From contig OZ076409.1 of assembly GCA_964187785.1 (NCBI GenBank), positions 16,618,001 through 16,682,000 of the forward strand: DNA of 64,000 bases. The letters are read 5' to 3'. The notes beneath the pieces are model-generated. The model did no database searches. It saw nothing but the letters and a program-made list of their open reading frames with translations, and was not told where the DNA came from. This DNA comes from Amphiscolops sp. MND2022. Lineage: Eukaryota. Made by a program: the position numbers and the translations under genes. Numbering within the stretch: position 1 is the first letter of the stretch; each line of letters begins with the position of its first letter. This document shows, piece by piece, positions 1 through 64,000 of this stretch.

Positions 1-101
1 TTTTTGAACAAGGAACAAGCTAGTCTGCACTAACTTAAAAGTTACGCGTATTTTGACCGAGAAAATTTTCGTATCATTGTACGTAATTTTGTTGTTAAGC
101 A

Positions 102-107
102 TATAAA
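102..107 (+). promoter_or_regulatory. TATA-like element ~27 bp upstream of 5S (repeated in every unit)
   Basis: TATAAA at about -27 from the 5S start, the usual position of upstream elements of 5S genes. Confidence 0.5.
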
Positions 108-128
108 GCTATTGATTTTACAATGATC

Positions 129-247
129 GGCTACGACCATACCATGTTGAATGCACCGGTTCTCGTCCGATCACCGAAGTTAAACAACATAGGGCCTGGT
201 TAGTACTTGGATGGGAGACCGCTTGGGAACACCAGGTGTTGTAGCCT
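129..247 (+). rRNA. 5S rRNA
   Basis: GGCTACGACCATACC...CCGAAGTTAA...GGTTAGTACTTGGATGGGAGACC...GTAGCC; ends pair; followed by T6. Confidence 0.98.
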
Positions 248-252
248 TTTTT
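247..252 (+). terminator. Pol III oligo-T terminator of 5S (every unit)
   Basis: TTTTTT directly after 5S. Confidence 0.85.
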
Positions 253-257
253 GTCAG

Positions 258-509
258 AAATGTGGTTTAACTTCGGTGACAGTTTTGCAAAAGGGGTCAA
301 ATTGAAAAGATAGCAAAAAACGGACAACGCCATTAGAAAGAGCGTCCAAAAAAACCCCCATGCTGAAATTTTCGCCGCCATCACTTGAATTTTCATTGAG
401 TTATGTCATTTTTACTATTTTCACAAAATGTGGTTTAACTTCGGTGACAGTTTTGCAAAAGGGGTCAAAATGAACAGATAGCAAAAAACGGACAACGGCA
501 TTGGAAAGA
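258..509 (+). repeat. Imperfect ~85-bp direct repeat pair in the spacer (about 258-342 and 426-509), every unit
   Basis: AAATGTGGTTTAACTTCGGTGACAGTTTTGCAAAAGGGGTCAAA...GCAAAAAACGGACAACG occurs twice per unit. Confidence 0.9.
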
Positions 510-806
510 GGGCCCAAAATTACCCCTAAAACGTGTTTTTCACACTCCTGAGTCGACTTTTGATAATACATAGAATTTCATTTTTAAGCTTACTAATTTA
601 TGCTTTTCAGCATACATTTTCGTAATAGAGTCAAAATTTTGCTTTCTCACAATTTTTCTGGAATATTTTTGTTTCATCAGATGTCAATAACTTGAAACGT
701 CGTCTTTTCATGAGAATTTCTCCTCAAAACAAGTTGTTGGCTGGTAATGGTAAGTCCGTACCGCAGATAGGAGTCTCGCGCTCCAAAAATTGACTCTTTG
801 CTTTTA

Positions 807-920
807 GCCTAATTGTTGTGATAAACTTATTAAATAGGTAAGTATTCCAACCCTATTGATAAGTTTTATTTGAAAGCAGACTGCGAAAGTGGTCTGCTGC
901 CCAATTTTTTGAACAAGGAA
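807..920 (+). ncRNA. Putative spliced-leader RNA (exon 807-837, donor GT 838-839); 3' end approximate
   Basis: AG/GTAAGT donor inside stem-loop I (AAACTTATTAAATAGG pairs with CCTATTGATAAGTTT); stem-loop II AGCAGACTGC-GAAA-GTGGTCTGCT 875-898; Sm-type AATTTTTTGA 903-912; linked to 5S. Confidence 0.85.
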
Positions 921-1033
921 CCAGCTAGTCTGCATTAACTTAAAAGTTACGCGTATTTTGACCGAGAAAATTTTCGTATCATTGTACGTTATTTTGTTGT
1001 TAAGCATATAAAGCTATTGATTTTACAATGATC

Positions 1034-1152
1034 GGCTACGACCATACCATGTTGAATGCACCGGTTCTCGTCCGATCACCGAAGTTAAACAACATAGGGC
1101 CTGGTTAGTACTTGGATGGGAGACCGCTTGGGAACACCAGGTGTTGTAGCCT
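1034..1152 (+). rRNA. 5S rRNA
   Basis: Copy of 129-247. Confidence 0.98.
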
Positions 1153-1711
1153 TTTTTGTCAGAAATGTGGTTTAACTTCGGTGACAGTTTTGCAAAAGGG
1201 GTCAAATTGAAAAGATAGCAAAAAACGGACAACGCCATTAGAAAGAGCGTCCAAAAAAACCCCCATGCTGAAATTTTCGCCGCCATCACTTGAATTTTCA
1301 TTGAGTTATGTCATTTTTACTATTTTCACAAAATGTGGTTTAACTTCGGTGACAGTTTTGCAAAAGGGGTCAAAATGAACAGATAGCAAAAAACGGACAA
1401 CGGCATTGGAAAGAGGGCCCAAAATTACCCCTAAAACGTGTTTTTCACACTCCTGAGTCGACTTTTGATAATACATAGAATTTCATTTTTAAGCTTACTA
1501 ATTTATGCTTTTCAGCATACATTTTCGTAATAGAGTCAAAATTTTGCTTTCTCACAATTTTTCTGGAATATTTTTGTTTCATCAGATGTCAATAACTTGA
1601 AACGTCGTCTTTTCATGAGAATTTCTCCTCAAAACAAGTTGTTGGCTGGTAATGGTAAGTCCGTACCGCAGATAGGAGTCTCGCGCTCCAAAAATTGACT
1701 CTTTGCTTTTA

Positions 1712-1825
1712 GCCTAATTGTTGTGATAAACTTATTAAATAGGTAAGTATTCCAACCCTATTGATAAGTTTTATTTGAAAGCAGACTGCGAAAGTGGTCT
1801 GCTGCCCAATTTTTTGAACAAGGAA
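1712..1825 (+). ncRNA. Putative SL RNA, uninterrupted
   Basis: Copy of 807-920. Confidence 0.85.
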
Positions 1826-1938
1826 CCAGCTAGTCTGCATTAACTTAAAAGTTACGCGTATTTTGACCGAGAAAATTTTCGTATCATTGTACGTAATTTT
1901 GTTGTTAAGCATATAAAGCTATTGATTTTACAATGATC

Positions 1939-2057
1939 GGCTACGACCATACCATGTTGAATGCACCGGTTCTCGTCCGATCACCGAAGTTAAACAACAT
2001 AGGGCCTGGTTAGTACTTGGATGGGAGACCGCTTGGGAACACCAGGTGTTGTAGCCT
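1939..2057 (+). rRNA. 5S rRNA
   Basis: Copy of 129-247. Confidence 0.98.
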
Positions 2058-2659
2058 TTTTTGTCAGAAATGTGGTTTAACTTCGGTGACAGTTTTGCAA
2101 AAGGGGTCAAATTGAAAAGATAGCAAAAAACGGACAACGCCATTAGAAAGAGCGTCCAAAAAAACCCCCATGCTGAAATTTTCGCCGCCATCACTTGAAT
2201 TTTCATTGAGTTATGTCATTTTTACTATTTTCACAAAATGTGGTTTAACTTCGGTGACAGTTTTGCAAAAGGGGTCAAAATGAACAGATAGCAAAAAACG
2301 GACAACGGCATTGGAAAGAGGGCCCAAAATTACCCCTAAAACGTGTTTTTCACACTCCTGAGTCGACTTTTGATAATACATGGAATTTCATTTTTAAGCT
2401 TACTAATTTATGCTTTTCAGCATACATTTTCGTAATAGAGTCAAAATTTTGCTTTCTCACAATTTTTCTGGAATATTTTTGTTTCATCAGATGTCAATAA
2501 CTTGAAACGTCGTCTTTTCATGAGAATTTCTCCTCAAAACAAGTTGTTGGCTGGTAATGGTAAGTCCGTACCGCAGATAGGAGTCTCGCGCTCCAAAAAT
2601 TGACTCTTTGCTTTTAGCCTAATTGTTGTGATAAACTTATTAAATAGGTAAGTATTCCA

Positions 2660-2754
2660 TTTTTGGAGTATATCTTGCCTGTTTGAGGTGTGAGTCGCAG
2701 CAATCATAGGTCCAAAACCAGTAACCAAAAACCAACCTGTACTTACTGTTTGAA
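2660..2754 (+). mobile_element. 95-bp non-coding insertion at the SL splice donor (mini-element, variant 1)
   Basis: Flanked by a 14-bp duplication AGGTAAGTATTCCA (2646-2659, 2755-2768); homologous to inserts at 3677 and 13679. Confidence 0.8.
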
Positions 2755-2952
2755 AGGTAAGTATTCCAACCCTATTGATAAGTTTTATTTGAAAGCAGAC
2801 TGCGAAAGTGGTCTGCTGCCCAATTTTTTGAACAAGGAACAAGCTAGTCTGCACTAACGTAAAAGTTACGCGTATTTTGACCGAGAAAATTTTCGTATCA
2901 TTGTACGTAATTTTGTTGTTAAGCATATAAAGCTATTGATTTTACAATGATC

Positions 2953-3071
2953 GGCTACGACCATACCATGTTTAATGCACCGGTTCTCGTCCGATCACCG
3001 AAGTTAAACAACATAGGGCCTGGTTAGTACTTGGATGGGAGACCGCTTGGGAACACCAGGTGTTGTAGCCT
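2953..3071 (+). rRNA. 5S rRNA (one substitution)
   Basis: Copy with ATGTTTAAT for ATGTTGAAT. Confidence 0.95.
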
Positions 3072-3676
3072 TTTTTGTCAGAAATGTGGTTTAACTTCGG
3101 TGACAGTTTTGCAAAAGGGGTCAAATTGAAAAGATAGCAAAAAACGGACAACGCCATTAGAAAGAGCGTCCAAAAAAACCCCCATGCTGAAATTTTCGCC
3201 GCCATCACTTGAATTTTCATTGAGTTATGTCATTTTTACTATTTTCACAAAATGTGGTTTAACTTCGGTGACAGTTTTGCAAAAGGGGTCAAAATGAACA
3301 GATAGCAAAAAACGGACAACGGCATTGGAAAGAGGGCCCAAAATTACCCCTAAAACGTGTTTTTCACACTCCTGAGTCGACTTTTGATAATACATGGAAT
3401 TTCATTTTTAAGCTTACTAATTTATGCTTTTCAGCATACATTTTCGTAATAGAGTCAAAATTTTGCTTTCTCACAATTTTTCTGGAATATTTTTGTTTCA
3501 TCAGATGTCAATAACTTGAAACGTCGTCTTTTCATGAGAATTTCTCCTCAAAACAAGTTGTTGGCTGGTAATGGTAAGTCCGTACCGCAGATAGGAGTCT
3601 CGCGCTCCAAAAATTGACTCTTTGCTTTTAGCCTAATTGTTGTGATAAACTTATTAAATAGGTAAGTATTCCAACC

Positions 3677-3789
3677 TCGGAATATTTCTTGCCTGTTTGA
3701 GGTGTGAATCACACATACTTATCAATAGGGCCCAAAAGCCAGTAACCAAAAACCAGTAACCAATAACCAACCTGTACTTACTGTTTGAA
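3677..3789 (+). mobile_element. 113-bp non-coding insertion at the SL splice donor (mini-element, variant 2)
   Basis: 17-bp duplication AGGTAAGTATTCCAACC (3660-3676, 3790-3806). Confidence 0.8.
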
Positions 3790-3987
3790 AGGTAAGTATT
3801 CCAACCCTATTGATAAGTTTTATTTGAAAGCAGACTGCGAAAGTGGTCTGCTGCCCAATTTTTCTAACAAGGAATAAGCTAGTCTGCACTAACTTAAAAG
3901 TTACGCGTATTTTGACCGAGAAAATTTTCGTATCATTGTACGTAATTTTGTTGTTAAGCATATAAAGCTATTGATTTTACAATGATC

Positions 3988-4106
3988 GGCTACGACCATA
4001 CCATGTTGAATGCACCGGTTCTCGTCCGATCACCGAAGTTAAACAACATAGGGCCTGGTTAGTACTTGGATGGGAGACCGCTTGGGAACACCAGGTGTTG
4101 TAGCCT
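3988..4106 (+). rRNA. 5S rRNA
   Basis: Copy of 129-247. Confidence 0.98.
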
Positions 4107-4665
4107 TTTTTGTCAGAAATGTGGTTTAACTTCGGTGACAGTTTTGCAAAAGGGGTCAAATTGAAAAGATAGCAAAAAACGGACGACGCCATTAGAAAGA
4201 GCGTCCAAAAAAACCCCCATGCTGAAATTTTCGCCGCCATCACTTGAATTTTCATTGAGTTATGTCATTTTTACTATTTTCACAAAATGTGGTTTAACTT
4301 CGGTGACAGTTTTGCAAAAGGGGTCAAAATGAACAGATAGCAAAAAACGGACAACGGCATTGGAAAGAGGGCCCAAAATTACCCCTAAAACGTGTTTTTC
4401 ACACTCCTGAGTCGACTTTTGATAATACATGGAATTTCATTTTTAAGCTTACTAATTTATGCTTTTCAGCATACATTTTCGTAATAGAGTCAAAATTTTG
4501 CTTTCTCACAATTTTTCTGGAATATTTTTGTTTCATCAGATGTCAATAACTTGAAACGTCGTCTTTTCATGAGAATTTCTCCTCAAAACAAGTTGTTGGC
4601 TGGTAATGGTAAGTCCGTACCGCAGATAGGAGTCTCGCGCTCCAAAAATTGACTCTTTGCTTTTA

Positions 4666-4779
4666 GCCTAATTGTTGTGATAAACTTATTAAATAGGTAA
4701 GTATTCCAACCCTATTGATAAGTTTTATTTGAAAGCAGACTGCGAAAGTGGTCTGCTGCCCAATTTTTTGAACAAGGAA
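4666..4779 (+). ncRNA. Putative SL RNA, uninterrupted
   Basis: Copy of 807-920. Confidence 0.85.
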
Positions 4780-4892
4780 CAAGCTAGTCTGCACTAACTT
4801 AAAAGTTACGCGTATTTTGACCGAGAAAATTTTCGTATCATTGTACGTAATTTTGTTGTTAAGCATATAAAGCTATTGATTTTACAATGATC

Positions 4893-5011
4893 GGCTACGA
4901 CCATACCATGTTGAATGCACCGGTTCTCGTCCGATCACCGAAGTTAAACAACATAGGGCCTGGTTAGTACTTGGATGGGAGACCGCTTGGGAACACCAGG
5001 TGTTGTAGCCT
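4893..5011 (+). rRNA. 5S rRNA
   Basis: Copy of 129-247. Confidence 0.98.
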
Positions 5012-5570
5012 TTTTTGTCAGAAATGTGGTTTAACTTCGGTGACAGTTTTGCAAAAGGGGTCAAATTGAAAAGATAGCAAAAAACGGACAACGCCATTAG
5101 AAAGAGCGTCCAAAAAAACCCCCATGCTGAAATTTTCGCCGCCATCACTTGAATTTTCATTGAGTTATGTCATTTTTACTATTTTCACAAAATGTGGTTT
5201 AACTTCGGTGACAGTTTTGCAAAAGGGGTCAAAATGAACAGATAGCAAAAAACGGACAACGGCATTGGAAAGAGGGCCCAAAATTACCCCTAAAACGTGT
5301 TTTTCACACTCCTGAGTCGACTTTTGATAATACATGGAATTTCATTTTTAAGCTTACTAATTTATGCTTTTCAGCATACATTTTCGTAATAGAGTCAAAA
5401 TTTTGCTTTCTCACAATTTTTCTGGAATATTTTTGTTTCATCAGATGTCAATAACTTGAAACGTCGTCTTTTCATGAGAATTTCTCCTCAAAACAAGTTG
5501 TTGGCTGGTAATGGTAAGTCCGTACCGCAGATAGGAGTCTCGCGCTCCAAAAATTGACTCTTTGCTTTTA

Positions 5571-5684
5571 GCCTAATTGTTGTGATAAACTTATTAAATA
5601 GGTAAGTATTCCAACCCTATTGATAAGTTTTATTTGAAAGCAGACTGCGAAAGTGGTCTGCTGCCCAATTTTTTGAACAAGGAA
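5571..5684 (+). ncRNA. Putative SL RNA, uninterrupted
   Basis: Copy of 807-920. Confidence 0.85.
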
Positions 5685-5797
5685 CAAGCTAGTCTGCACT
5701 AACTTAAAAGTTACGCGTATTTTGACCGAGAAAATTTTCGTATCATTGTACGTAATTTTGTTGTTAAGCATATAAAGCTATTGATTTTACAATGATC

Positions 5798-5916
5798 GAC
5801 TACGACCATACCATGTTGAATGCACCGGTTCTCGTCCGATCACCGAAGTTAAACAACATAGGGCCTGGTTAGTACTTGGATGGGAGACCGCTTGGGAACA
5901 CCAGGTGTTGTAGCCT
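5798..5916 (+). rRNA. 5S rRNA (G2A variant)
   Basis: Starts GACTAC instead of GGCTAC. Confidence 0.95.
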
Positions 5917-6492
5917 TTTTTGTCAGAAATGTGGTTTAACTTCGGTGACAGTTTTGCAAAAGGGGTCAAATTGAAAAGATAGCAAAAAACGGACAACGCC
6001 ATTAGAAAGAGCGTCCAAAAAAACCCCCATGCTGAAATTTTCGCCGCCATCACTTGAATTTTCATTGAGTTATGTCATTTTTACTATTTTCACAAAATGT
6101 GGTTTAACTTCGGTGACAGTTTTGCAAAAGGGGTCAAAATGAACAGATAGCAAAAAACGGACAACGGCATTGGAAAGAGGGCCCAAAATTACCCCTAAAA
6201 CGTGTTTTTCACACTCCTGAGTCGACTTTTGATAATACATGGAATTTCATTTTTAAGCTTACTAATTTATGCTTTTCAGCATACATTTTCGTAATAGAGT
6301 CAAAATTTTGCTTTCTCACAATTTTTCTGGAATATTTTTGTTTCATCAGATGTCAATAACTTGAAACGTCGTCTTTTCATGAGAATTTCTCCTCAAAACA
6401 AGTTGTTGGCTGGTAATGGTAAGTCCGTACCGCAGATAGGAGTCTCGCGCTCCAAAAATTGACTCTTTGCTTTTAGCCTAATTGTTGTGATA

Positions 6493-9024
6493 GAGAAAGT
6501 GAAAGAAATACTAGAAACATCTAAAGTCGCATCCGAAAAATTTGGGAACATTGTGTCTTGTCATGATATCTTTAAAGCGAAAACAAGAGATCAACTAAAA
6601 TACCTTAGTGCTACAAGCAAAAAGATGCTAGTGAAACAAAAAGAAAAAATTCAGATGGATATTGAAAAACTTGAAGAAAATTGTTCTAAGGGAAATTGTT
6701 CTGACCAACAGATCAAACAGAACTTAGAGCACCTGACATGCCTCAAAAATAATCTTCAATTGATCAAAAATGAAGAATCTGAAAATTCATTTCAACAAAT
6801 CAAAAACTTCTTTAGGGAAGCCAATGATGGAAACACAAAAAATATCAAATGCTTAGCGAAAGCCTCAAGCTTAGCTAAGGATATCAAAAAGATTGAAAAA
6901 CAAGATGGATCATTCACAGAAGATCCTGACGAAATTTTAAATGAATTCAAATCTTTTTATGAGAAATTTAGCCAACCAAAATGGAAACCAACAGAAACAT
7001 CCTCGAAATCTCAGGATAAATTCATTGAAAAGTTTTTTAAACAAAAAAGGAAAAGCATTGAAAACATTGAACAATTGTTCAAAGAAACGTTGGAGGACCC
7101 CGACAACGAAATCACAGTATATGAAGTTGAAAAAGCTATCTCTAAACTGAACTCAAACAGTGCTCCTGGATCCGATGGACTTACAAGTCAATTATACCAA
7201 AACCACAAAAACTTTTTTGCCCCGTATCTTTCAAATCTATTTAATAAAATCAATGAAAATGGAGAAGTTCCGGACTCATTTAAACATGCAATCATCAAAG
7301 TAATTCCTAAGAAAAATAATTCACTGAAGGTATCCGAATTTCGGCCAATTAGTCTCATTAATACGGATCAAAAAATTCTTTCTCATGTTCTAGCAGAAAG
7401 ACTCAAACCTATTTTATCAGTATTAATTGGTAATCATCAAAACGCTCATTTACCAAATAGAAATATACATATTGCCATACAAAAAATTCAGCATTACGCC
7501 CATGAAACTACTCGTAGTCAATCACTTATCGCTATTGACTTCAGTAAAGCTTTCGACTGTGTAGAGCGTAGCTTTTTACAAAAACTGATTGAAAAATGTC
7601 CAATCGATAAGTTTACTCAAGAAATGATTTTACTTACGTACAAGGATACTTATGCTTTCATTGGAATGAAAAATGGAATTTCCACAAAATTCAAAATAGA
7701 TAGAGGGGTGAGACAAGGCTGTCCTCTCTCAGCATTGATTTTCAATATTTGTCTTGAACCTCTTCTACAAAGAATTCAAAAATCAAAATACATAAAATCA
7801 AAACAACAAACAAAATGTATTGCCTACGCAGATGATATAACGATCAGCCTCTACAACAAATCTCTTCGGAAGCTATTGATTATTCTGGATCATTTTCACG
7901 AAATAGCAGGCTTAGAAGTTAATTTAGCCAAAACTGAAATCCTTTCGAAAGCGGACAAATTATTTGTATCGGAAAAACTAACAAGAGTTACCACAACAAA
8001 AATTCTTGGAGTTTACATTTCGCTGAATAAAACTCTCAAAAAAGAAACCAAGAACGCAATAACGAATGCTTTTAACTCAACAGAAAAGTTCATACTAAAA
8101 AATAGTTCGTTCCGTGCGAGAGCTAGAAATATTGAGACTTTTATCTACTCGAAATTAATTCATCATCTGAGACACGAAAATTTGTATAAAAAATTTCTTC
8201 GAAAAGTTCAATCGAAAATAATAGATGTTTTCTGGCTGTACAAAAAACACAATGTTAAAAAAAAAATTCTTGAGCTACCAATTGAAGAGGGCGGAGTAAA
8301 CCTCAAGAACTTCTCCAAATACTACCTAACTGCCAAGATTATGAACTTGAAGTTCCTAGCGGTTAACCCAAAGGAGAGAAAATACATACAAGAATTAAAG
8401 AAATCAAAATTTTTTTCAGAATTAGAAAAACACTTCGAAAAACAACACATTGAAATCCTAGAACTGAACCCAGAAGAACTTATAATCCAACATCATTTCA
8501 CTACGCTTAATATAACAAAAGAGACAACTTCGAAAGAAATTTATACTTTTTTGAACAACTCCTCAATAAACGTCCCACCGCCTCTAAAAACTGAAGTTAC
8601 TGCAACAAAACAAAATATAGCACCCGAAATTTTGAACTCAGTTACAAAGAACATCTGGAAAAACAAAAAACTCACTTCGTTTGATAAAAACTATCTTTAC
8701 TGCTTCCTAATGAATTCGTATCTAGATAAACAAGACAAGTGGCTTAAAAATCTTGTTCTCCAACCACTATGTTTCGCATGTGAAGCAGAATTTGAAACAT
8801 GGGACCATTTAATGTTTTCTTGTAAAAATTTGAAAACGTTAACATTGAAGTTGAACGTTTTTTCATGGAAGGAAATATGGCTTGATCGAAGTTGTCTCTC
8901 TCAAAAACTCCTTGTAGCAATAATGCTCTCGTCGTGGACAGAATCAATTGGAGACTACTTAAAATATTTTCTGGAACGTATGAAAGTAATACTAATACCA
9001 GTTGCAAATCTATCTGATAATTGA
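6493..9024 (+). CDS. Partial ORF2 (RT plus C-terminal CCHC zinc finger), N-terminally truncated but uninterrupted
   Basis: APGSDG, RPISLIN, IDFSKAFD, GVRQGCPLS, YADD, CFACEAEFETWDHLMFSC; begins just after the point where the EN domain ends in family B. Confidence 0.92.
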   Translation, partial: EKVKEILETSKVASEKFGNIVSCHDIFKAKTRDQLKYLSATSKKMLVKQKEKIQMDIEKLEENCSKGNCSDQQIKQNLEHLTCLKNNLQLIKNEESENSFQQIKNFFREANDGNTKNIKCLAKASSLAKDIKKIEKQDGSFTEDPDEILNEFKSFYEKFSQPKWKPTETSSKSQDKFIEKFFKQKRKSIENIEQLFKETLEDPDNEITVYEVEKAISKLNSNSAPGSDGLTSQLYQNHKNFFAPYLSNLFNKINENGEVPDSFKHAIIKVIPKKNNSLKVSEFRPISLINTDQKILSHVLAERLKPILSVLIGNHQNAHLPNRNIHIAIQKIQHYAHETTRSQSLIAIDFSKAFDCVERSFLQKLIEKCPIDKFTQEMILLTYKDTYAFIGMKNGISTKFKIDRGVRQGCPLSALIFNICLEPLLQRIQKSKYIKSKQQTKCIAYADDITISLYNKSLRKLLIILDHFHEIAGLEVNLAKTEILSKADKLFVSEKLTRVTTTKILGVYISLNKTLKKETKNAITNAFNSTEKFILKNSSFRARARNIETFIYSKLIHHLRHENLYKKFLRKVQSKIIDVFWLYKKHNVKKKILELPIEEGGVNLKNFSKYYLTAKIMNLKFLAVNPKERKYIQELKKSKFFSELEKHFEKQHIEILELNPEELIIQHHFTTLNITKETTSKEIYTFLNNSSINVPPPLKTEVTATKQNIAPEILNSVTKNIWKNKKLTSFDKNYLYCFLMNSYLDKQDKWLKNLVLQPLCFACEAEFETWDHLMFSCKNLKTLTLKLNVFSWKEIWLDRSCLSQKLLVAIMLSSWTESIGDYLKYFLERMKVILIPVANLSDN

Positions 9025-9115
9025 TGATATGATGCAATTCTGATCTAATGAATTCCAGATTGATCTTTTGTAAAAAAAAGTGTTGATATTATTCATGATT
9101 AATTGAATTTTTGAA
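6493..9115 (+). mobile_element. Family A non-LTR retrotransposon (L1/Tx1-like), 5'-truncated, in SL exon
   Basis: 18-bp TSD AGCCTAATTGTTGTGATA (6475-6492, 9116-9133); carries an RT reading frame lacking the endonuclease. Confidence 0.93.
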
Positions 9116-9116
9116 A

Positions 9117-9230
9117 GCCTAATTGTTGTGATAAACTTATTAAATAGGTAAGTATTCCCACCCTATTGATAAGTTTTATTTGAAAGCAGACTGCGAAAGT
9201 GGTCTCCTGCCCAATTTTTCGAACAAGGAA
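9117..9230 (+). ncRNA. SL RNA sequence regenerated downstream of insertion (separated from its upstream spacer)
   Basis: TSD restores the full exon; carries some substitutions in stem II and the Sm site. Confidence 0.55.
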
Positions 9231-9343
9231 CAAGCTAGTCTGCACTAACTTAAAAGTTACGCGTATTTTGACCGAGAAAATTTTCGAATCATTGTACGTA
9301 ATTTTGTTGTTAAGCATATAAAGCTATTGATTTTACAATGATC

Positions 9344-9462
9344 GGCTACGACCATACCATGTTGAATGCACCGGTTCTCGTCCGATCACCGAAGTTAAAC
9401 AACATAGGGCCTGGTTAGTACTTGGATGGGAGACCGCTTGGGAACACCAGGTGTTGTAGCCT
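9344..9462 (+). rRNA. 5S rRNA
   Basis: Copy of 129-247. Confidence 0.98.
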
Positions 9463-10021
9463 TTTTTGTCAGAAATGTGGTTTAACTTCGGTGACAGTTT
9501 TGCAAAAGGGGTCAAATTGAAAAGATAGCAAAAAACGGACAACGCCATTAGAAAGAGCGTCCAAAAAAACCCCCATGCTGAAATTTTCGCCGCCATCACT
9601 TGAATTTTCATTGAGTTATGTCATTTTTACTATTTTCACAAAATGTGGTTTAACTTCGGTGACAGTTTTGCAAAAGGGGTCAAAATGAACAGATAGCAAA
9701 AAACGGACAACGGCATTGGAAAGAGGGCCCAAAATTACCCCTAAAACGTGTTTTTCACACTCCTGAGTCGACTTTTGATAATACATGGAATTTCATTTTT
9801 AAGCTTACTAATTTATGCTTTTCAGCATACATTTTCGTAATAGAGTCAAAATTTTGCTTTCTCACAATTTTTCTGGAATATTTTTGTTTCATCAGATGTC
9901 AATAACTTGAAACGTCGTCTTTTCATGAGAATTTCTCCTCAAAACAAGTTGTTGGCTGGTAATGGTAAGTCCGTACCGCAGATAGGAGTCTCGCGCTCCA
10001 AAAATTGACTCTTTGCTTTTA

Positions 10022-10135
10022 GCCTAATTGTTGTGATAAACTTAATAAATAGGTAAGTATTCCAACCCTATTGATAAGTTTTATTTGAAAGCAGACTGCG
10101 AAAGTGGTCTGCTGCCCAATTTTTTGAACAAGGAA
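10022..10135 (+). ncRNA. Putative SL RNA, uninterrupted (one exon substitution)
   Basis: Copy of 807-920 with CTTAATAAATAG. Confidence 0.8.
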
Positions 10136-10248
10136 CAAGCTAGTCTGCACTAACTTAAAAGTTACGCGTATTTTGACCGAGAAAATTTTCGTATCATTGT
10201 ACGTAATTTTGTTGTTAAGCATATAAAGCTATTGATTTTACAATGATC

Positions 10249-10367
10249 GGCTACGACCATACCATGTTGAATGCACCGGTTCTCGTCCGATCACCGAAGT
10301 TAAACAACATAGGGCCTGGTTAGTACTTGGATGGGAGACCGCTTGGGAACACCAGGTGTTGTAGCCT
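10249..10367 (+). rRNA. 5S rRNA
   Basis: Copy of 129-247. Confidence 0.98.
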
Positions 10368-10926
10368 TTTTTGTCAGAAATGTGGTTTAACTTCGGTGAC
10401 AGTTTTGCAAAAGGGGTCAAATTGAAAAGATAGCAAAAAACGGACAACGCCATTAGAAAGAGCGTCCAAAAAAACCCCCATGCTGAAATTTTCGCCGCCA
10501 TCACTTGAATTTTCATTGAGTTATGTCATTTTTACTATTTTCACAAAATGTGGTTTAACTTCGGTGACAGTTTTGCAAAAGGGGTCAAAATGAACAGATA
10601 GCAAAAAACGGACAACGGCATTGGAAAGAGGGCCCAAAATTACCCCTAAAACGTGTTTTTCACACTCCTGAGTCGACTTTTGATAATACATGGAATTTCA
10701 TTTTTAAGCTTACTAATTTATGCTTTTCAGCATACATTTTCGTAATAGAGTCAAAATTTTGCTTTCTCACAATTTTTCTGGAATATTTTTGTTTCATCAG
10801 ATGTCAATAACTTGAAACGTCGTCTTTTCATGAGAATTTCTCCTCAAAACAAGTTGTTGGCTGGTAATGGTAAGTCCGTACCGCAGATAGGAGTCTCGCG
10901 CTCCAAAAATTGACTCTTTGCTTTTA

Positions 10927-11040
10927 GCCTAATTGTTGTGATAAACTTATTAAATAGGTAAGTATTCCAACCCTATTGATAAGTTTTATTTGAAAGCAGA
11001 CTGCGAAAGTGGTCTGCTGCCCAATTTTTTGAACAAGGAA
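10927..11040 (+). ncRNA. Putative SL RNA, uninterrupted
   Basis: Copy of 807-920. Confidence 0.85.
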
Positions 11041-11153
11041 CAAGCTAGTCTGCAGTAACTTAAAAGTTACGCGTATTTTGACCGAGAAAATTTTCGTATC
11101 ATTGTACGTAATTTTGTTGTTAAGCATATAAAGCTATTGATTTTACAATGATC

Positions 11154-11272
11154 GGCTACGACCATACCATGTTGAATGCACCGGTTCTCGTCCGATCACC
11201 GAAGTTAAACAACATAGGGCCTGGTTAGTACTTGGATGGGAGACCGCTTGGGAACACCAGGTGTTGTAGCCT
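11154..11272 (+). rRNA. 5S rRNA
   Basis: Copy of 129-247. Confidence 0.98.
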
Positions 11273-11831
11273 TTTTTGTCAGAAATGTGGTTTAACTTCG
11301 GTGACAGTTTTGCAAAAGGGGTCAAATTGAAAAGATAGCAAAAAACGGACAACGCCATTAGAAAGAGCGTCCAAAAAAACCCCCATGCTGAAATTTTCGC
11401 CGCCATCACTTGAATTTTCATTGAGTTATGTCATTTTTACTATTTTCACAAAATGTGGTTTAACTTCGGTGACAGTTTTGCAAAAGGGGTCAAAATGAAC
11501 AGATAGCAAAAAACGGACAACGGCATTGGAAAGAGGGCCCAAAATTACCCCTAAAACGTGTTTTTCACACTCCTGAGTCGACTTTTGATAATACATGGAA
11601 TTTCATTTTTAAGCTTACTAATTTATGCTTTTCAGCATACATTTTCGTAATAGAGTCAAAATTTTGCTTTCTCACAATTTTTCTGGAATATTTTTGTTTC
11701 ATCAGATGTCAATAACTTGAAACGTCGTCTTTTCATGAGAATTTCTCCTCAAAACAAGTTGTTGGCTGGTAATGGTAAGTCCGTACCGCAGATAGGAGTC
11801 TCGCGCTCCAAAAATTGACTCTTTGCTTTTA

Positions 11832-11945
11832 GCCTAATTGTTGTGATAAACTTATTAAATAGGTAAGTATTCCAACCCTATTGATAAGTTTTATTTGAAA
11901 GCAGACTGCGAAAGTGGTCTGCTGCCCAATTTTTTGAACAAGGAA
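11832..11945 (+). ncRNA. Putative SL RNA, uninterrupted
   Basis: Copy of 807-920. Confidence 0.85.
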
Positions 11946-12058
11946 CAAGCTAGTCTGCACTAACTTAAAAGTTACGCGTATTTTGACCGAGAAAATTTTC
12001 GTATCATTGTACGTAATTTTGTTGTTAAGCATATAAAGCTATTGATTTTACAATGATC

Positions 12059-12177
12059 GGCTACGACCATACCATGTTGAATGCACCGGTTCTCGTCCGA
12101 TCACCGAAGTTAAACAACATAGGGCCTGGTTAGTACTTGGATGGGAGACCGCTTGGGAACACCAGGTGTTGTAGCCT
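12059..12177 (+). rRNA. 5S rRNA
   Basis: Copy of 129-247. Confidence 0.98.
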
Positions 12178-12736
12178 TTTTTGTCAGAAATGTGGTTTAA
12201 CTTCGGTGACAGTTTTGCAAAAGGGGTCAAATTGAAAAGATAGCAAAAAACGGACAACGTCATTAGAAAGAGCGTCCAAAAAAACCCCCATGCTGAAATT
12301 TTCGCCGCCATCACTTGAATTTTCATTGAGTTATGTCATTTTTACTATTTTCACAAAATGTGGTTTAACTTCGGTGACAGTTTTGCAAAAGGGGTCAAAA
12401 TGAACAGATAGCAAAAAACGGACAACGGCATTGGAAAGAGGGCCCAAAATTACCCCTAAAACGTGTTTTTCACACTCCTGAGTCGACTTTTGATAATACA
12501 TGGAATTTCATTTTTAAGCTTACTAATTTATGCTTTTCAGCATACATTTTCGTAATAGAGTCAAAATTTTGCTTTCTCACAATTTTTCTGGAATATTTTT
12601 GTTTCATCAGATGTCAATAACTTGAAACGTCGTCTTTTCATGAGAATTTCTCCTCAAAACAAGTTGTTGGCTGGTAATGGTAAGTCCGTACCGCAGATAG
12701 GAGTCTCGCGCTCCAAAAATTGACTCTTTGCTTTTA

Positions 12737-12850
12737 GCCTAATTGTTGTGATAAACTTATTAAATAGGTAAGTATTCCAACCCTATTGATAAGTTTTATT
12801 TGAAAGCAGACTGCGAAAGTGGTCTGCTGCCCAATTTTTTGAACAAGGAA
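12737..12850 (+). ncRNA. Putative SL RNA, uninterrupted
   Basis: Copy of 807-920. Confidence 0.85.
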
Positions 12851-12963
12851 CAAGCTAGTCTGCACTAACTTAAAAGTTACGCGTATTTTGACCGAGAAAA
12901 TTTTCGTATCATTGTACGTAATTTTGTTGTTAAGCATATAAAGCTATTGATTTTACAATGATC

Positions 12964-13082
12964 GGCTACGACCATACCATGTTGAATGCACCGGTTCTCG
13001 TCCGATCACCGAAGTTAAACAACATAGGGCCTGGTTAGTACTTGGATGGGAGACCGCTTGGGAACACCAGGTGTTGTAGCCT
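12964..13082 (+). rRNA. 5S rRNA
   Basis: Copy of 129-247. Confidence 0.98.
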
Positions 13083-13678
13083 TTTTTGTCAGAAATGTGG
13101 TTTAACTTCGGTGACAGTTTTGCAAAAGGGGTCAAATTGAAAAGATAGCAAAAAACGGACAACGCCATTAGAAAGAGCGTCCAAAAAAACCCCCATGCTG
13201 AAATTTTCGCCGCCATCACTTGAATTTTCATTGAGTTATGTCATTTTTACTATTTTCACAAAATGTGGTTTAACTTCGGTGACAGTTTTGCAAAAGGGGT
13301 CAAAATGAACAGATAGCAAAAAACGGACAACGGCATTGGAAAGAGGGCCCAAAATTACCCCTAAAACGTGTTTTTCACACTCCTGAGTCTAATACATGGA
13401 ATTTCATTTTTAAGCTTACTAATTTATGCTTTTCAGCATACATTTTCGTAATAGAGTCAAAATTTTGCTTTCTCACAATTTTTCTGGAATATTTTTGTTT
13501 CATCAGATGTCAATAACTTGAAACGTCGTCTTTTCATGAGAATTTCTCCTCAAAACAAGTTGTTGGCTGGTAATGGTAAGTCCGTACCGCAGATAGGAGT
13601 CTCGCGCTCCAAAAATTGACTCTTTGCTTTTAGCCTAATTGTTGTGATAAACTTATTAAATAGGTAAGTATTCCAACC

Positions 13679-13791
13679 TCGGAATATTTCTTGCCTGTTT
13701 GAGGTGTTAATCACACATACTTATCAATAGGGCCCAAAAGCCAGTAACCAAAAACCAGTAACCAATAACCAACCTGTACTTACTGTTTGAA
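13679..13791 (+). mobile_element. 113-bp mini-element at the SL splice donor (variant 2)
   Basis: 17-bp duplication 13662-13678 / 13792-13808; nearly identical to 3677-3789. Confidence 0.8.
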
Positions 13792-13989
13792 AGGTAAGTA
13801 TTCCAACCCTATTGATAAGTTTTATTTGAAAGCAGACTGCGAAAGTGGTCTGCTGCCCATTTTTTTGAACAAGGAACAAGCTAGTCTGCACTAACTTAAA
13901 AGTTACGCGTATTTTGACCGAGAAAATTTTCGTATCATTGTACGTAATTTTGTTGTTAAGCATATAAAGCTATTGATTTTACAATGATC

Positions 13990-14108
13990 GGCTACGACCA
14001 TACCATGTTGAATGCACCGGTTCTCGTCCGATCACCGAAGTTAAACAACATAGGGCCTGGTTAGTACTTGGATGGGAGACCGCTTGGGAACACCAGGTGT
14101 TGTAGCCT
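13990..14108 (+). rRNA. 5S rRNA
   Basis: Copy of 129-247. Confidence 0.98.
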
Positions 14109-14667
14109 TTTTTGTCAGAAATGTGGTTTAACTTCGGTGACAGTTTTGCAAAAGGGGTCAAATTGAAAAGATAGCAAAAAACGGACAACGCCATTAGAAA
14201 GAGCGTCCAAAAAAACCCCCATGCTGAAATTTTCGCCGCCATCACTTGAATTTTCATTGAGTTATGTCATTTTTACTATTTTCACAAAATGTGGTTTAAC
14301 TTCGGTGACAGTTTTGCAAAAGGGGTCAAAATGAACAGATAGCAAAAAACGGACAACGGCATTGGAAAGAGGGCCCAAAATTACCCCTAAAACGTGTTTT
14401 TCACACTCCTGAGTCGACTTTTGATAATACATGGAATTTCATTTTTAAGCTTACTAATTTATGCTTTTCAGCATACATTTTCGTAATAGAGTCAAAATTT
14501 TGCTTTCTCACAATTTTTCTGGAATATTTTTGTTTCATCAGATGTCAATAACTTGAAACGTCGTCTTTTCATGAGAATTTCTCCTCAAAACAAGTTGTTG
14601 GCTGGTAATGGTAAGTCCGTACCGCAGATAGGAGTCTCGCGCTCCAAAAATTGACTCTTTGCTTTTA

Positions 14668-14781
14668 GCCTAATTGTTGTGATAAACTTATTAAATAGGT
14701 AAGTATTCCAACCCTATTGATAAGTTTTATTTGAAAGCAGACTGCGAAAGTGGTCTGCTGCCCATTTTTTTGAACAAGGAA
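14668..14781 (+). ncRNA. Putative SL RNA, last uninterrupted copy
   Basis: Copy of 807-920 (Sm site ATTTTTTTGA). Confidence 0.83.
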
Positions 14782-14894
14782 CAAGCTAGTCTGCACTAAC
14801 TTAAAAGTTACGCGTATTTTGACCGAGAAAATTTTCGTATCATTGTACGTAATTTTGTTGTTAAGCATATAAAGCTATTGATTTTACAATGATC

Positions 14895-15013
14895 GGCTAC
14901 GACCATACCATGTTGAATGCACCGGTTCTCGTCCGATCACCGAAGTTAAACAACATAGGGCCTGGTTAGTACTTGGATGGGAGACCGCTTGGGAACACCA
15001 GGTGTTGTAGCCT
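14895..15013 (+). rRNA. 5S rRNA
   Basis: Copy of 129-247. Confidence 0.98.
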
Positions 15014-15589
15014 TTTTTGTCAGAAATGTGGTTTAACTTCGGTGACAGTTTTGCAAAAGGGGTCAAATTGAAAAGATAGCAAAAAACGGACAACGCCATT
15101 AGAAAGAGCGTCCAAAAAAACCCCCATGCTGAAATTTTCGCCGCCATCACTTGAATTTTCATTGAGTTATGTCATTTTTACTATTTTCACAAAATGTGGT
15201 TTAACTTCGGTGACAGTTTTGCAAAAGGGGTCAAAATGAACAGATAGCAAAAAACGGACAACGGCATTGGAAAGAGGGCCCAAAATTACCCCTAAAACGT
15301 GTTTTTCACACTCCTGAGTCGACTTTTGATAATACATGGAATTTCATTTTTAAGCTTACTAATTTATGCTTTTCAGCATACATTTTCGTAATAGAGTCAA
15401 AATTTTGCTTTCTCACAATTTTTCTGGAATATTTTTGTTTCATCAGATGTCAATAACTTGAAACGTCGTCTTTTCATGAGAATTTCTCCTCAAAACAAGT
15501 TGTTGGCTGGTAATGGTAAGTCCGTACCGCAGATAGGAGTCTCGCGCTCCAAAAATTGACTCTTTGCTTTTAGCCTAATTGTTGTGATA

Positions 15590-17571
15590 CGGCGTTACTC
15601 TGTCAGCCTGCAAACTTCGTTTGCACAGCGCCATCTTGCAAATTTTGCAGCAAAAGTTGCAAAAGTAATGACTAATTTGAACACGAGTGAGCTTGATCAA
15701 CATCATAATGAAAATGTTGAGCAAAATTGTTACAAAAATGCAGTTATTTCCTCGTCGAAATCGAACTCAAATATGGACAAATTACCAATTATTATCAACT
15801 TTGCCTTACCACTGACATCTGAAATGTTCAAAAACAGCAAATTACTGGATTCAATGTTTGTGGAAGCTGTTATGGCCGTCAAAAACCGACTTATCTCCAA
15901 TGAAATTACCATCTTCAAAACTACAATTTTACGCAACAAAGGCAATTTGAAGTGTATTACTGTGATCATTCCTTACAAACTTGAAAATGCAGCTTCCTCT
16001 CTTATTCACGAGGGCATTACTCTTCGCAATCGGAAAATACGGCCTTATTCTGTCAAATATTCCAACCCGAACAACAATGTCTATCCAAAAAGATTACCAA
16101 TATCTTTCCGAAACCTACCACACTTTCTGACGGATGAGGATATTTTGAGTAGCTGTGGTCTTCAAAACTTCAAATTTAGTAGCAAAATTTCTCATCAACA
16201 ACGACGACTTCCTGATAGCAGCCTTTTTTATACAGGAGAGGCAAGAATTACAGTTTTAATTGACAATGAGAATGAGGAAAGTTTACTACAAAACTGGGCC
16301 AATAATGCATATGACAAAATGTTTAGTTCCAGTGGCATTTTTTTCAAATGTTGCTGTATCCCACTCCTCGAATGCTCTTTATGCGTCAATGAGAACCTTC
16401 CCAGTGCTCATCAACAATCAAGATGCCCAAAACAACTATCAGACGAACAGCAAATACAGAAAAACAGTGAATCTCAGAACCAAAAGTTAACAACTGACTA
16501 CGTTATGGAAACTGCAGAAACAGAGCCAATGTCTAATGAACCTGAACTGTCAGATTCAGATGATGCTGAACCAATCTCAAAGGCGCCAAAGCAGACCGAT
16601 GATGGTACTGAAACCGAATGCAATAACAACGTGGCAGAAACTGAACAACCATGCATTAACAACTCAAAGAAAGATACCAATCCTATGCAAAAACCTAAAC
16701 TAATACATCGCTCAACTGAATGGGAATCCTCAACAGACCTTGCCCGAAATCAAGCAGATGACCAACAGTCAACGGCAAAGCATGGATATCATGAATACCC
16801 ATTCTTTTTGGAAAAGAAACAAAACAAAATACTGGCACCCGAAACTATTTTCAACGAAATACCTCCTATAAAAGAACATGTGATCAAAACCCAACAAACT
16901 TCTGGCTACATCAATACACTAGACAAGGAAAAGAAAATTCAAAGGACCTTTTCACTCGTACAACCACTGAAGAAAGAAAAACTCGAAGATCTTTTATCTG
17001 AATCAAACTGGAAACATTCTGACTCTAACACTATTTTAACTTCTCTTTATGAATTTTACTCATTGATCCGGAAGTTTGATCCATTCTATGATGCTACAAA
17101 CCACCAAATTTACACTATTAATCTGCAGAATAAAATTGTACAAGTTTTCACTGCAGTTGAAAACTTATACAATGAAAACAAAAACTAAACTGAAAAATTT
17201 CGGACCTTTTTGACTGGAACTTTAAAGTTCTAAATCTCTACAATACCATCATCAATCAACCCAATTCCCAATTCTTTTCGAGCACTAGTTGTTCGCAACC
17301 TGTATGCAAAAAACGGGTTTTGAGAACAAACTCCTTCCAGGAGCAAACATCTTTTTTTTCATACATTCTCCAAACTACATTATACTAACTTCATACCAAA
17401 AAAAAACATTCCCATTTTGGCGCTTTCTCAAAAATGCCATAACCAAGCATCTTCATCTACATACTTCTGCTTTTTCAACACTTCAGTTACTCATATACTC
17501 ATTTTATACATATACCTTAGACTTCATTACTTTTTACTTGTAAATTCTCAGTTATTAATATAGTCTTCAAA
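15590..17571 (+). mobile_element. Family C ORF1-only non-autonomous retroelement, copy C1, in SL exon
   Basis: 18-bp TSD (15572-15589, 17572-17589); single ORF, no RT; last 25 nt identical to family B. Confidence 0.9.
15668..17188 (+). CDS. ORF1/gag-like protein, 506 aa: RRM-like region, CCHC knuckle, acidic linker, uncharacterised C-terminal domain
   Basis: YPKRLPISFRNLP...YTGEARITV and CSLC...HQQSRC align by eye with family B ORF1; first ATG at 15668 (the track GTG start lies in the TSD). Confidence 0.85.
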   Translation: MTNLNTSELDQHHNENVEQNCYKNAVISSSKSNSNMDKLPIIINFALPLTSEMFKNSKLLDSMFVEAVMAVKNRLISNEITIFKTTILRNKGNLKCITVIIPYKLENAASSLIHEGITLRNRKIRPYSVKYSNPNNNVYPKRLPISFRNLPHFLTDEDILSSCGLQNFKFSSKISHQQRRLPDSSLFYTGEARITVLIDNENEESLLQNWANNAYDKMFSSSGIFFKCCCIPLLECSLCVNENLPSAHQQSRCPKQLSDEQQIQKNSESQNQKLTTDYVMETAETEPMSNEPELSDSDDAEPISKAPKQTDDGTETECNNNVAETEQPCINNSKKDTNPMQKPKLIHRSTEWESSTDLARNQADDQQSTAKHGYHEYPFFLEKKQNKILAPETIFNEIPPIKEHVIKTQQTSGYINTLDKEKKIQRTFSLVQPLKKEKLEDLLSESNWKHSDSNTILTSLYEFYSLIRKFDPFYDATNHQIYTINLQNKIVQVFTAVENLYNENKN

Positions 17572-17799
17572 AGCCTAATTGTTGTGATAAACTTATCAAA
17601 TAGGTAAGTATTCCAACCCTATTGATAAGTTTTATTTGAAAGCTGACTGCGAAAGTGGTCTGCTGCCCAATTTTTTGAACAAGGAACAAGCTAGTCTGCA
17701 CTAACTTAAAAGTTACGCGTATTTTGACCGAGAAAATTTTCGTATCATTGTACGTAATTTTGTTGTTAAGCATATAAAGCCATTGATTTTACAATGATC

Positions 17800-17918
17800 G
17801 GCTACAACCATACCATGTTGAATGCACCGGTTCTCGTCCGATCACCGAAGTTAAACATTATAGGGCCTGGTTAGTACTTGGATGGGAGACCGCTTGGGAA
17901 CATCAGGTGTTGTAGCCT
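17800..17918 (+). rRNA. 5S rRNA variant (several substitutions)
   Basis: CTACAACC, AAACATTATAG, CATCAGG variants. Confidence 0.9.
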
Positions 17919-18494
17919 TTTTTGTCAGAAATGTGGTTTAACTTCGGTGACAGTTTTGCAAAAGGGGTCAAATTGAAAAGATAGCAAAAAACGGACAACG
18001 CCATTAGAAAGAGCGTCCAAAAAAACCCCCATGCTGAAATTTTTGCCGCCATCACTTGAATTTTCATTGAGTTATGTCATTTTTACTATTTTCACAAAAT
18101 GTGGTTTAACTTCGGTGACAGTTTTGCAAAAGGGGTCAAAATGAACAGATAGCAAAAAACGGACAACGGCATTGGAAAGAGGGCCCAAAATTACCCCTAA
18201 AACGTGTTTTTCACACTCCTGTGTCGACTTTTGATAATACATGGAATTTCATTTTTAAGCTTACTAATTTATGCTTTTCAGCATACATTTTCGTAATAGA
18301 GTCAAAATTTTGCTTTCTCACAATTTTTCTGGAATATTTTTGTTTCATCAGATGTCAATAACTTGAAACGTCGTCTTTTCATGAGAATTTCTCCTCAAAA
18401 CAAGTTGTTGGCTGGTAATGGTAAGTCCGTACCGCAGATAGGAGTCTCGCGCTCCAAAAATTGACTCTTTGCTTTTAGCCTAATTGTTGTGATA

Positions 18495-20480
18495 CGGCGT
18501 TACTCTGTCAGCCTGCAAACTTTGTTTGCACAGCGCCATCTTGCAAATTTTGCAGCAAAAGTTGCAAAAGTAATGACTAATTTGAACACGAGTGAGCTTG
18601 ATCAACATCATAATGAAAATGTTGAGCAAAATTGTTACAAAAATGCAGTTATTTCCTTGTCGAAATCGAACTCAAATATGGACAAATTACCAATTATTAT
18701 CAACTTTGCCTTACCACTGACATCTGAAATGTTCAAAAACAGCAAATTACTGGATTCAATGTTTGTGGAAGCTGTTATGGCTGTCAAAAACCGACTTAAC
18801 TCCAATGAAATTACCATCTTCAAAACTACAATTTTACGCAACAAAGGCAATTTGAAGTGTATTACTGTGATCATTCCTTACAAACTTGAAAATGCAGCTT
18901 CCTCTCTTATTCACGAGGGCATTACTCTTCGCAATCGGAAAATACGGCCTTATTCTGTCAATTATTCCAACCCAAACAACAATGTCTATCCAAAAAGATT
19001 ACCAATATCTTTCCGAAACCTACCACACTTTCTGACGGATGAGGATATTTTGAGTAGCTGTGGTCTTCAAAACTTCAAATTTAGTAGCAAAATTTTTCAT
19101 CAACAACGACGACTTCCTGATAGCAGCCTTTTTTATACAGGAGAGGCAAGAATTACAGTTTTAATTGACAATGAGAATGAGGAAAGTTTACTACAAAACT
19201 GGGCCAATAATGCATATGACAAAATGTTTAGTTCCAGTGGCATTTTTTTCAAATGTTGCTGTATCCCACTCCTCGAATGCTCTTTATGCGTCAATGAGAA
19301 CCTTCCCAGTGCTCATCAACAATCAAGATGCCCAAAACAACTATCAGACGAACAGCAAATACAGAAAAACAGTGAATCTCAGAACCAGAAGTTAACAAAT
19401 GACTATGTTATGGAAACTGCAGAAACAGAGCCAATGTCTAATGAACCTGAACTGTCAGATTCAGATGATGCTGAACCAATCTCAAAGGCGCCAAAGCAGA
19501 CCGATGATGGTACTGAAACCGAATGCAATAACAACGTGGCAGAAACTGAACAACCATGCATTAACAACTCAAAGAAAGATACCCATCCTATGCAAAAACC
19601 TGTATTAATGCATCGCTCAACTGAATGGAAATCCTCAACAGACCTTGCCCGAAATCAAGCAGATGACCAACAGTCAACGGCAAAGCATGGATATCATGAA
19701 TACCCATTCTTTTTGGAAAAGAAACAAAACAAAATACTGGCACCCGAAACTATTTTCAACGAAATACCTCCTATAAAAGAACATGTGATCAAAACCCAAC
19801 AAACTTCTGGCTACATCAATACACTAGACAAGGAAAAGAAAATTCAAAGGACCTTTTCACTCGTACAACCACTGAAGAAAAAAAAACTCGAAGATCTTTT
19901 ATCTGAATCAAACTGGAAACATTCTGACTCTAACACTATTTTAACTTCTCTTTATGAATTTTACCAATTAATCCGGAAGTTTGATCCATTCTATGATGCT
20001 ACAAACCACCAAATTCATACTATTAATCTGGAGAATAAAATTGTACAAGTTTTCACCGCAGTTGAAAACTTATACAATGAAAACAAAAACTAAACTGAAA
20101 AATTTCGGACCTTTTTGACTGCAACTTTAAAGTTCTAAATCTCTACAATACCATCATCAATCAACCCAATTCCCAATTCTTTTCGAGCACTAGTTGTTCG
20201 CAACCTGTATGCAAAAAACGGGTTTTGAAAACAAACTCCTTCCAGGAGCAAACATCTTTTTTTCATAAATTCTCCAAACTACATTATACTAACTTCATAC
20301 CTAAAAAAAAAAAAACATTCCCATTTTGGCACTTTCTCAAAAATGCCATAACCAAGCATCTTCATCTACATACTTCAGCTTTTTCAACACTTCAGTTACT
20401 CATATACTCATTTTATACCTATACCTTAGACTTCATTACTTTTTACTTGTAAATTCTCAGTTATTAATATAGTCTTCAAA
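18495..20480 (+). mobile_element. Family C element, copy C2
   Basis: TSD 18477-18494 / 20481-20498. Confidence 0.9.
18573..20093 (+). CDS. Family C ORF1-like protein, 506 aa, intact
   Basis: Near-identical to 15668-17188. Confidence 0.85.
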   Translation: MTNLNTSELDQHHNENVEQNCYKNAVISLSKSNSNMDKLPIIINFALPLTSEMFKNSKLLDSMFVEAVMAVKNRLNSNEITIFKTTILRNKGNLKCITVIIPYKLENAASSLIHEGITLRNRKIRPYSVNYSNPNNNVYPKRLPISFRNLPHFLTDEDILSSCGLQNFKFSSKIFHQQRRLPDSSLFYTGEARITVLIDNENEESLLQNWANNAYDKMFSSSGIFFKCCCIPLLECSLCVNENLPSAHQQSRCPKQLSDEQQIQKNSESQNQKLTNDYVMETAETEPMSNEPELSDSDDAEPISKAPKQTDDGTETECNNNVAETEQPCINNSKKDTHPMQKPVLMHRSTEWKSSTDLARNQADDQQSTAKHGYHEYPFFLEKKQNKILAPETIFNEIPPIKEHVIKTQQTSGYINTLDKEKKIQRTFSLVQPLKKKKLEDLLSESNWKHSDSNTILTSLYEFYQLIRKFDPFYDATNHQIHTINLENKIVQVFTAVENLYNENKN

Positions 20481-20708
20481 AGCCTAATTGTTGTGATAAA
20501 CTTATTAAATAGGTAAGTATTCCAACCCTATTGATAAGTTTTATTTGAAAGCAGACTGCGAAAGTGGTCTGCTGCCCAATTTTTTGAACAAGGAACAAGC
20601 TAGTCTGCACTAACTTAAAAGTTACGCGTATTTTGACCGAGAAAATTTTCGTATCATTGTACGTAATTTTGTTGTTAAGCATATAAAGCTATTGATTTTA
20701 CAATGATC

Positions 20709-20827
20709 GGCTACGACCATACCATGTTGAATGCACCGGTTCTCGTCCGATCACCGAAGTTAAACAACATAGGGCCTGGTTAGTACTTGGATGGGAGACC
20801 GCTTGGGAACACCAGGTGTTGTAGCCT
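20709..20827 (+). rRNA. 5S rRNA
   Basis: Copy of 129-247. Confidence 0.98.
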
Positions 20828-21790
20828 TTTTTGTCAGAAATGTGGTTTAACTTCGGTGACAGTTTTGCAAAAGGGGTCAAATTGAAAAGATAGCAAAAAA
20901 CGGACAACGCCATTAGAAAGAGCGTCCAAAAAAACCCCCATGCTGAAATTTTCGCCGCCATCACTTGAATTTTCATTGAGTTATGTCATTTTTACTATTT
21001 TCACAAAATGTGGTTTAACTTCGGTGACAGTTTTGCAAAAGGGGTCAAAATGAACAGATAGCAAAAAACGGACAACGGCATTGGAAAGAGGGCCCAAAAT
21101 TACCCCTAAAACGTGTTTTTCACACTCCTGAGTCGACTTTTGATAATACATGTAATTTCATTTTTAAGCTTACTAATTTATGCTTTTCAGCATACATTTT
21201 CGTAATAGAGTCAAAATTTTGCTTTCTCACAATTTTTCTGGAATATTTTTGTTTCATCAGATGTCAATAACTTGAAACGTCGTCTTTTCATGAGAATTTC
21301 TCCTCAAAACAAGTTGTTGGCTGGTAATGGTAAGTCCGTACCGCAGATAGGAGTCTCGCGCTCCAAAAATTGACTCTTTGCTTTTAGCCTAATTGTTGTG
21401 ATTTTACCCGAGGCGAACCGCTGCCAAATTTTAAAATCACCTCTCTCTGAGCTGTTTCAGCTCAAAAAGCACAAATTAATTTCGATTTGTCTTTCTCTGC
21501 TTTTCTGAACCGACTTTCTTTTACTTTACTTTTCCGAAATTTAACCAAATTTCGTTATTGAAATGAAACAAAAAGCGTTCAAAAAAACGCCAAATTCGCA
21601 AGAAAAATTCCCAAAATACTCTCCAACTGTTACTTTCGAAGGCAAAGCCTCCATCAGCGAGAATAACAATAGGGCCAACCCGACCAATTCTACTTCAATA
21701 AAAAAAAACAAAATGCGAAAAACTTTGCATCAGAATTCCTAAAACACAACGAAACTTCCAAAGCTTCATACAACAACAAATTACCATTAA

Positions 21791-23580
21791 ATGACTCTAC
21801 TTCTCAAGTCTTCAACGCAACTGGTCCCACAAGCCCTGTTTACGGCCACGGAACCAGTATTACTGCAGAAAAAAATTACATGCATTATCTCAACGATGAA
21901 ATTCCGATAACGTATGCTGGGTCCCAAAACTCGGAGGAAAATCCTAATTATTCAACACCCACTTGCAGTAGAGATGAAAATGAAGTATCAGCAGGAGCAT
22001 CTTAACAAGCCCAAGCCTCCAACATACCAACAATGCAAACCCAGTGTCTACAAAACCCAAAATTCCCAGATCAATGCAACATACCACATCCGAAAAGTCA
22101 AACTGAGAATTATATGTCGACAAGGCAAAATCAGCTATCTTATATTTCTTCTCTGCCGGACTTCACCAGTCTGTATCAACAGGAAGAGCAATGTTCTGGT
22201 GACCGCTACGTCTCTCCCATTGAGAGAAAGCGCCACTACAGCCATGATGAAATGGCTGCTGCAAATTCAGAATCGTTAAACAATAACTTCTCAAATCTTG
22301 GCGTCCCAGCGCAACAAGGACAAACAAGAGCAAACAATGCTTACAATGACTCAAGCCTCAACAATGCCACTCAGCGTACGCTGGAAGAAGCGGTAAACAA
22401 CGCAATAGAAGTCACAAATCCTTCTGCCGAAGCAATGTATACCGACACAATAAGAGGACAAACAAACCCAAAACCGACTACTAACAACATGGCCTCATAT
22501 TCTCAGGTAACATGCCTCAGAAATCCAACCGCTACTGTTACTAACAAAATACACAAACTCAGAATTGTTCCACCTCTGAGAAAAGAGCATTTTACAAATG
22601 CCTCAACAATGCAACAGGAAATAGATAAAGCGTACCAGGAGATCCTTGTGGCGTTTTCACCCAACATAAGGCACCTAATAACAATCTCGAGAACTATCGT
22701 CAAGGTGTCCGAGAAAAACTATCAAGTACTGCAAGTGATAGCACCAAAAGAAGCCGAAAATGATATTAATAACATGAAGCTATCCGGTCTTACCATAATG
22801 GGACGGACTGTGTTTCCCTCCTCAGAAGATTTTTGGCAAGTCCGACAATCCTTTTACCCCAAACCCGCTACAATAAGAAGTAACAATGTTCCAGTAATTT
22901 GCACCGACGAAGAGTTGTTCAAAACTCTTGAAATTCCCGCCTTCCTGGAATACGGTGCCATAGTGAGAGAAACCAAACATACAGGTATCGGTCCAGTCCA
23001 TACAGGCAAAGTTGCGATCAAAATAAAAATCAACTCTGCAGAGGAAGAAACAGAACTCCGCAAATGGTCATTCAACAAGGCCTTTGCTAACCCAGCAGAA
23101 TGGATGGGAATAGACATACCTACCAGCATCCCGATGCTCCATACTTGCAAAAGATGCAAAGAGGAAAAACGGCCACAATTCCGGGGCCATGAGGAAGAGT
23201 GGTGCCGAATTCGCAGGTCCACCCCACACGAACCCCAAAATGAGAACCAACCTTCGCTCAATAGGAACCCAGAACTGCCTACAGCTCCTTCTGAGCTGAC
23301 TAAACAAACCTCAGCCTCGACAACAGTCAACGAAGAAACGATGGAAAATGAGAACCACAACCATCAAGAAGACACGGTGATCCACAACCAGGATGAGGAA
23401 TGGCAAACGGTGGGCAAACAACAAGGACAAAAGCGTCCCCAGAAGGTTCCTTCAGAAACATCCTCGAGCTCAAGGAACAGCAGCCCGACCAAAGCTCCAA
23501 AACCGAAACAACCAGCACTACAAAACAACAGTTGCCCCAATGTACCAGACGATCAGCAAAAACGGTATGATGGCTCTTGA
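21791..23580 (+). pseudogene. Family B ORF1 (gag-like, RRM-like plus CCHC); 5' part has a frameshift and a stop relative to B2, open from 22033
   Basis: YPKPATIRSNNVP, HTGKVAIKI, CKRCKEEKRPQFRGHEEEWC; A-run difference near 21870 and TAA near 22003 versus B2. Confidence 0.8.
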
Positions 23581-26500
23581 TATTCTATGTGTGAACATCA
23601 GAGGCCTTGCTAATCCAGCAAAGCTTCTCGAGATCTGTGAAAAAAGGCAGATCCTAGGCAAAAATAATGAAACATGCATTGTAATACAAGAAACTAAGAT
23701 AATTAAAATGAAGGAGGAACATGAAAAAATACTAAAAAAATACAAATTAAAAAGTGAGGAAGTACCTGCTATAGGAGGGTCCGGGGGGCTACTAACAATC
23801 ATACCAGAATTTTTGCAATACCAAGTTCTTCTGAAAGGTACAAGTTGCCTTGCACTCAAGATTAGCAAAAACAACCAAGAAACGATTCTGATCAATACCT
23901 ATATCAATCCAAAAGACTTCAGAGCTGAAAACTTCTGCGCATGTTTAGAAGAATTAGGCTTAGAACCCACCCATAGAATTCTTATAGCAGGTGATTTCAA
24001 TGCAATAGACAACGAAGATATTGGAAAAAACGATGCCTTGAATAACTCAATCAAAAATAATGATATCAGAATCTTACGCTATAAACGCATAATACCTTAT
24101 ATGAACTCACTGCTTTTGAAGGACCAAGTTAAAGAACAAAATACCGTTCAACCGACTCACTACGATAAGAGAACAAAGAAAAATAGCAGAATTGACTATA
24201 TTTTTAGCAACTGCATAAGTGACGAGCAAAAAATCGAATTGTTCAACATTACAAAAACTGATCACAAATGTCTTTTTCTACGAACCCACGAAGAAAGGTT
24301 AGACTTGAAGCAATCGCAATGGAAACTTAACGATACGGTACTTGATGACAGATTCCGAATCAACGAAATTTTAAAAAATGCAATCCCAAAACTTAAGAAC
24401 AAGCTGTCACTTGCAGAAACCTACGATAATTTTAAAGCCAACGTAAGAGATGACCTCCGACAGCTTTGTATTGAAAAACGAAACATTGAAAAAGCCTACG
24501 AAAGGCAACTTATACGTGACATTAAAGACCTAGAACATGAACGGTTTGTATGCAACAACAAACCAGAAGAAATAAATCGAATCCAAAAAGAGATTGACAG
24601 AAAAAATGATGAAATCGATGCTCTGATCAACAACCAAAATAGAATGCAATTAAATAAAATCAAAAATTTCTACAATGAAGTGAACGAAGGTAACCCAAAA
24701 CAGGTTAAACAACTTGTTTCCGCTCTTAGACCGAGTACAAGAATTAACAAACTGAAAAAAGACAATGGCGAAACAATCAACTCTCAAAATGATATTGTAG
24801 AAGAGATAACTACTTACTACCAAAATCTTTATGAGAGTCATGCTCCTCCTAGTCCAAACAACTATGAGCCCACATTACAACAAACAACTTACCTACAAAA
24901 ATATTTTAAAAGAATTGAGAACAAGCTCTCTACCTATGATAATACGAACATAAATGAAGACGAGATCACAGAATTTGAAGTAGAACAGGCGATTTTGAAA
25001 CTGAATAACAAGAGCGCTCCCGGACCCGACGGTCTCACATCTAATCTATACCAAACTTATAAAAACTTCTTTATTCCCCTATTAACCGACCTATTCAATG
25101 ACATTATACGGAAAAAACAAGTTCCTCCTTCATTTAATCTAGCAATCATCAAACTCATTCCAAAGAAATACGCCTCTGAAAAAGTCTCCGACCTCAGACC
25201 AATAAGTCTAATCAATTCAGACCAAAAAATCTTGTCACATGTCCTGACTAAAAGAATCAAACCTCTCTTCGATCATGTCATAGGAAATCATCAATATGCT
25301 CATCTCACTGACAGAAATATTCACACAGCCCTAACTAAAATCCGCCAATACTCAACAAGCTTGAGAAGCAAAGAAGCCCTGTGTGCTCTAGACTTCTCCA
25401 AAGCGTTTGATTGTGTTGACAGGGGTTTTCTCATGGCTATTCTTAAATATCTTCCAATTCCAGAAACAACAATCAATCTCATTGAAGCTCTCTATCAAAA
25501 TACGATCTCAATCATTGACGTCAACTCCGAGTTTTCTAAACCAATTAAAATTACAAGAGGAGTCCGTCAAGGATGTCCACTATCAGCAATCCTTTTTATC
25601 CTAGTGATAGAGCCCCTGCTGGACAAAATCCAAAGATCAAGAAAAATCAAATCTACTAACCATCAAAAATCGATCGCTTTTGCCGATGACATCACAGTAT
25701 CCATTAAAACGAAGTCAATAAACAAACTTATCAAGTTTCTTGATGATTTTGAAATGATAGCAGGGCTTGCAATAAACTATGATAAATCAGAAATGCTGAC
25801 CAAAAACCACAACATCTTCTTCAGAAACCCGGAAAAGACATTGAAAACGGTCAATCGAGTCAAAGTTCTTGGAGTTTTTATCACAACTAAATACGGAATA
25901 GACTGTAACACAAAAAACAAAATAGAAACAATTTTAAGTCAGGCAACAAAATTCACCTCAAAAAATATGAGCTTCCGAGCACGGGCAATCAATTTAGAGA
26001 CCTTCATTCTTTCCAAAATAACCTATCAATTGAGACACTTTACCAAAAACAAAACCTATATGAAAAAACTCAATGCTAAAATGGTTGATGGCTTTTGGAA
26101 TCATAAAAAACATAACGTCAATCAAGAAATTGCGCATTTGGAACGCAAAGAAGGTGGTATAGGCCTAAAAAAACATCAATCGAAGAGTACTAGTCGCAAA
26201 ACTCATGAATCTAAAAGTATCCCTTCTGGGTCCCAACAACCATGATAATTACAATGACTTCAAAGGCTCAAAATGGTTCAAACAAATTGAGAGAGATTTG
26301 AAGAACGAGAATATCGATTTTGTAGAAATCACAAACGAAATAATGAGAATTCAATATCTTTCCCAAACTATTGAAATCAACAACAATACAAAATCAAAAG
26401 ACATCCATCAAATATTACGAAACCCAACAATTAGTAATGCATGCCTTCCTCGCATAACAAAAACTGCTACGAAACAAAATATTTCCCCCGATCGCATTTT

Positions 26501-26882
26501 GTGCGTTCTGAAGTCACTCTGGAATAACACGAAATTGAAGTCATTCGACAAAAACTACATTTATTGCTTCTTAATGGATGCTTACCTTGACAAGGAAGAA
26601 AAATGGGAAAAACTTCTAACTCCTCATCCACTTTGTTTCCAATGTGGTGCGGAATTCGAAACATACTCTCACCTGATGTTTGATTGCTCTCTAACCCAAG
26701 ACCTAAAAAAGAGCCTAAAATACCAAAACTGGCAACATATATGGACTGACCGAACCGGGAAATCCCAAAAACTGTTAGTTGCAATGCTTCTATCCTCTTG
26801 GACCGAGGAAGAAGGACCTTATTTAAGTTTTCTCAGATCTAAACTAACTAACCACAACCCTAAGCAGGTACCAATAAACTAA
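23567..26882 (+). pseudogene. Family B ORF2 (APE endonuclease, RT, CCHC), ~1104 aa consensus; one +1 frameshift in an A run near 26170
   Basis: EN motifs VNIRGL, IQET, AGDFN, SRIDYIF, TDH; RT motifs APGPDG, LDFSKAFD, GVRQGCPLS, FADD; CFQCGAEFETYSHLMFDC. Confidence 0.92.
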
Positions 26883-27254
26883 AACACAACCTTCCTTAAG
26901 TTCACACATAGATAGATGTATTCATTTGTCTATTGTTTTTGTTATTACTATGTACAATTTTTTTTATATATGAGTTTTTTTTTTGTTTTAGTTTTGTAAT
27001 ACTCAGTTATTAATATAGTCTTCAAAAGCCTAATTGTTGTGATAAACTTATTAAATAGGTAAGTATTCCAACCCTATTGATAAGTTTTATTTGAAAGCAG
27101 ACTGCGAAAGTGGTCTGCTGCCCAATTTTTTGAACAAGGAACAAGCTAGTCTGCACTAACTTAAAAGTTACGCGTATTTTGACCGAGAAAATTTTCGTAT
27201 CATTGTACGTAATTTTGTTGTTAAGCATATAAAGCTATTGATTTTACAATGATC

Positions 27255-27373
27255 GGCTACGACCATACCATGTTGAATGCACCGGTTCTCGTCCGATCAC
27301 CGAAGTTAAACAACATAGGGCCTGGTTAGTACTTGGATGGGAGACCGCTTGGGAACACCAGGTGTTGTAGCCT
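27255..27373 (+). rRNA. 5S rRNA
   Basis: Copy of 129-247. Confidence 0.98.
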
Positions 27374-27949
27374 TTTTTGTCAGAAATGTGGTTTAACTTC
27401 GGTGACAGTTTTGCAAAAGGGGTCAAATTGAAAAGATAGCAAAAAACGGACAACGCCATTAGAAAGAGCGTCCAAAAAAACCCCCATGCTGAAATTTTCG
27501 CCGCCATCACTTGAATTTTCATTGAGTTATGTCATTTTTACTATTTTCACAAAATGTGGTTTAACTTCGGTGACAGTTTTGCAAAAGGGGTCAAAATGAA
27601 CAGATAGCAAAAAACGGACAACGGCATTGGAAAGAGGGCCCAAAATTACCCCTAAAACGTGTTTTTCACACTCCTGAGTCGACTTTTGATAATACATGGA
27701 ATTTCATTTTTAAGCTTACTAATTTATGCTTTTCAGCATACATTTTCGTAATAGAGTCAAAATTTTGCTTTCTCACAATTTTTCTGGAATATTTTTGTTT
27801 CATCAGATGTCAATAACTTGAAACGTCGTCTTTTCATGAGAATTTCTCCTCAAAACAAGTTGTTGGCTGGTAATGGTAAGTCCGTACCGCAGATAGGAGT
27901 CTCGCGCTCCAAAAATTGACTCTTTGCTTTTAGCCTAATTGTTGTGATA

Positions 27950-29338
27950 GCAAAATTTCTCATCAACAACGACGACTGCCTGATAGCAGCCTTTTTTATA
28001 CAGGAGAGGCAAGAATTACAGTTTTAATTGACAATGAGAATGAGGAAAGTTTACTACAAAACTGGGCCAATAATGCATATGACAAAATGTTTAGTTCCAG
28101 TGGCATTTTTTTCAAATGTTGCTGTATCCCACTCCTCGAATGCTCTTTATGCGTCAATGAGAACCTTCCCAGTGCTCATCAACAATCAAGATGCCCAAAA
28201 CAACTATCAGACGAACAGCAAATACAGAAAAACAGTGAATCTCAGAACCAAAAGTTAACAACTGACTACGTTATGGAAACTGCAGAAACAGAGCCAATGT
28301 CTAATGAACCTGAACTGTCAGATTCAGATGATGCTGAACCAATCTCAAAGGCGCCAAAGCAGACCGATGATGGTACTGAAACCGAATGCAATAACAACGT
28401 GGCAGAAACTGAACAACCATGCATTAACAACTCAAAGAAAGATACCAATCCTATGCAAAAACCTAAACTAATACATCGCTCAACTGAATGGGAATCCTCA
28501 ACAGACCTTGCCCGAAATCAAGCAGATGACCAACAGTCAACGGCAAAGCATGGATATCATGAATACCCATTCTTTTTGGAAAAGAAACAAAACAAAATAC
28601 TGGCACCCGAAACTATTTTCAACGAAATACCTCCTATAAAAGAACATGTGATCAAAACTCAACAAACTTCTGGATACATCAATACACAAGACAAGGAAAA
28701 GAAAATTCAAAGGACATTTTCACTAGTACAACCACTGAAGAAAGAAAAACTCGAAGATCTTTTATCTGAATCAAACTGGAAACATTCTGACTCTAACACT
28801 ATTTTAACTTCTCTTTATGAATTTTACTCATTGATCCGGAAGTTTGATCCATTCTATGATGCTACAAACCACCAAATTTACACTATTAATCTGCAGAATA
28901 AAATTGTACAAGTTTTCACTGCAGTTGAAAACTTATACAATGAAAACAAAAACTAAACTGAAAAATTTCGGACCTTTTTGACTGGAACTTTAAAGTTCTA
29001 AATCTCTACAATACCATCATCAATCAACCCAATTCCCAATTCTTTTCGAGCACTAGTTGTTCGCAACCTGTTTGCAAAAAACGGGTTTTGAGAACAAACT
29101 CCTTCCAGGAGCAAACATCTTTTTTTCATACATTCTCCAAACTACATTATACTAACTTCATACCAAAAAAAAACATTCCCATTTTGGCGCTTTCTCAAAA
29201 ATGCCATAACCAAGCATCTTCATCTACATACTTCTGCTTTTTCAACACTTCAGTTACTCATACACTCATTTTATACATATACCTTAGACTTCATTACTTT
29301 TTACTTGTAAATTCTCAGTTATTAATATAGTCTTCAAA
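27950..29338 (+). mobile_element. Family C element, copy C3, 5'-truncated by ~590 bp
   Basis: TSD 27932-27949 / 29339-29356; starts mid-ORF at GCAAAATTTCTCATC; frame open to 28956. Confidence 0.9.
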
Positions 29339-29566
29339 AGCCTAATTGTTGTGATAAACTTATTAAATAGGTAAGTATTCCAACCCTATTGATAAGTTTT
29401 ATTTGAAAGCAGACTGCGAAAGTGGTCTGCTGCCCAATTTTTTGAACAAGGAACAAGCTAGTCTGCACTAACTTAAAAGTTACGCGTATTTTGACCGAGA
29501 AAATTTTCGTATCATTGTACGTAATTTTGTTGTTAAGCATATAAAGCTATTGATTTTACAATGATC

Positions 29567-29685
29567 GGCTACGACCATACCATGTTGAATGCACCGGTTC
29601 TCGTCCGATCACCGAAGTTAAACAACATAGGGCCTGGTTAGTACTTGGATGGGAGACCGCTTGGGAACACCAGGTGTTGTAGCCT
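29567..29685 (+). rRNA. 5S rRNA
   Basis: Copy of 129-247. Confidence 0.98.
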
Positions 29686-30261
29686 TTTTTGTCAGAAATG
29701 TGGTTTAACTTCGGTGACAGTTTTGCAAAAGGGGTCAAATTGAAAAGATAGCAAAAAACGGACAACGCCATTAGAAAGAGCGTCCAAAAAAACCCCCATG
29801 CTGAAATTTTCGCCGCCATCACTTGAATTTTCATTGAGTTATGTCATTTTTACTATTTTCACAAAATGTGGTTTAACTTCGGTGACAGTTTTGCAAAAGG
29901 GGTCAAAATGAACAGATAGCAAAAAACGGACAACGGCATTGGAAAGAGGGCCCAAAATTACCCCTAAAACGTGTTTTTCACACTCCTGAGTCGACTTTTG
30001 ATAATACATGGAATTTCATTTTTAAGCTTACTAATTTATGCTTTTCAGCATACATTTTCGTAATAGAGTCAAAATTTTGCTTTCTCACAATTTTTCTGGA
30101 ATATTTTTGTTTCATCAGATGTCAATACCTTGAAACGTCGTCTTTTCATGAGAATTTCTCCTCAAAACAAGTTGTTGGCTGGTAATGGTAAGTCCGTACC
30201 GCAGATAGGAGTCTCGCGCTCCAAAAATTGACTCTTTGCTTTTAGCCTAATTGTTGTGATA

Positions 30262-32244
30262 CGGCGTTACTCTGTCAGCCTGCAAACTTTGTTTGCACAG
30301 CGCCATCTTCCAAATTTTGCAGCAAAAGTTGCAAAAGTAATGACTAATTTGAACACGAGTGAGCTTGATCAACATCATAATGAAAATGTTGAGCAAAATT
30401 GTTACAAAAATGCAGTTATTTCCTTGTCGAAATCGAATTCAAATATGGACAAATTACCAATTATTATCAACTTTGCCTTACCACTGACATCTGAAATGTT
30501 CAAAAACAGCAAATTACTGGATTCAATGTTTGTGGAAGCTGTTATGGCCGTCAAAAACCGACTTAACTCCAATGAAATTACCATCTTCAAAACTACAATT
30601 TTACGCAACAAAGGCAATTTGAAGTGTATTACTGTGATCATTCCTTACAAACTTGAAAATGCAGCTTCCTCTCTTATTCACGAGGGCATTACTCTTCGCA
30701 ATCGGAAAATACGGCCTTATTCTGTCAATTATTCCAACCCAAACAACAATGTCTATCCAAAAAGATTACCAATATCTTTCCGAAACCTACCACACTTTCT
30801 GACGGATGAGGATATTTTGAGTAGCTGTGGTCTTCAAAACTTCAAATTTAGTAGCAAAATTTTTCATCAACAACGACGACTTCCTGATAGCAGCCTTTTT
30901 TATACAGGAGAGGCAAGAATTACAGTTTTAATTGACAATGAGAATGAGGAAAGTTTACTACAAAACTGGGCCAATAATGCATATGACAAAATGTTTAGTT
31001 CCAGTGGCATTTTTTTCAAATGTTGCTGTATCCCACTCCTCGAATGCTCTTTATGCGTCAATGAGAACCTTCCCAGTGCTCATCAACAATCAAGATGCCC
31101 AAAACAACTATCAGACGAACAGCAAATACAGAAAAACAGTGAATCTCAGAACCAGACGTTAACAAATGACTATGTTATGGAAACTGCAGAAACAGAGCCA
31201 ATGTCTAATGAACCTGAACTGTCAGATTCAGATGATGCTGAACCAATCTCAAAGGCGCCAAAGCAGACCGATGATGGTACTGAAACCGAATGCAATAACA
31301 ACGTGGCAGAAACTGAACAACCATGCATTAACAACTCAAAGAAAGATACCCATCCTATGCAAAAACCAGTACTAATGCATCGCTCAACTGAATGGAAATC
31401 CTCAACAGACCTTGCCCGAAATCAAGCAGATGACCAACAGTCAACGGCAAAGCATGGATATCATGAATACCCATTCTTTTTGGAAAAGAAACAAAACAAA
31501 ATACTGGCACCCGAAACTATTTTCAACGAAATACCTCCTATAAAAGAACATGTGATCAAAACCCAACAAACTTCTGGCTACATCAATACACTAGACAAGG
31601 AAAAGAAAATTCAAAGGACCTTTTCACTCGTACAACCACTGAAGAAAGAAAAACTCGAAGATCTTTTATCTGAATCAAACTGGAAACATTCTGACTCTAA
31701 CACTATTTTAACTTCTCTTTATGAATTTTACCAATTAATCCGGAAGTTTGATCCATTCTATGATGCTACAAACCACCAAATTTACACTATTAATCTGCAG
31801 AATAAAATTGTACAAGTTTTCACTGCAGTTGAAAACTTATACAATGAAAACAAAAACTAAACTGAAAAATTTCGGACCTTTTTGACTGCAACTTTAAAGT
31901 TCTAAATCTCTACAATACCATCATCAATCAACCCAATTCCCAATTCTTTTCGAGCACTAGTTGTTCGCAACCTGTATGCAAAAAACGGGTTTTGAAAACA
32001 AACTCGTTCCAGGAGCAAACATCTTTTTTTTCATAAATTCTCCAAACTACATTATACTAACTTCATACCTAAAAAAAAACATTCCCATTTTGGCGCTTTC
32101 TCAAAAATGCCATAACCAAGCATCTTCATCTACATACTTCAGCCTTTTCAACACTTCAGTTACTCATATACTCATTTTATACCTATACCTTAGACTTCAT
32201 TACTTTTTACTTGTAAATTCTCAGTTATTAATATAGTCTTCAAA
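30262..32244 (+). mobile_element. Family C element, copy C4
   Basis: TSD 30244-30261 / 32245-32262. Confidence 0.9.
30340..31860 (+). CDS. Family C ORF1-like protein, 506 aa, intact
   Basis: Near-identical to 15668-17188. Confidence 0.85.
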   Translation: MTNLNTSELDQHHNENVEQNCYKNAVISLSKSNSNMDKLPIIINFALPLTSEMFKNSKLLDSMFVEAVMAVKNRLNSNEITIFKTTILRNKGNLKCITVIIPYKLENAASSLIHEGITLRNRKIRPYSVNYSNPNNNVYPKRLPISFRNLPHFLTDEDILSSCGLQNFKFSSKIFHQQRRLPDSSLFYTGEARITVLIDNENEESLLQNWANNAYDKMFSSSGIFFKCCCIPLLECSLCVNENLPSAHQQSRCPKQLSDEQQIQKNSESQNQTLTNDYVMETAETEPMSNEPELSDSDDAEPISKAPKQTDDGTETECNNNVAETEQPCINNSKKDTHPMQKPVLMHRSTEWKSSTDLARNQADDQQSTAKHGYHEYPFFLEKKQNKILAPETIFNEIPPIKEHVIKTQQTSGYINTLDKEKKIQRTFSLVQPLKKEKLEDLLSESNWKHSDSNTILTSLYEFYQLIRKFDPFYDATNHQIYTINLQNKIVQVFTAVENLYNENKN

Positions 32245-32472
32245 AGCCTAATTGTTGTGATAAACTTATTAAATAGGTAAGTATTCCAACCCTATTGATA
32301 AGTTTTATTTGAAAGCAGACTGCGAAAGTGGTCTGCTGCCCAATTTTTTGAACAAGGAACAAGCTAGTCTGCACTAACTTAAAAGTTACGCGTATTTTGA
32401 CCGAGAAAATTTTCGTATCATTGTACGTAATTTTGTTGTTAAGCATATAAAGTCATTGATTTTACAATGATC

Positions 32473-32591
32473 GGCTACAACCATACCATGTTGAATGCAC
32501 CGGTTCTCGTCCGATCACCGAAGTTAAACATTATAGGGCCTGGTTAGTACTTGGATGGGAGACCGCTTGGGAACACCAGGTGTTGTAGCCT
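32473..32591 (+). rRNA. 5S rRNA variant
   Basis: Shares CTACAACC and AAACATTATAG variants with the 17800 copy. Confidence 0.9.
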
Positions 32592-33553
32592 TTTTTGTCA
32601 GAAATGTGGTTTAACTTCGGTGACAGTTTTGCAAAAGGGGTCAAATTGAAAAGATAGCAAAAAACGGACAACGCCATTAGAAAGAGCGTCCAAAAAAACC
32701 CCCATGCTGAAATTTTTGCCGCCATCACTTGAATTTTCATTGAGTTATGTCATTTTTACTATTTTCACAAAATGTGGTTTAACTTCGGTGACAGTTTTGC
32801 AAAAGGGGTCAAAATGAACAGATAGCAAAAAACGGACAACGGCATTGGAAAGAGGGCCCAAAATTACCCCTAAAACGTGTTTTTCACACTCCTGAGTCGA
32901 CTTTTGATAATACATGGAATTTCATTTTTAAGCTTACTAATTTATGCTTTTCAGCATACATTTTCGTAATAGAGTCAAAATTTTGCTTTCTCACAATTTT
33001 TCTGGAATATTTTTGTTTCATCAGATGTCAATAACTTGAAACGTCGTCTTTTCATGAGAATTTCTCCTCAAAACAAGTTGTTGGCTGGTAATGGTAAGTC
33101 CGTACCGCAGATAGGAGTCTCGCGCTCCAAAAATTGACTCTTTGATTTTAGCCTAATTGTTGTGATTTTACCCGAGGCGAACCGCTGCCAAATTTTAAAA
33201 TCACCTCTCTCTGAGCTGTTTCAGCTCAAAAAGCACAAATTAATTTCGATTTGTCTTTCTCTGCTTTTCTGAACCGACTTTCTTTTACTTTACTTTTCCG
33301 AAATTTAACCAAATTTCGTTATTGAAATGAAACAAAAAGCGTTCAAAAAAACGCCAAATTCGCAAGAAAAATTCCCAAAATACTCTCCAACTGTTACTTT
33401 CGAAGGCAAAGCCTCCATCAGCGAGAATAACAATAGGGCCAACCCGACCAATTCTACTTCAATAAAAAAAACAAAATGCGAAAAACTTTGCATCAGAATT
33501 CCTAAAACACAACGAAACTTCCAAAGCTTCATACAACAACAAATTACCATTAA

Positions 33554-35344
33554 ATGACTCTACTTCTCAAGTCTTCAACGCAACTGGTCCCACAAGCCCT
33601 GTTTACGGCCACGGAACCAGTATTACTGCAGAAAAAAAATTACATGCATTATCTCAACGATGAAATTCCGATAACGTATGCTGGGTCCCAAAACTCGGAG
33701 GAAAATCCTAAATATTCAACACCCACTTGCAGTAGAGATGAAAATGAAGTATCAGCAGGAGCATCTCAACAAGCCCAAGCCTCCAACATACCAACAATGC
33801 AAACCCAGTGTCTACAAAACCCAAAATTCCCAGATCAATGCAACATACCACATCCGAAAAGTCAAACTGAGAATTATATGTCGACAAGGCAAAATCAGCT
33901 ATCTTATATTTCTTCTCTGCCGGACTTCACCAGTCTGTATCAACAGGAAGAGCAATGTTCTGGTGACCGCTACGTCTCTCCCATTGAGAGAAAGCGCCAC
34001 TACAGCCATGATGAAATGGCTGCTGCAAATTCAGAATCGTTAAACAATAACTTCTCAAATCTTGGCGTCCCAGCGCAACAAGGACAAACAAGAGCAAACA
34101 ATGCTTACAATGACTCAAGCCTCAACAATGCCACTCAGCGTACGCTGGAAGAAGCGGTAAACAACGCAATAGAAGTCACAAATCCTTCTGCCGAAGCAAT
34201 GTATACCGACACAATAAGAGGACAAACAAACCCAAAACCGACTACTAACAACATGGCCTCATATTCTCAGGTAACATGCCTCAGAAATCCAACCGCTACT
34301 GTTACTAACAAAATACACAAACTCAGAATTGTTCCACCTCTGAGAAAAGAGCATTTTACAAATGCCTCAACAATGCAACAGGAAATAGATAAAGCGTACC
34401 AGGAGATCCTTGTGGCGTTTTCACCCAACATAAGGCACCTAATAACAATCTCGAGAACTATCGTCAAGGTGTCCGAGAAAAACTATCAAGTACTGCAAGT
34501 GATAGCACCAAAAGAAGCCGAAAATGATATTAATAACATGAAGCTATCCGGTCTTACCATAATGGGACGGACTGTGTTTCCCTCCTCAGAAGATTTTTGG
34601 CAAGTCCGACAATCCTTTTACCCCAAACCCGCTACAATAAGAAGTAACAATGTTCCAGTAATTTGCACCGACGAAGAGTTGTTCAAAACTCTTGAAATTC
34701 CCGCCTTCCTGGAATACGGTGCCATAGTGAGAGAAACCAAACATACAGGTATCGGTCCAGTCCATACAGGCAAAGTTGCGATCAAAATAAAAATCAACTC
34801 TGCAGAGGAATAAAAAGAACTCCGCAAATGGTCATTCAACAAGGCCTTTGCTAACCCAGCAGAATGGATGGGAATAGACATACCTACCAGCATCCCGATG
34901 CTCCATACTTGCAAAAGATGCAAAGAGGAAAAACGGCCACAATTCCGGGGCCATGAGGAAGAGTGGTGCCGAATTCGCAGGTCCACCCCACACGAACCCC
35001 AAAATGAGAACCAACCTTCGCTCAATAGGAACCCAGAACTGCCTACAGCTCCTTCTGAGCTGACTAAACAAACCTCAGCCTCGACAACAGTCAACGAAGA
35101 AACGATGGAAAATGAGAACCACAACCATCAAGAAGACACGGTGATCCACAACCAGGATGAGGAATGGCAAACGGTGGGCAAACAACAAGGACAAAAGCGT
35201 CCCCAGAAGGTTCCTTCAGAAACATCCTCGAGCTCAAGGAACAGCAGCCCGACCAAAGCTCCAAAACCGAAACAACCAGCACTACAAAACAACAGTTGCC
35301 CCAATGTACCAGACGATCAGCAAAAACGGTATGATGGCTCTTGA
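33554..35344 (+). pseudogene. Family B ORF1 (~596 codons) with a premature TAA at 34811-34813
   Basis: GAA in B1 is TAA here; the frame continues to 35344. Confidence 0.8.
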
Positions 35345-38300
35345 TATTCTATGTGTGAACATCAGAGGCCTTGCTAATCCAGTAAAGCTTCTCGAGATCT
35401 GTGAAAAAAGGCAGATCCTAGGCAAAAATAATGAAACATGCATTGTAATACAAGAAACTAAGATAATTAAAATGAAGGAGGAACATGAAAAAATACTAAA
35501 AAAAATACAAATTAAAAAGTGAGGAAGTACCTGCTATAGGAGGGTCCGGGGGGCTACTAACAATCATACCAGAATTTTTGCAATACCAAGTTCTTCTGAA
35601 AGGTACAAGTTGCCTTGCACTCAAGATTAGCAAAAACAACCAAGAAACGATTCTGATCAATACCTATATCAATCCAAAAGACTTCAGAGCTGAAAACTTC
35701 TGCGCATGTTTAGAAGAATTAGGCTTAGAACCCACCCATAGAATTCTTATAGCAGGTGATTTCAATGCAATAGACAACGAAGATATTGGAAAAAACGATG
35801 CCTTGAATAACTCAATCAAAAATAATGATATCAGAATCTTACGCTATAAACGCATAATACCTTATATGAACTCACTGCTTTTGAAGGACCAAGTTAAAGA
35901 ACAAAATACCGTTCAACCGACTCACTACGATAAGAGAACAAAGAAAAATAGCAGAATTGACTATATTTTTAGCAACTGCATAAGTGACGAGCAAAAAATC
36001 GAATTGTTCAACATTACAAAAACTGATCACAAATGTCTTTTTCTACGAACCCACGAAGAAAGGTTAGACTTGAAGCAATCGCAATGGAAACTTAACGATA
36101 CGGTACTTGATGACAGATTCCGAATCAACGAAATTTTTAAAAATGCAATCCCAAAACTTAAGAACAAGCTGTCACTTGCAGAAACCTACGATAATTTTAA
36201 AGCCAACGTAAGAGATGACCTCCGACAGCTTTGTATCGAAAAACGAAACATTGAAAAAGCCTACGAAAGGCAACTTATACGTGACATTAAAGACCTAGAA
36301 CATGAACGGTTTGTATGCAACAACAAACCAGAAGAAATAAATCGAATCCAAAAAGAGATTGACAGAAAAAATGATGAAATCGATGCTCTGATCAACAACC
36401 AAAATAGAATGCAATTAAATAAAATCAAAAATTTCTACAATGAAGTGAACGAAGGTAACCCAAAACAGGTTAACCAACTTGTTTCCGCTCTTAGACCGAG
36501 TACAAGAATTAACAAACTGAAAAAAGACAATGGCGAAACAATCAACTCTCAAAATGATATTGTAGAAGAGATAACTACTTACTACCAAAATCTTTATGAG
36601 AGTCATGCTCCTCCTAGTCCAAACAACTATGAGCCCACATTACAACAAACAACTTACCTACAAAAATATTTTAAAAGAATTGAGAACAAGCTCTTTACCT
36701 ATGATAATACGAACATAAATGAAGACGAGATCACAGAATTTGAAGTAGAACAGGCGATTTTGAAACTGAATAACAAGAGCGCTCCCGGACCCGACGGTCT
36801 CACATCTAATCTATACCAAACTTATAAAAACTTCTTTATTCCCCTATTAACCGACCTATTCAATGACATTATACGGAAAAAACAAGTTCCTCCTTCATTT
36901 AATCTAGCAATCATCAAACTCATTCCAAAGAAATAAGCCTCTGAAAAAGTCTCCGACCTCAGACCAATAAGTCTAATCAATTCAGACCAAAAAATCTTGT
37001 CACATGTCCTGACTAAAAGAATCAAACCTCTCTTCGATCATGTCATAGGAAATCATCAATATGCTCATCTCACTGACAGAAATATTCACACAGCCCTAAC
37101 TAAAATCCGCCAATACTCAACAAGCTTGAGAAGCAAAGAAGCCCTGTGTGCTCTAGACTTCTCCAAAGCGTTTGATTGTGTTGACAGGGGTTTTCTCATG
37201 GCTATTCTTAAATATCTTCCAATTCCAGAAACAACAATCAATCTCATTGAAGCTCTCTATCAAAATACGATCTCAATCATTGACGTCAACTCCGAGTTTT
37301 CTAAACCAATTAAAATTACAAGAGGAGTCCGTCAAGGATGTCCACTATCAGCAATCCTTTTTATCCTAGTGATAGAGCCCCTGCTGGACAAAATCCAAAG
37401 ATCAAGAAAAATCAAATCTACTAACCATCAAAAATCGATCGCTTTTGCCGATGACATCACAGTATCCATTAAAACGAAGTCAATAAACAAACTTATCAAG
37501 TTTCTTGATGATTTTGAAATGATAGCAGGGCTTGCAATAAACTATGATAAATCAGAAATGCTGACCAAAAACCACAACATCTTCTTCAGAAACCCGGAAA
37601 AGACATTGAAAACGGTCAATCGAGTCAAAGTTCTTGGAGTTTTTATCACAACTAAATACGGAATAGACTGTAACACAAAAAACAAAATAGAAACAATTTT
37701 AAGTCAGGCAACAAAATTCACCTCAAAAAATATGAGCTTCCGAGCACGGGCAATCAATTTAGAGACCTTCATTCTTTCCAAAATAACCTATCAATTGAGA
37801 CACTTTACCAAAAACAAAACCTATATGAAAAAACTCAATGCTAAAATGGTTGATGGCTTTTGGAATCATAAAAAACATAACGTCAATCAAGAAATTGTGC
37901 ATTTGGAACGCAAAGAAGGTGGTATAGGCCTAAAAAACATCAATCGAAGAGTACTAGTCGCAAAACTCATGAATCTAAAAGTATCCCTTCTGGGTCCCAA
38001 CAACCATGATAATTACAATGACTTCAAAGGCTCAAAATGGTTCAAACAAATTGAGAGAGATTTGAAGAACGAGAATATCGATTTTGTAGAAATCACAAAC
38101 GAAATAATGAGAATTCAATATCTTTCCCAAACTATTGAAATCAACAACAATACAAAATCAAAAGACATCCATCAAATATTACGAAACCCAACAATTAGTA
38201 ATGCATGCCTTCCTCGCATAACAAAAACTGCTACGAAACAAAATATTTCCCCCGATCGCATTTTGTGCGTTCTGAAGTCACTCTGGAATAACACGAAATT

Positions 38301-38646
38301 GAAGTCATTCGACAAAAACTACATTTATTGCTTCTTAATGGATGCTTACCTTGACAAGGAAGAAAAATGGGAAAAACTTCTAACTCCTCATCCACTTTGT
38401 TTCCAATGTGGTGCGGAATTCGAAACATACTCTCACCTGATGTTTGATTGCTCTCTAACCCAAGACCTAAAAAAGAGCCTAAAATACCAAAACTGGGAAC
38501 ATATATGGACTGACCGAACCGGGAAATCCCAAAAACTGTTAGTTGCAATGCTTCTATCCTCTTGGACCGAGGAAGAAGGACCTTATTTAAGTTTTCTCAG
38601 ATCTAAACTAACTAACCACAACCCTAAGCAGGTACCAATAAACTAA
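35331..38646 (+). pseudogene. Family B ORF2 with a frameshift near 35500 and a nonsense codon at 36934-36936
   Basis: Fragments in the ORF track reconstruct the same EN-RT-CCHC protein as B1. Confidence 0.92.
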
Positions 38647-39017
38647 AACACAACCTTCCTTAAGTTCACACATAGATAGATGTATTCATTTGTCTATTGT
38701 TTTTGTTATTACTATGTACAATTTTTTTTATATATGAGTTTTTTTTTGTTTTAGTTTTGTAATACTCAGTTATTAATATAGTCTTCAAAAGCCTAATTGT
38801 TGTGATAAACTTATTAAATAGGTAAGTATTCCAACCCTATTGATAAGTTTTATTTGAAAGCAGACTGCGAAAGTGGTCTGCTGCCCAATTTTTTGAACAA
38901 GGAACAAGCTAGTCTGCACTAACTTAAAAGTTACGCGTATTTTGACCGAGAAAATTTTCGTATCATTGTACGTAATTTTGTTGTTAAGCATATAAAGCTA
39001 TTGATTTTACAATGATC

Positions 39018-39136
39018 GGCTACGACCATACCATGTTGAATGCACCGGTTCTCGTCCGATCACCGAAGTTAAACAACATAGGGCCTGGTTAGTACTTGGA
39101 TGGGAGACCGCTTGGGAACACCAGGTGTTGTAGCCT
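39018..39136 (+). rRNA. 5S rRNA
   Basis: Copy of 129-247. Confidence 0.98.
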
Positions 39137-39712
39137 TTTTTGTCAGAAATGTGGTTTAACTTCGGTGACAGTTTTGCAAAAGGGGTCAAATTGAAAAGAT
39201 AGCAAAAAACGGACAACGCCATTAGAAAGAGCGTCCAAAAAAACCCCCATGCTGAAATTTTCGCCGCCATCACTTGAATTTTCATTGAGTTATGTCATTT
39301 TTACTATTTTCACAAAATGTGGTTTAACTTCGGTGACAGTTTTGCAAAAGGGGTCAAAATGAACAGATAGCAAAAAACGGACAACGGCATTGGAAATAGG
39401 GCCCAAAATTACCCCTAAAACGTGTTTTTCACACTCCTGAGTCGACTTTTGATAATACATGGAATTTCATTTTTAAGCTTACTAATTTATGCTTTTCAGC
39501 ATACATTTTCGTAATAGAGTCAAAATTTTGCTTTCTCACAATTTTTCTGGAATATTTTTGTTTCATCAGATGTCAATAACTTGAAACATCGTCTTTTCAT
39601 GAGAATTTCTCCTCAAAACAAGTTGTTGGCTGGTAATGGTAAGTCCGTACCGCAGATAGGAGTCTCGCGCTCCAAAAATTGACTCTTTGCTTTTAGCCTA
39701 ATTGTTGTGATA

Positions 39713-41697
39713 TACGGCGTTACTCTGTCAGCCTGCAAACTTTGTTTGCACAGCGCCATCTTGCAAATTTTGCAGCAAAAGTTGCAAAAGTAATGACTAA
39801 TTTGAACACGAGTGAGCTTGATCAACATCATAATGAAAATGTTGAGCAAAATTGTTACAAAAATGCAGTTATTTCCTTGTCGAAATCGAACTCAAATATG
39901 GACAAATTACCAATTATTATCAACTTTGCCTTACCACTGACATCTGAAATGTTCAAAAACAGCAAATTACTGGATTCAATGTTTGTGGAAGCTGTTATGG
40001 CCGTCAAAAACCGACTTAACTCCAATGAAATTACCATCTTCAAAACTACAATTTTACGAAACAAAGGCAATTTGAAGTGTATTACTGTGATCATTCCTTA
40101 CAAACTTGAAAATGCAGCTTCCTCTCTTATTCACGAGGGCATTACTCTTCGCAATCGGAAAATACGGCCTTATTCTGTCAATTATTCCAACCCGAACAAC
40201 AATGTCTATCCAAAAAGATTACCAATATCTTTCCGAAACCTACCACACTTTCTGACGGATGAGGATATTTTGAGTAGCTGTGGTCTTCAAAACTTCAAAT
40301 TTAGTAGCAAAATTTTTCATCAACAACGACGACTTCCTGATAGCAGCCTTTTTTATACAGGAGAGGCAAGAATTACAGTTTTAATTGACAATGAGAATGA
40401 GGAAAGTTTACTACAAAACTGGGCCAATAATGCATATGACAAAATGTTTAGTTCCAGTGGCATTTTTTTCAAATGTTGCTGTATCCCACTCCTCGAATGC
40501 TCTTTATGCGTCAATGAGAACCTTCCCAGTGCTCATCAACAATCAAGATGCCCAAAACAACTATCAGACGAACAGCAAATACAGAAAAACAGTGAATCTC
40601 AGAACCAGAAGTTAACAAATGACTATGTTATGGAAACTGCAGAAACAGAGCCAATGTCTAATGAACCTGAACTGTCAGATTCAGATGATGCTGAACCAAT
40701 CTCAAAGGCGCCAAAGCAGACCGATGATGGTACTGAAACCGAATGCAATAACAACGTGGCAGAAACTGAACAACCATGCATTAACAACTCAAAGAAAGAT
40801 ACCCATCCTATGCAAAAACCTGTACTAATGCATCGCTCAACTGAATGGAAATCCTCAACAGACCTTGCCCGAAATCAAGCAGATGACCAACAGTCAACGG
40901 CAAAGCATGGATATCATGAATACCCATTCTTTTTGGAAAAGAAACAAAACAAAATACTGGCACCCGAAACTATTTTCAACGAAATACCTCCTATAAAAGA
41001 ACATGTGATCAAAACCCAACAAACTTCTGGTTACATCAATACACTAGACAAGGAAAAGAAAATTCAAAGGACCTTTTCACTCGTACAACCACTGAAGAAA
41101 GAAAAACTCGAAGATCTTTTATCTGAATCAAACTGGAAACATTCTGACTCTAACACTATTTTAACTTCTCTTTATGAATTTTACCAATTAATCCGGAAGT
41201 TTGATCCATTCTATGATGCTACAAACCACCAAATTTATACTATTAATCTGGAGAATAAAATTGTACAAGTTTTCACTGCAGTTGAAAACTTATACAATGA
41301 AAACAAAAACTAAACTGAAAAATTTCGGACCTTTTTGACTGCAACTTTAAAGTTCTAAATCTCTACAATACCATCATCAATCAACCCAATTCCCAATTCT
41401 TTTCGAGCACTAGTTGTTCGCAACCTGTATGCAAAAAACGGGTTTTGAAAACAAACTCCTTCCAGGAGCAAACATCTTTTTTTCATAAATTCTCCAAACT
41501 ACATTATACTAACTTCATACCTAAAAAAAAAACATTCCCATTTTGGCGCTTTCTCAAAAATGCCATAACCAAGCATCTTCATCTACATACTTCAGCTTTT
41601 TCAACACTTCAGTTACTCATATACTCATTTTATACCTATACCTTAGACTTCATTACTTTTTACTTGTAAATTCTCAGTTATTAATATAGTCTTCAAA
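39713..41697 (+). mobile_element. Family C element, copy C5 (2 extra nt at 5' junction)
   Basis: TSD 39695-39712 / 41698-41715; junction GTGATA-TA-CGGCG. Confidence 0.9.
39793..41313 (+). CDS. Family C ORF1-like protein, 506 aa, intact
   Basis: Near-identical to 15668-17188. Confidence 0.85.
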   Translation: MTNLNTSELDQHHNENVEQNCYKNAVISLSKSNSNMDKLPIIINFALPLTSEMFKNSKLLDSMFVEAVMAVKNRLNSNEITIFKTTILRNKGNLKCITVIIPYKLENAASSLIHEGITLRNRKIRPYSVNYSNPNNNVYPKRLPISFRNLPHFLTDEDILSSCGLQNFKFSSKIFHQQRRLPDSSLFYTGEARITVLIDNENEESLLQNWANNAYDKMFSSSGIFFKCCCIPLLECSLCVNENLPSAHQQSRCPKQLSDEQQIQKNSESQNQKLTNDYVMETAETEPMSNEPELSDSDDAEPISKAPKQTDDGTETECNNNVAETEQPCINNSKKDTHPMQKPVLMHRSTEWKSSTDLARNQADDQQSTAKHGYHEYPFFLEKKQNKILAPETIFNEIPPIKEHVIKTQQTSGYINTLDKEKKIQRTFSLVQPLKKEKLEDLLSESNWKHSDSNTILTSLYEFYQLIRKFDPFYDATNHQIYTINLENKIVQVFTAVENLYNENKN

Positions 41698-41925
41698 AGC
41701 CTAATTGTTGTGATAAACTTATTAAATAGGTAAGTATTCCAACCCTATTGATAAGTTTTATTTGAAAGCAGACTGCGAAAGTGGTCTGCTGCCCAATTTT
41801 TTGAACAAGGAACAAGCTAGTCTGCACTAACTTAAAAGTTACGCGTATTTTGACCGAGAAAATTTTCGTATCATTGTACGTAATTTTGTTGTTAAGCATA
41901 TAAAGCTATTGATTTTACAATGATC

Positions 41926-42044
41926 GGCTACGACCATACCATGTTGAATGCACCGGTTCTCGTCCGATCACCGAAGTTAAACAACATAGGGCCTGGTTAG
42001 TACTTGGATGGGAGACCGCTTGGGAACACCAGGTGTTGTAGCCT
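41926..42044 (+). rRNA. 5S rRNA
   Basis: Copy of 129-247. Confidence 0.98.
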
Positions 42045-42619
42045 TTTTTGTCAGAAATGTGGTTTAACTTCGGTGACAGTTTTGCAAAAGGGGTCAAATT
42101 GAAAAGATAGCAAAAACGGACAACGCCATTAGAAAGAGCGTCCAAAAAAACCCCCATGCTGAAATTTTCGCCGCCATCACTTGAATTTTCATTGAGTTAT
42201 GTCATTTTTACTATTTTCACAAAATGTGGTTTAACTTCGGTGACAGTTTTGCAAAAGGGGTCAAAATGAACAGATAGCAAAAAACGGACAACGGCATTGG
42301 AAAGAGGGCCCAAAATTACCCCTAAAACGTGTTTTTCACACTCCTGAGTCGACTTTTGATAATACATGGAATTTCATTTTTAAGCTTACTAATTTATGCT
42401 TTTCAGCATACATTTTCGTAATAGAGTCAAAATTTTGCTTTCTCACAATTTTTCTGGAATATTTTTGTTTCATCAGATGTCAATAACTTGAAATGTCGTC
42501 TTTTCATGAGAATTTCTCCTCAAAACAAGTTGTTGGCTGGTAATGGTAAGTCCGTACCGCAGATAGGAGTCTCGCGCTCCAAAAATTGACTCTTTGCTTT
42601 TAGCCTAATTGTTGTGATA

Positions 42620-44241
42620 CTGCGTGTGTCAGCGATTATTTGCTAACTCTACTCTCACTGCTGCGGCAGAGAAGACGAAAATTACCTGAACAATGCCTTT
42701 ATTGACAGCAGAATTCATCATTCCTTACACAAGAGAAGAAATTACCAGCCCAAGCATAAAGCAAGCTGTTTACAAAGAATTCCTTTGCAAGCTTTTACAT
42801 GCTTTTTCGCCTACTCATATTGACAGCGTGACATGCATTAAATCGTACGTGTCCAAACATGCGCCAGCGCATGAGCATGAAAAGAAGCTTGAATGCATCA
42901 AAATTATTGCTCCAAACTTGATAGAAAACGATTTCAAAAACCTACTTCTTAAAGGAATTCCTTACAAAAACCGGATAATTTATGCATTCCAAAACAGTGA
43001 TGTTTATTCTAACTCCTACCCAAAGCAATTCACTTTGAAATTCCGCAATTTATCACACTTTTTAGAAGATGGAGAGATTGTGGAGGCTTGTAATCTGCAA
43101 GAGTACAAAATTTCCAAATTACGCCACCAAAGAGTAAGAATTTCTGACGACATCGAAGCCTTTACTGGAATCTGTTATGCTGAAATAGAGATTGCCAATC
43201 AATGCCAATTAGAAAACATCAAATCATGGAACCAACAAGCCTTTTTGAACCAGTTTGTTACTAATGAAATTCCCTTCAAATGTTACATTCAAACCTTGTT
43301 ACAATGTGAGAATTGTAACGAAGGAAAACGCCAATTTATGGGCCATCATAAGAAGCAATGCAAACATCACTCTACACAAAAAAACAATCTTAGCAATGAA
43401 GATACTGTGCCAATACCTTCTGAGGAGGAGGAGGAGTCAGCTGATGAACCTGAAAACAAAGCCACGAAAGTGGATCCCGATTTTGCTTTTTTACCGTTTT
43501 ACCTCGATGTGGACAACGAAATTATTCAGGCTGTCAACAGAATGGAATCAAAATATCCTAAACTAGCAGAATGTGATCACAAAGGAGGTGATATCAACAT
43601 CATTAACGATAAAAAAGTTGTTGTTAACCAACTAAGATATGTCCAAAAACTATCGGAATCAGCACAACAAGAGATGTTTGAAGACAAAGAGTGGAGAAGC
43701 CGAACCTCCTCTTCAAAGATCGCCAACTACGATGCCTTCAAATACATCAAAGGAAGACTGGATGCCTTCTTTTATAAACCCGAGAACATCATTTATTTAG
43801 TAAATCTCCAAGGAAAAGTTAGATATGACTTTATCCCATTTGAAAAACAAGATTGATGCTATTTTTTGTAACAAACACAAATAACTCAAAACCCACTCCT
43901 TGATATGCTACACCCTCAAATCCCAAGTCTTTTAAAGTTCAATACCATGCTATTAAAATAGCCAAAAAACAGTTTGATCCAATAACTCCATCCAGGAGCA
44001 AACATCACTTTTACCCCACATACTCAAGACTACATTATACTAATTTCTTCAAAAAAAAACAACGTTCTTTTTTGCTTGAACTTTCAAACAAGCTTCCATT
44101 TTTCACTCAGTACTTTTTCATACTCTTATACAGTACTCTGTACAACTTTTATACCGTTTATATCTTTTATACAATTTATACTTAGACTTACTATAAAGAC
44201 TATTTGATTTATACAATAAAAGGTCCAATACAATCTTTAAA
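42620..44241 (+). mobile_element. Family D ORF1-only non-autonomous retroelement, copy D1 (1622 bp), in SL exon
   Basis: 18-bp TSD 42602-42619 / 44242-44259; single ORF, no RT. Confidence 0.9.
42693..43856 (+). CDS. Family D ORF1-like protein, 387 aa (RRM-like, CCHC, C-terminal domain shared with family C)
   Basis: YPKQFTLKFRNL, FTGICYAEI, CENCNEGKRQFMGHHKKQC, PFYLD...IYLVNLQGKV. Confidence 0.85.
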   Translation: MPLLTAEFIIPYTREEITSPSIKQAVYKEFLCKLLHAFSPTHIDSVTCIKSYVSKHAPAHEHEKKLECIKIIAPNLIENDFKNLLLKGIPYKNRIIYAFQNSDVYSNSYPKQFTLKFRNLSHFLEDGEIVEACNLQEYKISKLRHQRVRISDDIEAFTGICYAEIEIANQCQLENIKSWNQQAFLNQFVTNEIPFKCYIQTLLQCENCNEGKRQFMGHHKKQCKHHSTQKNNLSNEDTVPIPSEEEEESADEPENKATKVDPDFAFLPFYLDVDNEIIQAVNRMESKYPKLAECDHKGGDINIINDKKVVVNQLRYVQKLSESAQQEMFEDKEWRSRTSSSKIANYDAFKYIKGRLDAFFYKPENIIYLVNLQGKVRYDFIPFEKQD

Positions 44242-44469
44242 AGCCTAATTGTTGTGATAAACTTATTAAATAGGTAAGTATTCCAACCCTATTGATAAGT
44301 TTTATTTGAAAGCAGACTGCGAAAGTGGTCTGCTGCCCAATTTTTTGAACAAGGAACAAGCTAGTCTGCACTAACTTAAAAGTTACGCGTATTTTGACCG
44401 AGAAAATTTTCGTATCATTGTACGTAATTTTGTTGTTAAGCATATAAAGCTATTGATTTTACAATGATC

Positions 44470-44588
44470 GGCTACGACCATACCATGTTGAATGCACCGG
44501 TTCTCGTCCGATCACCGAAGTTAAACAACATAGGGCCTGGTTAGTACTTGGATGGGAGACCGCTTGGGAACACCAGGTGTTGTAGCCT
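44470..44588 (+). rRNA. 5S rRNA
   Basis: Copy of 129-247. Confidence 0.98.
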
Positions 44589-45164
44589 TTTTTGTCAGAA
44601 ATGTGGTTTAACTTCGGTGACAGTTTTGCAAAAGGGGTCAAATTGAAAAGATAGCAAAAAACGGACAACGCCATTAGAAAGAACGTCCAAAAAAACCCCC
44701 ATGCTGAAATTTTCGCCGCCATCACTTGAATTTTCATTGAGTTATGTCATTTTTACTATTTTCACAAAATGTGGTTTAACTTCGGTGACAGTTTTGCAAA
44801 AGGGGTCAAAATGAACAGATAGCAAAAAACGGACAACGGCATTGGAAAGAGGGCCCAAAATTACCCCTAAAACGTGTTTTTCACACTCCTGAGTCGACTT
44901 TTGATAATACATGGAATTTCATTTTTAAGCTTACTAATTTATGCTTTTCAGCATACATTTTCGTAATAGAGTCAAAATTTTGCTTTCTCACAATTTTTCT
45001 GGAATATTTTTGTTTCATCAGATGTCAATAACTTGAAACGTCGTCTTTTCATGAGAATTTCTCCTCAAAACAAGTTGTTGGCTGGTAATGGTAAGTCCGT
45101 ACCGCAGATAGGAGTCTCGCGCTCCAAAAATTGACTCTTTGCTTTTAGCCTAATTGTTGTGATA

Positions 45165-47147
45165 CGGCGTCACTCTGTCAGCCTGCAAACTTTGTTTGCA
45201 CAGCGCCATCTTGCAAATTTTGCAGCAAAAGTTGCAAAAGTAATGACTAATTTGAACACGAGTGAGCTTGATCAACATCATAATGAAAATGTTGAGCAAA
45301 ATTGTTACAAAAATGCAGTTATTTCCTTGTCGAAATCGAACTCAAATATGGACAAATTACCAATTATTATCAACTTTGCCTTACCACTGACATCTGAAAT
45401 GTTCAAAAACAGCAAATTACTGGATTCAATGTTTGTGGAAGCTGTTATGGCCGTCAAAAACCGACTTAACTCCAATGAAATTACCATCTTCAAAACTACA
45501 ATTTTACGCAACAAAGGCAATTTGAAGTGTATTACTGTGATCATTCCTTACAAACTTGAAAATGCAGCTTCCTCTCTTATTCACGAGGGCATTACTCTTC
45601 GCAATCGGAAAATACGGCCTTATTCTGTCAATTATTCCAACCCGAACAACAATGTCTATCCAAAAAGATTACCAATATCTTTCCGAAACCTACCACACTT
45701 TCTGACGGATGAGGATATTTTGAGTAGCTGTGGTCTTCAAAACTTCAAATTTAGTAGCAAAATTTTTCATCAACAACGACGACTTCCTGATAGCAGCCTT
45801 TTTTATACAGGAGAGGCAAGAATTACAGTTTTAATTGACAATGAGAATGAGGAAAGTTTACTACAAAACTGGGCCAATAATGCATATGACAAAATGTTTA
45901 GTTCCAGTGGCATTTTTTTCAAATGTTGCTGTATCCCACTCCTCGAATGTTCTTTATGCGTCAATGAGAACCTTCCCAGTGCTCATCAACAATCAAGATG
46001 CCCAAAACAACTATCAGACGAACAGCAAATACAGAAAAACAGTGAATCTCAGAACCAGAAGTTAACAACTGACTACGTTATGGAAACTGCAGAAACAGAG
46101 CCAATGTCTAATGAACCTGAACTGTCAGATTCAGATGATGCTGAACCAATCTCAAAGGCGCCAAAGCAGACCGATGATGGTACTGAAACCGAATGCAATA
46201 ACAACGTGGCAGAAACTGAACAACCATGCATTAACAACTCAAAGAAAGATAACATTCCTATGCAAAAACCTGAACTAATGCATCGCTCAACTGAATGGAA
46301 ATCCTCAACAGACCTTGCCCGAAATCAAGCAGATGACCAACAGTCAACGGCAAAGCATGGATATCATGAATACCCATTCTTTTTGGAAAAGAAACAAAAC
46401 AAAATACTGGCACCCGAAACTATTTTCAACGAAATACCTCCTATAAAAGAACATGTGATCAAAACCCAACAAACTTCTGGCTACATCAATACACTAGACA
46501 AGGAAAAGAAAATTCAAAGGACCTTTTCACTCGTACAACCACTGAAGAAAGAAAAACTCGAAGATCTTTTATCTGAATCAAACTGGAAACATTCTGACTC
46601 TAACACTATTTTAACTTCTCTTTATGAATTTTACTCATTGATCCGGAAGTTTGATCCATTCTATGATGCTACAAACCACCAAATTTACACTATTAATCTG
46701 CAGAATAAAAGTGTACAAGTTTTCACTGCAGTTGAAAACTTATACAATGAAAACAAAAACTAAACTGAAAAATTTCGGACCTTTTTGACTGGAACTTTAA
46801 AGTTCTAAATCTCTACAATACCATCATCAATCAACCCAATTCCCAATTCTTTTCGAGCACTAGTTGTTCGCAACCTGTATGCAAAAAACGGGTTTTGAGA
46901 ACAAACTCCTTCCAGGAGCAAACATCTTTTTTTCATACATTCTCCAAAATACATTATACTAACTTCATACCAAAAAAAAAAACATTCCCATTTTGGCGCT
47001 TTCTCAAAAATGCCATAACCAAGCATCTTCATCTACATACTTCTGCTTTTTCAACACTTCAGTTACTCATATACTCATTTTATACATATACCTTAGACTT
47101 CATTACTTTTTACTTGTAAATTCTCAGTTATTAGTATAGTCTTCAAA
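45165..47147 (+). mobile_element. Family C element, copy C6
   Basis: TSD 45147-45164 / 47148-47165. Confidence 0.9.
45243..46763 (+). CDS. Family C ORF1-like protein, 506 aa, intact
   Basis: Near-identical to 15668-17188. Confidence 0.85.
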   Translation: MTNLNTSELDQHHNENVEQNCYKNAVISLSKSNSNMDKLPIIINFALPLTSEMFKNSKLLDSMFVEAVMAVKNRLNSNEITIFKTTILRNKGNLKCITVIIPYKLENAASSLIHEGITLRNRKIRPYSVNYSNPNNNVYPKRLPISFRNLPHFLTDEDILSSCGLQNFKFSSKIFHQQRRLPDSSLFYTGEARITVLIDNENEESLLQNWANNAYDKMFSSSGIFFKCCCIPLLECSLCVNENLPSAHQQSRCPKQLSDEQQIQKNSESQNQKLTTDYVMETAETEPMSNEPELSDSDDAEPISKAPKQTDDGTETECNNNVAETEQPCINNSKKDNIPMQKPELMHRSTEWKSSTDLARNQADDQQSTAKHGYHEYPFFLEKKQNKILAPETIFNEIPPIKEHVIKTQQTSGYINTLDKEKKIQRTFSLVQPLKKEKLEDLLSESNWKHSDSNTILTSLYEFYSLIRKFDPFYDATNHQIYTINLQNKSVQVFTAVENLYNENKN

Positions 47148-47375
47148 AGCCTAATTGTTGTGATAAACTTATTAAATAGGTAAGTATTCCAACCCTATTG
47201 ATAAGTTTTATTTGAAAGCAGACTGCGAAAGTGGTCTGCTGCCCAATTTTTTGAACAAGGAACAAGCTAGTCTGCACTAACTTAAAAGTTACGCGTATTT
47301 TGACCGAGAAAATTTTCGTATCATTGTACGTAATTTTGTTGTTAAGCATATAAAGCTATTGATTTTACAATGATC

Positions 47376-47494
47376 GGCTACGACCATACCATGTTGAATG
47401 CACCGGTTCTCGTCCGATCACCGAAGGTAAACAACATAGGGCCTGGTTAGTACTTGGATGGGAGACCGCTTGGGAACACCAGGTGTTGTAGCCT
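47376..47494 (+). rRNA. 5S rRNA (A-box substitution)
   Basis: CCGAAGGTAAAC instead of CCGAAGTTAAAC. Confidence 0.92.
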
Positions 47495-48070
47495 TTTTTG
47501 TCAGAAATGTGGTTTAACTTCGGTGACAGTTTTGCAAAAGGGGTCAAATTGAAAAGATAGCAAAAAACGGACAACGCCATTAGAAAGAGCGTCCAAAAAA
47601 ACCCCCATGCTGAAATTTTCGCCGCCATCACTTGAATTTTCATTGAGTTATGTCATTTTTACTATTTTCACAAAATGTGGTTTAACTTCGGTGACAGTTT
47701 TGCAAAAGGGGTCAAAATGAACAGATAGCAAAAAACGGACAATGGCATTGGAAAGAGGGCCCAAAATTACCCCTAAAACGTGTTTTTCACACTCCTGAGT
47801 CGACTCTTGATAATACATGGAATTTCATTTTTAAGCTTACTAATTTATGCTTTTCAGCATACATTTTCGTAATAGAGTCAAAATTTTGCTTTCTCACAAT
47901 TTTTCTGGAATATTTTTGTTTCATCAGATGTCAATAACTTGAAACGTCGTCTTTTCATGAGAATTTCCCCTCAAAACAAGTTGTTGGCTGGTAATGGTAA
48001 GTCCGTACCGCAGATAGGAGTCTCGCGCTCCAAAAATTGACTCTTTGCTTTTAGCCTAATTGTTGTGATA

Positions 48071-48657
48071 CTGCGTGTGTCAGCGATTATTTGCTAACTC
48101 TACTCTCACTGCTGCGGCAGAGAAGACGAAAATTACCTGAACAATGCCTTTATTGACAGCAGAATTCATCATTCCTTACACAAAAGAAGAAATTACCAGC
48201 CCAAACATAAAGCAAGCTGTTTACAAAGAATTCCTTTGCAAGCTTTTACATGCTTTATCGCCTACTCATATTGACAGCGTGACATGCATTAAATCGTACG
48301 TGTCCAAACATGCGCCAGCGCATGAGCATGAAAAGAAGCTTGAATGCATCAAAATTATTGCTCCAAACTCGATAGAAAACGACTTCAAAAACCTACTTCT
48401 CAAAGGAATTCCTTACAAAAACCGGATAATTTATGCATTCCAAAACAGTGATGTTTATTCTAACTCCTACCCAAAGCAATTCACTTTGAAATTCCGCAAT
48501 TTACCACACTTTTTAGAAGATGGAGAGATTGTGGAGGCTTGTAATCTGCAAGAGTACAAAATTTCCAAATTACGCCACCAAAGAGTAAGAATTTCTGACG
48601 ACATCGAAGCCTTTACTGGAATCTGTTATGCTGAAATAGAGATTGCCAATCAATGCC
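48071..48657 (+). mobile_element. Family D element, copy D2, cut by the assembly gap (ORF starts 48144)
   Basis: Same 5' junction as D1 after AGCCTAATTGTTGTGATA (48053-48070); a few substitutions versus D1. Confidence 0.88.
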
Positions 48658-48857
48658 NNNNNNNNNNNNNNNNNNNNNNNNNNNNNNNNNNNNNNNNNNN
48701 NNNNNNNNNNNNNNNNNNNNNNNNNNNNNNNNNNNNNNNNNNNNNNNNNNNNNNNNNNNNNNNNNNNNNNNNNNNNNNNNNNNNNNNNNNNNNNNNNNNN
48801 NNNNNNNNNNNNNNNNNNNNNNNNNNNNNNNNNNNNNNNNNNNNNNNNNNNNNNNNN
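48658..48857. other. Assembly gap (200 N)
   Basis: Run of n. Confidence 1.
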
Positions 48858-50176
48858 GGAGCTATTGTGCAGTTATTAAATTTATTACAGTGCTATTTAA
48901 TTATTAATAACCGAGTCACACCGCTCAGCAAGCGGCCTGAGAAACCAATGGCGAAACTGGGGCCTGGCAGTCGGCCTCAAACTCAAGCAGCAAGACGCCG
49001 GCCTGGCAAGCGGCTGGGAAGTGAAAAACACGCCACGCTTTAATCTACCATGTGAATGCGTTGACAATGAATACATGTTAAAGTAATAATGTTGTAAACA
49101 TAATTAACAAGGCGCTTTACACATTAATTGTACATATAAATGAACACCTGTGCTAAATTTGAAACACCAATATACTGTGGCACGGGACGTGGCCTGAGAA
49201 GAGAATTTGCTGAAACCCATTCCGGAAATGGAAAACGATGATGTCATTAGTATTTTCTGTTCTCTCAACAAAACCGCAACCTAATATACATGATTGTAAG
49301 CGATAATCGTTGATTGCATGTAATTTGTAACAATTTTATTCATGTAACCGAGTTTAATTTATGAACGCATTAAACCATGGCCTAGACCCCGGCCTAGGAT
49401 TAAATTCTTTGACCCGTGGCTATTTAATGACTATTAATGATCCGTACTACCTTTCCAAGCCAATTCCATTCAATTAGATTAATCAACGTCCCAAATATAT
49501 TCCCGACATGATTTATTCCACGTAAAATTTCCGCTTGTTGCTACTTAACCTTTGTTATGAGGTGTTATTTATTTTTCCTAAATGTCCCAGACCACAGCCT
49601 GGGACCGGGATTTTCTCTTTTGTACCTAACTAGTGCTTTTTTGCCCCATGAGTGGATTTATAAATCGCTTTGCAGTTTCGTTAATATAATCGTTATTTTG
49701 CGCAGTATTTGAACTGATTAATTTGGGAAATTTTCATTTTCCATGAAATGATTGTCATTGCTTTACTGTCATTTTTCCATCTCTTGAGCGTAAATTAGTG
49801 AGTCAATGTACAATTCCACGCTGAATTCAGCTTCGGCGTCCTAAAGAAGCGGGAATTGGAGGCGAAGGGAAGCGGAGTCGCAACTCAGACAGGAAGTGGA
49901 CGCGTGCTTTCCTTGGAAAGCATGAACAAGCTGAAAGTCATAGCTCGACAAAGCGGAATTGAACTTCGGTTTCCTTGCCTTGGAGAGACACCGGACTGAA
50001 TGAAGTGTGAAAGTGTTGTGGATTTTTCCCGCTTCACGTGCGCGGAAAGTATATATACTTGTAAAATGTGAATTAATTTTAGTTGAAAAATTATTCAAAA
50101 TACAATACACATCAAACCTCTCAATTTTCTTCACCTTGTCGAATAGTCTTAAGCTTTCTGGAAACCCTAAACTAAA

Positions 50177-50533
50177 ATGCCTGAGAGATCGTCTAAAAGA
50201 AAAGCGAGAAGTGATTCTGCTTCTAGTCCACAAGGCGAACCTGAGACTGCTTGTCAAAGGATTGAGAACGTGCCTAGCATTTCTGAACGAGACTTCTCTG
50301 AGATATCAGAAAAGATTAAAAAATCCGTCATTTAGAGGACAAAAGATACTGAGATCGGACAAAGGGAGATCCTCAAAATGATTGAAAATCTATCCTCGAA
50401 AATAGATTAACTGTCTGACCGAACGCCCAGGACTGAAAATTCAGAAGCAGGCCAAGTAGACATTGAAAATCAAACTTCAACATCCAGATCACCTGCGATA
50501 CGCGAGCTGCCCCCATTAGAGGGTCAACACAAT
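50177..50533 (+). pseudogene. Degenerate reading frame, possibly a retroelement gag/ORF1 N-terminus remnant
   Basis: MPERSSKRKARSDS...FSEISEKIKKSVI*RTKDTEIGQREILKMIENLSSKID*; coiled-coil-like composition with two in-frame stops. Confidence 0.3.
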
Positions 50534-50951
50534 AACTTTGCTACTGTGGTTTAACTTGACAAAATGCAAAAGTTCGAAACTAGTTCGTTAAGAACCCCGC
50601 CATTTTCCTGACAGGTGTGATTCAGTCGAATATGATACATTTTCACTTTGCAAACATTATTTCAGTTCAAAAAATCGATGTGCTTATTATCTCAAAGACT
50701 CGCATGTTTTGTTGTATGGAGGTGTAAATAGCTATACAGAAATTCAGCCGGTAGCGAACGTGAAAAGCCACTGTGTCAACGCAATGTATTCTGGTGTAGC
50801 TTTGTGCTCTTAGATAGTTTAGTTTGACGATTAGTTGCTGCTTGATTTCTCAACAAGATTCCGTATAGTAAGTAAGCTCGTATGGAACTACGTGTAGTGC
50901 GTTCTCTGCTATGGTGGTTGTTTCGCTCAGTGAAAATGGTGATGAAATGAG

Positions 50952-52619
50952 ATCGGCCGACTTTTATTCGCCATCCACATACGTCTCTTTCGATTGATCT
51001 TCGAGGAAATATCATATGTTAACTGAAGACCGTTTCGGCAAGGTTTTAACTGGTTTTGACTGGCAACTTATCTAAGTGCTCCCACTTTTCAAGTCATAGT
51101 TCTTGACTGTAGAAAGGAAATTTGGTGGGCCTTGAGTGTAGGCTGCTTTGAAGAACCTTGCCCTTGATTATTTGAATTGGAGTTGCTAGATTTCTCCATC
51201 ATGGCTAACATAAGGCCCTTCAGTTCACCAATTTCTGACCGACCGGAGAGCATTAAACTTTCTTTCTTAAATGTACTTTATTTCAGGTATTTGGGATTTG
51301 GGACGACACACTGGAATCTCCTACTGACTCAGTTTCCGAAGCGTTGGTGTCAGTCATTGTAACAGAGTCAATTGGCTGTGTGAGAATGTATTGTTGAATC
51401 AACAATTCTTCCACTTCTAAGCCTGGTACTTTCTTCTGAACTCATACGATGAACAAGAGACCTATTTTGAGTAAAGACTGGAATGGCAATGATTTTATGA
51501 TGAAGTATTTTTTTACCTTACCTTACGAATAAATCGTGTTTTAGTCCACTAATCTGGACTAAATCGAATCAAATTTCCACAATCGAATCATGCAGTTATT
51601 CACGATGAAAATGCAATGAATTGTTGTGGTAACTAGTATCGAATTGATTTTACTGCTCTGGCCTCAACAAATTCTGTAAATTGGAAAGGAATATGATGAG
51701 GATTGGAAAATGCGTAGTCAGTTGAGGCTGTACTATGAAGGAAATAGCAAAGGTGGTTGAAAGTAGCTATAAGGTACCCGTGTAGTAAGCTGTATGAGTT
51801 TTCACTGACTAATCACTTATAGCGGCTTCCCCTTTAGCAAATTGCGTGTCACGCAGAAAGAGGTCTTACCAACCGTCCCTTTTCATTGGTTAGGTCAGCA
51901 GCTGTTAAATAGTAGTCGGGTGACTACCAATGACGCCATTTGCCGCTGGATGGCCTAAGCTAATGCCATCAATTCACAGTCTCACTAATTACCAGCACAC
52001 CATTTGGTTACCATGGTGATGAATTGCGCCTTCTTACAACAATATGGATCACCGATGTATAAACGATGAACTAGTGTAAATCATTTTCCAACCCACCAGA
52101 TTTACGCTTTTATAGATGATCTAATAATGAAGTATCCTCAATTCCTTGACAAGCAAACTTACATGAGCTCTGTCAGAGTTTCTTTGTACTCTGTTCTTCC
52201 GTAAGTGATGTACAACCGATGCTTTTGCTTTTAAGGAAGTGAGAAGGAATTGATGATGAGTTTAGTGATTGAACCTGACGTATAAAATGAAACCAACCTA
52301 TTGATGGTTAAAATAAATCAGTATAATCATCACGATGGACTTATGACGGAATGTCACGACATTTTCACTCTGAGGCGGGAGTCTGCTGTCTTTATAGGAT
52401 AATTCATCTTATTTACATCTGTCGGTCCAGCCTGATCTAAATTTACTGAAAACGCCCATCACTTTTCCTTGCTACAGTGAACTAAGACTTGAAAAAGGGA
52501 GCACTTAGATAAGTTGTCAGTCAAATCCAATTGAAACATAAGTATTCAGTTAACATTTGAGAATTCCTCTAAGTTCAATCAAAAGAGACGTGTGTGGATG
52601 TCGAATACAATCGGCCGAT
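50952..52619. repeat. Degenerate ~170-bp inverted repeat pair (about 50952-51130 and 52454-52619)
   Basis: CAACTTATCTAAGTGCTCCC versus GGGAGCACTTAGATAAGTTG; ATCCACATACGTCTCTTT versus AAAGAGACGTGTGTGGAT. Confidence 0.75.
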
Positions 52620-53654
52620 TATAATGGCAGAAGAAGGATGAAAGCAAAACAAACGAGCAGCCAGATCTTTGTGACCTTTAGCAAGTCAATTTGAAACGAC
52701 AGCTTCAATCTTACCAGTGATTGACCCATTGGTACCATAGTTTGCTATGGGGAAATAGTACTTGAGAAGGCCGTCAACCTTGCCCTGTTTCACACAAACG
52801 CAATATAATAAATGAAAACTTCAAAAACAAAACAAAGAAGCTAACAACCAGTGAATCAGGAAAAAAAAATTCGGCAAAGGCGTTCATTTCCATTTGTTAT
52901 TGAACAACTTTTGATATAAGTCTTTTTTATCTCACAGGAACCACAAAATCGCAAGGACGTCATCCCTAAAACGTTTTCTTTATCTGAAAACGACAAAATG
53001 CCGAAACTTATGGGAAGAACTTTCGACAAAAAGGTGCACACTGCTGAACAATCCAAACAAAGGACAGCACTATCTGCGCTCCCGCGGCGCTTTGTATTTG
53101 TTTTCGGTAAAATGGAAAGTCTTCCAAAAAAGTTGACAGTGGCGAAAAAAAACCAATAGGATCCTTTGGCCCCCTTTAATCATTGCAACCTTTCAAAGTT
53201 TTGGTCCACGCGGGAACTCAACCCATGTACTCTTTTTGCAGACCCCGGCACCACGAAGAGAGACAAATATCAAATTTACAAGTTTACAAGTATCAATTGG
53301 TGGAAAAAAAATTAGAACGCACCTGAGCTTTTTAAACATGTTCCACAGCGAGCTTCTTGAGGTATCTTTTTGACACCGTTGCGCACCCAAGACAAGGCTT
53401 TCCTCCACGCTTTTTGTCCTTGCGGCCCTTTACTTGAAAAGGCTCATAATTGTTTTTTCAGATTTAACTGGTGTAATTTAAATGTTTGTCGTAGGTTCAC
53501 TTTCACCTGAGTTATCAGACAATATGTAACATCAACGTCTGGCAGACTATGGCAGACCGGTTTATTTCAATTGGGACCTGAAAAATTCGAAGTAGCTAAG
53601 GTGACGTCGACATGGAGCATGTTCGATGAAAAAGAACTCTCCTCTGAATTAAAG

Positions 53655-54110
53655 AAACAAGCCGGACCGCCCAAGTCGGCGCCATATCCAAGGCTCAAAA
53701 ATAGCAAAAGGACATTAAAGTTTCAAAGTTTTCTCTTCTACAGCACTGAAAATTTTTTTTGAAAAAAGTCTCACAACGCCAAAAAAATTGAAAGGGGGGA
53801 CCCTTTGGGATTTTTCTATACCCAGTCTGTCGCAAAACCCAAAAAAATTGAAGGGGGACCCTTTGGAGAAATTTTTTCCCAAAAAAAGTCTCGCAGTGCC
53901 GAAAAAACTGAAAGGGGGGCCTTTGGTCTCGTCCGGCATCGTATGTTATGCGGGAAACTTTTTGGTTCTGTTCCCTGGGCCAACAGGTGAAATTTGAAAT
54001 TTTGTAGAACTTTTGGTAGAACTATTTTGGTCAGTTCAGGTGGTCTTAAAAAACACTGACGAAAAGCCATGACCATAGTCGACCCTTTCTCTAGAAAAGC
54101 GCCGACTAAA
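53655..54110 (+). mobile_element. DINE-1/Helentron-like non-autonomous element
   Basis: Starts AAACAAG; subterminal IRs AGTCGGCGC / GCGCCGACT; terminal hairpin; internal AAAAAATTGAAGGGGGACCC subrepeats. Confidence 0.55.
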
Positions 54111-54196
54111 AAACACTAAATTCTGAAGTTAAAATGAAAGTAACAAACATGTTCATTCATAGAAAACGGTAGTGTAACGTTGCTTGGTATAAATTA

Positions 54197-54730
54197 AAAC
54201 AAGCCGAGAACGGCCAAAGTCGGCGCCATATCTAAGGCTCAAAATTTAAAGGGGGACCCTTCGGGCTTTGTGAAACTCCAGCTGGTTGCAAAAAATTTGA
54301 AAAAAATTGAAGGGGGGGGGGGGCCCTTCGGAGACATGAAAAAATTTCCCAAAAATTTTTTTAATGAGATTTTTGAACAGTGTCACAGTGTCGAAAAATG
54401 TAAAAGGGGGGCCCTTTGCGATTTTTTGACATCCATTGTGTTGCAAAATATCGAAACAAATGAAGGGGGGACCCTCTGGTGCAATCCAAATCTTCAAAAA
54501 AAGTGCTGAAAAAAAGTGGGGCTAAGGTGTGTTTTCGAGGTTGTGGATGTCTGTTTTGTTTTTTCTTTTCGTTTTGGACGCGCTTCTGAGGTTGGAGTTG
54601 TTGAGGTTTGAAGTTGTTGAAAATTGAGGTTGTTGAACAAATGAACAAAAAAGTGGACCTTTCGTGTCTAAAAAAAACTACCCACTGTAATAGTCGGGCA
54701 CATTTTCTACTAAAATGCGCCGACTAAAAA
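54197..54730 (+). mobile_element. DINE-1/Helentron-like element, related copy
   Basis: Same termini as 53655-54110; hairpin TAGTCGG...CCGACTA. Confidence 0.55.
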
Positions 54731-57379
54731 GAGCAACATAAGCGCGTAGAGAAAGACCGCGAAAACTAGCGAACTTGAAAGAGCGCCTGCTGGAAGACAT
54801 TTCGCAGAGAACCGGATACTCAATTAGCGGGTGTTAATAGCACCAACATGGAATACAGACCGTTCGCGTATCTTTGGCAGGTTGCTACTATTTATAATGA
54901 AATAATGGCCTGATTCTTGAGCACAGTGCATGTAGCCCCTTCTTAACGTACGTTGCCAGTACGATGCTGTACAATATGGTCATTTATTACTGCTTAAGCT
55001 CGTGAGCTACTATTCTCATACCTGCCATGGAAAAAGAATTTTACTAGTTTTTACCAACCCCGTTTTTAAAGGCCATCTAAGCGTTGGTCTTTAGGACAGA
55101 AAAGAAGATGCCCCTTATTCTTAGCAGTAAAAGATTTGGACAGGTTGCCGAGAACTCAAGCGAAGTGGGACTGCCTCCCCGAAGCGGCGTATTTCGTCCT
55201 CGGGAGGCAAAAAGGACTTCTTGTTGGCAGATGGGAGTCCGTTCTCAGCAAAAAACTTCATCACTACAGTCTTCTTCGTCTTTTGTAACTTTGTTGGGTG
55301 ACAGCTTGACGTTAAAATTTCTACATGTAAAATAATTTTTATTGTGCGATTTATTGCAGTGTATAATAACCCAAATAGGTACTATTGGAAAGGATTGATT
55401 GTACGCGCCCGGACTGGATTGATTTAAAAACAAACTAAAACAAATCTACGTCACCGCTTCGACAATACAATTGAATTTGCGTCGCCGCTACCTCACAGCT
55501 TGGCAGCTAGCTAGAAATTCATTCCAAAATACTCGTCAGCATCTGGTCAAACTAGGCAACTTGCCATAAAACTTGTCAACGCTACGTCGCAAATTTACGA
55601 AAATAAGCGTTTGAACGGTTTTCAGTTTATAAATTTTGTCAACTTAGCCGGGAAATGCCAATTAAAACTGGTCTAGTCTGCGTAAAATACTGTCAAAATA
55701 AGGAAAAATTATAACAGGATCATTTTTTCACGTCACATTCACGTCAACTAGCAATTTTAACCAAAACATGCCGGTTTTCACGTCCACGTTTCGTCATGTG
55801 AGAATAAAATTATTTGAAAAGAAAAGTGAGATATCCTAAATGTCTAATTCAAGAAACATTTTTAAATGCTCACAACTGTAAGTCACAGTTTATATTCACA
55901 ATATGAAGTAACACTTGGCCACTGTTGTTTGCTGTAACGTTTTTAAAAAGCATTTATACAAAATTGACGTCGGCTCGACGTGCTAAGCGACGTTTGTCTA
56001 ACTTTATGAACTTGAAATAATGATTCTAATGATGCTTTCTAAAGATTGGTACTTTACTTTGATACCTGTTAATATCATTGTTGAACGAACCAAGTTGCTT
56101 TTTAGATAACAAAGGTTGATGTTGCTAACTGAAGTTACTGTTGCGTTTATTTTAAAAATTGACGTTGTCATTTCATTGCCTAAAATGTTTTTTGATATAA
56201 TAAATGGCATTTTGCTAATTGTAAATGGTAATTACATCAAAAGAATTAAGTCCATGTTAAACGGTGTACATTTTACTTTTCCTAGCATTATAAATAGTCA
56301 TTTTAAAGGTTAGTCACAAACTTTTCTTCAAGTCGAAATTCAAAATCAGGTGTCACTTGTTCACGTCAGCGTTAGCTCCGCGTCATATTTTCCGCGAACC
56401 AAAGCAGTAAAACAAGGAATCATATCCTGTTTGACAGACTGAAGTAAAATCTAGTTCCTGCTTGGGAGGAAATAAAAGGGTGCCGGAATGAAATGATATG
56501 ATTATGTGTAATAACTAATACCAAATTGAGAATTTCGTCTCTTTGAAATCGACGAGATGTCGACGTGGATTGAAATATTAAATGAATTTTGCCGCGAATT
56601 TACAGGAAAAGACTAAAATTGCGAGGAATTTTATGGTACGCCGATATAAACAAATGATGTTAGGAGGGTATAAATTGTTTGTACTTGTAAAATTATTCAT
56701 TCAAATTTGTGCTTCAATCTGTAACCCAACCTTGTTTTCAATTTCGATCAATCTCTACTTTTCTAAAGCGCAAAACCTGAACGCTAAAATTGAAATACAA
56801 ATTACATAACAATCATATCTTCACCAAGATGTCTACCAGAAGTCGGTAAAGGAAAATAGCCCAGCAAGTGATCAACGCAAATGACCCAAAATAGCGATTT
56901 GAACAAAGTTCGTAACAGTTTGATTCCTTTTTAGTAAGTTTTTCTGTTCTTTAAAATCACGATTTTCCAAAATCATGCAGTAGTTTTTTGTGAATCTTTT
57001 GGCACTGTTCTTATCATAGTTTGCTACATTAGGCGAGAATCTTAAAAAAGTTGCATAGTTTCCTAGTGTGTCCCTTGATGACTCTGCGTCTCTGTGTAGC
57101 AAGTATTTAGCAGACATTTCGTCACACCGCAATTTCTTCTAAGGCAGAAAGTCAATGAGATGGAAATCAGTGAAATTTAAAAGTCAAGTTGTCATTCCAT
57201 AGCTGACCAACCGGGGATGCACCGCTGGCCAACGCTGGTGTATTAGTAAAACACTTTGACCACCAAAACTAGTTTTTTTTCGCCCATATTTCATATGAGA
57301 AAGGAAAATATTTGAATCAAATGGGTTTTATACAAAAGTTGCCAAGCACCAATTTTATATTCAACTTTGCAATAGCTAT

Positions 57380-59660
57380 TTGAGGAGATTTATGGACTTG
57401 ACCCCAAAGACACCAGAATGACCCAATTTGAACTTCAAAAATTAGAAAAAACTACAAAATTTTCCGAATTCAATTTTTATGCATTTTTGTAAAAATTTCG
57501 ATGAACTTCGTGGATTAGATTGTCGAAAACGTTCAACAAGGCACAAATTCATTGTCCAGTAGTTTTTTCCGAAGAGGTACTTGCTGTTTTCTATTTAAAA
57601 AAGATCTCAAATTGACACCGCAAATGACAAAGAACCCAAAATTTTCCAATCTTCAATGTTTTTATGCATTTTTTATCAAATTTTTGACAGACTTGGTGGT
57701 TTGGAATGAATGTTGAAAAGGGTCAACAAGCAAAAAATATTAAAACAGTAGGCTTTTCCAAAAATTTTTTTTTTGCAGTTTTCAAAATGAAAATATCTCA
57801 AATTGGCGCAGAAAATGACAAAAATCCAAAACTTCCAAACTTTCAAGTTTTTATGCAATTTCTGTCAAAGTTTTGAGAACCTCCGTGGATTGGAATTTTG
57901 AAAACGTTCATCAAGGTAGAAATTTGTTATCCAGTGGATTTTATTGAAGAGAAAGTTTCAGTTTTCCTAACGAAAAAGTCTCAAATTGACACAAATTGTC
58001 GAAAATCCCAAGCTTGTTTTCAACTTTTAACGTTTATATGAATTTTTTCCAGAATTTTTGACAGACTCCGGCGTATGGAATGTTGAAAAGGGTCGAAAAG
58101 GGACGAATTTGTCGTCTAGTATGCTTAGTGAAGAGATATACTCAGTTATTCAATTGAAAAATGTCTGGAATTGACATCGAAATTGATAAAAATTCCAAAA
58201 CAAATATCCGAATGTCATCATTTTTGTTCAATTTTTGTCAAACTATTGATAGACGTGGTGGACTAGAATATTGAAAATTCTAAACAATGGAAAACTTGCT
58301 GTTTCGATGAGCTTTCGTCAAAAGAGAAACACAACTGGTAATGGAATAATGCCTAAAATTGACTGGAGATAGTCGAAATCTTCGAAGACTTGTAGTTTTC
58401 GATGAAATTTCTGTACCATTTTTGAGAGACTTCTGAAAAGTTCCACGTTCCAAAACAAAAGAAAAAGCTATGCATCACATTTTTGAAAAGAACGTTGCAG
58501 CGTTTCGCGCCAAAAACACTTCAGAATGACTCCAATTGAGTCGAAAAAGTTCAACATCTTCGTTTTTATGCAACTCCTCTTTTTGCAGAATCGTTTTGGA
58601 GTTAGAACGAAGGCAAACGTTCAAATAAGAAAACATTTATAATCCAGTTGGCTTTTAAAGAATTATTTGCAGATTTCGAATAGAAAATGGCTCAGAATTT
58701 ATCGCAAAATTCCAAATTCTCAAAGTTTTTGCTGATTTCGACATTCTCAGTGAGTTTTTATCTGAGATTGGAAACTTTTGGTGAAATAAATGTTTCGAAT
58801 AGCTTCAGAAGATGAAACAAGATAAATTTAGGTCCTCAGGTCGCTTTTAAAGCGGGAATTGTATGTTTTATGAAAGTTTCCTCACAATGATACAAATAAT
58901 GCAAAAAGTGAGAATTGTCAATTTTTCGTACATTTTTAGGCAGCGTCTGTACAATTTTCGAGCTACTTCCTTGCAAAAAATGGTTTTAAAAACTCAACAA
59001 GGACAATCTTTGTATCCAGTAGGCATTTTTGAAGATATAGCATCAAGTTTTTGTTGGAATTGGACTCAAAGGACCCCAAAGTATATGAAACAACAAATAA
59101 GGACTTTTTTTACAAGTTATTCACAATTTTTGTCCAAACCACGAAAGTTTTCAATCAATGAAACTTCCATTGACCCGAGCGTTGAAACAATAGGGTATTC
59201 AAAACCCAATTTGGTGAAAAAGGGATGGAATTCTTCTAGGTTACAACAAACGTGTCAAAATTTCCAAATTTTCCCAAGTTTCGACATCATTACTGAAAAT
59301 TTACTTCAATTAGAAAACCCATAGGCCCAGGATTGAAACTTGTAGCTACAGGTAGTGTTTGAAGAAAATGTCTGACAAAGTTTGCACATTTTTTAAAAAC
59401 TTTACTTGAAAACGTCAGTTCCGACCTATTTTGTCAAATGTTTATTATTCGATGAGCACCAAGCAAAATCACTAGATATGGAGTACACCTTCCAAAAGAA
59501 AAACCTTCGAGCTAATTCGTGGATTAGAATGGTGTAAACGTTCAACAACAGCTAAACTCGATGTCCAGTAGGCCTATTTTTGAAAAGACTTCTAAAGAAC
59601 CACGTTAGAAGAGTTTCTCAAATTGACCCTAAAGTTGTCAAAATGTTTTCCAATTTTCGA
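57380..59660. repeat. Highly diverged tandem repeat, ~185-190-bp period
   Basis: GAAAACGTTCAACAAG-like motif recurs near 57527, 57717, 57901, 58087, 58274, with AAATTGAC and TTTTATGCA motifs in phase. Confidence 0.65.
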
Positions 59661-60360
59661 CACTTCTGGTGGAACTATATGCAACAAACCAGGACCGGTC
59701 AAGTGTCCTAAACTTGCAAAAGACTTAGTTTTAAGGTTATATTATTTTCTATGAGTCCAAATTACCTAAGAAGTACGCCTGAGACTCGGAAACCACTTTT
59801 CCCCAACAGGAATTACAAAAAATCCATTTTTTGAAGTTTTTTGGTAAAGTCCTATGATGACCTAAAAAATTTTAACTCTCAAGCCGAAATTAGCTATGAA
59901 ACTAAGGTGGTACCCTTCGACCAAATGAAAGTTTCGGAAAGATGCACAGAGCCGAGAAAAAACTGTAATGTGGTATTTTCCAAAATCATTGAGAAAACTT
60001 ATCAGATCCACATCATTCAAAAGTAACAAAAAGGTCCTCGCAAGACTCGTGAAACTTATGTCCTTTAGAGAATTCCTCACAAACTAAAAATTAGGAAATA
60101 TGTTTTTCGAAATTTGTTTTCGAAAAAAAAATAGCTTTACTCGGTAAGTCCTGTAGTGCCGAAAAAAACTGACCAGCTATCGCACAACTAATAAATAAGG
60201 TGTTTCCTTTAAAATTGGGCTTAGATGAATCAAAGCAGCTTTTTTTGACTTTCTTTGCGTTTTCATAGTGCCTTGGCTATTTTTGTGCCTCAAGCTTATC
60301 TGACTGTAGCTCTTTTTGTGGCGGAAAATATCTCGCTGCTCAGCGGGCGTCTTTTCCCTC

Positions 60361-60831
60361 AGCGCCTTTTCCCTCAAAGAAAAAAGCCCGACTATTACAG
60401 TGGGTAGTTTTTTTCAGCCTACAATCTTACTCTGAATGGTCCACGTTTCTTACAGTTTTTATGAGTCATGAATTTTTGCCTACGAAGTACTTTTATTTTT
60501 TCAAAAGCTTGCGAAGTATTTTTACATCATCTAAGAAACTAAACGGGGCCAAAGGGTACTCACTTAGAGTTTTTTCGGCTCTGTGAGACTTTTTTCCGAA
60601 AACCAATTTTTCACCAAAGGGTCCCTCCCTCAATTTTTTGATATTTTCCGACAGAATGGATGTTGAAAAATCCCAAAGGGTCCCGTTTCAGTTTTTTTGG
60701 CATTGTGAGACTTTATTTCATTTTTTTTCATAAAAGGGTCCCCAATTCACCATCACTTTGACATTTTGAAAACCTTTTGCTATTTTTGAGCCTTAGATAT
60801 GGCGCCCACTTGGGCTGTTCCCGGCTTGTTT
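60361..60831 (-). mobile_element. DINE-1/Helentron-like element, reverse copy
   Basis: GCCTTAGATATGGCGCCCACTTGGGCTGTTCCCGGCTTGTTT and CCCGACTATTACAGTGGG are reverse complements of the termini at 54197-54730. Confidence 0.55.
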
Positions 60832-61728
60832 TAGTTATTCCCTTTATAACCTCTTTATAACCTCTTTTATAACCTCTTTATAAAAATCTTCCGAATCCTG
60901 CAAAGAAACGCGTCGAATAAACTTAAAGACAAGTCCGAAAAATTGATGTTTTTCCAATGGAACATATAAATATACAAATAGTGAAAAGGAAGGGCATTTC
61001 AAGCACGCGTTATTACAAACTCATGAGTTATGTACAAAAGATTGAATAAGAGCACTTTTGGGAGTCTCCAAACTAGTTATTTGAGAGTAAGTACTTTGGT
61101 GAGCTTTTTGTATTTAACATTTACTTCATAATTCTCCCAAGTCAAAAGCTCGCAAATCAAATCTGCTTAATCAAAATCTCCTCTTCAAATTTTCTTTGCT
61201 CTATGGCCCCTTGTTTCAAAGTTTCCTGAAGCACGGGGACAAAATGAACCACTTCGAATACATCTAGTTCTCTAAAAGCAGGCACGAATCATTCAGAAAC
61301 GATGTTTGAATTGATTTAAGTTAGATATAGGAGATTTTGACTTGACTATTTCGATAAGCAAAATGTGTTTTCAGCAGATGTTTTTAAAAAAACGGTGACA
61401 TCATAGCAGGGTATCATGTCTTCGAACAAAAGATGTACTTACCAAACACCCAGCTTACAGTTATTGACGTTCATAAAAGACAGACTAATTAAAACTTTCA
61501 CGTAACATCACGTAACCTGAGTTTCACGTAACATCAATCCGAAAACACATTTTAAGATTGACTCTAAGTAAATTTGAAAAGAAGTCAATTTTGGGTTTAG
61601 ATTTCAAGAAGGTTCTGAAAATAATGACGTTATTGTGAACCCTTTTATAATTGATTTGAGTAATTTCATGCATAATTGGAAGCCAAATGCTCAATGAGTT
61701 TTTTCATTACCCTGTAGAAAAAGGAGCT

Positions 61729-62556
61729 TCACCTCCGTTTAACTAAGATTCCAACGCACTCATAACAAAACTGGACCACCTCAAAAAGTGCCAGAACGCT
61801 CCATCCCAACCAGAGGCCAATATTACCGCCAAAATCACTGAGGAAGTCTGTGAATGTGTAAGCTTCGGATTCGGTTATCTGCTGAAAATTCAACGCTTCG
61901 AAATAAACCTCCAAACGTGCGAAATTCTCCCTGAAATGTTCCTGCAATTGCTTTGCAGATAAATTTGTATCGTTGAAAGCAATTCTCATGTATTCTTCCA
62001 CTCGTTTAGATTGAGATTTTGTCAGTTTGGAGGCCAAATAAGGTGTGAACGCTTTTGTCGGCCATGGAGCGCTAGAACGGACGTGTGAAAACTTGGTCGT
62101 TTCACAGGCTTGTGGACAAGGACATGAAATGTGGCCATCTATGTATTTCTGATGAACATTTCTCTTGCATTCGCTCTGAGTTTTGACTGTTATTTCGCAA
62201 TAATTTAGAGCTGCTTCATTAATGGCGTCATCCACGCTGAAATATCTGTCGAAAGTGTCAGTGCATCCGCATTGTAGCGCCATCTGATTCTGAACGCATA
62301 TTTCCAAACAAACTTCTCGTGAATACGCTGACCAATGTGTAGTGAATTCTGAATTGAGTTTAAGAAACTTGGGCCAATCTTTAGCACAGTCACTATATTT
62401 TCCGCCCATTCGATGAACTGTGTTTTGCTTTACCGCCAGAAATGTGGCTTCTCCCGCTGGAACAGACAAACCCTCTGCCCTCACCCTCCCGTTGAGGTAA
62501 GGATCGTGAATGAGAACTTTTGCGCCCGCGTATGGGGCAAATAGGCCCAAGTATTC
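61729..62556 (-). CDS. DEG/ENaC (ASIC/FaNaC-like) channel, last coding exon
   Basis: Cys-rich thumb (CLEICVQNQMALQCGC, CPCPQAC), ENFARLEVYFE, TM2 FLSDFGGNIGLWLGWSV; CAG acceptor adjacent to 62556. Confidence 0.92.
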   Translation of the reverse strand, partial: EYLGLFAPYAGAKVLIHDPYLNGRVRAEGLSVPAGEATFLAVKQNTVHRMGGKYSDCAKDWPKFLKLNSEFTTHWSAYSREVCLEICVQNQMALQCGCTDTFDRYFSVDDAINEAALNYCEITVKTQSECKRNVHQKYIDGHISCPCPQACETTKFSHVRSSAPWPTKAFTPYLASKLTKSQSKRVEEYMRIAFNDTNLSAKQLQEHFRENFARLEVYFEALNFQQITESEAYTFTDFLSDFGGNIGLWLGWSVLALFEVVQFCYECVGILVKRR

Positions 62557-62893
62557 CTGTATGCAGGGGTGTAAAGTTGAGCATTGTAAAATTATGTGGA
62601 GTTTATTAGTTATATGATAGTTGAATAGTTTTGGTGGTTACATGCCAAAATTTGCTAAGTTAAAATCTAAATGTAAATATCCCAAACGGAATTATCGTAG
62701 GTCAAAAACACCTACCATTAAGATACCATTACCCAAAAATGTTGGCCAACGTACGGCAGTTTTCAAATAACGTCCTAAAAACTGCACTCTTAAAGTAGCA
62801 TTTTCCTGCCTAATTCCAATTTGAAAGAATAACTCATTTTAGATTACAAGCACTTGAAATTTTTGACCATTAGATGGTTTTTTACACCCTCGC

Positions 62894-63377
62894 CTCAATG
62901 TCCACAAATAGGGTGAGTTTCAACCCATATTCCAGCCCAGTTTTGCTCGTCTTCTTGATCAACTCTGGCTCAGATAAATTTCTGTCTCTTATTGAGTTGA
63001 AAGAAAAGCAATTACCATGGTACGGGTCCTGATAGGTCTTGAACAAATTATAGGAACATTTTCGCCCATCGAACGTACATTGTATTATGAAATCTTTTCT
63101 TTGATGGCCATTGCTTTGAATGAGATCTTTTCGAAGAACGATGGCTAATCGAAAGTCAGCGTAATCGGGTAACTCGGCTTTATCGTACAGTGAGAAATAG
63201 TCTCCGGCTTCGATTCCGTAAAATTGGTCGGTGTTTGCGAAAATATATTCGACCCAGGATGGGAAGTCAATGTAATCATAATCGTAATCTTCATAGTTGT
63301 AATCATAGTCCTCGTAATCTGAATCTGTTGTGTTATTACTATCTGCATGGTGATTGAAGATCGGATAATAAAGAAAA
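62894..63377 (-). CDS. DEG/ENaC channel, internal exon (upstream exons not identified in the window)
   Basis: Translates to ...GHQRKDFIIQCTFDGRKC...YHGNCFSFN...GLKLTLFVDIE; TTGCAG acceptor adjacent to 63377. Confidence 0.88.
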
Positions 63378-64000
63378 CTGCAATTTCAAAAATTCGTTTT
63401 TAAAGATAACAAAAAAGTACATACAATAGGTTCGAACACTGACGAAATTGTTTTTTTGTCACGTTTTTTTGTGGAATGAAATTTTATGTCAAAAAAGTCA
63501 CACGTGGCCCAATAGGACCCAATAGGATTTTCAAACATTGAAAATTACAAACTCTTGCATGGCACGGGATGCACGCATCCTAATCATTAGGCCAAGTGGC
63601 AGCGCGAACAACGCTGTTTCAATCGCGAGACTATTCAGTTTGATGTCTGTAGACAAAAAAACTGTAAGAGTTGAGCACCCTGTATATATATATGCTTTAT
63701 AAAGTTCAAAAATGCTGTTATGTCCCTGTTGGATTTTTTTGTTGTAGCAAAGTATGAAAAAATCGTGGTGCTACTGTGCCTTGTGTTTATACTTCTCTTC
63801 ATAGTCGGTGCTATTTTCAAGAAGAGCAGATTTTGGTTGTATATATACAGAGTTTCGTATATATAGAATTTTGTTTTAAAAATCTCACAAAGCCAAAAAA
63901 GGGGCCCTCTAGGCTTTGTTCCGCTTTGTTTCTACTAAAAATCAAACGGGGGACCTTCGGTTCAAACAATTTCAGAAACAAAATTTCATAGTGCCGAAAA

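Follow-up and report, generated by a model that had tools for sequence, protein, structure and literature searches.

The DNA analysed here is one stretch of 64,000 nucleotides, called the window throughout. Its left three quarters are a tandem array with a 905-bp repeat unit that contains a 5S rRNA gene and a spliced leader (SL) RNA gene, and the 5S rRNA family gives 23 Rfam matches within the window. Three short insertions, which we call mini-elements, lie in SL RNA genes of this array (Table 1). The first-pass annotation had described them as two sequence variants with a common 3′ end. Their exact coordinates are confirmed and all three end in CCAACCTGTACTTACTGTTTGAA, flanked by the duplications that it had reported, either AGGTAAGTATTCCA (14 bp) or AGGTAAGTATTCCAACC (17 bp). 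The CCAGTAACCAA repeats that it mentioned are found in the long variant (v2), and the short variant (v1) carries a single copy. Both variants are short and non-coding (95–113 bp), and leader plus insert lacks an ATG. The earlier remark that no internal Pol III promoter is obvious holds: the consensus A/B-box pattern is absent from both variants, a tRNA search of the mini-element found none, and at the gathering threshold Rfam matches only 5S in the window, leaving the inserts without a match to any family, ribozymes included. The main feature of the mini-element was absent from that annotation: its body is antisense to the SL RNA itself.

Table 1. Features of the SL/5S array, the mini-element insertions and neighbouring elements (positions refer to the window unless a contig is given)
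Feature	Position	Strand	Remarks
Host SL exon upstream of short variant	2616..2647	+	32 nt, ends AG, donor GT at 2648
Upstream 14-bp target copy of v1	2646..2659	+	includes SL donor
Mini-retroposon, short variant v1	2660..2754	+	95 bp
v1 antisense arm	2664..2711	+	predicted 38 pairs with SL +2..+44 (30 Watson-Crick, 8 G·U)
v1 A/C-rich linker	2712..2737	+	one CCAGTAACCAA; predicted mostly unpaired
v1 3′ tail	2738..2754	+	short complement of downstream donor; last ~13 nt common with donor-site LINE (12/13)
Downstream target copy and intact rest of SL RNA gene	2755..2823	+	donor, U-rich stretch, terminal stem-loop
5S rRNA gene of repeat unit	2953..3071	+	Rfam RF00001
Host SL exon upstream of long variant	3630..3661	+	published leader; public-run contig breaks
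Upstream 17-bp target copy of v2	3660..3676	+	
Mini-retroposon, long variant v2	3677..3789	+	113 bp; antisense arm about 3679-3715
v2-only 14-nt segment	3717..3730	+	exact reverse complement of SL intron 3805-3818
Downstream 17-bp target copy of v2	3790..3806	+	
Third insertion, upstream 17-bp target copy	13662..13678	+	
Third insertion, v2	13679..13791	+	one base different from 3677-3789
Third insertion, downstream 17-bp target copy	13792..13808	+	
ORF1-only elements at SL +1, two families	15590-17571, 18495-20480, 27950-29338, 30262-32244, 39713-41697, 45165-47147; 42620-44241		
Two further L1-group LINE families at SL +1	21403-27026, 33167-38789; 6493-9115		
Exons of amiloride-sensitive (DEG/ENaC) sodium channel gene	61729-63385	-	Pfam ASC
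Intact donor-site LINE, reference copy L048	G000:C1:16612184-16617025		ends 976 bp before window

The host SL exon is identical to the acoel leader GCCTAATTGTTGTGATAAACTTATTAAATAG(A) printed in PMC9911081. The same source reports SL trans-splicing of 30% of genes, and SL-specific elements go unmentioned in the portions of it drawn on here. In two public runs, whose contigs are of unknown kind, breaks occur at 3629/3630 and directly after 3661 (64 and 79 contigs), with diverse continuations past 3661. These breaks put SL +1 near 3630, with the donor at 3662. What the first-pass annotation called the ‘exon site’, occupied by other elements, is thus the SL start, and the mini-element site lies 30 bp further on, two bases ahead of the donor GT. 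The earlier identification of the target as the SL splice donor, with a T/AG junction about 30 bp past the exon site, was correct, and the published leader confirms that the gene is an SL gene. At an empty donor site the sequence is TAAAT/AGGTAAG, and it lies 30 bp downstream of TTTT/AGCCT; an exact-match search of one assembly finds 1,155 uninterrupted SL donors genome-wide. The U-rich stretch past the downstream donor is presumably the Sm site of the SL RNA.

Among the 20 public runs listed as matching, the best share was 0.26 and none reached half. Four runs compared over 3400–3940 have a depth of 0 at 3685–3722, in the core of v2; since these runs are contigs of unknown kind, probably from other species or individuals, the zero depth is neutral on the element. 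In runs X3 and X4, 956 and 820 contigs match the SL RNA region alone within 3400–3940, with the same SL exon, a diverged intron and many different flanks, which suggests that SL-derived copies or leader-bearing sequences are dispersed in very large number in the organism concerned.

Exact-match searches of one assembly, keyed on the 3′ end of the mini-element, give a genome total of 46 copies (merged loci) in 20 alleles on 9 contigs. Twelve are short (95–96 bp), 30 are full-length long copies (113 bp) and four are 5′-truncated long copies (103, 79, 79 and 71 bp). The 23-nt 3′ end has 39 exact matches and a 16-nt 5′ core has 43, against 0 for the reversed control in each case; the 3′ end is common to 46 of 46 copies, and all 43 matches to the independent 5′ core fall inside them. 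Junctions of TGTTTGAA with the donor number 81 (control, 0) and comprise 44 mini-elements, 36 copies of the LINE described below and one odd case. The junction L077 (G000:C917, near 60624) is neither mini-element nor LINE and has a mini-type 13-nt tail at the donor behind a diverged, spacer-like satellite.

Insertion is restricted to one kind of site. Forty-five of the 46 copies occupy the SL donor of SL/5S arrays, the other a look-alike that agrees at 13 of 17 positions, and about 4% of SL donors carry a mini-element. Target site duplications (TSDs) span 11–17 bp: 14 bp in 12/12 short copies, and in the full-length long copies 17 bp in 25/30 and 16 bp in 5/30, the latter all one allele. The fixed 3′ junction of the first-pass annotation stands, and its ‘variable’ TSD length of 14 versus 17 bp is instead set by subfamily, as a heritable 5′ junction. 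For five alleles, copies are found in two or three array haplotypes each; these haplotypes are defined by markers about 10 nt ahead of SL +1 and 50–75 nt past the junction, and the local flanking markers are retained. The loci L037 (filled) and L080 (empty) have a common array-edge flank and form an allelic or paralogous pair, and at L016 a mini-element lies directly behind a LINE 3′ end. Three of the four truncated copies (79, 79 and 71 nt) end close to the 3′ foot of the antisense arm, a position suggestive of stalling by reverse transcriptase (RT). Neighbouring identical copies, such as five v1 copies within 9 kb on C1, probably come from array amplification, so that insertion events are fewer than 46. 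The mini-element is a real, young, non-autonomous and site-specific retroposon.

A LINE of about 4.85 kb occupies the identical junction. It has 36 copies, 24 full-length and 12 truncated, with TSDs of 12–17 bp in the truncated set (17 bp in 7/12), and exact matches to its 22-nt 3′ end lie at SL donor junctions in 35 of 35 cases. Full-length copies are 99.2–100% identical to the reference copy L048, and both ORFs are intact in 17 of the 24; the other 35 copies lie on C1, C12, C13 and small contigs. ORF1 is 398 aa long, and ORF2 (1055 aa) has an N-terminal APE domain (Exo_endo_phos), RVT_1 and a sub-threshold zf-RVT match. The best PDB match is human L1 ORF2 (E 2e-60), ahead of R2 (8e-31). On its sequence features, namely ORF1 plus ORF2, an APE-RT-C-terminal zinc motif order and an RT closest to L1, this LINE is assigned to the L1 group. 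Its ORF2 is 27–30% identical to those of the exon-site LINEs in the window. A quick RT tree (47/123 rows), built without named Tx1 reference proteins, unites donor-site and exon-site LINEs in one clade (SH-aLRT 100); this clade also includes 25 database proteins, of which none carries the label of a named LINE family, and stands apart from vertebrate RT proteins.

The mini-element and this LINE have 12 of the last 13 nt in common. Beyond this tail, similarity to the LINE 3′UTR does not exceed chance (its score is reached by 163 and 489 of 1000 shuffles), there is none to the LINE 5′UTR (270 and 203 of 300 shuffles as high), and blastn finds no match to the exon-site elements. A UTR homology that a GAGGT hairpin had suggested by eye was rejected on these shuffle scores. 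The first-pass annotation had offered two readings of the insert, a SINE-like passenger or the 3′ stub of a fifth element with shifted specificity. A fifth element at the same junction exists, in the form of the 4.85-kb LINE; the stub is rejected because similarity ends at the ~13-nt tail and the genome search for a longer element carrying the mini-element's 3′ end found 0 of 46 copies above 113 bp. With only the tail held in common, the insert is likely a passenger and not a stub, and the SINE-like reading gains support from the LINE at the identical junction. The common junction, TSD range and tail together make it very likely that the donor-site LINE mobilises the mini-element.

Over its 5′ half, v1 can be aligned to antisense SL sequence from +2 to +44, and in the 38-pair rod predicted for the read-through RNA seven of the eight G·U pairs place an arm G opposite an SL U. 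The minimum free energy (MFE) of the read-through transcript is −68.9 for v1, against −49.3±3.3 for shuffled inserts (z −6.0), and −72.4 for v2, against −51.5±3.2 (z −6.5), with 200 shuffles each. On the reverse strand the values are −40.6 and −62.5, so that strand asymmetry is smaller in v2. The predicted cost of opening the first donor (AG/GUAAGU) rises from 6.4 kcal/mol in the wild type to 15.4 (v1) and 15.0 (v2); the shuffle maxima are 8.3 and 7.8, and 0 of 60 shuffles reach the element's value for either variant. The first donor is predicted to be 0.97–0.99 paired in all 16 full-length alleles. The second donor behaves differently: its GUAAGU is predicted to be 0.96–0.99 paired versus 0.34 in the wild type, and its opening costs of 5.2 and 4.8 lie below the wild type; among 60 shuffles, 4 and 23 reach these costs. 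The local hairpin that the 3′ end of the mini-element forms on the downstream donor is reached by 60 of 1000 shuffles. Masking of both donors, considered as a candidate, is thereby weakened, and the robust predicted lock is on the first donor only. The 14-nt complement found in v2 is predicted to pair with the downstream intron and so restore the SL stem. The ends of the exon-site elements showed no fold-back above about 2 SD.

Fold-back would be expected of every inverted SL copy, and by itself it is no proof of selection. By eye, the aligned v1 and v2 differ at three positions in their common paired arm, all A/G opposite U. An arm G stands at 7 of the 14 positions opposite U, and an arm U at 1 of the 7 opposite G. 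A-to-G changes could be scars of RNA editing by ADAR, and the arm's A-to-G bias fits editing as well as selection, and these counts do not separate the two. Changes among v2 alleles (n=13) fall at unpaired positions in nine cases, keep a pair in two and break a pair in two, a weak trend towards sites predicted to be unpaired. We lean towards hiding of the donor being under selection.

The partner LINE deals with the donor in its own way. Its copy of the SL exon has lost the GT and ends AAAAAG/TCC instead of AAATAG/GTA, and its 5′ end is predicted to form a 13-bp anti-exon hairpin (−20.4 versus −11.6±2.4 for shuffles, 0/500 as low). A 3′ hairpin of the LINE on the downstream donor is not above chance (320/1000 shuffles).

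Junctions indicate what the mobile RNA contains. The off-target copy on C2 abuts, on its downstream side, endonuclease-coding DNA of an old exon-site-type LINE that is 4/17 bases off the target, and its upstream side reads as a canonical exon end plus donor; L026 is similar. An upstream copy that is canonical next to a downstream side 4/17 off cannot be a target duplicate. This mismatch and the TSD length fixed per subfamily imply that SL exon and donor likely travel in the RNA. Among full-length LINEs, 14/24 run seamlessly from promoter through exon, and eight of the other ten carry extra SL exon sequence, which in seven of these starts at +1 to +3, an arrangement that would fit an SL-promoter transcript rejoined via cDNA annealing. 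Judged from these sequences, we hold with good confidence that the mini-element RNA is a transcript of the SL promoter, and its 5′ end is likely the SL exon (2616..2647 for v1). According to PMC3636483, R2 has been shown to be transcribed together with its target, and the same has been proposed for CRE/NeSL. The locus of the C2 copy, L041 (G000:C2:4985800-4989900), is a small, degenerate remnant of an SL/5S array and contains an old LINE of the exon-site type, 46–52% identical to the 5.6-kb family of the window, together with a young mini-element copy.

These observations can be assembled into a cycle. The SL promoter would transcribe the exon, the donor, the mini-element and the rest of the SL gene, giving an RNA that starts at SL +1 and carries exon and donor. 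The antisense arm would lock the first donor, and with that donor sealed the mini-element is predicted not to be discarded by the spliceosome together with the SL intron. LINE ORF2 would then bind the short tail, nick an SL gene at T/AG and copy the mini-element RNA in trans by target-primed reverse transcription. As the junctions suggest, the cDNA end would anneal to the target's own exon, which would account for the single 5′ junction kept by each subfamily. The LINE would solve the same splicing problem otherwise, through its exon copy without GT followed by the anti-exon hairpin. The mini-element may have begun as an SL copy in inverted orientation that became joined to a 3′ tail like that of the LINE. 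At L070 (G000:C13, near 13287800), about 200 bp of inverted SL gene plus flank stand at a LINE 5′ junction, an arrangement that supports such an origin. We consider the account as a whole probable: a LINE-mobilised, SL-promoter-transcribed element that folds over the first donor and escapes trans-splicing.

Several other readings have to be weighed. The mini-element might be a passenger as above in which the fold-back is a by-product: a LINE template switch would have produced the inversion, double-strand RNA editing the A-to-G changes, and no selection would act on donor hiding. Such inversions do arise, as L070 demonstrates, the v1 antisense alignment extends a few bases into the flank before +1 as expected of a DNA-level inversion, and the arm changes are mostly A-to-G. 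The 13-nt anti-donor core is nevertheless unchanged in both diverged variants, while loops and linker vary, and the unrelated LINE 5′ end likewise lacks the GT and has a predicted exon pairing, which points to a shared pressure. We regard the by-product reading as unlikely. It is highly improbable that, starting from one or two ancient insertions, unequal crossing over and gene conversion alone spread the element through the arrays. One fixed 5′ junction per subfamily and clusters of identical neighbours would suit that history, but identical alleles are found in array haplotypes that differ, unaccompanied by flanking markers, and the C2 copy, the independent truncations and the filled/empty pair speak against it. 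It is scarcely credible that the insert stems from faulty assembly, or that it is an alternative SL gene or the 3′ stub of some longer autonomous element. Such readings can draw on the LINE-like tail and the single assembly, whereas no copy exceeds 113 bp, LINE 3′UTR/5′UTR homology stops at the tail, and 20 alleles on 9 contigs stand beside 1,155 uninterrupted donors; the gene-variant and artefact explanations raised in the first-pass annotation are disfavoured on the same counts.

A further possibility is that the insertion rebuilds an SL RNA in which the first donor is locked and the second donor and putative Sm site are usable, so that a leader of 141–162 nt is trans-spliced onto host mRNAs. 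Opening the second donor costs no more than in the wild type, the exact 14-nt complement of v2 is predicted to restore the SL stem by pairing with the downstream intron, the extended leader is free of ATG, and the intron and terminal stem-loop are intact. Against this stand the strong predicted pairing of the second-donor GUAAGU and the genomic context of the matches, since 0/43 of those to the 5′ core and 0/39 of those to the 3′ end precede a gene, unlike a retrocopy. The published leader reconstruction, in the portions of PMC9911081 drawn on here, likewise gives the standard leader only. A rebuilt host leader is thus very unlikely. A variant of the idea makes the mini-element a minimal trans-splicing parasite, made up nearly entirely of antisense host-gene sequence, that takes the SL promoter and cap, folds off the first donor, rebuilds the SL RNA at the second, and could be both retrotransposed by the donor-site LINE and spliced onto host mRNAs as an oversized leader; we consider this decidedly unlikely. 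We return to the preferred reading, a passenger that hides the first donor, for the comparisons below.

The window holds other elements at SL +1. Two families of ~1.6–2.0 kb encode only an ORF1-like protein, 19–35% identical to LINE ORF1s, and no RT. The last ~34 nt of the 2-kb family are common with the 5.6-kb LINE, and these ORF1-only elements are likely non-autonomous passengers. The two further LINE families at SL +1 belong to the L1 group, with ORF2s 41% identical, and ORF2 is interrupted in both 5.6-kb copies. A sodium channel gene lies near the right end of the window (Table 1).

The mini-element has non-LTR (TPRT) traits in its fixed 3′ junction, 5′ truncations, target duplications and empty sites. 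It also has the classical SINE traits of a partner-LINE tail (12/13 nt, short), small size and lack of coding capacity, but it is not a classical SINE, having neither a tRNA, 7SL or 5S head nor an internal Pol III promoter. The R2 SIDEs and R2/R1 hybrid SIDEs of Drosophila 28S genes (PMC3414825) resemble it in being short, non-autonomous and resident in a multicopy RNA gene. According to the same source they are also promoterless, are co-transcribed with the target, and use partner machinery with target duplication; the transcription of the mini-element would match this if it proceeds as set out above. SIDEs are described there as internal deletions of R2/R1 ends with the R2 ribozyme. The mini-element is not a SIDE: it is no internal deletion of a LINE and has no Rfam ribozyme match, and it consists instead of an antisense copy of the host target with a ~13 nt partner-like tail. 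Its partner is of the L1 group, and no L1 SIDE had been seen according to the portions of PMC3414825 drawn on here.

SINEU of crocodilians, mobilised by Tx1-Mar, is likewise short, derived from small nuclear RNA and without a Pol III promoter (PMC4494074). It has a target preference in common with its Tx1 partner, and flank-driven transcription has been proposed for it. SINEU elements have sense U1/U2 heads and poly(A) and prefer a Mariner element (PMC4494074). In the mini-element, by contrast, the small-RNA part is antisense, poly(A) is absent, and the target is the source gene itself. This arrangement outlines a route to a promoterless SINE-like element with almost no partner sequence, in which a target gene is copied backwards and inserted into itself.

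Spliced-leader genes are also the home of CRE, SLACS and CZAR in trypanosomatids and of NeSL in nematodes, for which co-transcription with the target has been proposed (PMC3636483, PMC4640811). Those elements are autonomous and have a restriction-like endonuclease, and the accounts of them in the portions of these two sources drawn on here describe no non-autonomous antisense passenger. Within the open-access literature covered, in part as excerpts, no non-autonomous or APE-type SL-targeting element appears and no retroposon with antisense donor masking. The SL donor seems to be neutralised in two ways, by fold-back in the passenger and by loss of GT in the partner, which makes a long-open point directly testable, namely how SL-targeting elements can be transcribed from the SL promoter without the trans-splicing cut. 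Tx1L, Keno, Kibi and Koshi of the Tx1 clade resemble the partner LINE in their APE-RT architecture, strict multicopy target and TSDs of about 15–17 bp, and no SL target is listed among the sequence-specific Tx1-clade LINEs in the portions of PMC4494074 drawn on here. With the mini-element, a candidate signal of ~13 nt and a 17-bp target are defined for an enzyme of the L1 group that is young, intact and specific to its site. Unlike NeSL and CRE, with their single ORF and C-terminal restriction-like endonuclease, the partner LINE has two ORFs and an N-terminal APE, and it thus places an APE-type LINE at the SL donor, where the SL-specific elements described in PMC4640811 and PMC3636483 all use restriction-like endonucleases.

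Follow-up and report, generated by a model that had tools for sequence, protein, structure and literature searches.

Three of the 23 spliced-leader (SL) gene starts in the window, by which we mean the whole 64,000-nucleotide stretch of Amphiscolops sp. MND2022 DNA that was analysed, carry a mini-insertion of 95 or 113 bp at the SL splice donor, flanked by direct repeats of 14-17 bp. To judge by its sequence, this mini-element is largely a reversed copy of its own target gene, and its predicted fold on the transcribed strand bears marks of selection. The insertion itself is real, while its function and mobility are inferred. We give about even chances to the view that it is a non-autonomous retroposon driven by the SL promoter, in which a hairpin shuts the first of two donors and the read-through RNA is likely copied by an L1/Tx1-type enzyme.

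Mini-insertions in the array of 5S rRNA and SL RNA genes

Over its first 48 kb the window consists of a tandemly repeated 905-bp unit, an array of 5S rRNA and SL RNA genes with a mean difference of 0.56% across 22 units. There are 23 5S rRNA genes in the window (Rfam RF00001), and the 23 SL starts linked to their promoter side comprise 9 that are uninterrupted, 11 with an L1-type insertion and the 3 with the mini-insertion. In the unit of the first variant-2 insertion, the 31-nt SL exon lies at 3631-3661, the SL intron, with a stem-loop and an Sm-like site (3857-3863), at 3792-3870, and the 5S rRNA gene (RF00001) at 3988-4106, all on the forward strand. This unit has four departures from the unit consensus, two of which adjoin the Sm-like site. 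The exon is identical to the SL of the acoel Symsagittifera roscoffensis as given in PMC9911081, and the same exon is found in two metagenome loci, L006 and L007, with other spacers or flanks. The L007 locus is an SL-5S unit without insertion and with a different spacer.

Two other features of the window were recorded. The spacer of each unit holds two 20-nt stretches (window 3084-3103 and 3252-3271) that are 95% complementary to the 5S internal region and form an inverted repeat, I1/I2, inside a 168-bp internal duplication, which makes them another antisense copy of an array gene. On the minus strand, 61729-63385 contains the final two exons of an ENaC/degenerin-type channel gene (about 50% identical to PF00858 homologues).

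The direct repeats of all three mini-insertions, which lie on the forward strand, begin at the AG preceding the donor. Variant 1 (2646-2768) is an insertion of 95 bp at 2660-2754 between 14-bp repeats (2646-2659 and 2755-2768). Variant 2, with an insertion proper of 113 bp at 3677-3789 and an array unit longer by 130 bp, has 17-bp repeats that form a putative target-site duplication; the 5' repeat (3660-3676) contains donor 1 (GT at 3662) and the 3' repeat (3790-3806) contains donor 2 (GT at 3792). The second variant-2 copy (13662-13808, insertion 13679-13791, again with 17-bp repeats) differs from the first by one base (13708) and occupies a unit with other SNPs. The mini-element has neither protein-coding capacity nor a poly(A) tail.

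In variant 1 the mini-element runs from arm 1 through an AC-rich linker to arm 2; variant 2 has arm 3 in addition, between arm 1 and the linker. Arm 1 (2664-2711 in variant 1, 3679-3715 in variant 2) aligns with the reverse complement of SL positions 1-43, and in variant 2 it is antisense to the SL exon and donor apart from A>G changes and a bulge of 3 nt. The 14-nt arm 3 (3717-3730) looks like a later templated switch. The linker of variant 2 (3731-3773) is mostly unpaired and holds a 14-nt tandem repeat (3732-3769). Arm 2 (2739-2753 in variant 1, 3774-3788 in variant 2) is a second antisense copy of the exon/donor junction, aligning with the reverse-complemented SL across it. The motif TGTTTGA, with a background frequency of 5 in 30000 positions, is common to arms 1 and 2; the two arms probably share descent, which is all that we read into the extended pairing of arm 2. 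One stretch of variant 2, GGCCCAAAAGC (window 3724-3740 compared with 4659-4670), is similar to the reverse complement of the bases directly upstream of SL +1, hinting at an antisense copy made on DNA and extending beyond the leader start.

Variants 1 and 2 are identical at 84 of 94 aligned bases, with 23 gap columns, and at 40 of the 3'-most 41 nt. They differ far more than the array units do (0.56%), which suggests old lineages within young units. The two copies of variant 2 are separated by 10 kb and sit in units without common SNPs, and a SNP of one of these units is also present in its uninserted neighbour. Against mobility, gene conversion could also move one insertion between unit haplotypes, and the window holds only three copies.

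Pairing with the target and its bias to the transcribed strand

The initial annotation held that the mini-element is complementary to its own target at up to three places, and all three pairings are present. At its 5' end, GGAATA-TTT-CTTGCCT (3679-3694) pairs with the upstream AGGTAAG-TATTCC (3660-3672), and this pairing is longer than first noted: with 38 predicted pairs in variant 1 it covers all 31 nt of the SL exon, and with 29-30 in variant 2 most of them. At the 3' end, TACTTAC (3775-3781) pairs with the downstream GTAAGTA (3792-3798), and the first 9 nt of arm 2 pair with 3791-3799 over donor 2, forming a 9-bp hairpin in 3/3 copies. The third pairing is that of arm 3, where ACTTATCAATAGGG is the perfect complement of the SL intron arm at 3805-3818 in variant 2 only.

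The whole chimeric transcripts fold at z = -7.09 and -6.32, and 0/200 shuffles folded as well. The duplex of arm 1 with SL RNA was equalled by 0/2000 shuffles for variant 1 and 1/2000 for variant 2, and that of arm 3 by 0/2000. The duplex of arm 2 is weak (74/2000 shuffles equal), and its extended pairing across the junction is energetically ordinary, 836/5000 random tails being as good. The mini-elements pair with SL at -44.5 and -36.0 kcal/mol, compared with -10 to -17 kcal/mol for the 5' ends of five other SL-start insertions.

Variant 1 had been described as keeping the arm 1 pairing with different bases (TGGAGTA-TAT-CTTGCCT, 2664-2680). The pairing is indeed kept, but the different bases are one-sided A/G changes only: in the three-copy alignment, 3 of 35 pairs are changed on one side, all of them U-A versus U.G, and none on both sides. 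With just three sequences, and with the invariant SL gene as the partner arm, the absence of two-sided changes cannot discriminate between a selected structure and a simple fold-back. Because the SL arm does not vary, the strand bias of the one-sided changes is the informative test, and it speaks against simple fold-back.

Compared with a perfect antisense copy, in a register picked after the fold was seen, arm 1 of variant 1 has 13 substitutions, namely 8 A>G, 1 C>T and 4 others that fall in a single internal loop. The 38 predicted pairs include 8 that are not Watson-Crick, all of them G.U, and the 8 substitutions that yield G.U on the transcribed strand compare with 0 on the opposite strand. 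The hairpin reaches -43 kcal/mol on the transcribed strand versus -14 on the other; transcription of the minus strand was rejected, since the fold is far weaker there. When 13 substitutions were sampled from the array's own spectrum (37 SNPs), 0/1000 neutral simulations matched the stability or the strand asymmetry of variant 1. A>G changes account for 8/13 substitutions in variant 1 against 8.8% expected (P 3e-6), or for 7/12 in a flat-scored alignment (P 2e-5), and the strand bias of variant 2 alone is not significant (5/11, P 0.14; 5/10, P 0.10). Since the hairpin folds only on the transcribed strand and no neutral simulation matches it, a neutral fold-back is unlikely, and in the case of variant 1 mostly refuted; selected RNA-level pairing on the transcribed strand is well supported by this modelling for variant 1.

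The mean cost of an A>G change is 0.12 kcal/mol and that of a C>T change 2.14 kcal/mol. With A>G nearly free and C>T costly, selection on RNA structure would explain the ratio between them. In variant 1, 8/16 As are changed, above the drift equilibrium of 18% (P 0.003). Sorted by 5' neighbour, the changed As are 5/7 after T, 2/5 after A, 1/3 after C and 0/1 after G, in agreement with the 5'-neighbour preference order of ADAR. ADAR editing together with reverse transcription is a possible source of the A>G changes; as a necessary cause ADAR was rejected, since structural selection accounts for the A>G to C>T ratio.

Donor accessibility and resident retroelements

The proposal that the fold masks both donors held for donor 1 only. 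The predicted cost of opening positions -2 to +8 is 6.4 kcal/mol in the native SL RNA, 16.0-17.3 at donor 1 and 5.2-5.4 at donor 2, and that of opening +1 to +6 is 3.5, 12.7-12.9 and 4.5-5.2 kcal/mol, respectively. Donor 1 is predicted to be shut, at about 10 kcal/mol above native, but donor 2 opens like the native donor and would be at most weakly shielded. A perfect 10-nt complement binds at -11.7 kcal/mol and, set against these opening costs, would displace hairpin 2 and not hairpin 1. The pairing had also been called U1-like. Such pairing is present, but any antisense copy of AG/GTAAGTAT would have it, so it adds no evidence. The idea that the element rebuilds stem-loop I fits variant 2 but not variant 1, which is without the 14-nt arm.

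Self-cleavage, for which an assay had been suggested, found no support, ribozyme families and motifs being absent from the chimeric transcripts. No Rfam ribozyme was matched at E<=10, where only chance-level matches (snR77, snoMe28S-Cm3227 and folP) appeared, and a loose home-made descriptor of the HDV-like ribozyme gave 0 matches in 2/2 transcripts. The hammerhead core motif is CUGANGA; searched with at most one mismatch on both strands of the two transcripts it gave 0 matches, and with no Rfam match either, a hammerhead or retrozyme was rejected.

All L1-type insertions in the window (11/11) lie at the first base of the SL exon, 29 nt upstream of the mini-element site, and no autonomous element was found at the donor site among the 23 SL starts in the window. 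Target-site duplications of the L1-type insertions are 17-18 bp in 10/10 closed cases, compared with 14, 17 and 17 bp for the mini-elements, and both kinds of duplication begin with AG. The 3' end of the mini-element, TTTGAA+AG, is that of L1-type family A, a likeness of 6 nt plus AG only, with no longer BLAST match in the window, and membership of arm 2 would account for these bases too.

Two 5.6-kb L1/Tx1-like elements (21403-27026 and 33167-38789), 99.7% alike and with ORF1 and a reverse transcriptase (RT), sit at the first base of the SL exon between 17-bp duplications. RT domains were detected in 2 ORFs of the array, and the endonuclease matches are weak (APE-type, E 0.002 and 0.02, below cut-off). 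L1/Tx1 denotes here a resemblance and not a tested clade, because the homologues are mostly unnamed, and no APE-type element specific for SL genes was found in the literature searched. A second RT family, 5'-truncated and at the same SL site (6493-9115), has the 3' end TTTGAA+AG, and over 355 bp its DNA is about 72% identical to that of the 5.6-kb element. Another single-ORF family (388 aa) uses the same site at 42620-44241 and 48071-48657, the latter copy meeting a 200-N gap (48658-48857). The elements of about 2 kb, one of which is 5'-truncated, carry one 542-aa ORF (15590-17571, 18495-20480, 27950-29338, 30262-32244, 39713-41697 and 45165-47147). They have no Pfam match and no RT, and only a 34-nt 3' end is common with the 5.6-kb element; they occupy the same SL site and are likely non-autonomous retroelements with ORF1 alone. 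Because these ORF1-only elements share the 34-nt 3' end with a full-length element, mobilisation in trans is plausible in the array.

A search of metagenomes for the SL pattern gave 9 loci, which were two true SL genes (L006 and L007) without the mini-element and seven unrelated loci. The pattern had 0 matches in prokaryote contigs and 0 in viral contigs, and the 3' junction of the mini-element had 0 exact matches in metagenome contigs. Among 19 sequencing runs listed by a word search, none contained more than 0.20 of the words, which is no evidence of a match. On the L006 contig (reverse strand, up to 983), the 3' end of a related RT element is joined to the identical SL base. SL targeting thus extends beyond this genome.

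Mechanism, known systems and rival explanations

In the retroposon reading that we favour, the antisense arm would arise at a staggered break in the donor, through snap-back or template-switch synthesis, as the position of the hairpin tip at the end of the 5' repeat suggests. Transcription from the SL promoter would yield an RNA of exon, element and intron, in which hairpin 1 would prevent exon donation, and this read-through RNA would stay whole with target sequence on both sides. The bottom strand would be nicked at the T/AG step preceding the donor, with priming on SL intron sequence at the 3' side of the RNA, and annealing of the copied SL exon would produce a fixed 5' junction. A>G changes would be retained since going from U-A to U.G costs almost nothing, and they may be driven by ADAR editing and reverse transcription. 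A point against this reading is that donor 2 is predicted to be no better masked than a native donor, which would leave the transcript open to splicing at that site.

For R2, ribozyme cleavage in the upstream 28S sequence, which puts target sequence on the RNA, has been proposed to lead to uniform 5' junctions (PMC3774820). The two variant-2 copies likewise have a uniform 5' junction, but the mini-element is without a self-cleaving motif and its pairing spans the whole SL exon. The snap-back 5' junctions described for R2 (PMC11371274) also place an inverted copy of neighbouring target DNA at the 5' junction; there it is a one-off by-product, whereas the mini-element appears old, forms two lineages and is G.U-biased. 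By analogy, the mini-element would work most like the R2 and R2/R1 SIDEs of Drosophila rDNA as described in PMC3414825, with a hairpin in the ribozyme's place. Those elements are likewise short, non-coding and located within the transcribed part of a tandem RNA gene; they have autonomous non-LTR elements in the same array and depend on co-transcription, on which the mini-element would also rely; and the R1-site SIDEs have 14-bp duplications (PMC3414825), similar in size to its 14-17 bp. Unlike them, the mini-element lacks an HDV-like ribozyme and a clear 3' end from an autonomous element, targets the SL donor, and has a body of antisense target sequence instead of a deleted parent. Because it has no ribozyme and no same-site autonomous partner in the window, we do not class it as a SIDE.

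SLACS, CZAR and CRE are autonomous SL-targeting elements with a restriction-like endonuclease. NeSL (PMC4640811) inserts into spliced-leader genes as the mini-element does, but is autonomous with a restriction-like endonuclease, whereas the local RT elements give weak APE-type matches. Dada DNA transposons (PMC8869645) resemble the mini-element in targeting multicopy small RNA genes; a Dada element was rejected on its duplications, reported there as 6-7 bp against 14-17 bp here. A SINE was also rejected, there being no tRNA-, 5S- or 7SL-derived head (Rfam E<=10) and the 5' half aligning to antisense SL. No comparable acoel element was found in the open-licence papers searched.

The fold could instead be kept by the host, having begun as a one-off fold-back duplication that was selected as an siRNA precursor or SL regulator and spread by unequal crossover and conversion. 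We consider this unlikely, although it accounts equally well for the RNA-level pairing and the strand bias and requires no donor-site enzyme, of which none is seen in the window. Drosophila hpRNAs yield endo-siRNAs, and an imperfect fold-back from an inverted duplication, as in hpRNA loci, is present here; but its stem is short (29-38 predicted pairs) and interrupted by a bulge and loops. The SL exon is found on about 30% of genes in S. roscoffensis (PMC9911081), and siRNAs against it would, on that figure, hit as many. Moreover, the direct repeats equal those of the resident retroelements in size, and the copies are in the minority and belong to two diverged lineages.

Spliceosomal introns occur in snRNA genes, and the mini-element resembles these as a GT-AG insertion in a spliceosomal RNA whose removal restores that RNA. 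As such an intron, it would be cis-spliced between donor 1 and the AG that precedes donor 2, losing 109 or 130 nt and restoring the SL RNA, and would spread by reverse splicing, with arm 1 gripping a new SL exon in the manner of a group II exon-binding site. Removal at the GT...AG ends does give the exact native sequence, a branch-like CTTAC lies 12 nt from the end, the last 35 nt contain no other AG, and a duplex of free arm 1 and native SL RNA reaches -43.6 (variant 1) and -31.4 (variant 2) kcal/mol. Such ends, however, arise from any duplication across AG/GT, and unlike an snRNA-gene intron the element has a donor predicted to be buried (16-17 kcal/mol), an AAG acceptor without a pyrimidine tract, and 14-17-bp repeats; the branch distance is also short. 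Of the local introns a single end, TTGCAG, was read completely, too few for an acceptor norm. On balance we regard the intron reading as improbable. We would grant no greater likelihood to a trans-splicing parasite of about 100 nt, composed almost entirely of antisense target copies, that would shut the donor in cis, capture SL RNA or DNA across the junction in trans and re-enter by guided reverse splicing or TPRT, the A>G changes recording repeated ADAR editing.

The element might also serve as an extended leader, with donor 1 hidden and donor 2, in an SL-like stem, trans-spliced, so that it rides on mRNA 5' ends as a leader of 140-161 nt. Donor 2 is predicted to open as readily as native, variant 2 rebuilds the helix with the intron arm, and the proposal that SL RNAs are activated through pairing around their own 5' splice site (PMC4041458) counts in its favour. 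Against it, one variant-2 unit is altered beside the Sm-like site, and the scheme provides no way back into the array. A cap-proximal hairpin of -30 to -43 kcal/mol would also likely block translation, and we think this role very improbable. Just as poor are the prospects of a neutral fold-back with tandem duplication and no selected structure, which accounts for the origin of arms 1 and 3, for the 0/35 pairs with two-sided compensation and for the small gain from the extra pairing of arm 2, but not for a stability and asymmetry attained in 0/1000 simulations or for G.U-making changes of 8 versus 0 between the strands of variant 1, and of an assembly artefact, against which the three copies and two variants argue.

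Even if immobile, the mini-element would still make a variant form of the SL gene whose fold has been selected, with no role assigned to it. If the retroposon reading holds and it is mobile, a non-autonomous element can consist of nothing but its own target, and a hairpin, not a ribozyme, suffices to escape the processing of the host gene. Its size of about 100 nt makes it a small construct for studying how an SL-gene parasite evades trans-splicing, and it could show whether retrotransposition fixes ADAR edits in DNA.

Follow-up and report, generated by a model that had tools for sequence, protein, structure and literature searches.

The window, as we call the whole stretch of 64,000 nucleotides analysed, carries on the + strand of positions 1-48657 a tandem array of 905-bp units with one spliced leader (SL) RNA gene and one 5S rRNA gene each, as indicated by the unit sequence, the 905-bp spacing of a 17-mer between plain units and the presence of a 5S rRNA gene in every unit. 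Rfam gave 23 matches to 5S_rRNA in the window (110-118 bits) and no other RNA family. The 17-mer, AGCCTAATTGTTGTGAT, occurred 33 times exactly, on the + strand only and between positions 806 and 48069, when a mean of 0.01 matches was expected by chance in shuffled sequence. An uninterrupted SL exon of 32 nt (AGCC...AAATAG) lies at 806-837 (+) and is followed by a GTAAGT donor, and the SL RNA body extends to about 915. This exon was equal to the leader that was reconstructed from transcripts of Symsagittifera roscoffensis, as given in the accessible text of PMC9911081, and the predicted RNA folded into a donor hairpin and a second hairpin with an Sm-like site, AAUUUUUUG (z = -3.1). The target taken in the initial annotation for an SL RNA gene is thus a genuine one, having the published leader as well as the expected hairpins and AAUUUUUUG site.

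The 5' end (+1) of the SL RNA would correspond to the A of AGCC, because at 16 sampled dispersed loci the SL exon was joined to other sequence with heterogeneous DNA up to this A, and because exon copies with a base other than A before GCC numbered only 43 genome-wide, versus 2357 17-mers starting with A. Many SL-headed retrocopies are present in the genome. Besides several small contigs, at least three large ones (C1, C12 and C13) carry such arrays.

At 11 of the 23 promoter-linked SL starts of the window, foreign DNA replaced the AAACTTATTAAATAG/GTAAGT continuation. Pairwise BLAST reproduced the eleven inserts of four families that had been counted from the sequence (A x1, B x2, C x6 and D x2), all in SL sense. 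Family A is represented by 2624 bp at 6492-9115 (+), also supported by Pfam, and family B by two copies with 99.7% identity, one of 5624 bp at 21403-27026 (+), recognised from its ORFs and from Pfam and PDB searches, and the other of 5623 bp at 33167-38789 (+). Five copies of family C are full-length (1983-1987 bp, 98.2-99.4% pairwise identity) and are located on the + strand at 15589-17571, 18494-20480, 30261-32244, 39712-41697 and 45164-47147, whereas the sixth, at 27949-29338 (+), lacks the first 592 bp and begins at position 593 of C, at the edge of a duplicated block. The first copy of family D occupies 1623 bp at 42619-44241 (+), and the second, 98.8% identical to it over 588 bp, consists of the first 588 bp only (48070-48657, +). 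This copy runs into an assembly gap of 200 N (48658-48857), so that position 48657, given before as the end of the feature, is not a biological end.

Part of the array has been duplicated together with its inserts. Two tandem blocks of 11.77 kb, each with the order C 3' part, unit, C, unit, B, unit, span 16180-39712 (16180-27949 versus 27948-39712; 99.45% identity, 11,773 columns), and a second segmental duplication (38775-43206 versus 44227-48657) showed 98.99% identity. For this reason the eleven copies of the window do not equal eleven independent insertion events.

The exact 17-mer was found on both sides of all ten complete inserts, confirming the target duplication of 17-18 nt that had been described; at the A insert, the left copy (SL nt 1-17) is at 6475-6491 (+) and the right one at 9116-9132. 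An adjoining A extended the duplication to 18 nt for families A, C and D. In all 11 cases of the window CTCTTTGCTTTT, from the SL promoter region, was contiguous with the SL stub that precedes the insert. In a second array stretch of 200 kb, 37 more element ends adjoined AGCCTAATTG, and the 5' junctions were at 17/18 nt in most families and at 14 or 11 nt in family E. The junction common to every family was therefore the right (3') one, TTTT/AGCC, at SL nucleotide +1, while the 5' junction varied across families (11/14/17/18 nt of the SL). The left junction after the 17-mer, with or without the A, singled out by the initial annotation, holds in the window, but it does not define the site, which is set by the nick at SL +1. 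Copies of unequal length were joined at 17/18 (A copies of 2624 and 4473 bp, a C copy of 1390 bp and a 65-bp fragment). Target duplication, 5' truncation and a fixed 3' end, the hallmarks of target-primed reverse transcription, were all found.

B copy 1 encodes an ORF1 of 515 aa (22033-23580) and an ORF2 with APE and RT (23393-26245) whose C-terminal part lies in another frame (26205-26882), so this copy is frame-broken; the ORFs of B copy 2, which sits in the 11.77-kb duplicate, are interrupted by several stops. The tail of copy 1 ends in ...CTCAGTTATTAATATAGTCTTCAAA, without poly(A). In a PDB search, B ORF2 aligned over residues 62-927, endonuclease part included, with human L1 ORF2p (178 bits, E 1e-51), and matched R2 with at most 86 bits (E 1e-23). 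The RT is thus closer to L1 than to R2, in a comparison restricted to these two. Residues 62-300 aligned with the L1 endonuclease part inside this one end-to-end alignment; phmmer gave no PDB match for the B endonuclease region by itself, and B alone reached 18.4 bits against the Pfam endonuclease, below the threshold of 24.5 bits. However, Exo_endo_phos (PF03372) matched 10 of 13 ORF2s of the clade (best 7e-10) and PF14529 matched 7 of 13. Together with the end-to-end alignment, the Exo_endo_phos matches support the earlier proposal that B encodes an L1-like protein with APE-type endonuclease and RT. No restriction-like endonuclease was found, since Pfam gave only RVT_1, EEP and zf-RVT matches, the last one weak and in the C-terminal 225 aa of ORF2. 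The closest named database relatives were LINE-1/LIN1 proteins, and in a tree with L1-labelled rows, 35 other rows formed a clade (SH-aLRT 100) split from these by a branch with a support of 100.

The A copy of the window has an ORF of 799 aa (6625-9024) with an RT (RVT_1, 4.7e-34) and, at its C-terminal end, a zinc-binding region; the endonuclease part is absent. Its protein was 45% identical to that of B over 519 aa, and its tail ends in ...TTGAATTTTTGAA. As a 4473-bp copy exists in the second array and copies with long open frames occur elsewhere, the A insert of the window is a 5'-truncated copy from a second autonomous LINE family. Judging from their sequences, the elements are L1-group non-LTR retrotransposons that insert site-specifically, with APE, RT and a tandem-RRM ORF1. 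In the autonomous members (A and B in the window; E, G and H in the neighbouring array), ORF1 codes for a tandem-RRM/zinc-knuckle protein and ORF2 for one with N-terminal APE, RT and a C-terminal Cys/His region. Both B copies of the window being broken, the activity of this family is suggested by near-identical copies and by uninterrupted frames elsewhere.

Families C and D differ from these in coding capacity. The C ORF (15668-17188, 506 aa), intact in the five full-length copies of the window, is homologous to B ORF1 (E 2e-16) and has a tandem-RRM fold (Foldseek matches to HuR/Sxl/NONO, E 3e-5). The D ORF (42693-43856, 387 aa) is homologous to that of C (35% identity, E 3e-25) and to B ORF1 (E 1e-13), and the D tail ends in ...CAATACAATCTTTAAA. 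Pfam gave no RT or EEP match in either ORF. The C ORF is kept in 19 of 25 full-length copies, and variable sites amounted to 44/1012 at codon positions 1-2, 37/506 at position 3 and 42/465 in the UTRs (Fisher p 0.02 and 0.0007), showing that it is under constraint. The last 25 nt of C and B were identical, with 94% identity over 34 nt; this 25-nt end was present in 16 C copies, whereas 28 had another tail whose last 11 nt were those of E, a match that only weakly suggests a pairing of C with E. One D copy had 40 nt in common with the G tail.

Since RT and endonuclease are both missing, C and D are non-autonomous, as had been stated when they were described as satellites; they are not plain non-coding ones, because each encodes an ORF1 homologue. 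With a single ORF1-homologous ORF and a 3' end in common with an autonomous family, they are ORF1-only half-LINEs. What these half-LINEs (C and D here, D' and I in the second array) retain is the ORF1 homologue, with an additional domain at its C-terminus; their 3' tail is that of an autonomous family, from which they presumably borrow the ORF2 protein. A SINE reading of C and D was considered and rejected: Rfam found no family besides 5S in the window, and constrained ORFs are present.

Counted genome-wide, the 3' ends located at the SL start were 7/7 for B, 44/44 for C (two with one SL substitution), 7/12 for A and 5/10 for H, and 16 of 18 E tails were in known array regions. No off-target copies of B and C were found in the genome, whereas 5 of 12 A copies and 5 of 10 H copies were outside SL genes. 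The site specificity claimed for the elements therefore stands for B and C and is incomplete for A and H; array duplication has produced many of the copies, inflating copy counts and the 44/44 of C. Two off-target H copies, H being the only family in which such a stub was seen, started with (G)CCTAATTGTTGTGAT, equal to SL nt 2/4-17, which suggests that element transcripts begin at SL +1. In one of these two copies the duplicated target measured about 175 bp, and the site, GTGCTTTC/GCCTG, resembled that in the SL.

Our preferred reading, which we consider very probable, is that related L1-group retrotransposons, forming a guild, have colonised the 5S/SL array of this acoel and insert site-specifically at SL +1 by target-primed reverse transcription. 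The bottom strand would be nicked opposite TTTT/AGCC, with an ambiguity of one A, a specific 3' tail without poly(A) would be copied from the nick, and the top strand would open 17-18 bp downstream, duplicating SL nt 1-17/18. The product has the order SL promoter, 17-nt SL stub, element and a complete but promoter-less SL gene. As every insert is in SL sense, the SL promoter would transcribe the element from SL +1.

The stub might instead derive from trans-splicing of the leader onto the element RNA, the route by which the many SL-headed retrocopies of this genome obtained theirs. However, it measured 11-18 nt and never the full 32-nt exon, it was continuous with the promoter region in 11 of 11 cases of the window, and each insert was followed by a second copy of the 17-mer and the rest of the SL gene; these junctions contradict such an origin, which is hardly credible. 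It is also improbable that a few ancient insertions were multiplied by unequal crossing-over and gene conversion, giving abundance and site fidelity without ongoing targeting. The segmental duplicates of the window (11.77 kb and at least 4.4 kb, 99.0-99.5% identity), the recurrence of the insert order in the second array with lengths of 1983, 1987, 1981 and 1984 bp each found twice, and the broken state of both B copies of the window speak in its favour. Nevertheless, at least 13 distinct insert types shared one 3' junction, namely A (two lengths), B, G, H, E (two stubs), full-length C, C with 2 additional nt, truncated C, the 65-bp fragment, D (two tails), D' and I; moreover, the arrays are spread over the large and small contigs mentioned above, off-target copies flanked by a target duplication of their own indicate real retrotransposition, and the C ORF is constrained.

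More plausible, though still doubtful as the main determinant of the site, is pairing of the 3' end of a read-through RNA (...AAA-AGCCU...) with the nicked target, the endonuclease being weakly specific. AGCC began 9 of the 11 off-target 3' junctions (H 5/5, K 1/1, A 3/5), one H copy was fused at AGCCT inside a C-like element, as template switching on microhomology predicts, and the elements, devoid of poly(A), lie upstream of the SL exon that a read-through transcript would contain. On the other hand, both flanks were read at only one off-target site, where GCC belonged to the target before the insertion and where the sequence upstream, GTGCTTTC, was likewise similar to that upstream of the SL, TTGCTTTT; this points to protein recognition on either side of the nick; in addition, the strict families B and C had no off-target copies. 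Annealing and endonuclease recognition are not mutually exclusive, and part of the apparent specificity may come from the former.

A guild inserting at SL +1 can be compared with several known systems. SLACS is inserted between nt 11 and 12 of the SL exon, with a long duplication. According to the accessible part of PMC12278014, the CRE clade (CRE1/2, SLACS and CZAR) of trypanosomatids shares with the acoel elements a fixed position in tandem SL RNA genes, the SL sense and several families per array. The same paper describes CRE elements as ending in poly-A, as having mostly a single ORF and as using a restriction-like endonuclease, whereas the acoel elements lack poly(A), have two ORFs and carry an APE at the N-terminus of the second. 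NeSL-1 of nematodes is likewise an animal LINE specific to SL genes, but in the portion of PMC4640811 available NeSL is an RLE element, relative of Utopia, with a protease domain, an architecture unrelated to that of the acoel elements. We found the fixed SL RNA gene site of both groups and not their restriction-like endonuclease C-terminal to the RT. Because B ORF2 is L1-like with an APE and no restriction-like endonuclease was found, the initial proposal that this APE-based SL targeting is separate in origin from CRE/SLACS/CZAR and NeSL was upheld.

R1 and R2 also coexist as several lineages in one array, that of rDNA, where their transcription is shared with the host gene and their 3' junction is precise. 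The same features are given for Utopia in U2 arrays in the excerpt of PMC4640811 available. Both systems resemble the acoel one in their several lineages within one tandem multicopy RNA-gene array, in the precise 3' junction and probably in the co-transcription with the host gene; they differ in the target gene and because the acoel nick coincides with the SL transcription start, so that the host promoter would be captured outright. HAL1 of mammals is a non-autonomous L1 derivative with ORF1p only and several origins (accessible text of PMC5753468); C, D, D' and I also keep only an ORF1 homologue, but they insert site-specifically, their protein bears an additional C-terminal domain and is only 25% identical to the ORF1 of the presumed partners, and their 3' tails are alternative and partner-matching.

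A close likeness is with the Tx1 clade of the L1 group (Tx1L, Keno and families targeting 5S and U5), animal LINEs with APE and RT whose insertion into repeats or multicopy small-RNA genes is sequence-specific. We found this trait here, in SL genes and, for a sister family in the same genome, in U2 snRNA at nt 18/19, as in Keno of the Tx1 clade, which likewise targets U2 snRNA genes. Both groups have a type I ORF1 (RRM + CCHC), consistent with Tx1 in animals in the part of PMC5203782 available. The targets named in the accessible text of Kojima 2015 (PMC4494074) are U2, U5, 5S, satellites, transposons and microsatellites, SL genes not being among them; the SL-gene target distinguishes the acoel elements in this comparison by description. 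The U2 and SL sites have CTTTT/RGC(C)TAA in common. Tentatively, and as something possible rather than probable, we suggest that SL targeting drifted from a U2-snRNA-targeting Keno-like ancestor, that a nick on the SL start gave access to the SL promoter, and that a parasitic system of three levels followed in one array: the SL/5S units of the host, autonomous LINEs of at least five lineages, and ORF1-only half-LINEs, which would switch the ORF2 they exploit by exchanging 3' tails.

To our knowledge, SL RNA genes were previously a retrotransposon target only of the early-branching CRE/SLACS/CZAR and NeSL elements, with an unrelated endonuclease. An APE-type L1-group guild on SL genes represents a clean convergence on a 'safe' multicopy target and is, within the literature searched, the first such case from Xenacoelomorpha. 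It offers a testable system for single-site precision by an APE endonuclease plus RNA-target pairing, for the capture of an snRNA-type Pol II promoter by LINEs, and for partner choice and switching by ORF1-only half-LINEs. Of the 342 SL genes linked to a promoter in the genome, as many as 111 were interrupted or mutated within the 24 bases after a 23-mer, which matters for the annotation of SL genes and for trans-splicing in acoels.

The 17-mer AGCCTAATTGTTGTGAT had 33 exact matches in the window, all on the + strand and between 806 and 48069, when a mean of 0.01 was expected by chance from shuffled sequence. The basic spacing of the array was 905 bp, every unit carried a 5S rRNA gene (23 Rfam hits, 110-118 bits), and a short gene, AGCCTAATTGTTGTGATAAACTTATTAAATAG|GTAAGT, was found ~230 bp upstream of the 5S rRNA gene. 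In a full-text search, the leader of the window was matched by a single publication, on the genome of the acoel Symsagittifera roscoffensis, which presents the leader GCCTAATTGTTGTGATAAACTTATTAAATAGA, rebuilt from transcript 5' ends, and reports 30% of the genes as trans-spliced (PMC9911081). The RNA of the short gene could be folded into a first hairpin bearing the donor site and a strong second hairpin, with an Sm-like site, AAUUUUUUG (z = -3.1). The identity of the exon with the published leader and the fold together indicated that the target is a genuine spliced-leader (SL) RNA gene, as the initial annotation had supposed. The mature leader begins with the A of AGCC: at 16 sampled dispersed loci heterogeneous DNA reached right up to this A, and a base other than A preceded GCC in only 43 exon copies genome-wide, against 2357 17-mers with the initial A.

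Only 342 of these 2357 copies were linked to the promoter. In 16/16 of the dispersed loci L030-L045, SL exon sequence (the complete exon in most) ran straight into other sequence, and the partners were often repeated families beginning TTTCAG or CTGCGG; such fusions look like retrocopies of trans-spliced RNAs, transposon RNAs included. Some array units measured 1014, 1035 or 896 bp instead of 905 bp (window 2616-4665 and 12736-14667), and an imperfect duplication of ~100 bp inside the unit (358-458 and 526-626, 91-92%) may be the source of these variants. Single-base variants of the SL exon, AAACTTAATAAATAG and AAACTTATCAAATAG, were seen at 10038-10052 and 17589-17603, one of them in a promoter-less copy downstream of an insert of family C. 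Past a 200-N scaffold gap, the sequence from 48658 to 64000 was unrelated to the array, and contained a fragment of an amiloride-sensitive sodium channel on the - strand (61729-62409; Pfam ASC, E 5e-36).

Foreign DNA followed 11 of the 23 promoter-linked SL starts in the window. BLAST among the inserts returned the grouping already proposed, that is, eleven inserts in four families (A x1, B x2, C x6 and D x2), and the claimed target duplication was present at all ten complete inserts, each being followed by a second exact 17-mer and then by the remainder of the SL gene. The two B copies were 99.7% identical; five C copies were full-length and one lacked the first 592 bp. The second D copy was cut by the 200-N assembly gap (48658-48857), which explains the apparent end of the insert region at 48657. 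These eleven copies do not represent eleven events, because the window contains a tandem 11.77-kb block in two copies (16180-27949 and 27948-39712, 99.45%) and a second duplicate pair (38775-43206 and 44227-48657, 98.99%), and entire runs of inserts recurred in a second array sample, a 200-kb stretch located 390 kb upstream on the same contig. The truncated C copy lies right on the border of the 11.77-kb block, a position that a rearrangement might have produced, and no microhomology was found that would account for the deletion; we read it as a 5'-truncated insertion.

The second stretch contained 37 further element ends at the same SL point. They included three more autonomous families, G (~5.95 kb, 66% amino acid identity to B), H (5.2 kb) and E (4.9 kb; ORF1 of 443 aa, ORF2 of 964 aa), and two families with ORF1 only, D' and I (~1.43 kb). 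The 3' junction was common to all families, the element ending in AAA or GAA and being directly followed by AGCCTAATTG. The initial annotation had described the left junctions as lying directly after 17-18 nt of the exon; this length was maintained in A, B, C and D, but the left junction varied among families (17 nt for B, G and H, 17 or 18 nt for A, C and D, and for E 14 nt in four copies and 11 nt in two others) and the invariant junction was the 3' one. Inserts of different length, such as A of 2624 and 4473 bp, C of 1390 bp and a 65-bp fragment, were all joined at 17/18. The simplest reading of these junctions is insertion by target-primed reverse transcription, in which one nick would open the bottom strand at SL -1/+1, with an ambiguity of one A, and another the top strand 17-18 bp downstream; the product would then consist of the SL promoter, SL nt 1-17, the element and a complete SL gene devoid of its promoter. 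A reading of these inserts as SL-headed retrocopies of trans-spliced RNA was rejected on the junction sequences. Despite the duplication of the array, independent targeting is secure, since the 3' junction is common to at least 13 distinct types of insert and the arrays are located on at least three large contigs.

The specificity for the SL start was then evaluated in the assembly from which the window was taken (1.07 Gb, 1929 contigs). The last 327 bp of B gave seven near-identical copies, with the SL exon next in 7/7, and a C-specific 32-mer gave 44 copies, clustered on contigs C1, C12, C13 and C938, with the SL start 20 nt further in 44/44 (two with one substitution), a count that includes array duplicates. 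Eighteen E tails were found, 16 in known array regions and two on small contigs. In contrast to B and C, only seven of 12 exact A tails were at an SL start, and the 10 near-identical H ends comprised four at intact SL starts, one beside a rearranged SL and five elsewhere. Thus, as to whether most genomic copies lie outside SL exons, the SL-adjacent copies (B 7/7, C 44/44, A 7/12, H 5/10) indicated that B and C are strict and that A and H are relaxed. AGCC was still the first sequence at 9/11 off-target junctions (H 5/5, K 1/1, A 3/5). Among the promoter-linked SL starts of the genome, 231 of 342 ran on uninterrupted, so at most 111 (32%) of the SL genes are interrupted or mutated. An 81%-diverged relative of the 3' end of B, with the same terminal ATAGTCTTCAAA, was observed at ~13.864 Mb of contig C13 (L008/L009), followed by AGCTTATACC / AGCTTATACCATGG and not by SL, and so represents an off-target copy or else a sister family whose target is different.

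Family B (5.6 kb) contains ORF1 (515 aa) and ORF2. Residues 62-927 of its ORF2 aligned to human LINE-1 ORF2p through endonuclease, linker and reverse transcriptase (RT) (178 bits, E 1e-51), R2 proteins reaching at most 86 bits, and the alignment contained N-G-L, Q-E-T, G-D-F-N, S-x-I-D and D-H, which we take to be the catalytic motifs of the L1 endonuclease. The Pfam match of B itself to the endonuclease family (EEP) was sub-threshold, and its endonuclease region alone gave no match in PDB at E <= 1. Exo_endo_phos was detected in 10 of 13 ORF2s of the clade (best 7e-10) and Exo_endo_phos_2 in seven of 13, and no restriction-like endonuclease was found in the proteins of the elements. The assignment of an APE-type endonuclease plus RT to B is therefore upheld by the end-to-end alignment and by the domains of its clade. 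Family A represents a second autonomous family, here in a 5'-truncated copy, with 45% identity to B over 519 aa. Both B copies of the window are broken, copy 1 by a frame change and copy 2 by several stops; uninterrupted frames are present elsewhere.

C and D each possess a single ORF (506 and 387 aa, respectively), homologous to ORF1 of B (E 2e-16 and 1e-13) and to each other (35%, E 3e-25), and can therefore be regarded as ORF1-only 'half-LINEs' in the sense of HAL1, described as a mammalian half-LINE with ORF1 only (PMC5753468). The 'non-autonomous satellites' of the initial annotation were in this way retained as riders, but not as non-coding satellites, because each one encodes an ORF1 homologue. 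The modelled C protein had a confident core (residues 40-240) matching tandem RRMs (HuR, Sxl and NONO; Foldseek E 3e-5, probability 1.0), followed by a CxxC...H...C knuckle. An extra C-terminal domain of ~130 aa, encoded at window 16790-17185 in C and 43476-43853 in D, was shared by the C, D and D' proteins and absent from ORF1 of the autonomous families; its model, although confident (pLDDT 75, pTM 0.70), had no match among solved folds in Foldseek (best E 0.36). The 506-aa frame was kept in 19 of 25 full-length C copies (five from the window and 20 from the second array), in which variation affected 44 of 1012 columns at the first and second codon positions, 37 of 506 at the third and 42 of 465 UTR columns (Fisher p = 0.02 and 0.0007). 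The C ORF is under constraint.

The off-target H copies carried information about the RNA that had been retrotransposed. A target duplication of ~175 bp surrounded the copy on contig C3, which started with (G)CCTAATTGTTGTGAT followed by the first bases of H and whose target, GTGCTTTC|GCCTG, was similar to the SL site, TTGCTTTT|AGCCT, both before and after the nick; the copy on C7 likewise started with CCTAATTGTTGTGAT. The full 32-nt exon, as trans-splicing would give, was never found at the 5' ends of off-target H copies. The stub of SL sequence on these copies indicated an RNA whose start lay at SL +1 of an interrupted SL gene or immediately beside it, as would be predicted if the SL promoter were captured. 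With such capture and read-through, element transcripts would start with AGCCUAAUUGUUGUGAU and continue into the element, and their 3' ends would extend into the downstream SL exon. An off-target H copy on C7 (L156/L071, ~66.66 Mb) was fused at AGCCT inside a C-like element, at about position 17 and outside the SL arrays, and looks like a template-switch chimera on AGCCT microhomology.

None of the elements had poly(A). Two tail forms were found in C: 16 copies, including all six of the window, had the last 25 nt identical to B, and 28 copies differed from these over the last 20 nt and agreed with the tail of E over the final 11 nt. The D tail of the window was AATCTTTAAA, in place of which a copy of D from the second array, 98.8% identical, had the last 40 nt of G. 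In LINE/SINE pairs the 3' tail is recognised by the ORF2 protein of the partner, and tail exchange on near-identical half-LINEs would fit this kind of recognition; for the putative C-E partnership the shared tail is only 11 nt long.

Protein-database relatives formed a clade at 31-66% identity among the best 120 of 241 matches, and five of the rows were ORF2s found here (P0006, B; P0007, G; P0011, H; P0017, A; P0025, E). A tree of 48 rows (IQ-TREE quick search, LG+G4, SH-aLRT support only) was built from those clade members among the best 120 that reached 740 aa, together with nine less related hits and four rows with an L1 name; shorter members were left out. The clade had 35 rows (support 100), was parted from the LINE-1/LIN1-named rows by a branch with support 100, and included a 19-row subclade (support 96) holding all five SL-targeting ORF2s. 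P0020 belonged to the same subclade, as sister to the E lineage (support 88). Its family, with 41% identity to B ORF2, has tandem copies 9.2 kb apart at ~81.10 Mb of contig C4 (L158, L159), which end in TTTAAA and are directly followed by GGCTAAGATCA, nt 19-29 of U2 snRNA. One of the junctions carried a short element of 176 bp resembling the SINEU type, whose head matched U2 in Rfam with 40 bits (E 7e-6; gathering score 46, not reached). CTTTT|RGC(C)TAA is common to the U2 site, CCTTTT|GGCTAAGATCA, and to the SL site, GCTTTT|AGCCTAATTG, and the behaviour of the P0020 family at U2 is that described for Keno and the U2-headed SINEs mobilised by Tx1 (PMC4494074). Insertion at U2 within the subclade and the likeness of the two sites make a Tx1 affinity likely. 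No Tx1-named homologue was present among the best 120 of 241 homologues, the Xenopus matches being L1, and ten clusters that were looked up bore no names; all relatives from a metagenome scan had 22-36% identity, none being a close member of the clade, and an Atlas protein search gave generic EEP plus RT clusters only. We file the elements under the L1 group only.

LINEs specific for SL genes have been described in the CRE clade of trypanosomatids (PMC12278014) and in NeSL of nematodes (PMC4640811), but both use a restriction-like endonuclease, and the Tx1 targets listed in one account are U2, U5, 5S, satellites, transposons and microsatellites, with no SL genes among them (PMC4494074). Searches of the full-text literature returned no APE-type LINE targeting SL genes and nothing on inserts in acoel SL genes; the terms searched in the S. 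roscoffensis genome paper and its supplement gave no mention of inserts in SL genes (PMC9911081). The existence of SL-targeting inserts of the L1 group is well supported by our results. Their class of mechanism, with site-specific target-primed reverse transcription in a multicopy RNA gene, read-through from the host promoter and non-autonomous riders, is well known; what is new is that an APE-type, L1-group element is paired with SL genes, that the nick falls precisely where transcription starts, the phylum of the host, and ORF1-only riders with tail switching.

Follow-up and report, generated by a model that had tools for sequence, protein, structure and literature searches.

An ORF1-only LINE lineage that shares its 5S rRNA array target and short 3' ends with several autonomous LINEs

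The window analysed here, 64,000 nucleotides of Amphiscolops sp. MND2022 (contig OZ076409.1, positions 16,618,001 to 16,682,000 of the forward strand), covers the right end of an array in which 905-bp units, each with one 5S rRNA gene, are repeated in tandem, and 23 5S genes were identified in it with Rfam. Every long insertion in the window lies at a single spacer position, approximately 220 nt upstream of a 5S gene, and is bracketed by a target duplication of 17-18 bp. Four families were found at this site in the window, A (a 5'-truncated ORF2), B (n = 2), C (n = 6) and D (n = 2). The same site and duplication are used by all families, and the insertion site is common to C and at least seven autonomous L1/Tx1-like families. 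A 200-N assembly gap (window 48658-48857) lies inside the second D copy; the array ends in this gap and is thus incomplete here. Part of a DEG/ENaC (ASC) channel gene lies outside the array (window 61729-62409, minus strand). The setting of the family C element at 15590..17571 is as follows.

6493..9115, + strand: family A, autonomous, 5'-truncated, at the same site, with an unrelated tail
15572..15589, + strand: 5' target duplication, 18 bp, with a boundary uncertain by one A
17572..17589, + strand: 3' copy of the target duplication, 18 bp, starting with AGCC
17800..17918, + strand: 5S rRNA gene in the unit that hosts the element, 228 nt past the start of the target duplication
21403..27026, + strand: family B LINE with ORF1 and an APE-RT ORF2, both ORFs interrupted
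33167..38789, + strand: second family B copy, ORFs interrupted
42620..44241, + strand: family D, an ORF1-only sister family (387 aa) with an ancestral-type tail
48071..48657, + strand: second D copy, broken by the assembly gap

The 5S units diverge by 6-8% between the arrays on chromosome C1 and those on C12 and C13, and carry a 168-bp internal repeat in differing numbers, while the target region hardly varies across all three. Insertions in the C1 array are dense at both ends (G000:C1:16230000-16370000; window 15572-48657), and the inner parts sampled consist mostly of empty units. A second fixed target lies 30 nt downstream of the first and is used by non-coding mini-elements of 95-113 nt (window 2660-2754, 3677-3789 and 13679-13791) and by P, a 4.8-kb two-ORF LINE (G000:C1:16612184-16617025), which have their last 8 nt in common. 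Both targets overlap a stretch with an Sm-site-like run (window 761-852, minus strand) that is present in every unit, starts with what we take to be a U1-like 10-mer, and may be a small RNA gene. That such a gene is the true target was considered and set aside, given that Rfam returned only a weak SmY match (E 9.1) and that conservation does not peak above the adjacent spacer.

The features of the C element and the other C copies in the window are listed below.

15590..17571, + strand: family C element, full-length, ORF1-only, with a B-type tail, 1982 nt
15590..15640, + strand: C 5' head, closest to the head of K, an autonomous family (z 6.6 relative to shuffled sequences, compared with 0.1 for B)
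15668..17188, + strand: ORF1-like frame, 506 aa
15788..16357, + strand: two RRM-like domains, about aa 41-131 and 141-230 (AlphaFold2, Foldseek, VIA-align)
16373..16426, + strand: knuckle-like motif C-x2-C-x8-H-x4-C (CCHC-like), identified from alignments, with a putative function
16793..17158, + strand: folded C-terminal domain, aa 376-497, of the ORF1-only lineage only
17329..17408, + strand: 3' UTR block common to C and D (66/80 nt)
17372-17388, + strand: 17-nt motif inside this block, present in C, D, F, I and H and in 0/8 autonomous families
17547..17571, + strand: 25-nt tail identical to B, the last 18 nt of which contain five positions that separate B-type from K-type C
18495..20480, + strand: C copy, full-length
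27950..29338, + strand: C copy, 5'-truncated, with a full duplication
30262..32244, + strand: C copy, full-length
39713..41697, + strand: C copy, full-length
45165..47147, + strand: C copy, full-length, with one mismatch in the tail

All five full-length window copies of C carry the 506-aa ORF (starts at 15668, 18573, 30340, 39793 and 45243), and the original prediction of an element of approximately 1.98 kb lacking endonuclease and RT was borne out. No Pfam family matched the C ORF; the ORF2 of B matched RVT_1 and, weakly, an endonuclease. An RNA-gene head was not found in C with Rfam, and the 5S genes of the window all lie outside C. The six-to-two excess of C over B holds in the window but is a local ratio only.

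The host assembly (1.07 Gb) was searched, and approximately 600 kb of 5S arrays on chromosomes C1, C12 and C13 were sampled; family letters beyond A-D are labels of this analysis. The arrays were picked for matches to C, so the sample favours C. Altogether 86 closed insertions comprised 96 units: 69 ORF1-only or decayed ORF1-only units (C 44, D 10, F 8, I 3 and four singletons), 25 two-ORF LINEs or 3' parts of them (E 8, B 4, M 4, A 3, N 3, K 1, G 1, P 1) and 2 stubs. ORF2 frames are unbroken in B (on C13), K, M, N, E and A. No ORF2 follows any of the 44 C units in these arrays, and no longer C was present among at least 43 genome-wide DNA matches (best 40 of 95 candidates scored). Thirteen further loci carry more distant C-like ORFs, of which one is a two-ORF LINE (Q8, C8:44.50 Mb, 30%); ORFs at these loci that match over the length of C have no ORF2 behind them. 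A longer C with an ORF2 of its own, named in the original prediction as evidence that would speak against it, was thus searched for in the arrays and among the best genome candidates and was not found. The ORF is open in 34 of the 42 full-length copies. The 44 copies fall into 28 clusters at six or fewer differences, and array duplication may explain part of the copy number.

An AlphaFold2 run on a 10-row alignment of the C ORF protein predicted two alpha/beta domains and, past a long disordered linker, a third domain at aa 376-497, all three confidently. With the RRM part only as query, tandem-RRM proteins ranked first in Foldseek (E 6e-5), and VIA-align returned RRM-like folds at a middling Z of approximately 7. 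The knuckle-like motif also occurs in autonomous ORF1s and was lost in H and J. The C-terminal domain, approximately 120 aa, could be aligned across C, D, F, H, I and J. When these same ORF1-only families were used to build a profile of the domain, none of the autonomous ORF1 or ORF2 proteins tested scored above 8 bits; nothing above chance was found in Pfam or PDB sequences, and the Atlas gave no usable match. A search with the domain among longer proteins yielded four proteins of 439-534 aa, lengths like those of the families in this genome. One speculative role for the extra domain would be that of an adaptor to the ORF2 of a helper.

The ORF1-only lineage consists of C, D, F, H, I and J, with identities of 20-61%. 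The ORFs of C and B are distant homologues at the protein level (22%, E 7e-18), so that the original claim of no similarity between the two elements stands for nucleotides outside the last 34 nt and fails for the ORF1 protein. In its core the C ORF is 23% identical to B and K and 21% to M. In a tree of ORF1 cores, B, M, K, N, G, A and E form one clade (97/99) and C falls outside it, which argues that C is not a deletion of its helper; the original statement that C is not a simple internal deletion of B is upheld on the same ground. This small tree did not separate the ORF1-only group from Q8, an off-array LINE (34% of bootstrap trees; AU p 0.43). In a quick-method, midpoint-rooted tree that included 44 outside proteins, the domain carriers and two short fragments formed one group (SH-aLRT 90) beside Q8 (96). 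dN/dS was 0.26-0.54 between C and an older C subfamily, 0.26 for the D-F core and 0.12 for H-J2, with dS saturated for deeper pairs; pN/pS within C was 0.41-0.51. The ORF1-only lineage is old and its ORF is under purifying selection, and C does supply its own RRM-type ORF1, as had been proposed.

A profile search recovered 111 relatives in other assemblies. The clusters P0002, P0003 and P0004, which carry the C-terminal domain, lie on contigs of 1.0-1.7 kb, and P0020, which does not carry it, lies on contigs of 4.4-5.1 kb; scans of metagenomes found no DNA context for the outside relatives. With contig size as the sole basis, P0002-P0004 would fit ORF1-only units in related organisms.

The last 25 nt of C are identical to the end of B (27002-27026) in five of the six window copies, and the match extends to 32 of 34 nt at the 3' end; outside this stretch no nucleotide similarity between C and B was detected, the next best match being 17 nt long (E 1.6). 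An exact 25-mer match at a given position has a chance probability of approximately 3e-14. The 25-mer was found 21 times in the assembly, at 14 C and 7 B ends, and a reversed control 0 times. The reported identity is therefore real in the window, but it marks one of two tail types in C: among 44 copies inspected on three chromosomes, 14 have a B-type and 30 a K-like tail. The two types are separated by five fixed differences in the last 18 nt (at one of these positions a single K-type copy has a third base), whereas their bodies are only 1.5% apart (binomial P approximately 5e-6). The switch point falls within 7 nt that B and both C types have in common. The K-type end matches the LINE K in its last 15 nt and in 23 of 25 nt overall, and is not exact. 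The K-type pattern was found in the assembly at 28 C ends, two K LINEs and one stub. K-type copies occur in C1, C12 and C13 unit types and are most frequent on C1, on which a full K copy was not found; by this pattern the assembly has only two K LINEs. A 64-nt stub at C1:16266713 is in its 5' half nearer to H and I ends than to K.

Families H and I have C-like 3' UTRs. Some of their copies are nearer to the K-type end in the last bases and others are intermediate; K-type C and one H copy have 2 mismatches in their last 25 positions. These similarities suggest that the K-type end is ancestral and that the B-type end was captured. The older C subfamily (81-92% identical) likewise ends in the last 15 nt of B, which indicates that exchange was not one event and makes its direction less certain. 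This subfamily comprises four tandem, internally deleted copies (G000:C1:15315500-15324900). Local conversion within the window was ruled out as the source of the tail match, with B-type C copies present on C12, C13 and C938. Six tails folded no better than shuffled sequences (z 0.0-1.6), so that a tail stem-loop was rejected, and duplication length was discarded as a helper fingerprint because it varied from 16 to 19 among truncated copies. The original prediction that C depends on B through the exact tail is not supported as stated, since 30 of 44 C copies lack that tail, the K-like tail appears to be the older, and F, I and one D subfamily have no exact match among seven autonomous families.

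Tail borrowing was also observed in D. The 30 D 3' ends include 21 with the last 42 nt of the LINE M, exact or with one change (5 of them tandem duplicates on C610), and 2 that consist of target sequence followed by the last 26 nt of the LINE N. Another 6, the window type, are related to F and other ORF1-only families, and 1 end was cut by the edge of its locus. D bodies are approximately 1.1% apart across tail types, and the N-ended pair is split between two unit variants, one copy being on C12 and one on C13. Tail capture was thus seen three times: C from B, D from M, and D from N. In F (8 copies), I (3) and window-type D (6), no tail match beyond 8-10 terminal bases was found with the seven autonomous families compared. 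All same-site families have a loose terminal consensus in common, and autonomous families match one another at up to 19 of 25 positions.

The 5' heads were assessed in 49 comparisons with 500 shuffles each. The heads of C and I resemble K (z approximately 6.5), that of J1 resembles E (z 5.3), and those of J3 and X15 resemble B, M and N (z 5-8.5); D and F heads showed no resemblance above z 2.7. A K-family LINE with an M-like 5' part (G000:C12:56388732-56394572) indicates that autonomous families exchange heads too. Copies of I (L038:1759-3758) and H (L033:2001-3790) have C-like UTRs, with heads 94% alike between the two families, and their ORF cores are only 37-42% identical to C; by sequence comparison this reads as ORF replacement between conserved UTRs. 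A 3.07-kb tandem repeat elsewhere (L096, G000:C5:70416600-70422300) carries a chimeric 497-aa ORF in which part of an N ORF1 is fused to an ORF1-only 3' part with the extra domain, followed by a P-like 3' piece. An off-array tandem with a 7-bp duplication (L040:1-3699, G000:C7:66.668 Mb) joins the 3' part of G to a copy of I, which lies directly behind G, has a tail that does not match G and is not separated from it by array spacer.

C bears the marks of LINE-type insertion, namely a target duplication, 5' truncation and separate insertions. Two 5'-truncated C copies with full duplications were present in the array sample. The upstream flank of C copies is of the local variant (C1 versus C12/C13), which indicates separate insertions. 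Head-to-tail stacks at the regenerated site without 5S between the units were found as M+C, D+M+C, D+C, C+C+C and J+F. Each of the eight off-array copies examined (four H, one I, two N and one further relative) has AGCC directly after its 3' end, and 3 of 4 off-array H copies start with array target sequence. From these junctions we infer transcripts with target bases at either end, of which those at the 3' end may anneal to the nick. The putative helpers B, K and M combine an APE endonuclease and RT with sequence-specific insertion in a multicopy RNA-gene repeat. Among solved structures, human L1 ORF2p was closest to the ORF2 of the same-site family N (E 2e-57; R2, 2e-24), and the named matches to helper RT were generic RT-domain proteins at approximately 30% identity. 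In the published work, as far as its accessible parts go, template switching is described as giving chimeras with a LINE 3' end (PMC4476161), and target annealing of read-through 3' bases is proposed for R1Bm and SART1Bm (PMC7265360).

Our preferred reading, held with modest confidence, is that C belongs to an old, separate lineage of non-autonomous, ORF1-only LINEs, is trans-mobilised by several same-site LINEs and recaptures its ends from these helpers. From shared target and ends alone, we infer that a partner ORF2 mobilises C in trans. A C transcript from the array would carry a few target bases at both ends and would be coated by C's own ORF1 protein; the ORF2 of a same-site LINE would nick the target, and the read-through AGCC would pair with the nick and prime reverse transcription. 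The last 20-40 nt would serve as the handle for ORF2 and would be renewed from whichever helper is present, either because the RT changes template once some tens of bases have been copied or through recombination at a microhomology. B would be the latest tail donor for one C subfamily and is probably the preferred helper of these B-type copies, and K-like (or E-like) helpers would serve the other; helper use may be biased toward the tail donor. Weighing against this reading are the F, I and window-type D tails that have no exact partner among the seven families, the inexact match of K-type C to K and its abundance on the chromosome that lacks a full K copy, the I copy behind a G with an unlike tail, the tails that fold no better than shuffled sequences, the small tree that leaves the ORF1-only group together with Q8, and the share of C copies that array duplication may account for.

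The original prediction in its strict form, in which C is a dedicated parasite of B by way of the 25-nt tail, draws on the B tail of all six window copies (one with a mismatch) and of 14 C ends genome-wide, and on the B-type tail of both 5'-truncated copies. We regard it as highly improbable, given that most copies lack this tail, that the K-type looks ancestral and that the C head is K-like and not B-like. Recent internal deletion of an autonomous C-like LINE that is absent from the assembly or from the scored candidates is hardly credible: only the best candidates were scored (40 of 95; 85 of 616) and the arrays are incompletely assembled, but at least six ORF1-only families, saturated dS and a private domain speak against a recent origin, as do domain-bearing relatives elsewhere on contigs of 1.4-1.7 kb, which is ORF1-only unit size. 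Were C copied in cis, mainly as the 3' unit of read-through transcripts from an upstream autonomous LINE, its tail would be irrelevant. Head-to-tail units without intervening 5S are consistent with such copying, but most C copies are single and full-length (42/44) with a head of their own, and the off-array G and I pair lacks array spacer between its units, which makes this explanation very unlikely.

A serious possibility, if still a minority one, is that C is trans-mobilised while the exact tail is neutral. A loose AT-rich end in AAA together with read-through target would then suffice, and ends would be overwritten by gene conversion from an identical downstream unit or by chance template switches. 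The terminal consensus common to all same-site families, the several ORF1-only families without an exact partner and the switch point within the 7-nt common stretch agree with this, and C bodies are mosaic between subfamilies, which indicates that conversion is active. The three captures, however, are each found on more than one chromosome or unit type, and the M tail on 21 of 30 D ends goes beyond one neutral accident, although drift in a few source copies could suffice. An extension of the preferred reading, to which we give only tentative and rather low credence, would make C an ancient satellite LINE lineage that arose by one loss of ORF2, gained a new domain that recruits helper ORF2 or RNPs, and switched among at least five helper families by way of 20-50-nt heads and tails while keeping its own protein, much as a host-switching hyperparasite like phage satellites.

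ORF1-present non-autonomous LINEs, tail exchange by SINEs and 5S-targeting Tx1-group LINEs are already known from the literature covered here. HAL1, as far as it is described in PMC5753468 and PMC5786205, is a non-autonomous LINE derived from L1 that encodes only ORF1p and arose several times in mammals. C resembles it in encoding an ORF1-type protein without endonuclease or RT and, going by these descriptions, differs in being site-specific, in lacking a poly(A) end, in its private C-terminal domain and in an ORF that lies outside the clade of its likely helpers. Unlike an internal-deletion derivative, C has 5' and 3' parts that do not belong to one partner, its head being K-like and its tail at times B-type. 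HeT-A, according to the available part of PMC5537684, is a long-lived Gag/ORF1-only element under negative selection that shares its target and head-to-tail arrays with TART and TAHRE and whose RT donor is unproven. C is likewise ORF1-only and selected, and shares its target and stacks with RT-bearing partners; HeT-A as described there belongs to the Jockey clade, occupies chromosome ends and has a promoter in a long 3' UTR, whereas C lies in internal 5S arrays on three chromosomes. Recent ORF2-defective telomeric elements are described in the accessible text of PMC13534243 as sharing whole UTRs with their progenitors, unlike the case here, where 20-50-nt ends only are shared, with several unrelated helpers. 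The part of PMC5786205 available lists Ag-Sponge alongside HeT-A and HAL1 among the non-autonomous LINEs that have ORF1; unlike C, it is CR1-derived. SINEs, as outlined in PMC5786205 and PMC11481361, exchange tails and pair one body with several LINE partners. C is like them in taking its 3' tail from a partner LINE; SINEs by that account are non-coding with a Pol III head, whereas C encodes 506 aa and has no tRNA-, 5S- or 7SL-type head by Rfam. Mutsu and other target-specific Tx1-group LINEs crowd a 5S array as several two-ORF families at fixed sites, according to the sections available of PMC5340908 and PMC4494074, and further site-specific Tx1-group LINEs are described in PMC3747384, likewise available in part. 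Mutsu by this description has a poly(A) end and an insertion site approximately 20 nt within the 5S gene, whereas the families here insert approximately 220 nt upstream. The term 'nonautonomous' is absent from the accessible text of PMC5340908. In the literature covered, which extends to listings and abstracts with most subscription papers and Repbase outside it, we found no ORF1-only lineage that is site-specific, carries a private domain and exchanges ends with several helpers; this negative carries little weight, and similar elements may be listed in the supplements of PMC5786205 and PMC4494074.

On the preferred reading, C is not the private parasite of B but a protein-coding passenger lineage of a same-site LINE community. 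Such a lineage bears on how a LINE RT, which prefers its own RNA, comes to accept a foreign template, and on why ORF1 is kept by some non-autonomous LINEs, a matter argued so far only for HeT-A. Naturally matched pairs exist in the array, in that a single body occurs with two or three tails differing in 18-60 nt; unbroken helper ORF2s and one fixed target are also present, so that tail-helper specificity and the roles of the private ORF1 and the extra domain are directly testable. If tails select the helper, few recognition signals as short as this 25-42-nt end have, to our knowledge, been proposed for site-specific LINEs, and the finding would bear on the use of such enzymes to insert cargo at harmless repeat sites.

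Follow-up and report, generated by a model that had tools for sequence, protein, structure and literature searches.

An unclassified C-terminal domain defines a lineage of ORF1-only LINE derivatives at the spliced leader of an acoel

Families C and D, inserted in a tandem array within the window (the whole 64,000-nucleotide stretch of Amphiscolops sp. DNA analysed here), are ORF1-only non-autonomous LINE derivatives. Both are bounded by target duplications, both lack ORF2, and the single protein of each ends in a domain of about 125 residues (CTD). The CTD is a real, selected and unclassified domain that defines the ORF1-only lineage. Our confidence in this description and in the distribution reported below is high; the function of the domain we infer. 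The ORF1 core of C, comprising tandem RRM-like domains and a zinc knuckle, is common to autonomous ORF1s, and the architecture given for C ORF1 in Table 1 is taken from a model of the homologous D ORF1.

Table 1. Positions of the elements, genes and domains of the window
Feature	Position	Strand	Remarks
5' target-duplication copy of C1	15572..15589	+	First bases of SL exon; probable 5' end of the C1 element RNA
C1, whole element	15590..17571	+	ORF1 only, about 1.98 kb
Family C ORF1	15668..17188	+	506 aa; tandem RRM-like core, zinc knuckle, acidic linker, CTD
C ORF1 core	15785..16438	+	Two RRM-like domains and CxxC-H-C knuckle (about 16373-16426)
Acidic linker of C ORF1	16427..16789	+	Little conserved; disordered in D model, pLDDT <50
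CTD of family C ORF1	16790..17188	+	About 125 aa, predicted α/β, no family match; CTD profile match 16790-17164
C1 3' UTR	17189..17572	+	Blocks common to ORF1-only families, about 17330-17400
SL RNA gene remaining 3' of the C1 insertion	17573..17685	+	SL exon, GT donor, hairpin, U tract that we take to be Sm-like
5S rRNA gene of the 905-bp repeat	17800..17918	+	
CTD, C copy 2	19695..20069	+	Profile match
CTD, 5'-truncated C copy	28558..28932	+	Profile match; element 27950-29339
CTD, C copy 4	31462..31836	+	Profile match
CTD, C copy 5	40915..41289	+	Profile match
CTD, C copy 6	46365..46739	+	Profile match
D1, whole element	42620..44242	+	ORF1 only, 1.62 kb
D ORF1	42693-43856	+	387 aa
CTD of D ORF1	43491..43856	+	Copy modelled
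D2, second D copy	48071..48657	+	Cut by assembly gap
Family A copy	6493..9116	+	Autonomous family, 5'-truncated here
B1	21403..27027	+	Two ORFs: ORF1 without CTD, APE-RT ORF2 with frameshift
B2, second B copy	33167..38790	+	Several breaks

Positions 1-48,070 of the window form a tandem array with a 905-bp unit and contain 23 5S rRNA genes. Each unit carries a spliced leader (SL) that is identical to the published SL of the acoel Symsagittifera roscoffensis (PMC9911081) and that is followed by a GT donor. On this basis the unit is likely a 5S/SL RNA repeat and its host an acoel. Eleven long insertions in the window array share one site, SL +1: a 5'-truncated copy of A, two copies of B, six of C (one 5'-truncated) and two of D (one cut by the gap). 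The target duplication comprises 17-18 nt of the SL start wherever both element ends are visible. Across the whole array and loci L022-L080 this target is common to nine ORF1-only, or passenger, families and no fewer than eight autonomous families of APE type, with SL +1 insertion found for A, B, J, K, L041, L047, L050 and L055 alongside the passengers. Each insertion site keeps a regenerated SL start, so that newer elements insert ahead of older ones, and seven element-to-element junctions occur in the array and loci. Passengers are also found off target. Short inserts of 95-115 bp that encode no protein occupy a second site of the repeat, the SL exon/donor junction (2660-2754, 3677-3789 and 13679-13791), and their 3' end is like that of the autonomous family L059 (L059:1709-6580), which targets the same exon/donor site. 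The array ends inside D2 at a 200-N assembly gap (48658-48857). Further along the window, inverted repeats about 7 kb apart (53666-53864 and 60617-60818) are possibly DNA transposon ends, and an ORF on the minus strand (61729-62409) may encode the C-terminal portion of a DEG/ENaC channel, which it resembles.

The first-pass annotation had proposed that C and D share a colinear C-terminal domain that B ORF1 lacks, and both halves of this proposal are borne out. C (16796-17185) and D (43491-43853) align over 121 columns, 27 of them identical (22%), at E 4e-10, and every motif quoted in the annotation was found. The Smith-Waterman score of 103 was reached by 0 of 5000 shuffles (mean 29, sd 5, maximum 56), and the attempt to refute the domain through the significance of this alignment failed. 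B ORF1 aligns with C and D over the RRM-knuckle core alone (E 2e-16 and 8e-14, respectively), and the tails of B and A ORF1 score 27-28 against the CTD, which is the shuffle level. A further suggestion, that the last motif of the domain might be a relic of the APE start, is not supported. Comparison by hhalign with a 49-sequence ORF2 alignment gave probabilities of at most 0.4% in nine of nine segments, where the positive control reached 97.7%, and in the CTD model the APE-start-like motif is predicted to form a strand and turn of a β-hairpin followed by another strand. Profile comparison likewise led us to reject the CTD as a duplicated RRM core, and at the DNA level the C CTD matches A ORF2 over 27 nt, but this stretch is A-rich, lacks profile support and is read as chance.

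Genome searches with the CTD yielded at least 45 near-full matches for C (95-100%), at least 24 for D, and diverged relatives of both. The B core has at least six matches at 98-100%, and passengers thus outnumber B among these lower bounds. Sorting of 60 genome regions gave at least nine ORF1-only families with a CTD, which we label C, D, E, F, G, H, I, M and N; the copies of H, I and N examined are broken or chimeric. Against the CTD profile, the 13 ORF1 rows that contain the complete domain score 113-162 bits, and three passenger rows cut before or within it score 18.9, 0.7 and -0.1 bits. None of 18 autonomous ORF1 rows, which include two near-copy pairs, is recognised (best 7.2 bits). Nor was a CTD found in the closest autonomous clade (L058 type, dispersed and mostly decayed) at the ten loci where the clade is visible, two further loci of the survey being without a usable element, and full-length copies of family A elsewhere in the genome also have an ORF1 without it. 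The domain is therefore not a standard part of ORF1 in the related autonomous elements sampled, and the second refutation offered by the annotation fails as well. Forty-nine CTD hits reach the end of the profile; 48 have downstream sequence, and 47 of these have no APE or RT within 1.5 kb. The exception, L031, at first sight joins a CTD to APE/RT but is best taken as a chimera produced by deletion within a passenger-helper tandem, which is present intact beside it. At L021 part of a helper-type ORF1 is fused in frame to an H-type ORF1 with CTD, without ORF2, and two such chimeras stand in tandem (L021:5161-6669 and 8230-9741).

Among 1.84 billion protein representatives there were 17 CTD hits, comprising one repeat artefact and 16 ORF1s or fragments of this group, one of which carries an unrelated N-terminus. 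P0008 lacks a near counterpart in this genome among the best 108 of 330 candidates, the top match being about 45-47% over its length. P0008, P0002, P0005, P0006 and P0060 sit on contigs of 1.4-2.1 kb, and because this is the size of an ORF1-only element they suggest ORF1-only relatives in other genomes. A metagenome locus scan found no relatives. The range of the CTD lineage known so far is narrow, so that the wider reach is limited. The literature searched, that outside subscription journals and Repbase Reports, yielded nothing on this domain, no ORF1-only passengers with an added domain, no acoel SL-targeting APE elements and no APE-type LINEs that target the SL exon and likely use its promoter; the elements may already be catalogued in those journals or reports.

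AlphaFold2 predicts the D CTD as a compact domain (mean pLDDT 89, pTM 0.82) with a hairpin-helix-hairpin N-terminal half and a C-terminal half built of a helix and a three-stranded meander. The full-length D model (pTM 0.53) comprises two RRM-like domains, the knuckle, a disordered linker and the CTD, whose position relative to the RRM core is not fixed. Conserved CTD positions are mostly hydrophobic, together with D10, D95 and N109 (invariant, 22/22) and basic residues at 73, 91 and 93; no conserved His, Cys or Glu or catalytic-looking set was found. Per-member searches of Pfam and PHROGs matched no family in more than one of 13 members, C ORF1 has no Pfam match at E≤1, and D ORF1 matches no L1 ORF1 family. 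Foldseek gave no CTD match at E≤0.001 in the PDB and viral libraries, and VIA placed 0 of 48,161 chains at Z≥5. The best VIA rows (HutX, GNAT and DOCK, up to Z 4.0) are common arrangements. Ribosomal S2, the best PDB sequence-profile hit (E 0.024), aligns in short patches, and ESM Atlas hits to an AbiGi cluster are weak, of low recognition and not reproduced with a near-identical query; both were rejected. A two-repeat internal structure (hhalign probability 2.6%, E 0.017) was not accepted. Such absence of a fold match is no proof of a new fold.

In a tree of the ORF1 core, the 16 rows of CTD type fall into two well-supported groups, which meet L058 at an unresolved node. A single origin of the CTD is recovered in 40% of bootstrap trees, and long branches meet at this point. 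This tempers the claim of a parasite-specific conserved domain. Its exclusivity to ORF1-only families stands, but C and D are not independent cases, and because CTD-bearing ORF1s cluster, exclusivity may record one event and shared ancestry rather than a repeated need. Divergence within the lineage is deep, passenger cores being down to 21-31% identical and the CTDs of C, F and M only 17-20% identical to one another. With tree lengths of 12.8 for the CTD and 5.8 for the core (2.2x), the CTD evolves at roughly double the rate of the RRMs, and it does not follow the core topology (rejected, AU p 0.0006). One CTD subtype (34%) is common to M and P0006, whose cores are just 24% identical. A swap of CTDs between families is likely, and short of proof because the alignment of this subtype is poorer over the first half. 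Substitutions between D and H (dN 0.55 versus dS 2.15) indicate purifying selection on the CTD; between families, synonymous sites are near or at saturation and dN is lower. In F and G the CTD has survived the loss of the zinc knuckle.

The putative helpers are placed by their sequences in the L1 group, with an ORF2 of APE, RT and C-terminal zinc-binding domain. In Pfam, RVT_1 lies above and APE and zf-RVT below the cut-off, and among solved structures human L1 ORF2p is closest (E 1e-55; R2, E 2e-27). Their named homologues are squamate RT proteins at 28-35%. The B lineage is the candidate helper lineage of C. ORF2 is interrupted in both window copies of B, so that 'autonomous' describes the lineage and not these copies; uninterrupted ORF2s of related families are present elsewhere in the genome. 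An autonomous relative (L054:986-6640) is inserted, in the manner of Keno, in an array of U2 snRNA genes, its 3' end being fused to U2. Helper ORF1s, including that of B1 (22006-23580), carry a conserved motif within an otherwise disordered tail: a W-x-x-V plus basic pattern is present in 13 of 20 autonomous rows, a fourteenth matching outside the tail only, and in none of 17 passenger rows, five of which are partial or without the knuckle anchor.

Passengers show the marks of trans-retrotransposition, namely target duplication, 5' truncation and a 3' end in common with a helper. The terminal 26 nt of C are identical to the 3' end of B (match score 27). The 3' ends of F and M match L049, L050 and J, with scores of 31-33 to L049, and those of D, E, G, H and I match helpers weakly (12-18). 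By eye, G shares its 5' end with B, and I with J. F and M also share the 5' UTR of C (L027, L030, L036 and L072), and as their ORF1 cores are only 35-47% identical to that of C, an exchange of 5' ends is suggested. Six dispersed copies (L027, L030, L036, L045, L049 and L074) start at SL +1 or +2, and none is preceded by array spacer, from which we infer transcription from the SL promoter. A Gag-like ORF of an LTR element lies downstream of a dispersed F copy (L027:7699-9219). The dispersed tandem at L074:1584-8700 starts at SL +2 with a complete K helper, to which a 5'-clipped M passenger is directly joined, and is possibly the product of a template jump or of co-mobilisation. Within the 3' UTR, blocks are conserved among passengers (window 17262-17400 and 43917-44054) despite near-saturated coding dS.

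We tentatively propose, at somewhat less than an even chance, that the CTD is a tethered, non-catalytic binding module that helps the passenger particle to capture the reverse transcriptase and endonuclease machinery of a helper. The element lies at SL +1 with ORF1 alone and would be transcribed from the upstream SL promoter. Judging from the fold, its RNA would be coated by the two RRMs, and by the knuckle where this is kept; its helper-like 3' end would serve as a template for helper ORF2p. The CTD and acidic linker take the place of the disordered basic W-x-x-V tail of most helper ORF1s, and the CTD would bind helper ORF2p or the helper particle and offset the preference of the helper for its own RNA. 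We read the domain in this way because it is tethered, non-catalytic, fast-evolving, exchangeable and confined to elements that borrow ORF2p. The distribution is consistent with capture (0/18 autonomous rows; 47/48 hits without downstream APE/RT), as are a confidently modelled compact domain independent of the core (pLDDT 89; full-length pTM 0.53), purifying selection (D-H dN 0.55, dS 2.15), the lack of catalytic-looking conserved residues, retention of the CTD in the knuckle-less F and G, and the helper-type tail seen in 13/20 autonomous against 0/17 passenger rows. The fast CTD tree and rejected core topology would suit a variable binding module, and passenger 3' ends that match several helpers, together with the L074 tandem, point the same way. 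Four observations pull against capture: a single CTD origin is compatible with the tree, so exclusivity may reflect ancestry; CTD type is not linked to helper tail type, given that the 3' ends of C, F and M are alike and their CTDs only 17-20% identical; protein-free inserts of 110-120 bp at a site of the same repeat imply that a passenger may need no protein; and the passenger-specific 3' UTR blocks offer an RNA ligand instead. A bolder version, which we consider possible and on balance doubtful, makes the passengers an old, self-standing satellite lineage in which a dedicated hijacking CTD of new fold attaches to the ORF2p or particle of the helper, passes between families as a specificity module and allows switching of helpers within a shared spliced-leader niche.

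The UTR blocks lead to the alternative that the CTD binds nucleic acid, either the passenger's own RNA through these blocks or DNA of the SL locus, which we think unlikely though deserving of attention. Conserved basic and aromatic residues (W72, K/R73, R91, K/R93, F97 and Y98) would suit such a role, the blocks recur in families at or close to saturation in coding dS (80 nt at 82% between C and D), and a 12-nt UTR motif was counted only in loci with passengers. However, the same motif accompanies CTDs that are 13-27% identical, RNAalifold finds no consensus pairs in the 3' UTR block (single blocks fold at z -0.4 to -2.7, with a small hairpin predicted in some copies), recombination could explain the sharing, and the net charge of the CTD is near neutral. 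CTD residues 1-56 weakly match I-TevI (1t2t; VIA Z 3.2, rmsd 3.0, 44 aligned) and sCTP (8b6e; Z 3.0, rmsd 2.9, 48 aligned), which we take to be NUMOD1/IENR1-like small DNA-binding modules, but these Z values of about 3 lie within the list background, less than half of the domain is covered and none of 13 CTD members has Pfam support for such a module. Binding of a host factor (piRNA or other silencing, snRNA-type termination, SL snRNP, ribosome or import receptor) that protects or routes passenger RNA appears distinctly unlikely. Fast divergence over a kept hydrophobic core fits host conflict, and passengers without the basic tail of most helper ORF1s may need another nuclear route, yet helpers share promoter, target and host and do without a CTD, and positive selection is not readable from saturated inter-family dS. 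ORF1 proteins often oligomerise, and the CTD might serve self-association, with passenger ORF1p assembling on RNA or co-assembling with, and poisoning, helper ORF1p. The D, E and I ORF1s begin directly at the first RRM without an N-terminal extension, and the CTD model ends in a long terminal strand; against this, C, F, G and M have both N-terminal extensions and a CTD, and the CTD does not pack on the RRM core in the full-length model (pTM 0.53); the idea is improbable. Prediction of a two-copy CTD complex, with a score of 0.00, the alignment unused and the fold uncertain, speaks neither for nor against it. It is highly improbable that an abundant ORF1-only protein, with the CTD as localiser, brings its own and helper particles to SL/5S arrays, as HeT-A Gag takes TART Gag to telomeres (PMC2173066). 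The numbers would allow it (at least 45 C and 24 D CTD matches against at least six for the B core), but passengers also land off target, and Tx1-type target choice is mainly set by the endonuclease (PMC4494074). Least credible of all is an origin of the CTD as an ordinary ORF1 part of some autonomous family that has died out or escaped sampling, or as an ORF2/APE relic. Scoring of only the best 150 of 315 and 150 of 325 genome candidates leaves room for such a source, whereas the closest autonomous clade lacks the CTD, no ORF2 segment gives a profile match, and hits from apparently other genomes lie on ORF1-only-sized contigs (1.4-2.1 kb).

Among known systems the closest parallels are HAL1 and HeT-A. 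HAL1 is a non-autonomous L1-group derivative that encodes ORF1p alone and arose several times from mammalian L1 (PMC5753468). The elements here share this non-autonomous, ORF1-only character and, set against that account, add a deep radiation of families, a tandem-RRM/knuckle ORF1, an SL-exon target, termini of several helpers and an extra domain. HAL1 in the strict sense, of mammalian L1 origin with an L1-type ORF1p, does not describe them, the model showing a tandem RRM and knuckle and the host carrying an acoel SL. HeT-A belongs to the Jockey clade. It resembles the passengers in a Gag-type protein, a reverse transcriptase borrowed from a partner and a fixed repetitive target (PMC2173066), but it is telomeric, and the passengers show no sign of service to helper or host. 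The Tx1-clade elements Keno, Kibi, Koshi and Tx1-Mar are APE-type and target-specific, and partners including SINEs share their 3' tails (PMC4494074); the same features recur here, with a relative in this genome at a U2 gene like Keno. The available text of that account includes neither an SL target nor ORF1-only passengers, and the helpers are Tx1-like in their sequence-specific insertion into a multicopy gene. NeSL also inserts into spliced-leader exons, those of nematodes, but groups with the restriction-like-endonuclease Utopia lineage (PMC4640811), whereas the helpers here have an APE and are nearest to human L1 ORF2p among solved structures. The elements are thus a variant of the HAL1/HeT-A-like kind, so far from a narrow lineage.

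ORF1-only elements are usually seen as halved LINEs in which ORF1 is kept as a chaperone. That a diversified ORF1-only lineage carries its own conserved domain suggests a role for the passenger protein beyond that of the helper's. The CTD itself is small, presumably soluble and a candidate new fold. Were it to override the cis-preference of ORF2p, it would offer a way to study how LINE machinery is captured by non-autonomous RNAs, and possibly a part for loading cargo RNA onto site-specific retrotransposons.
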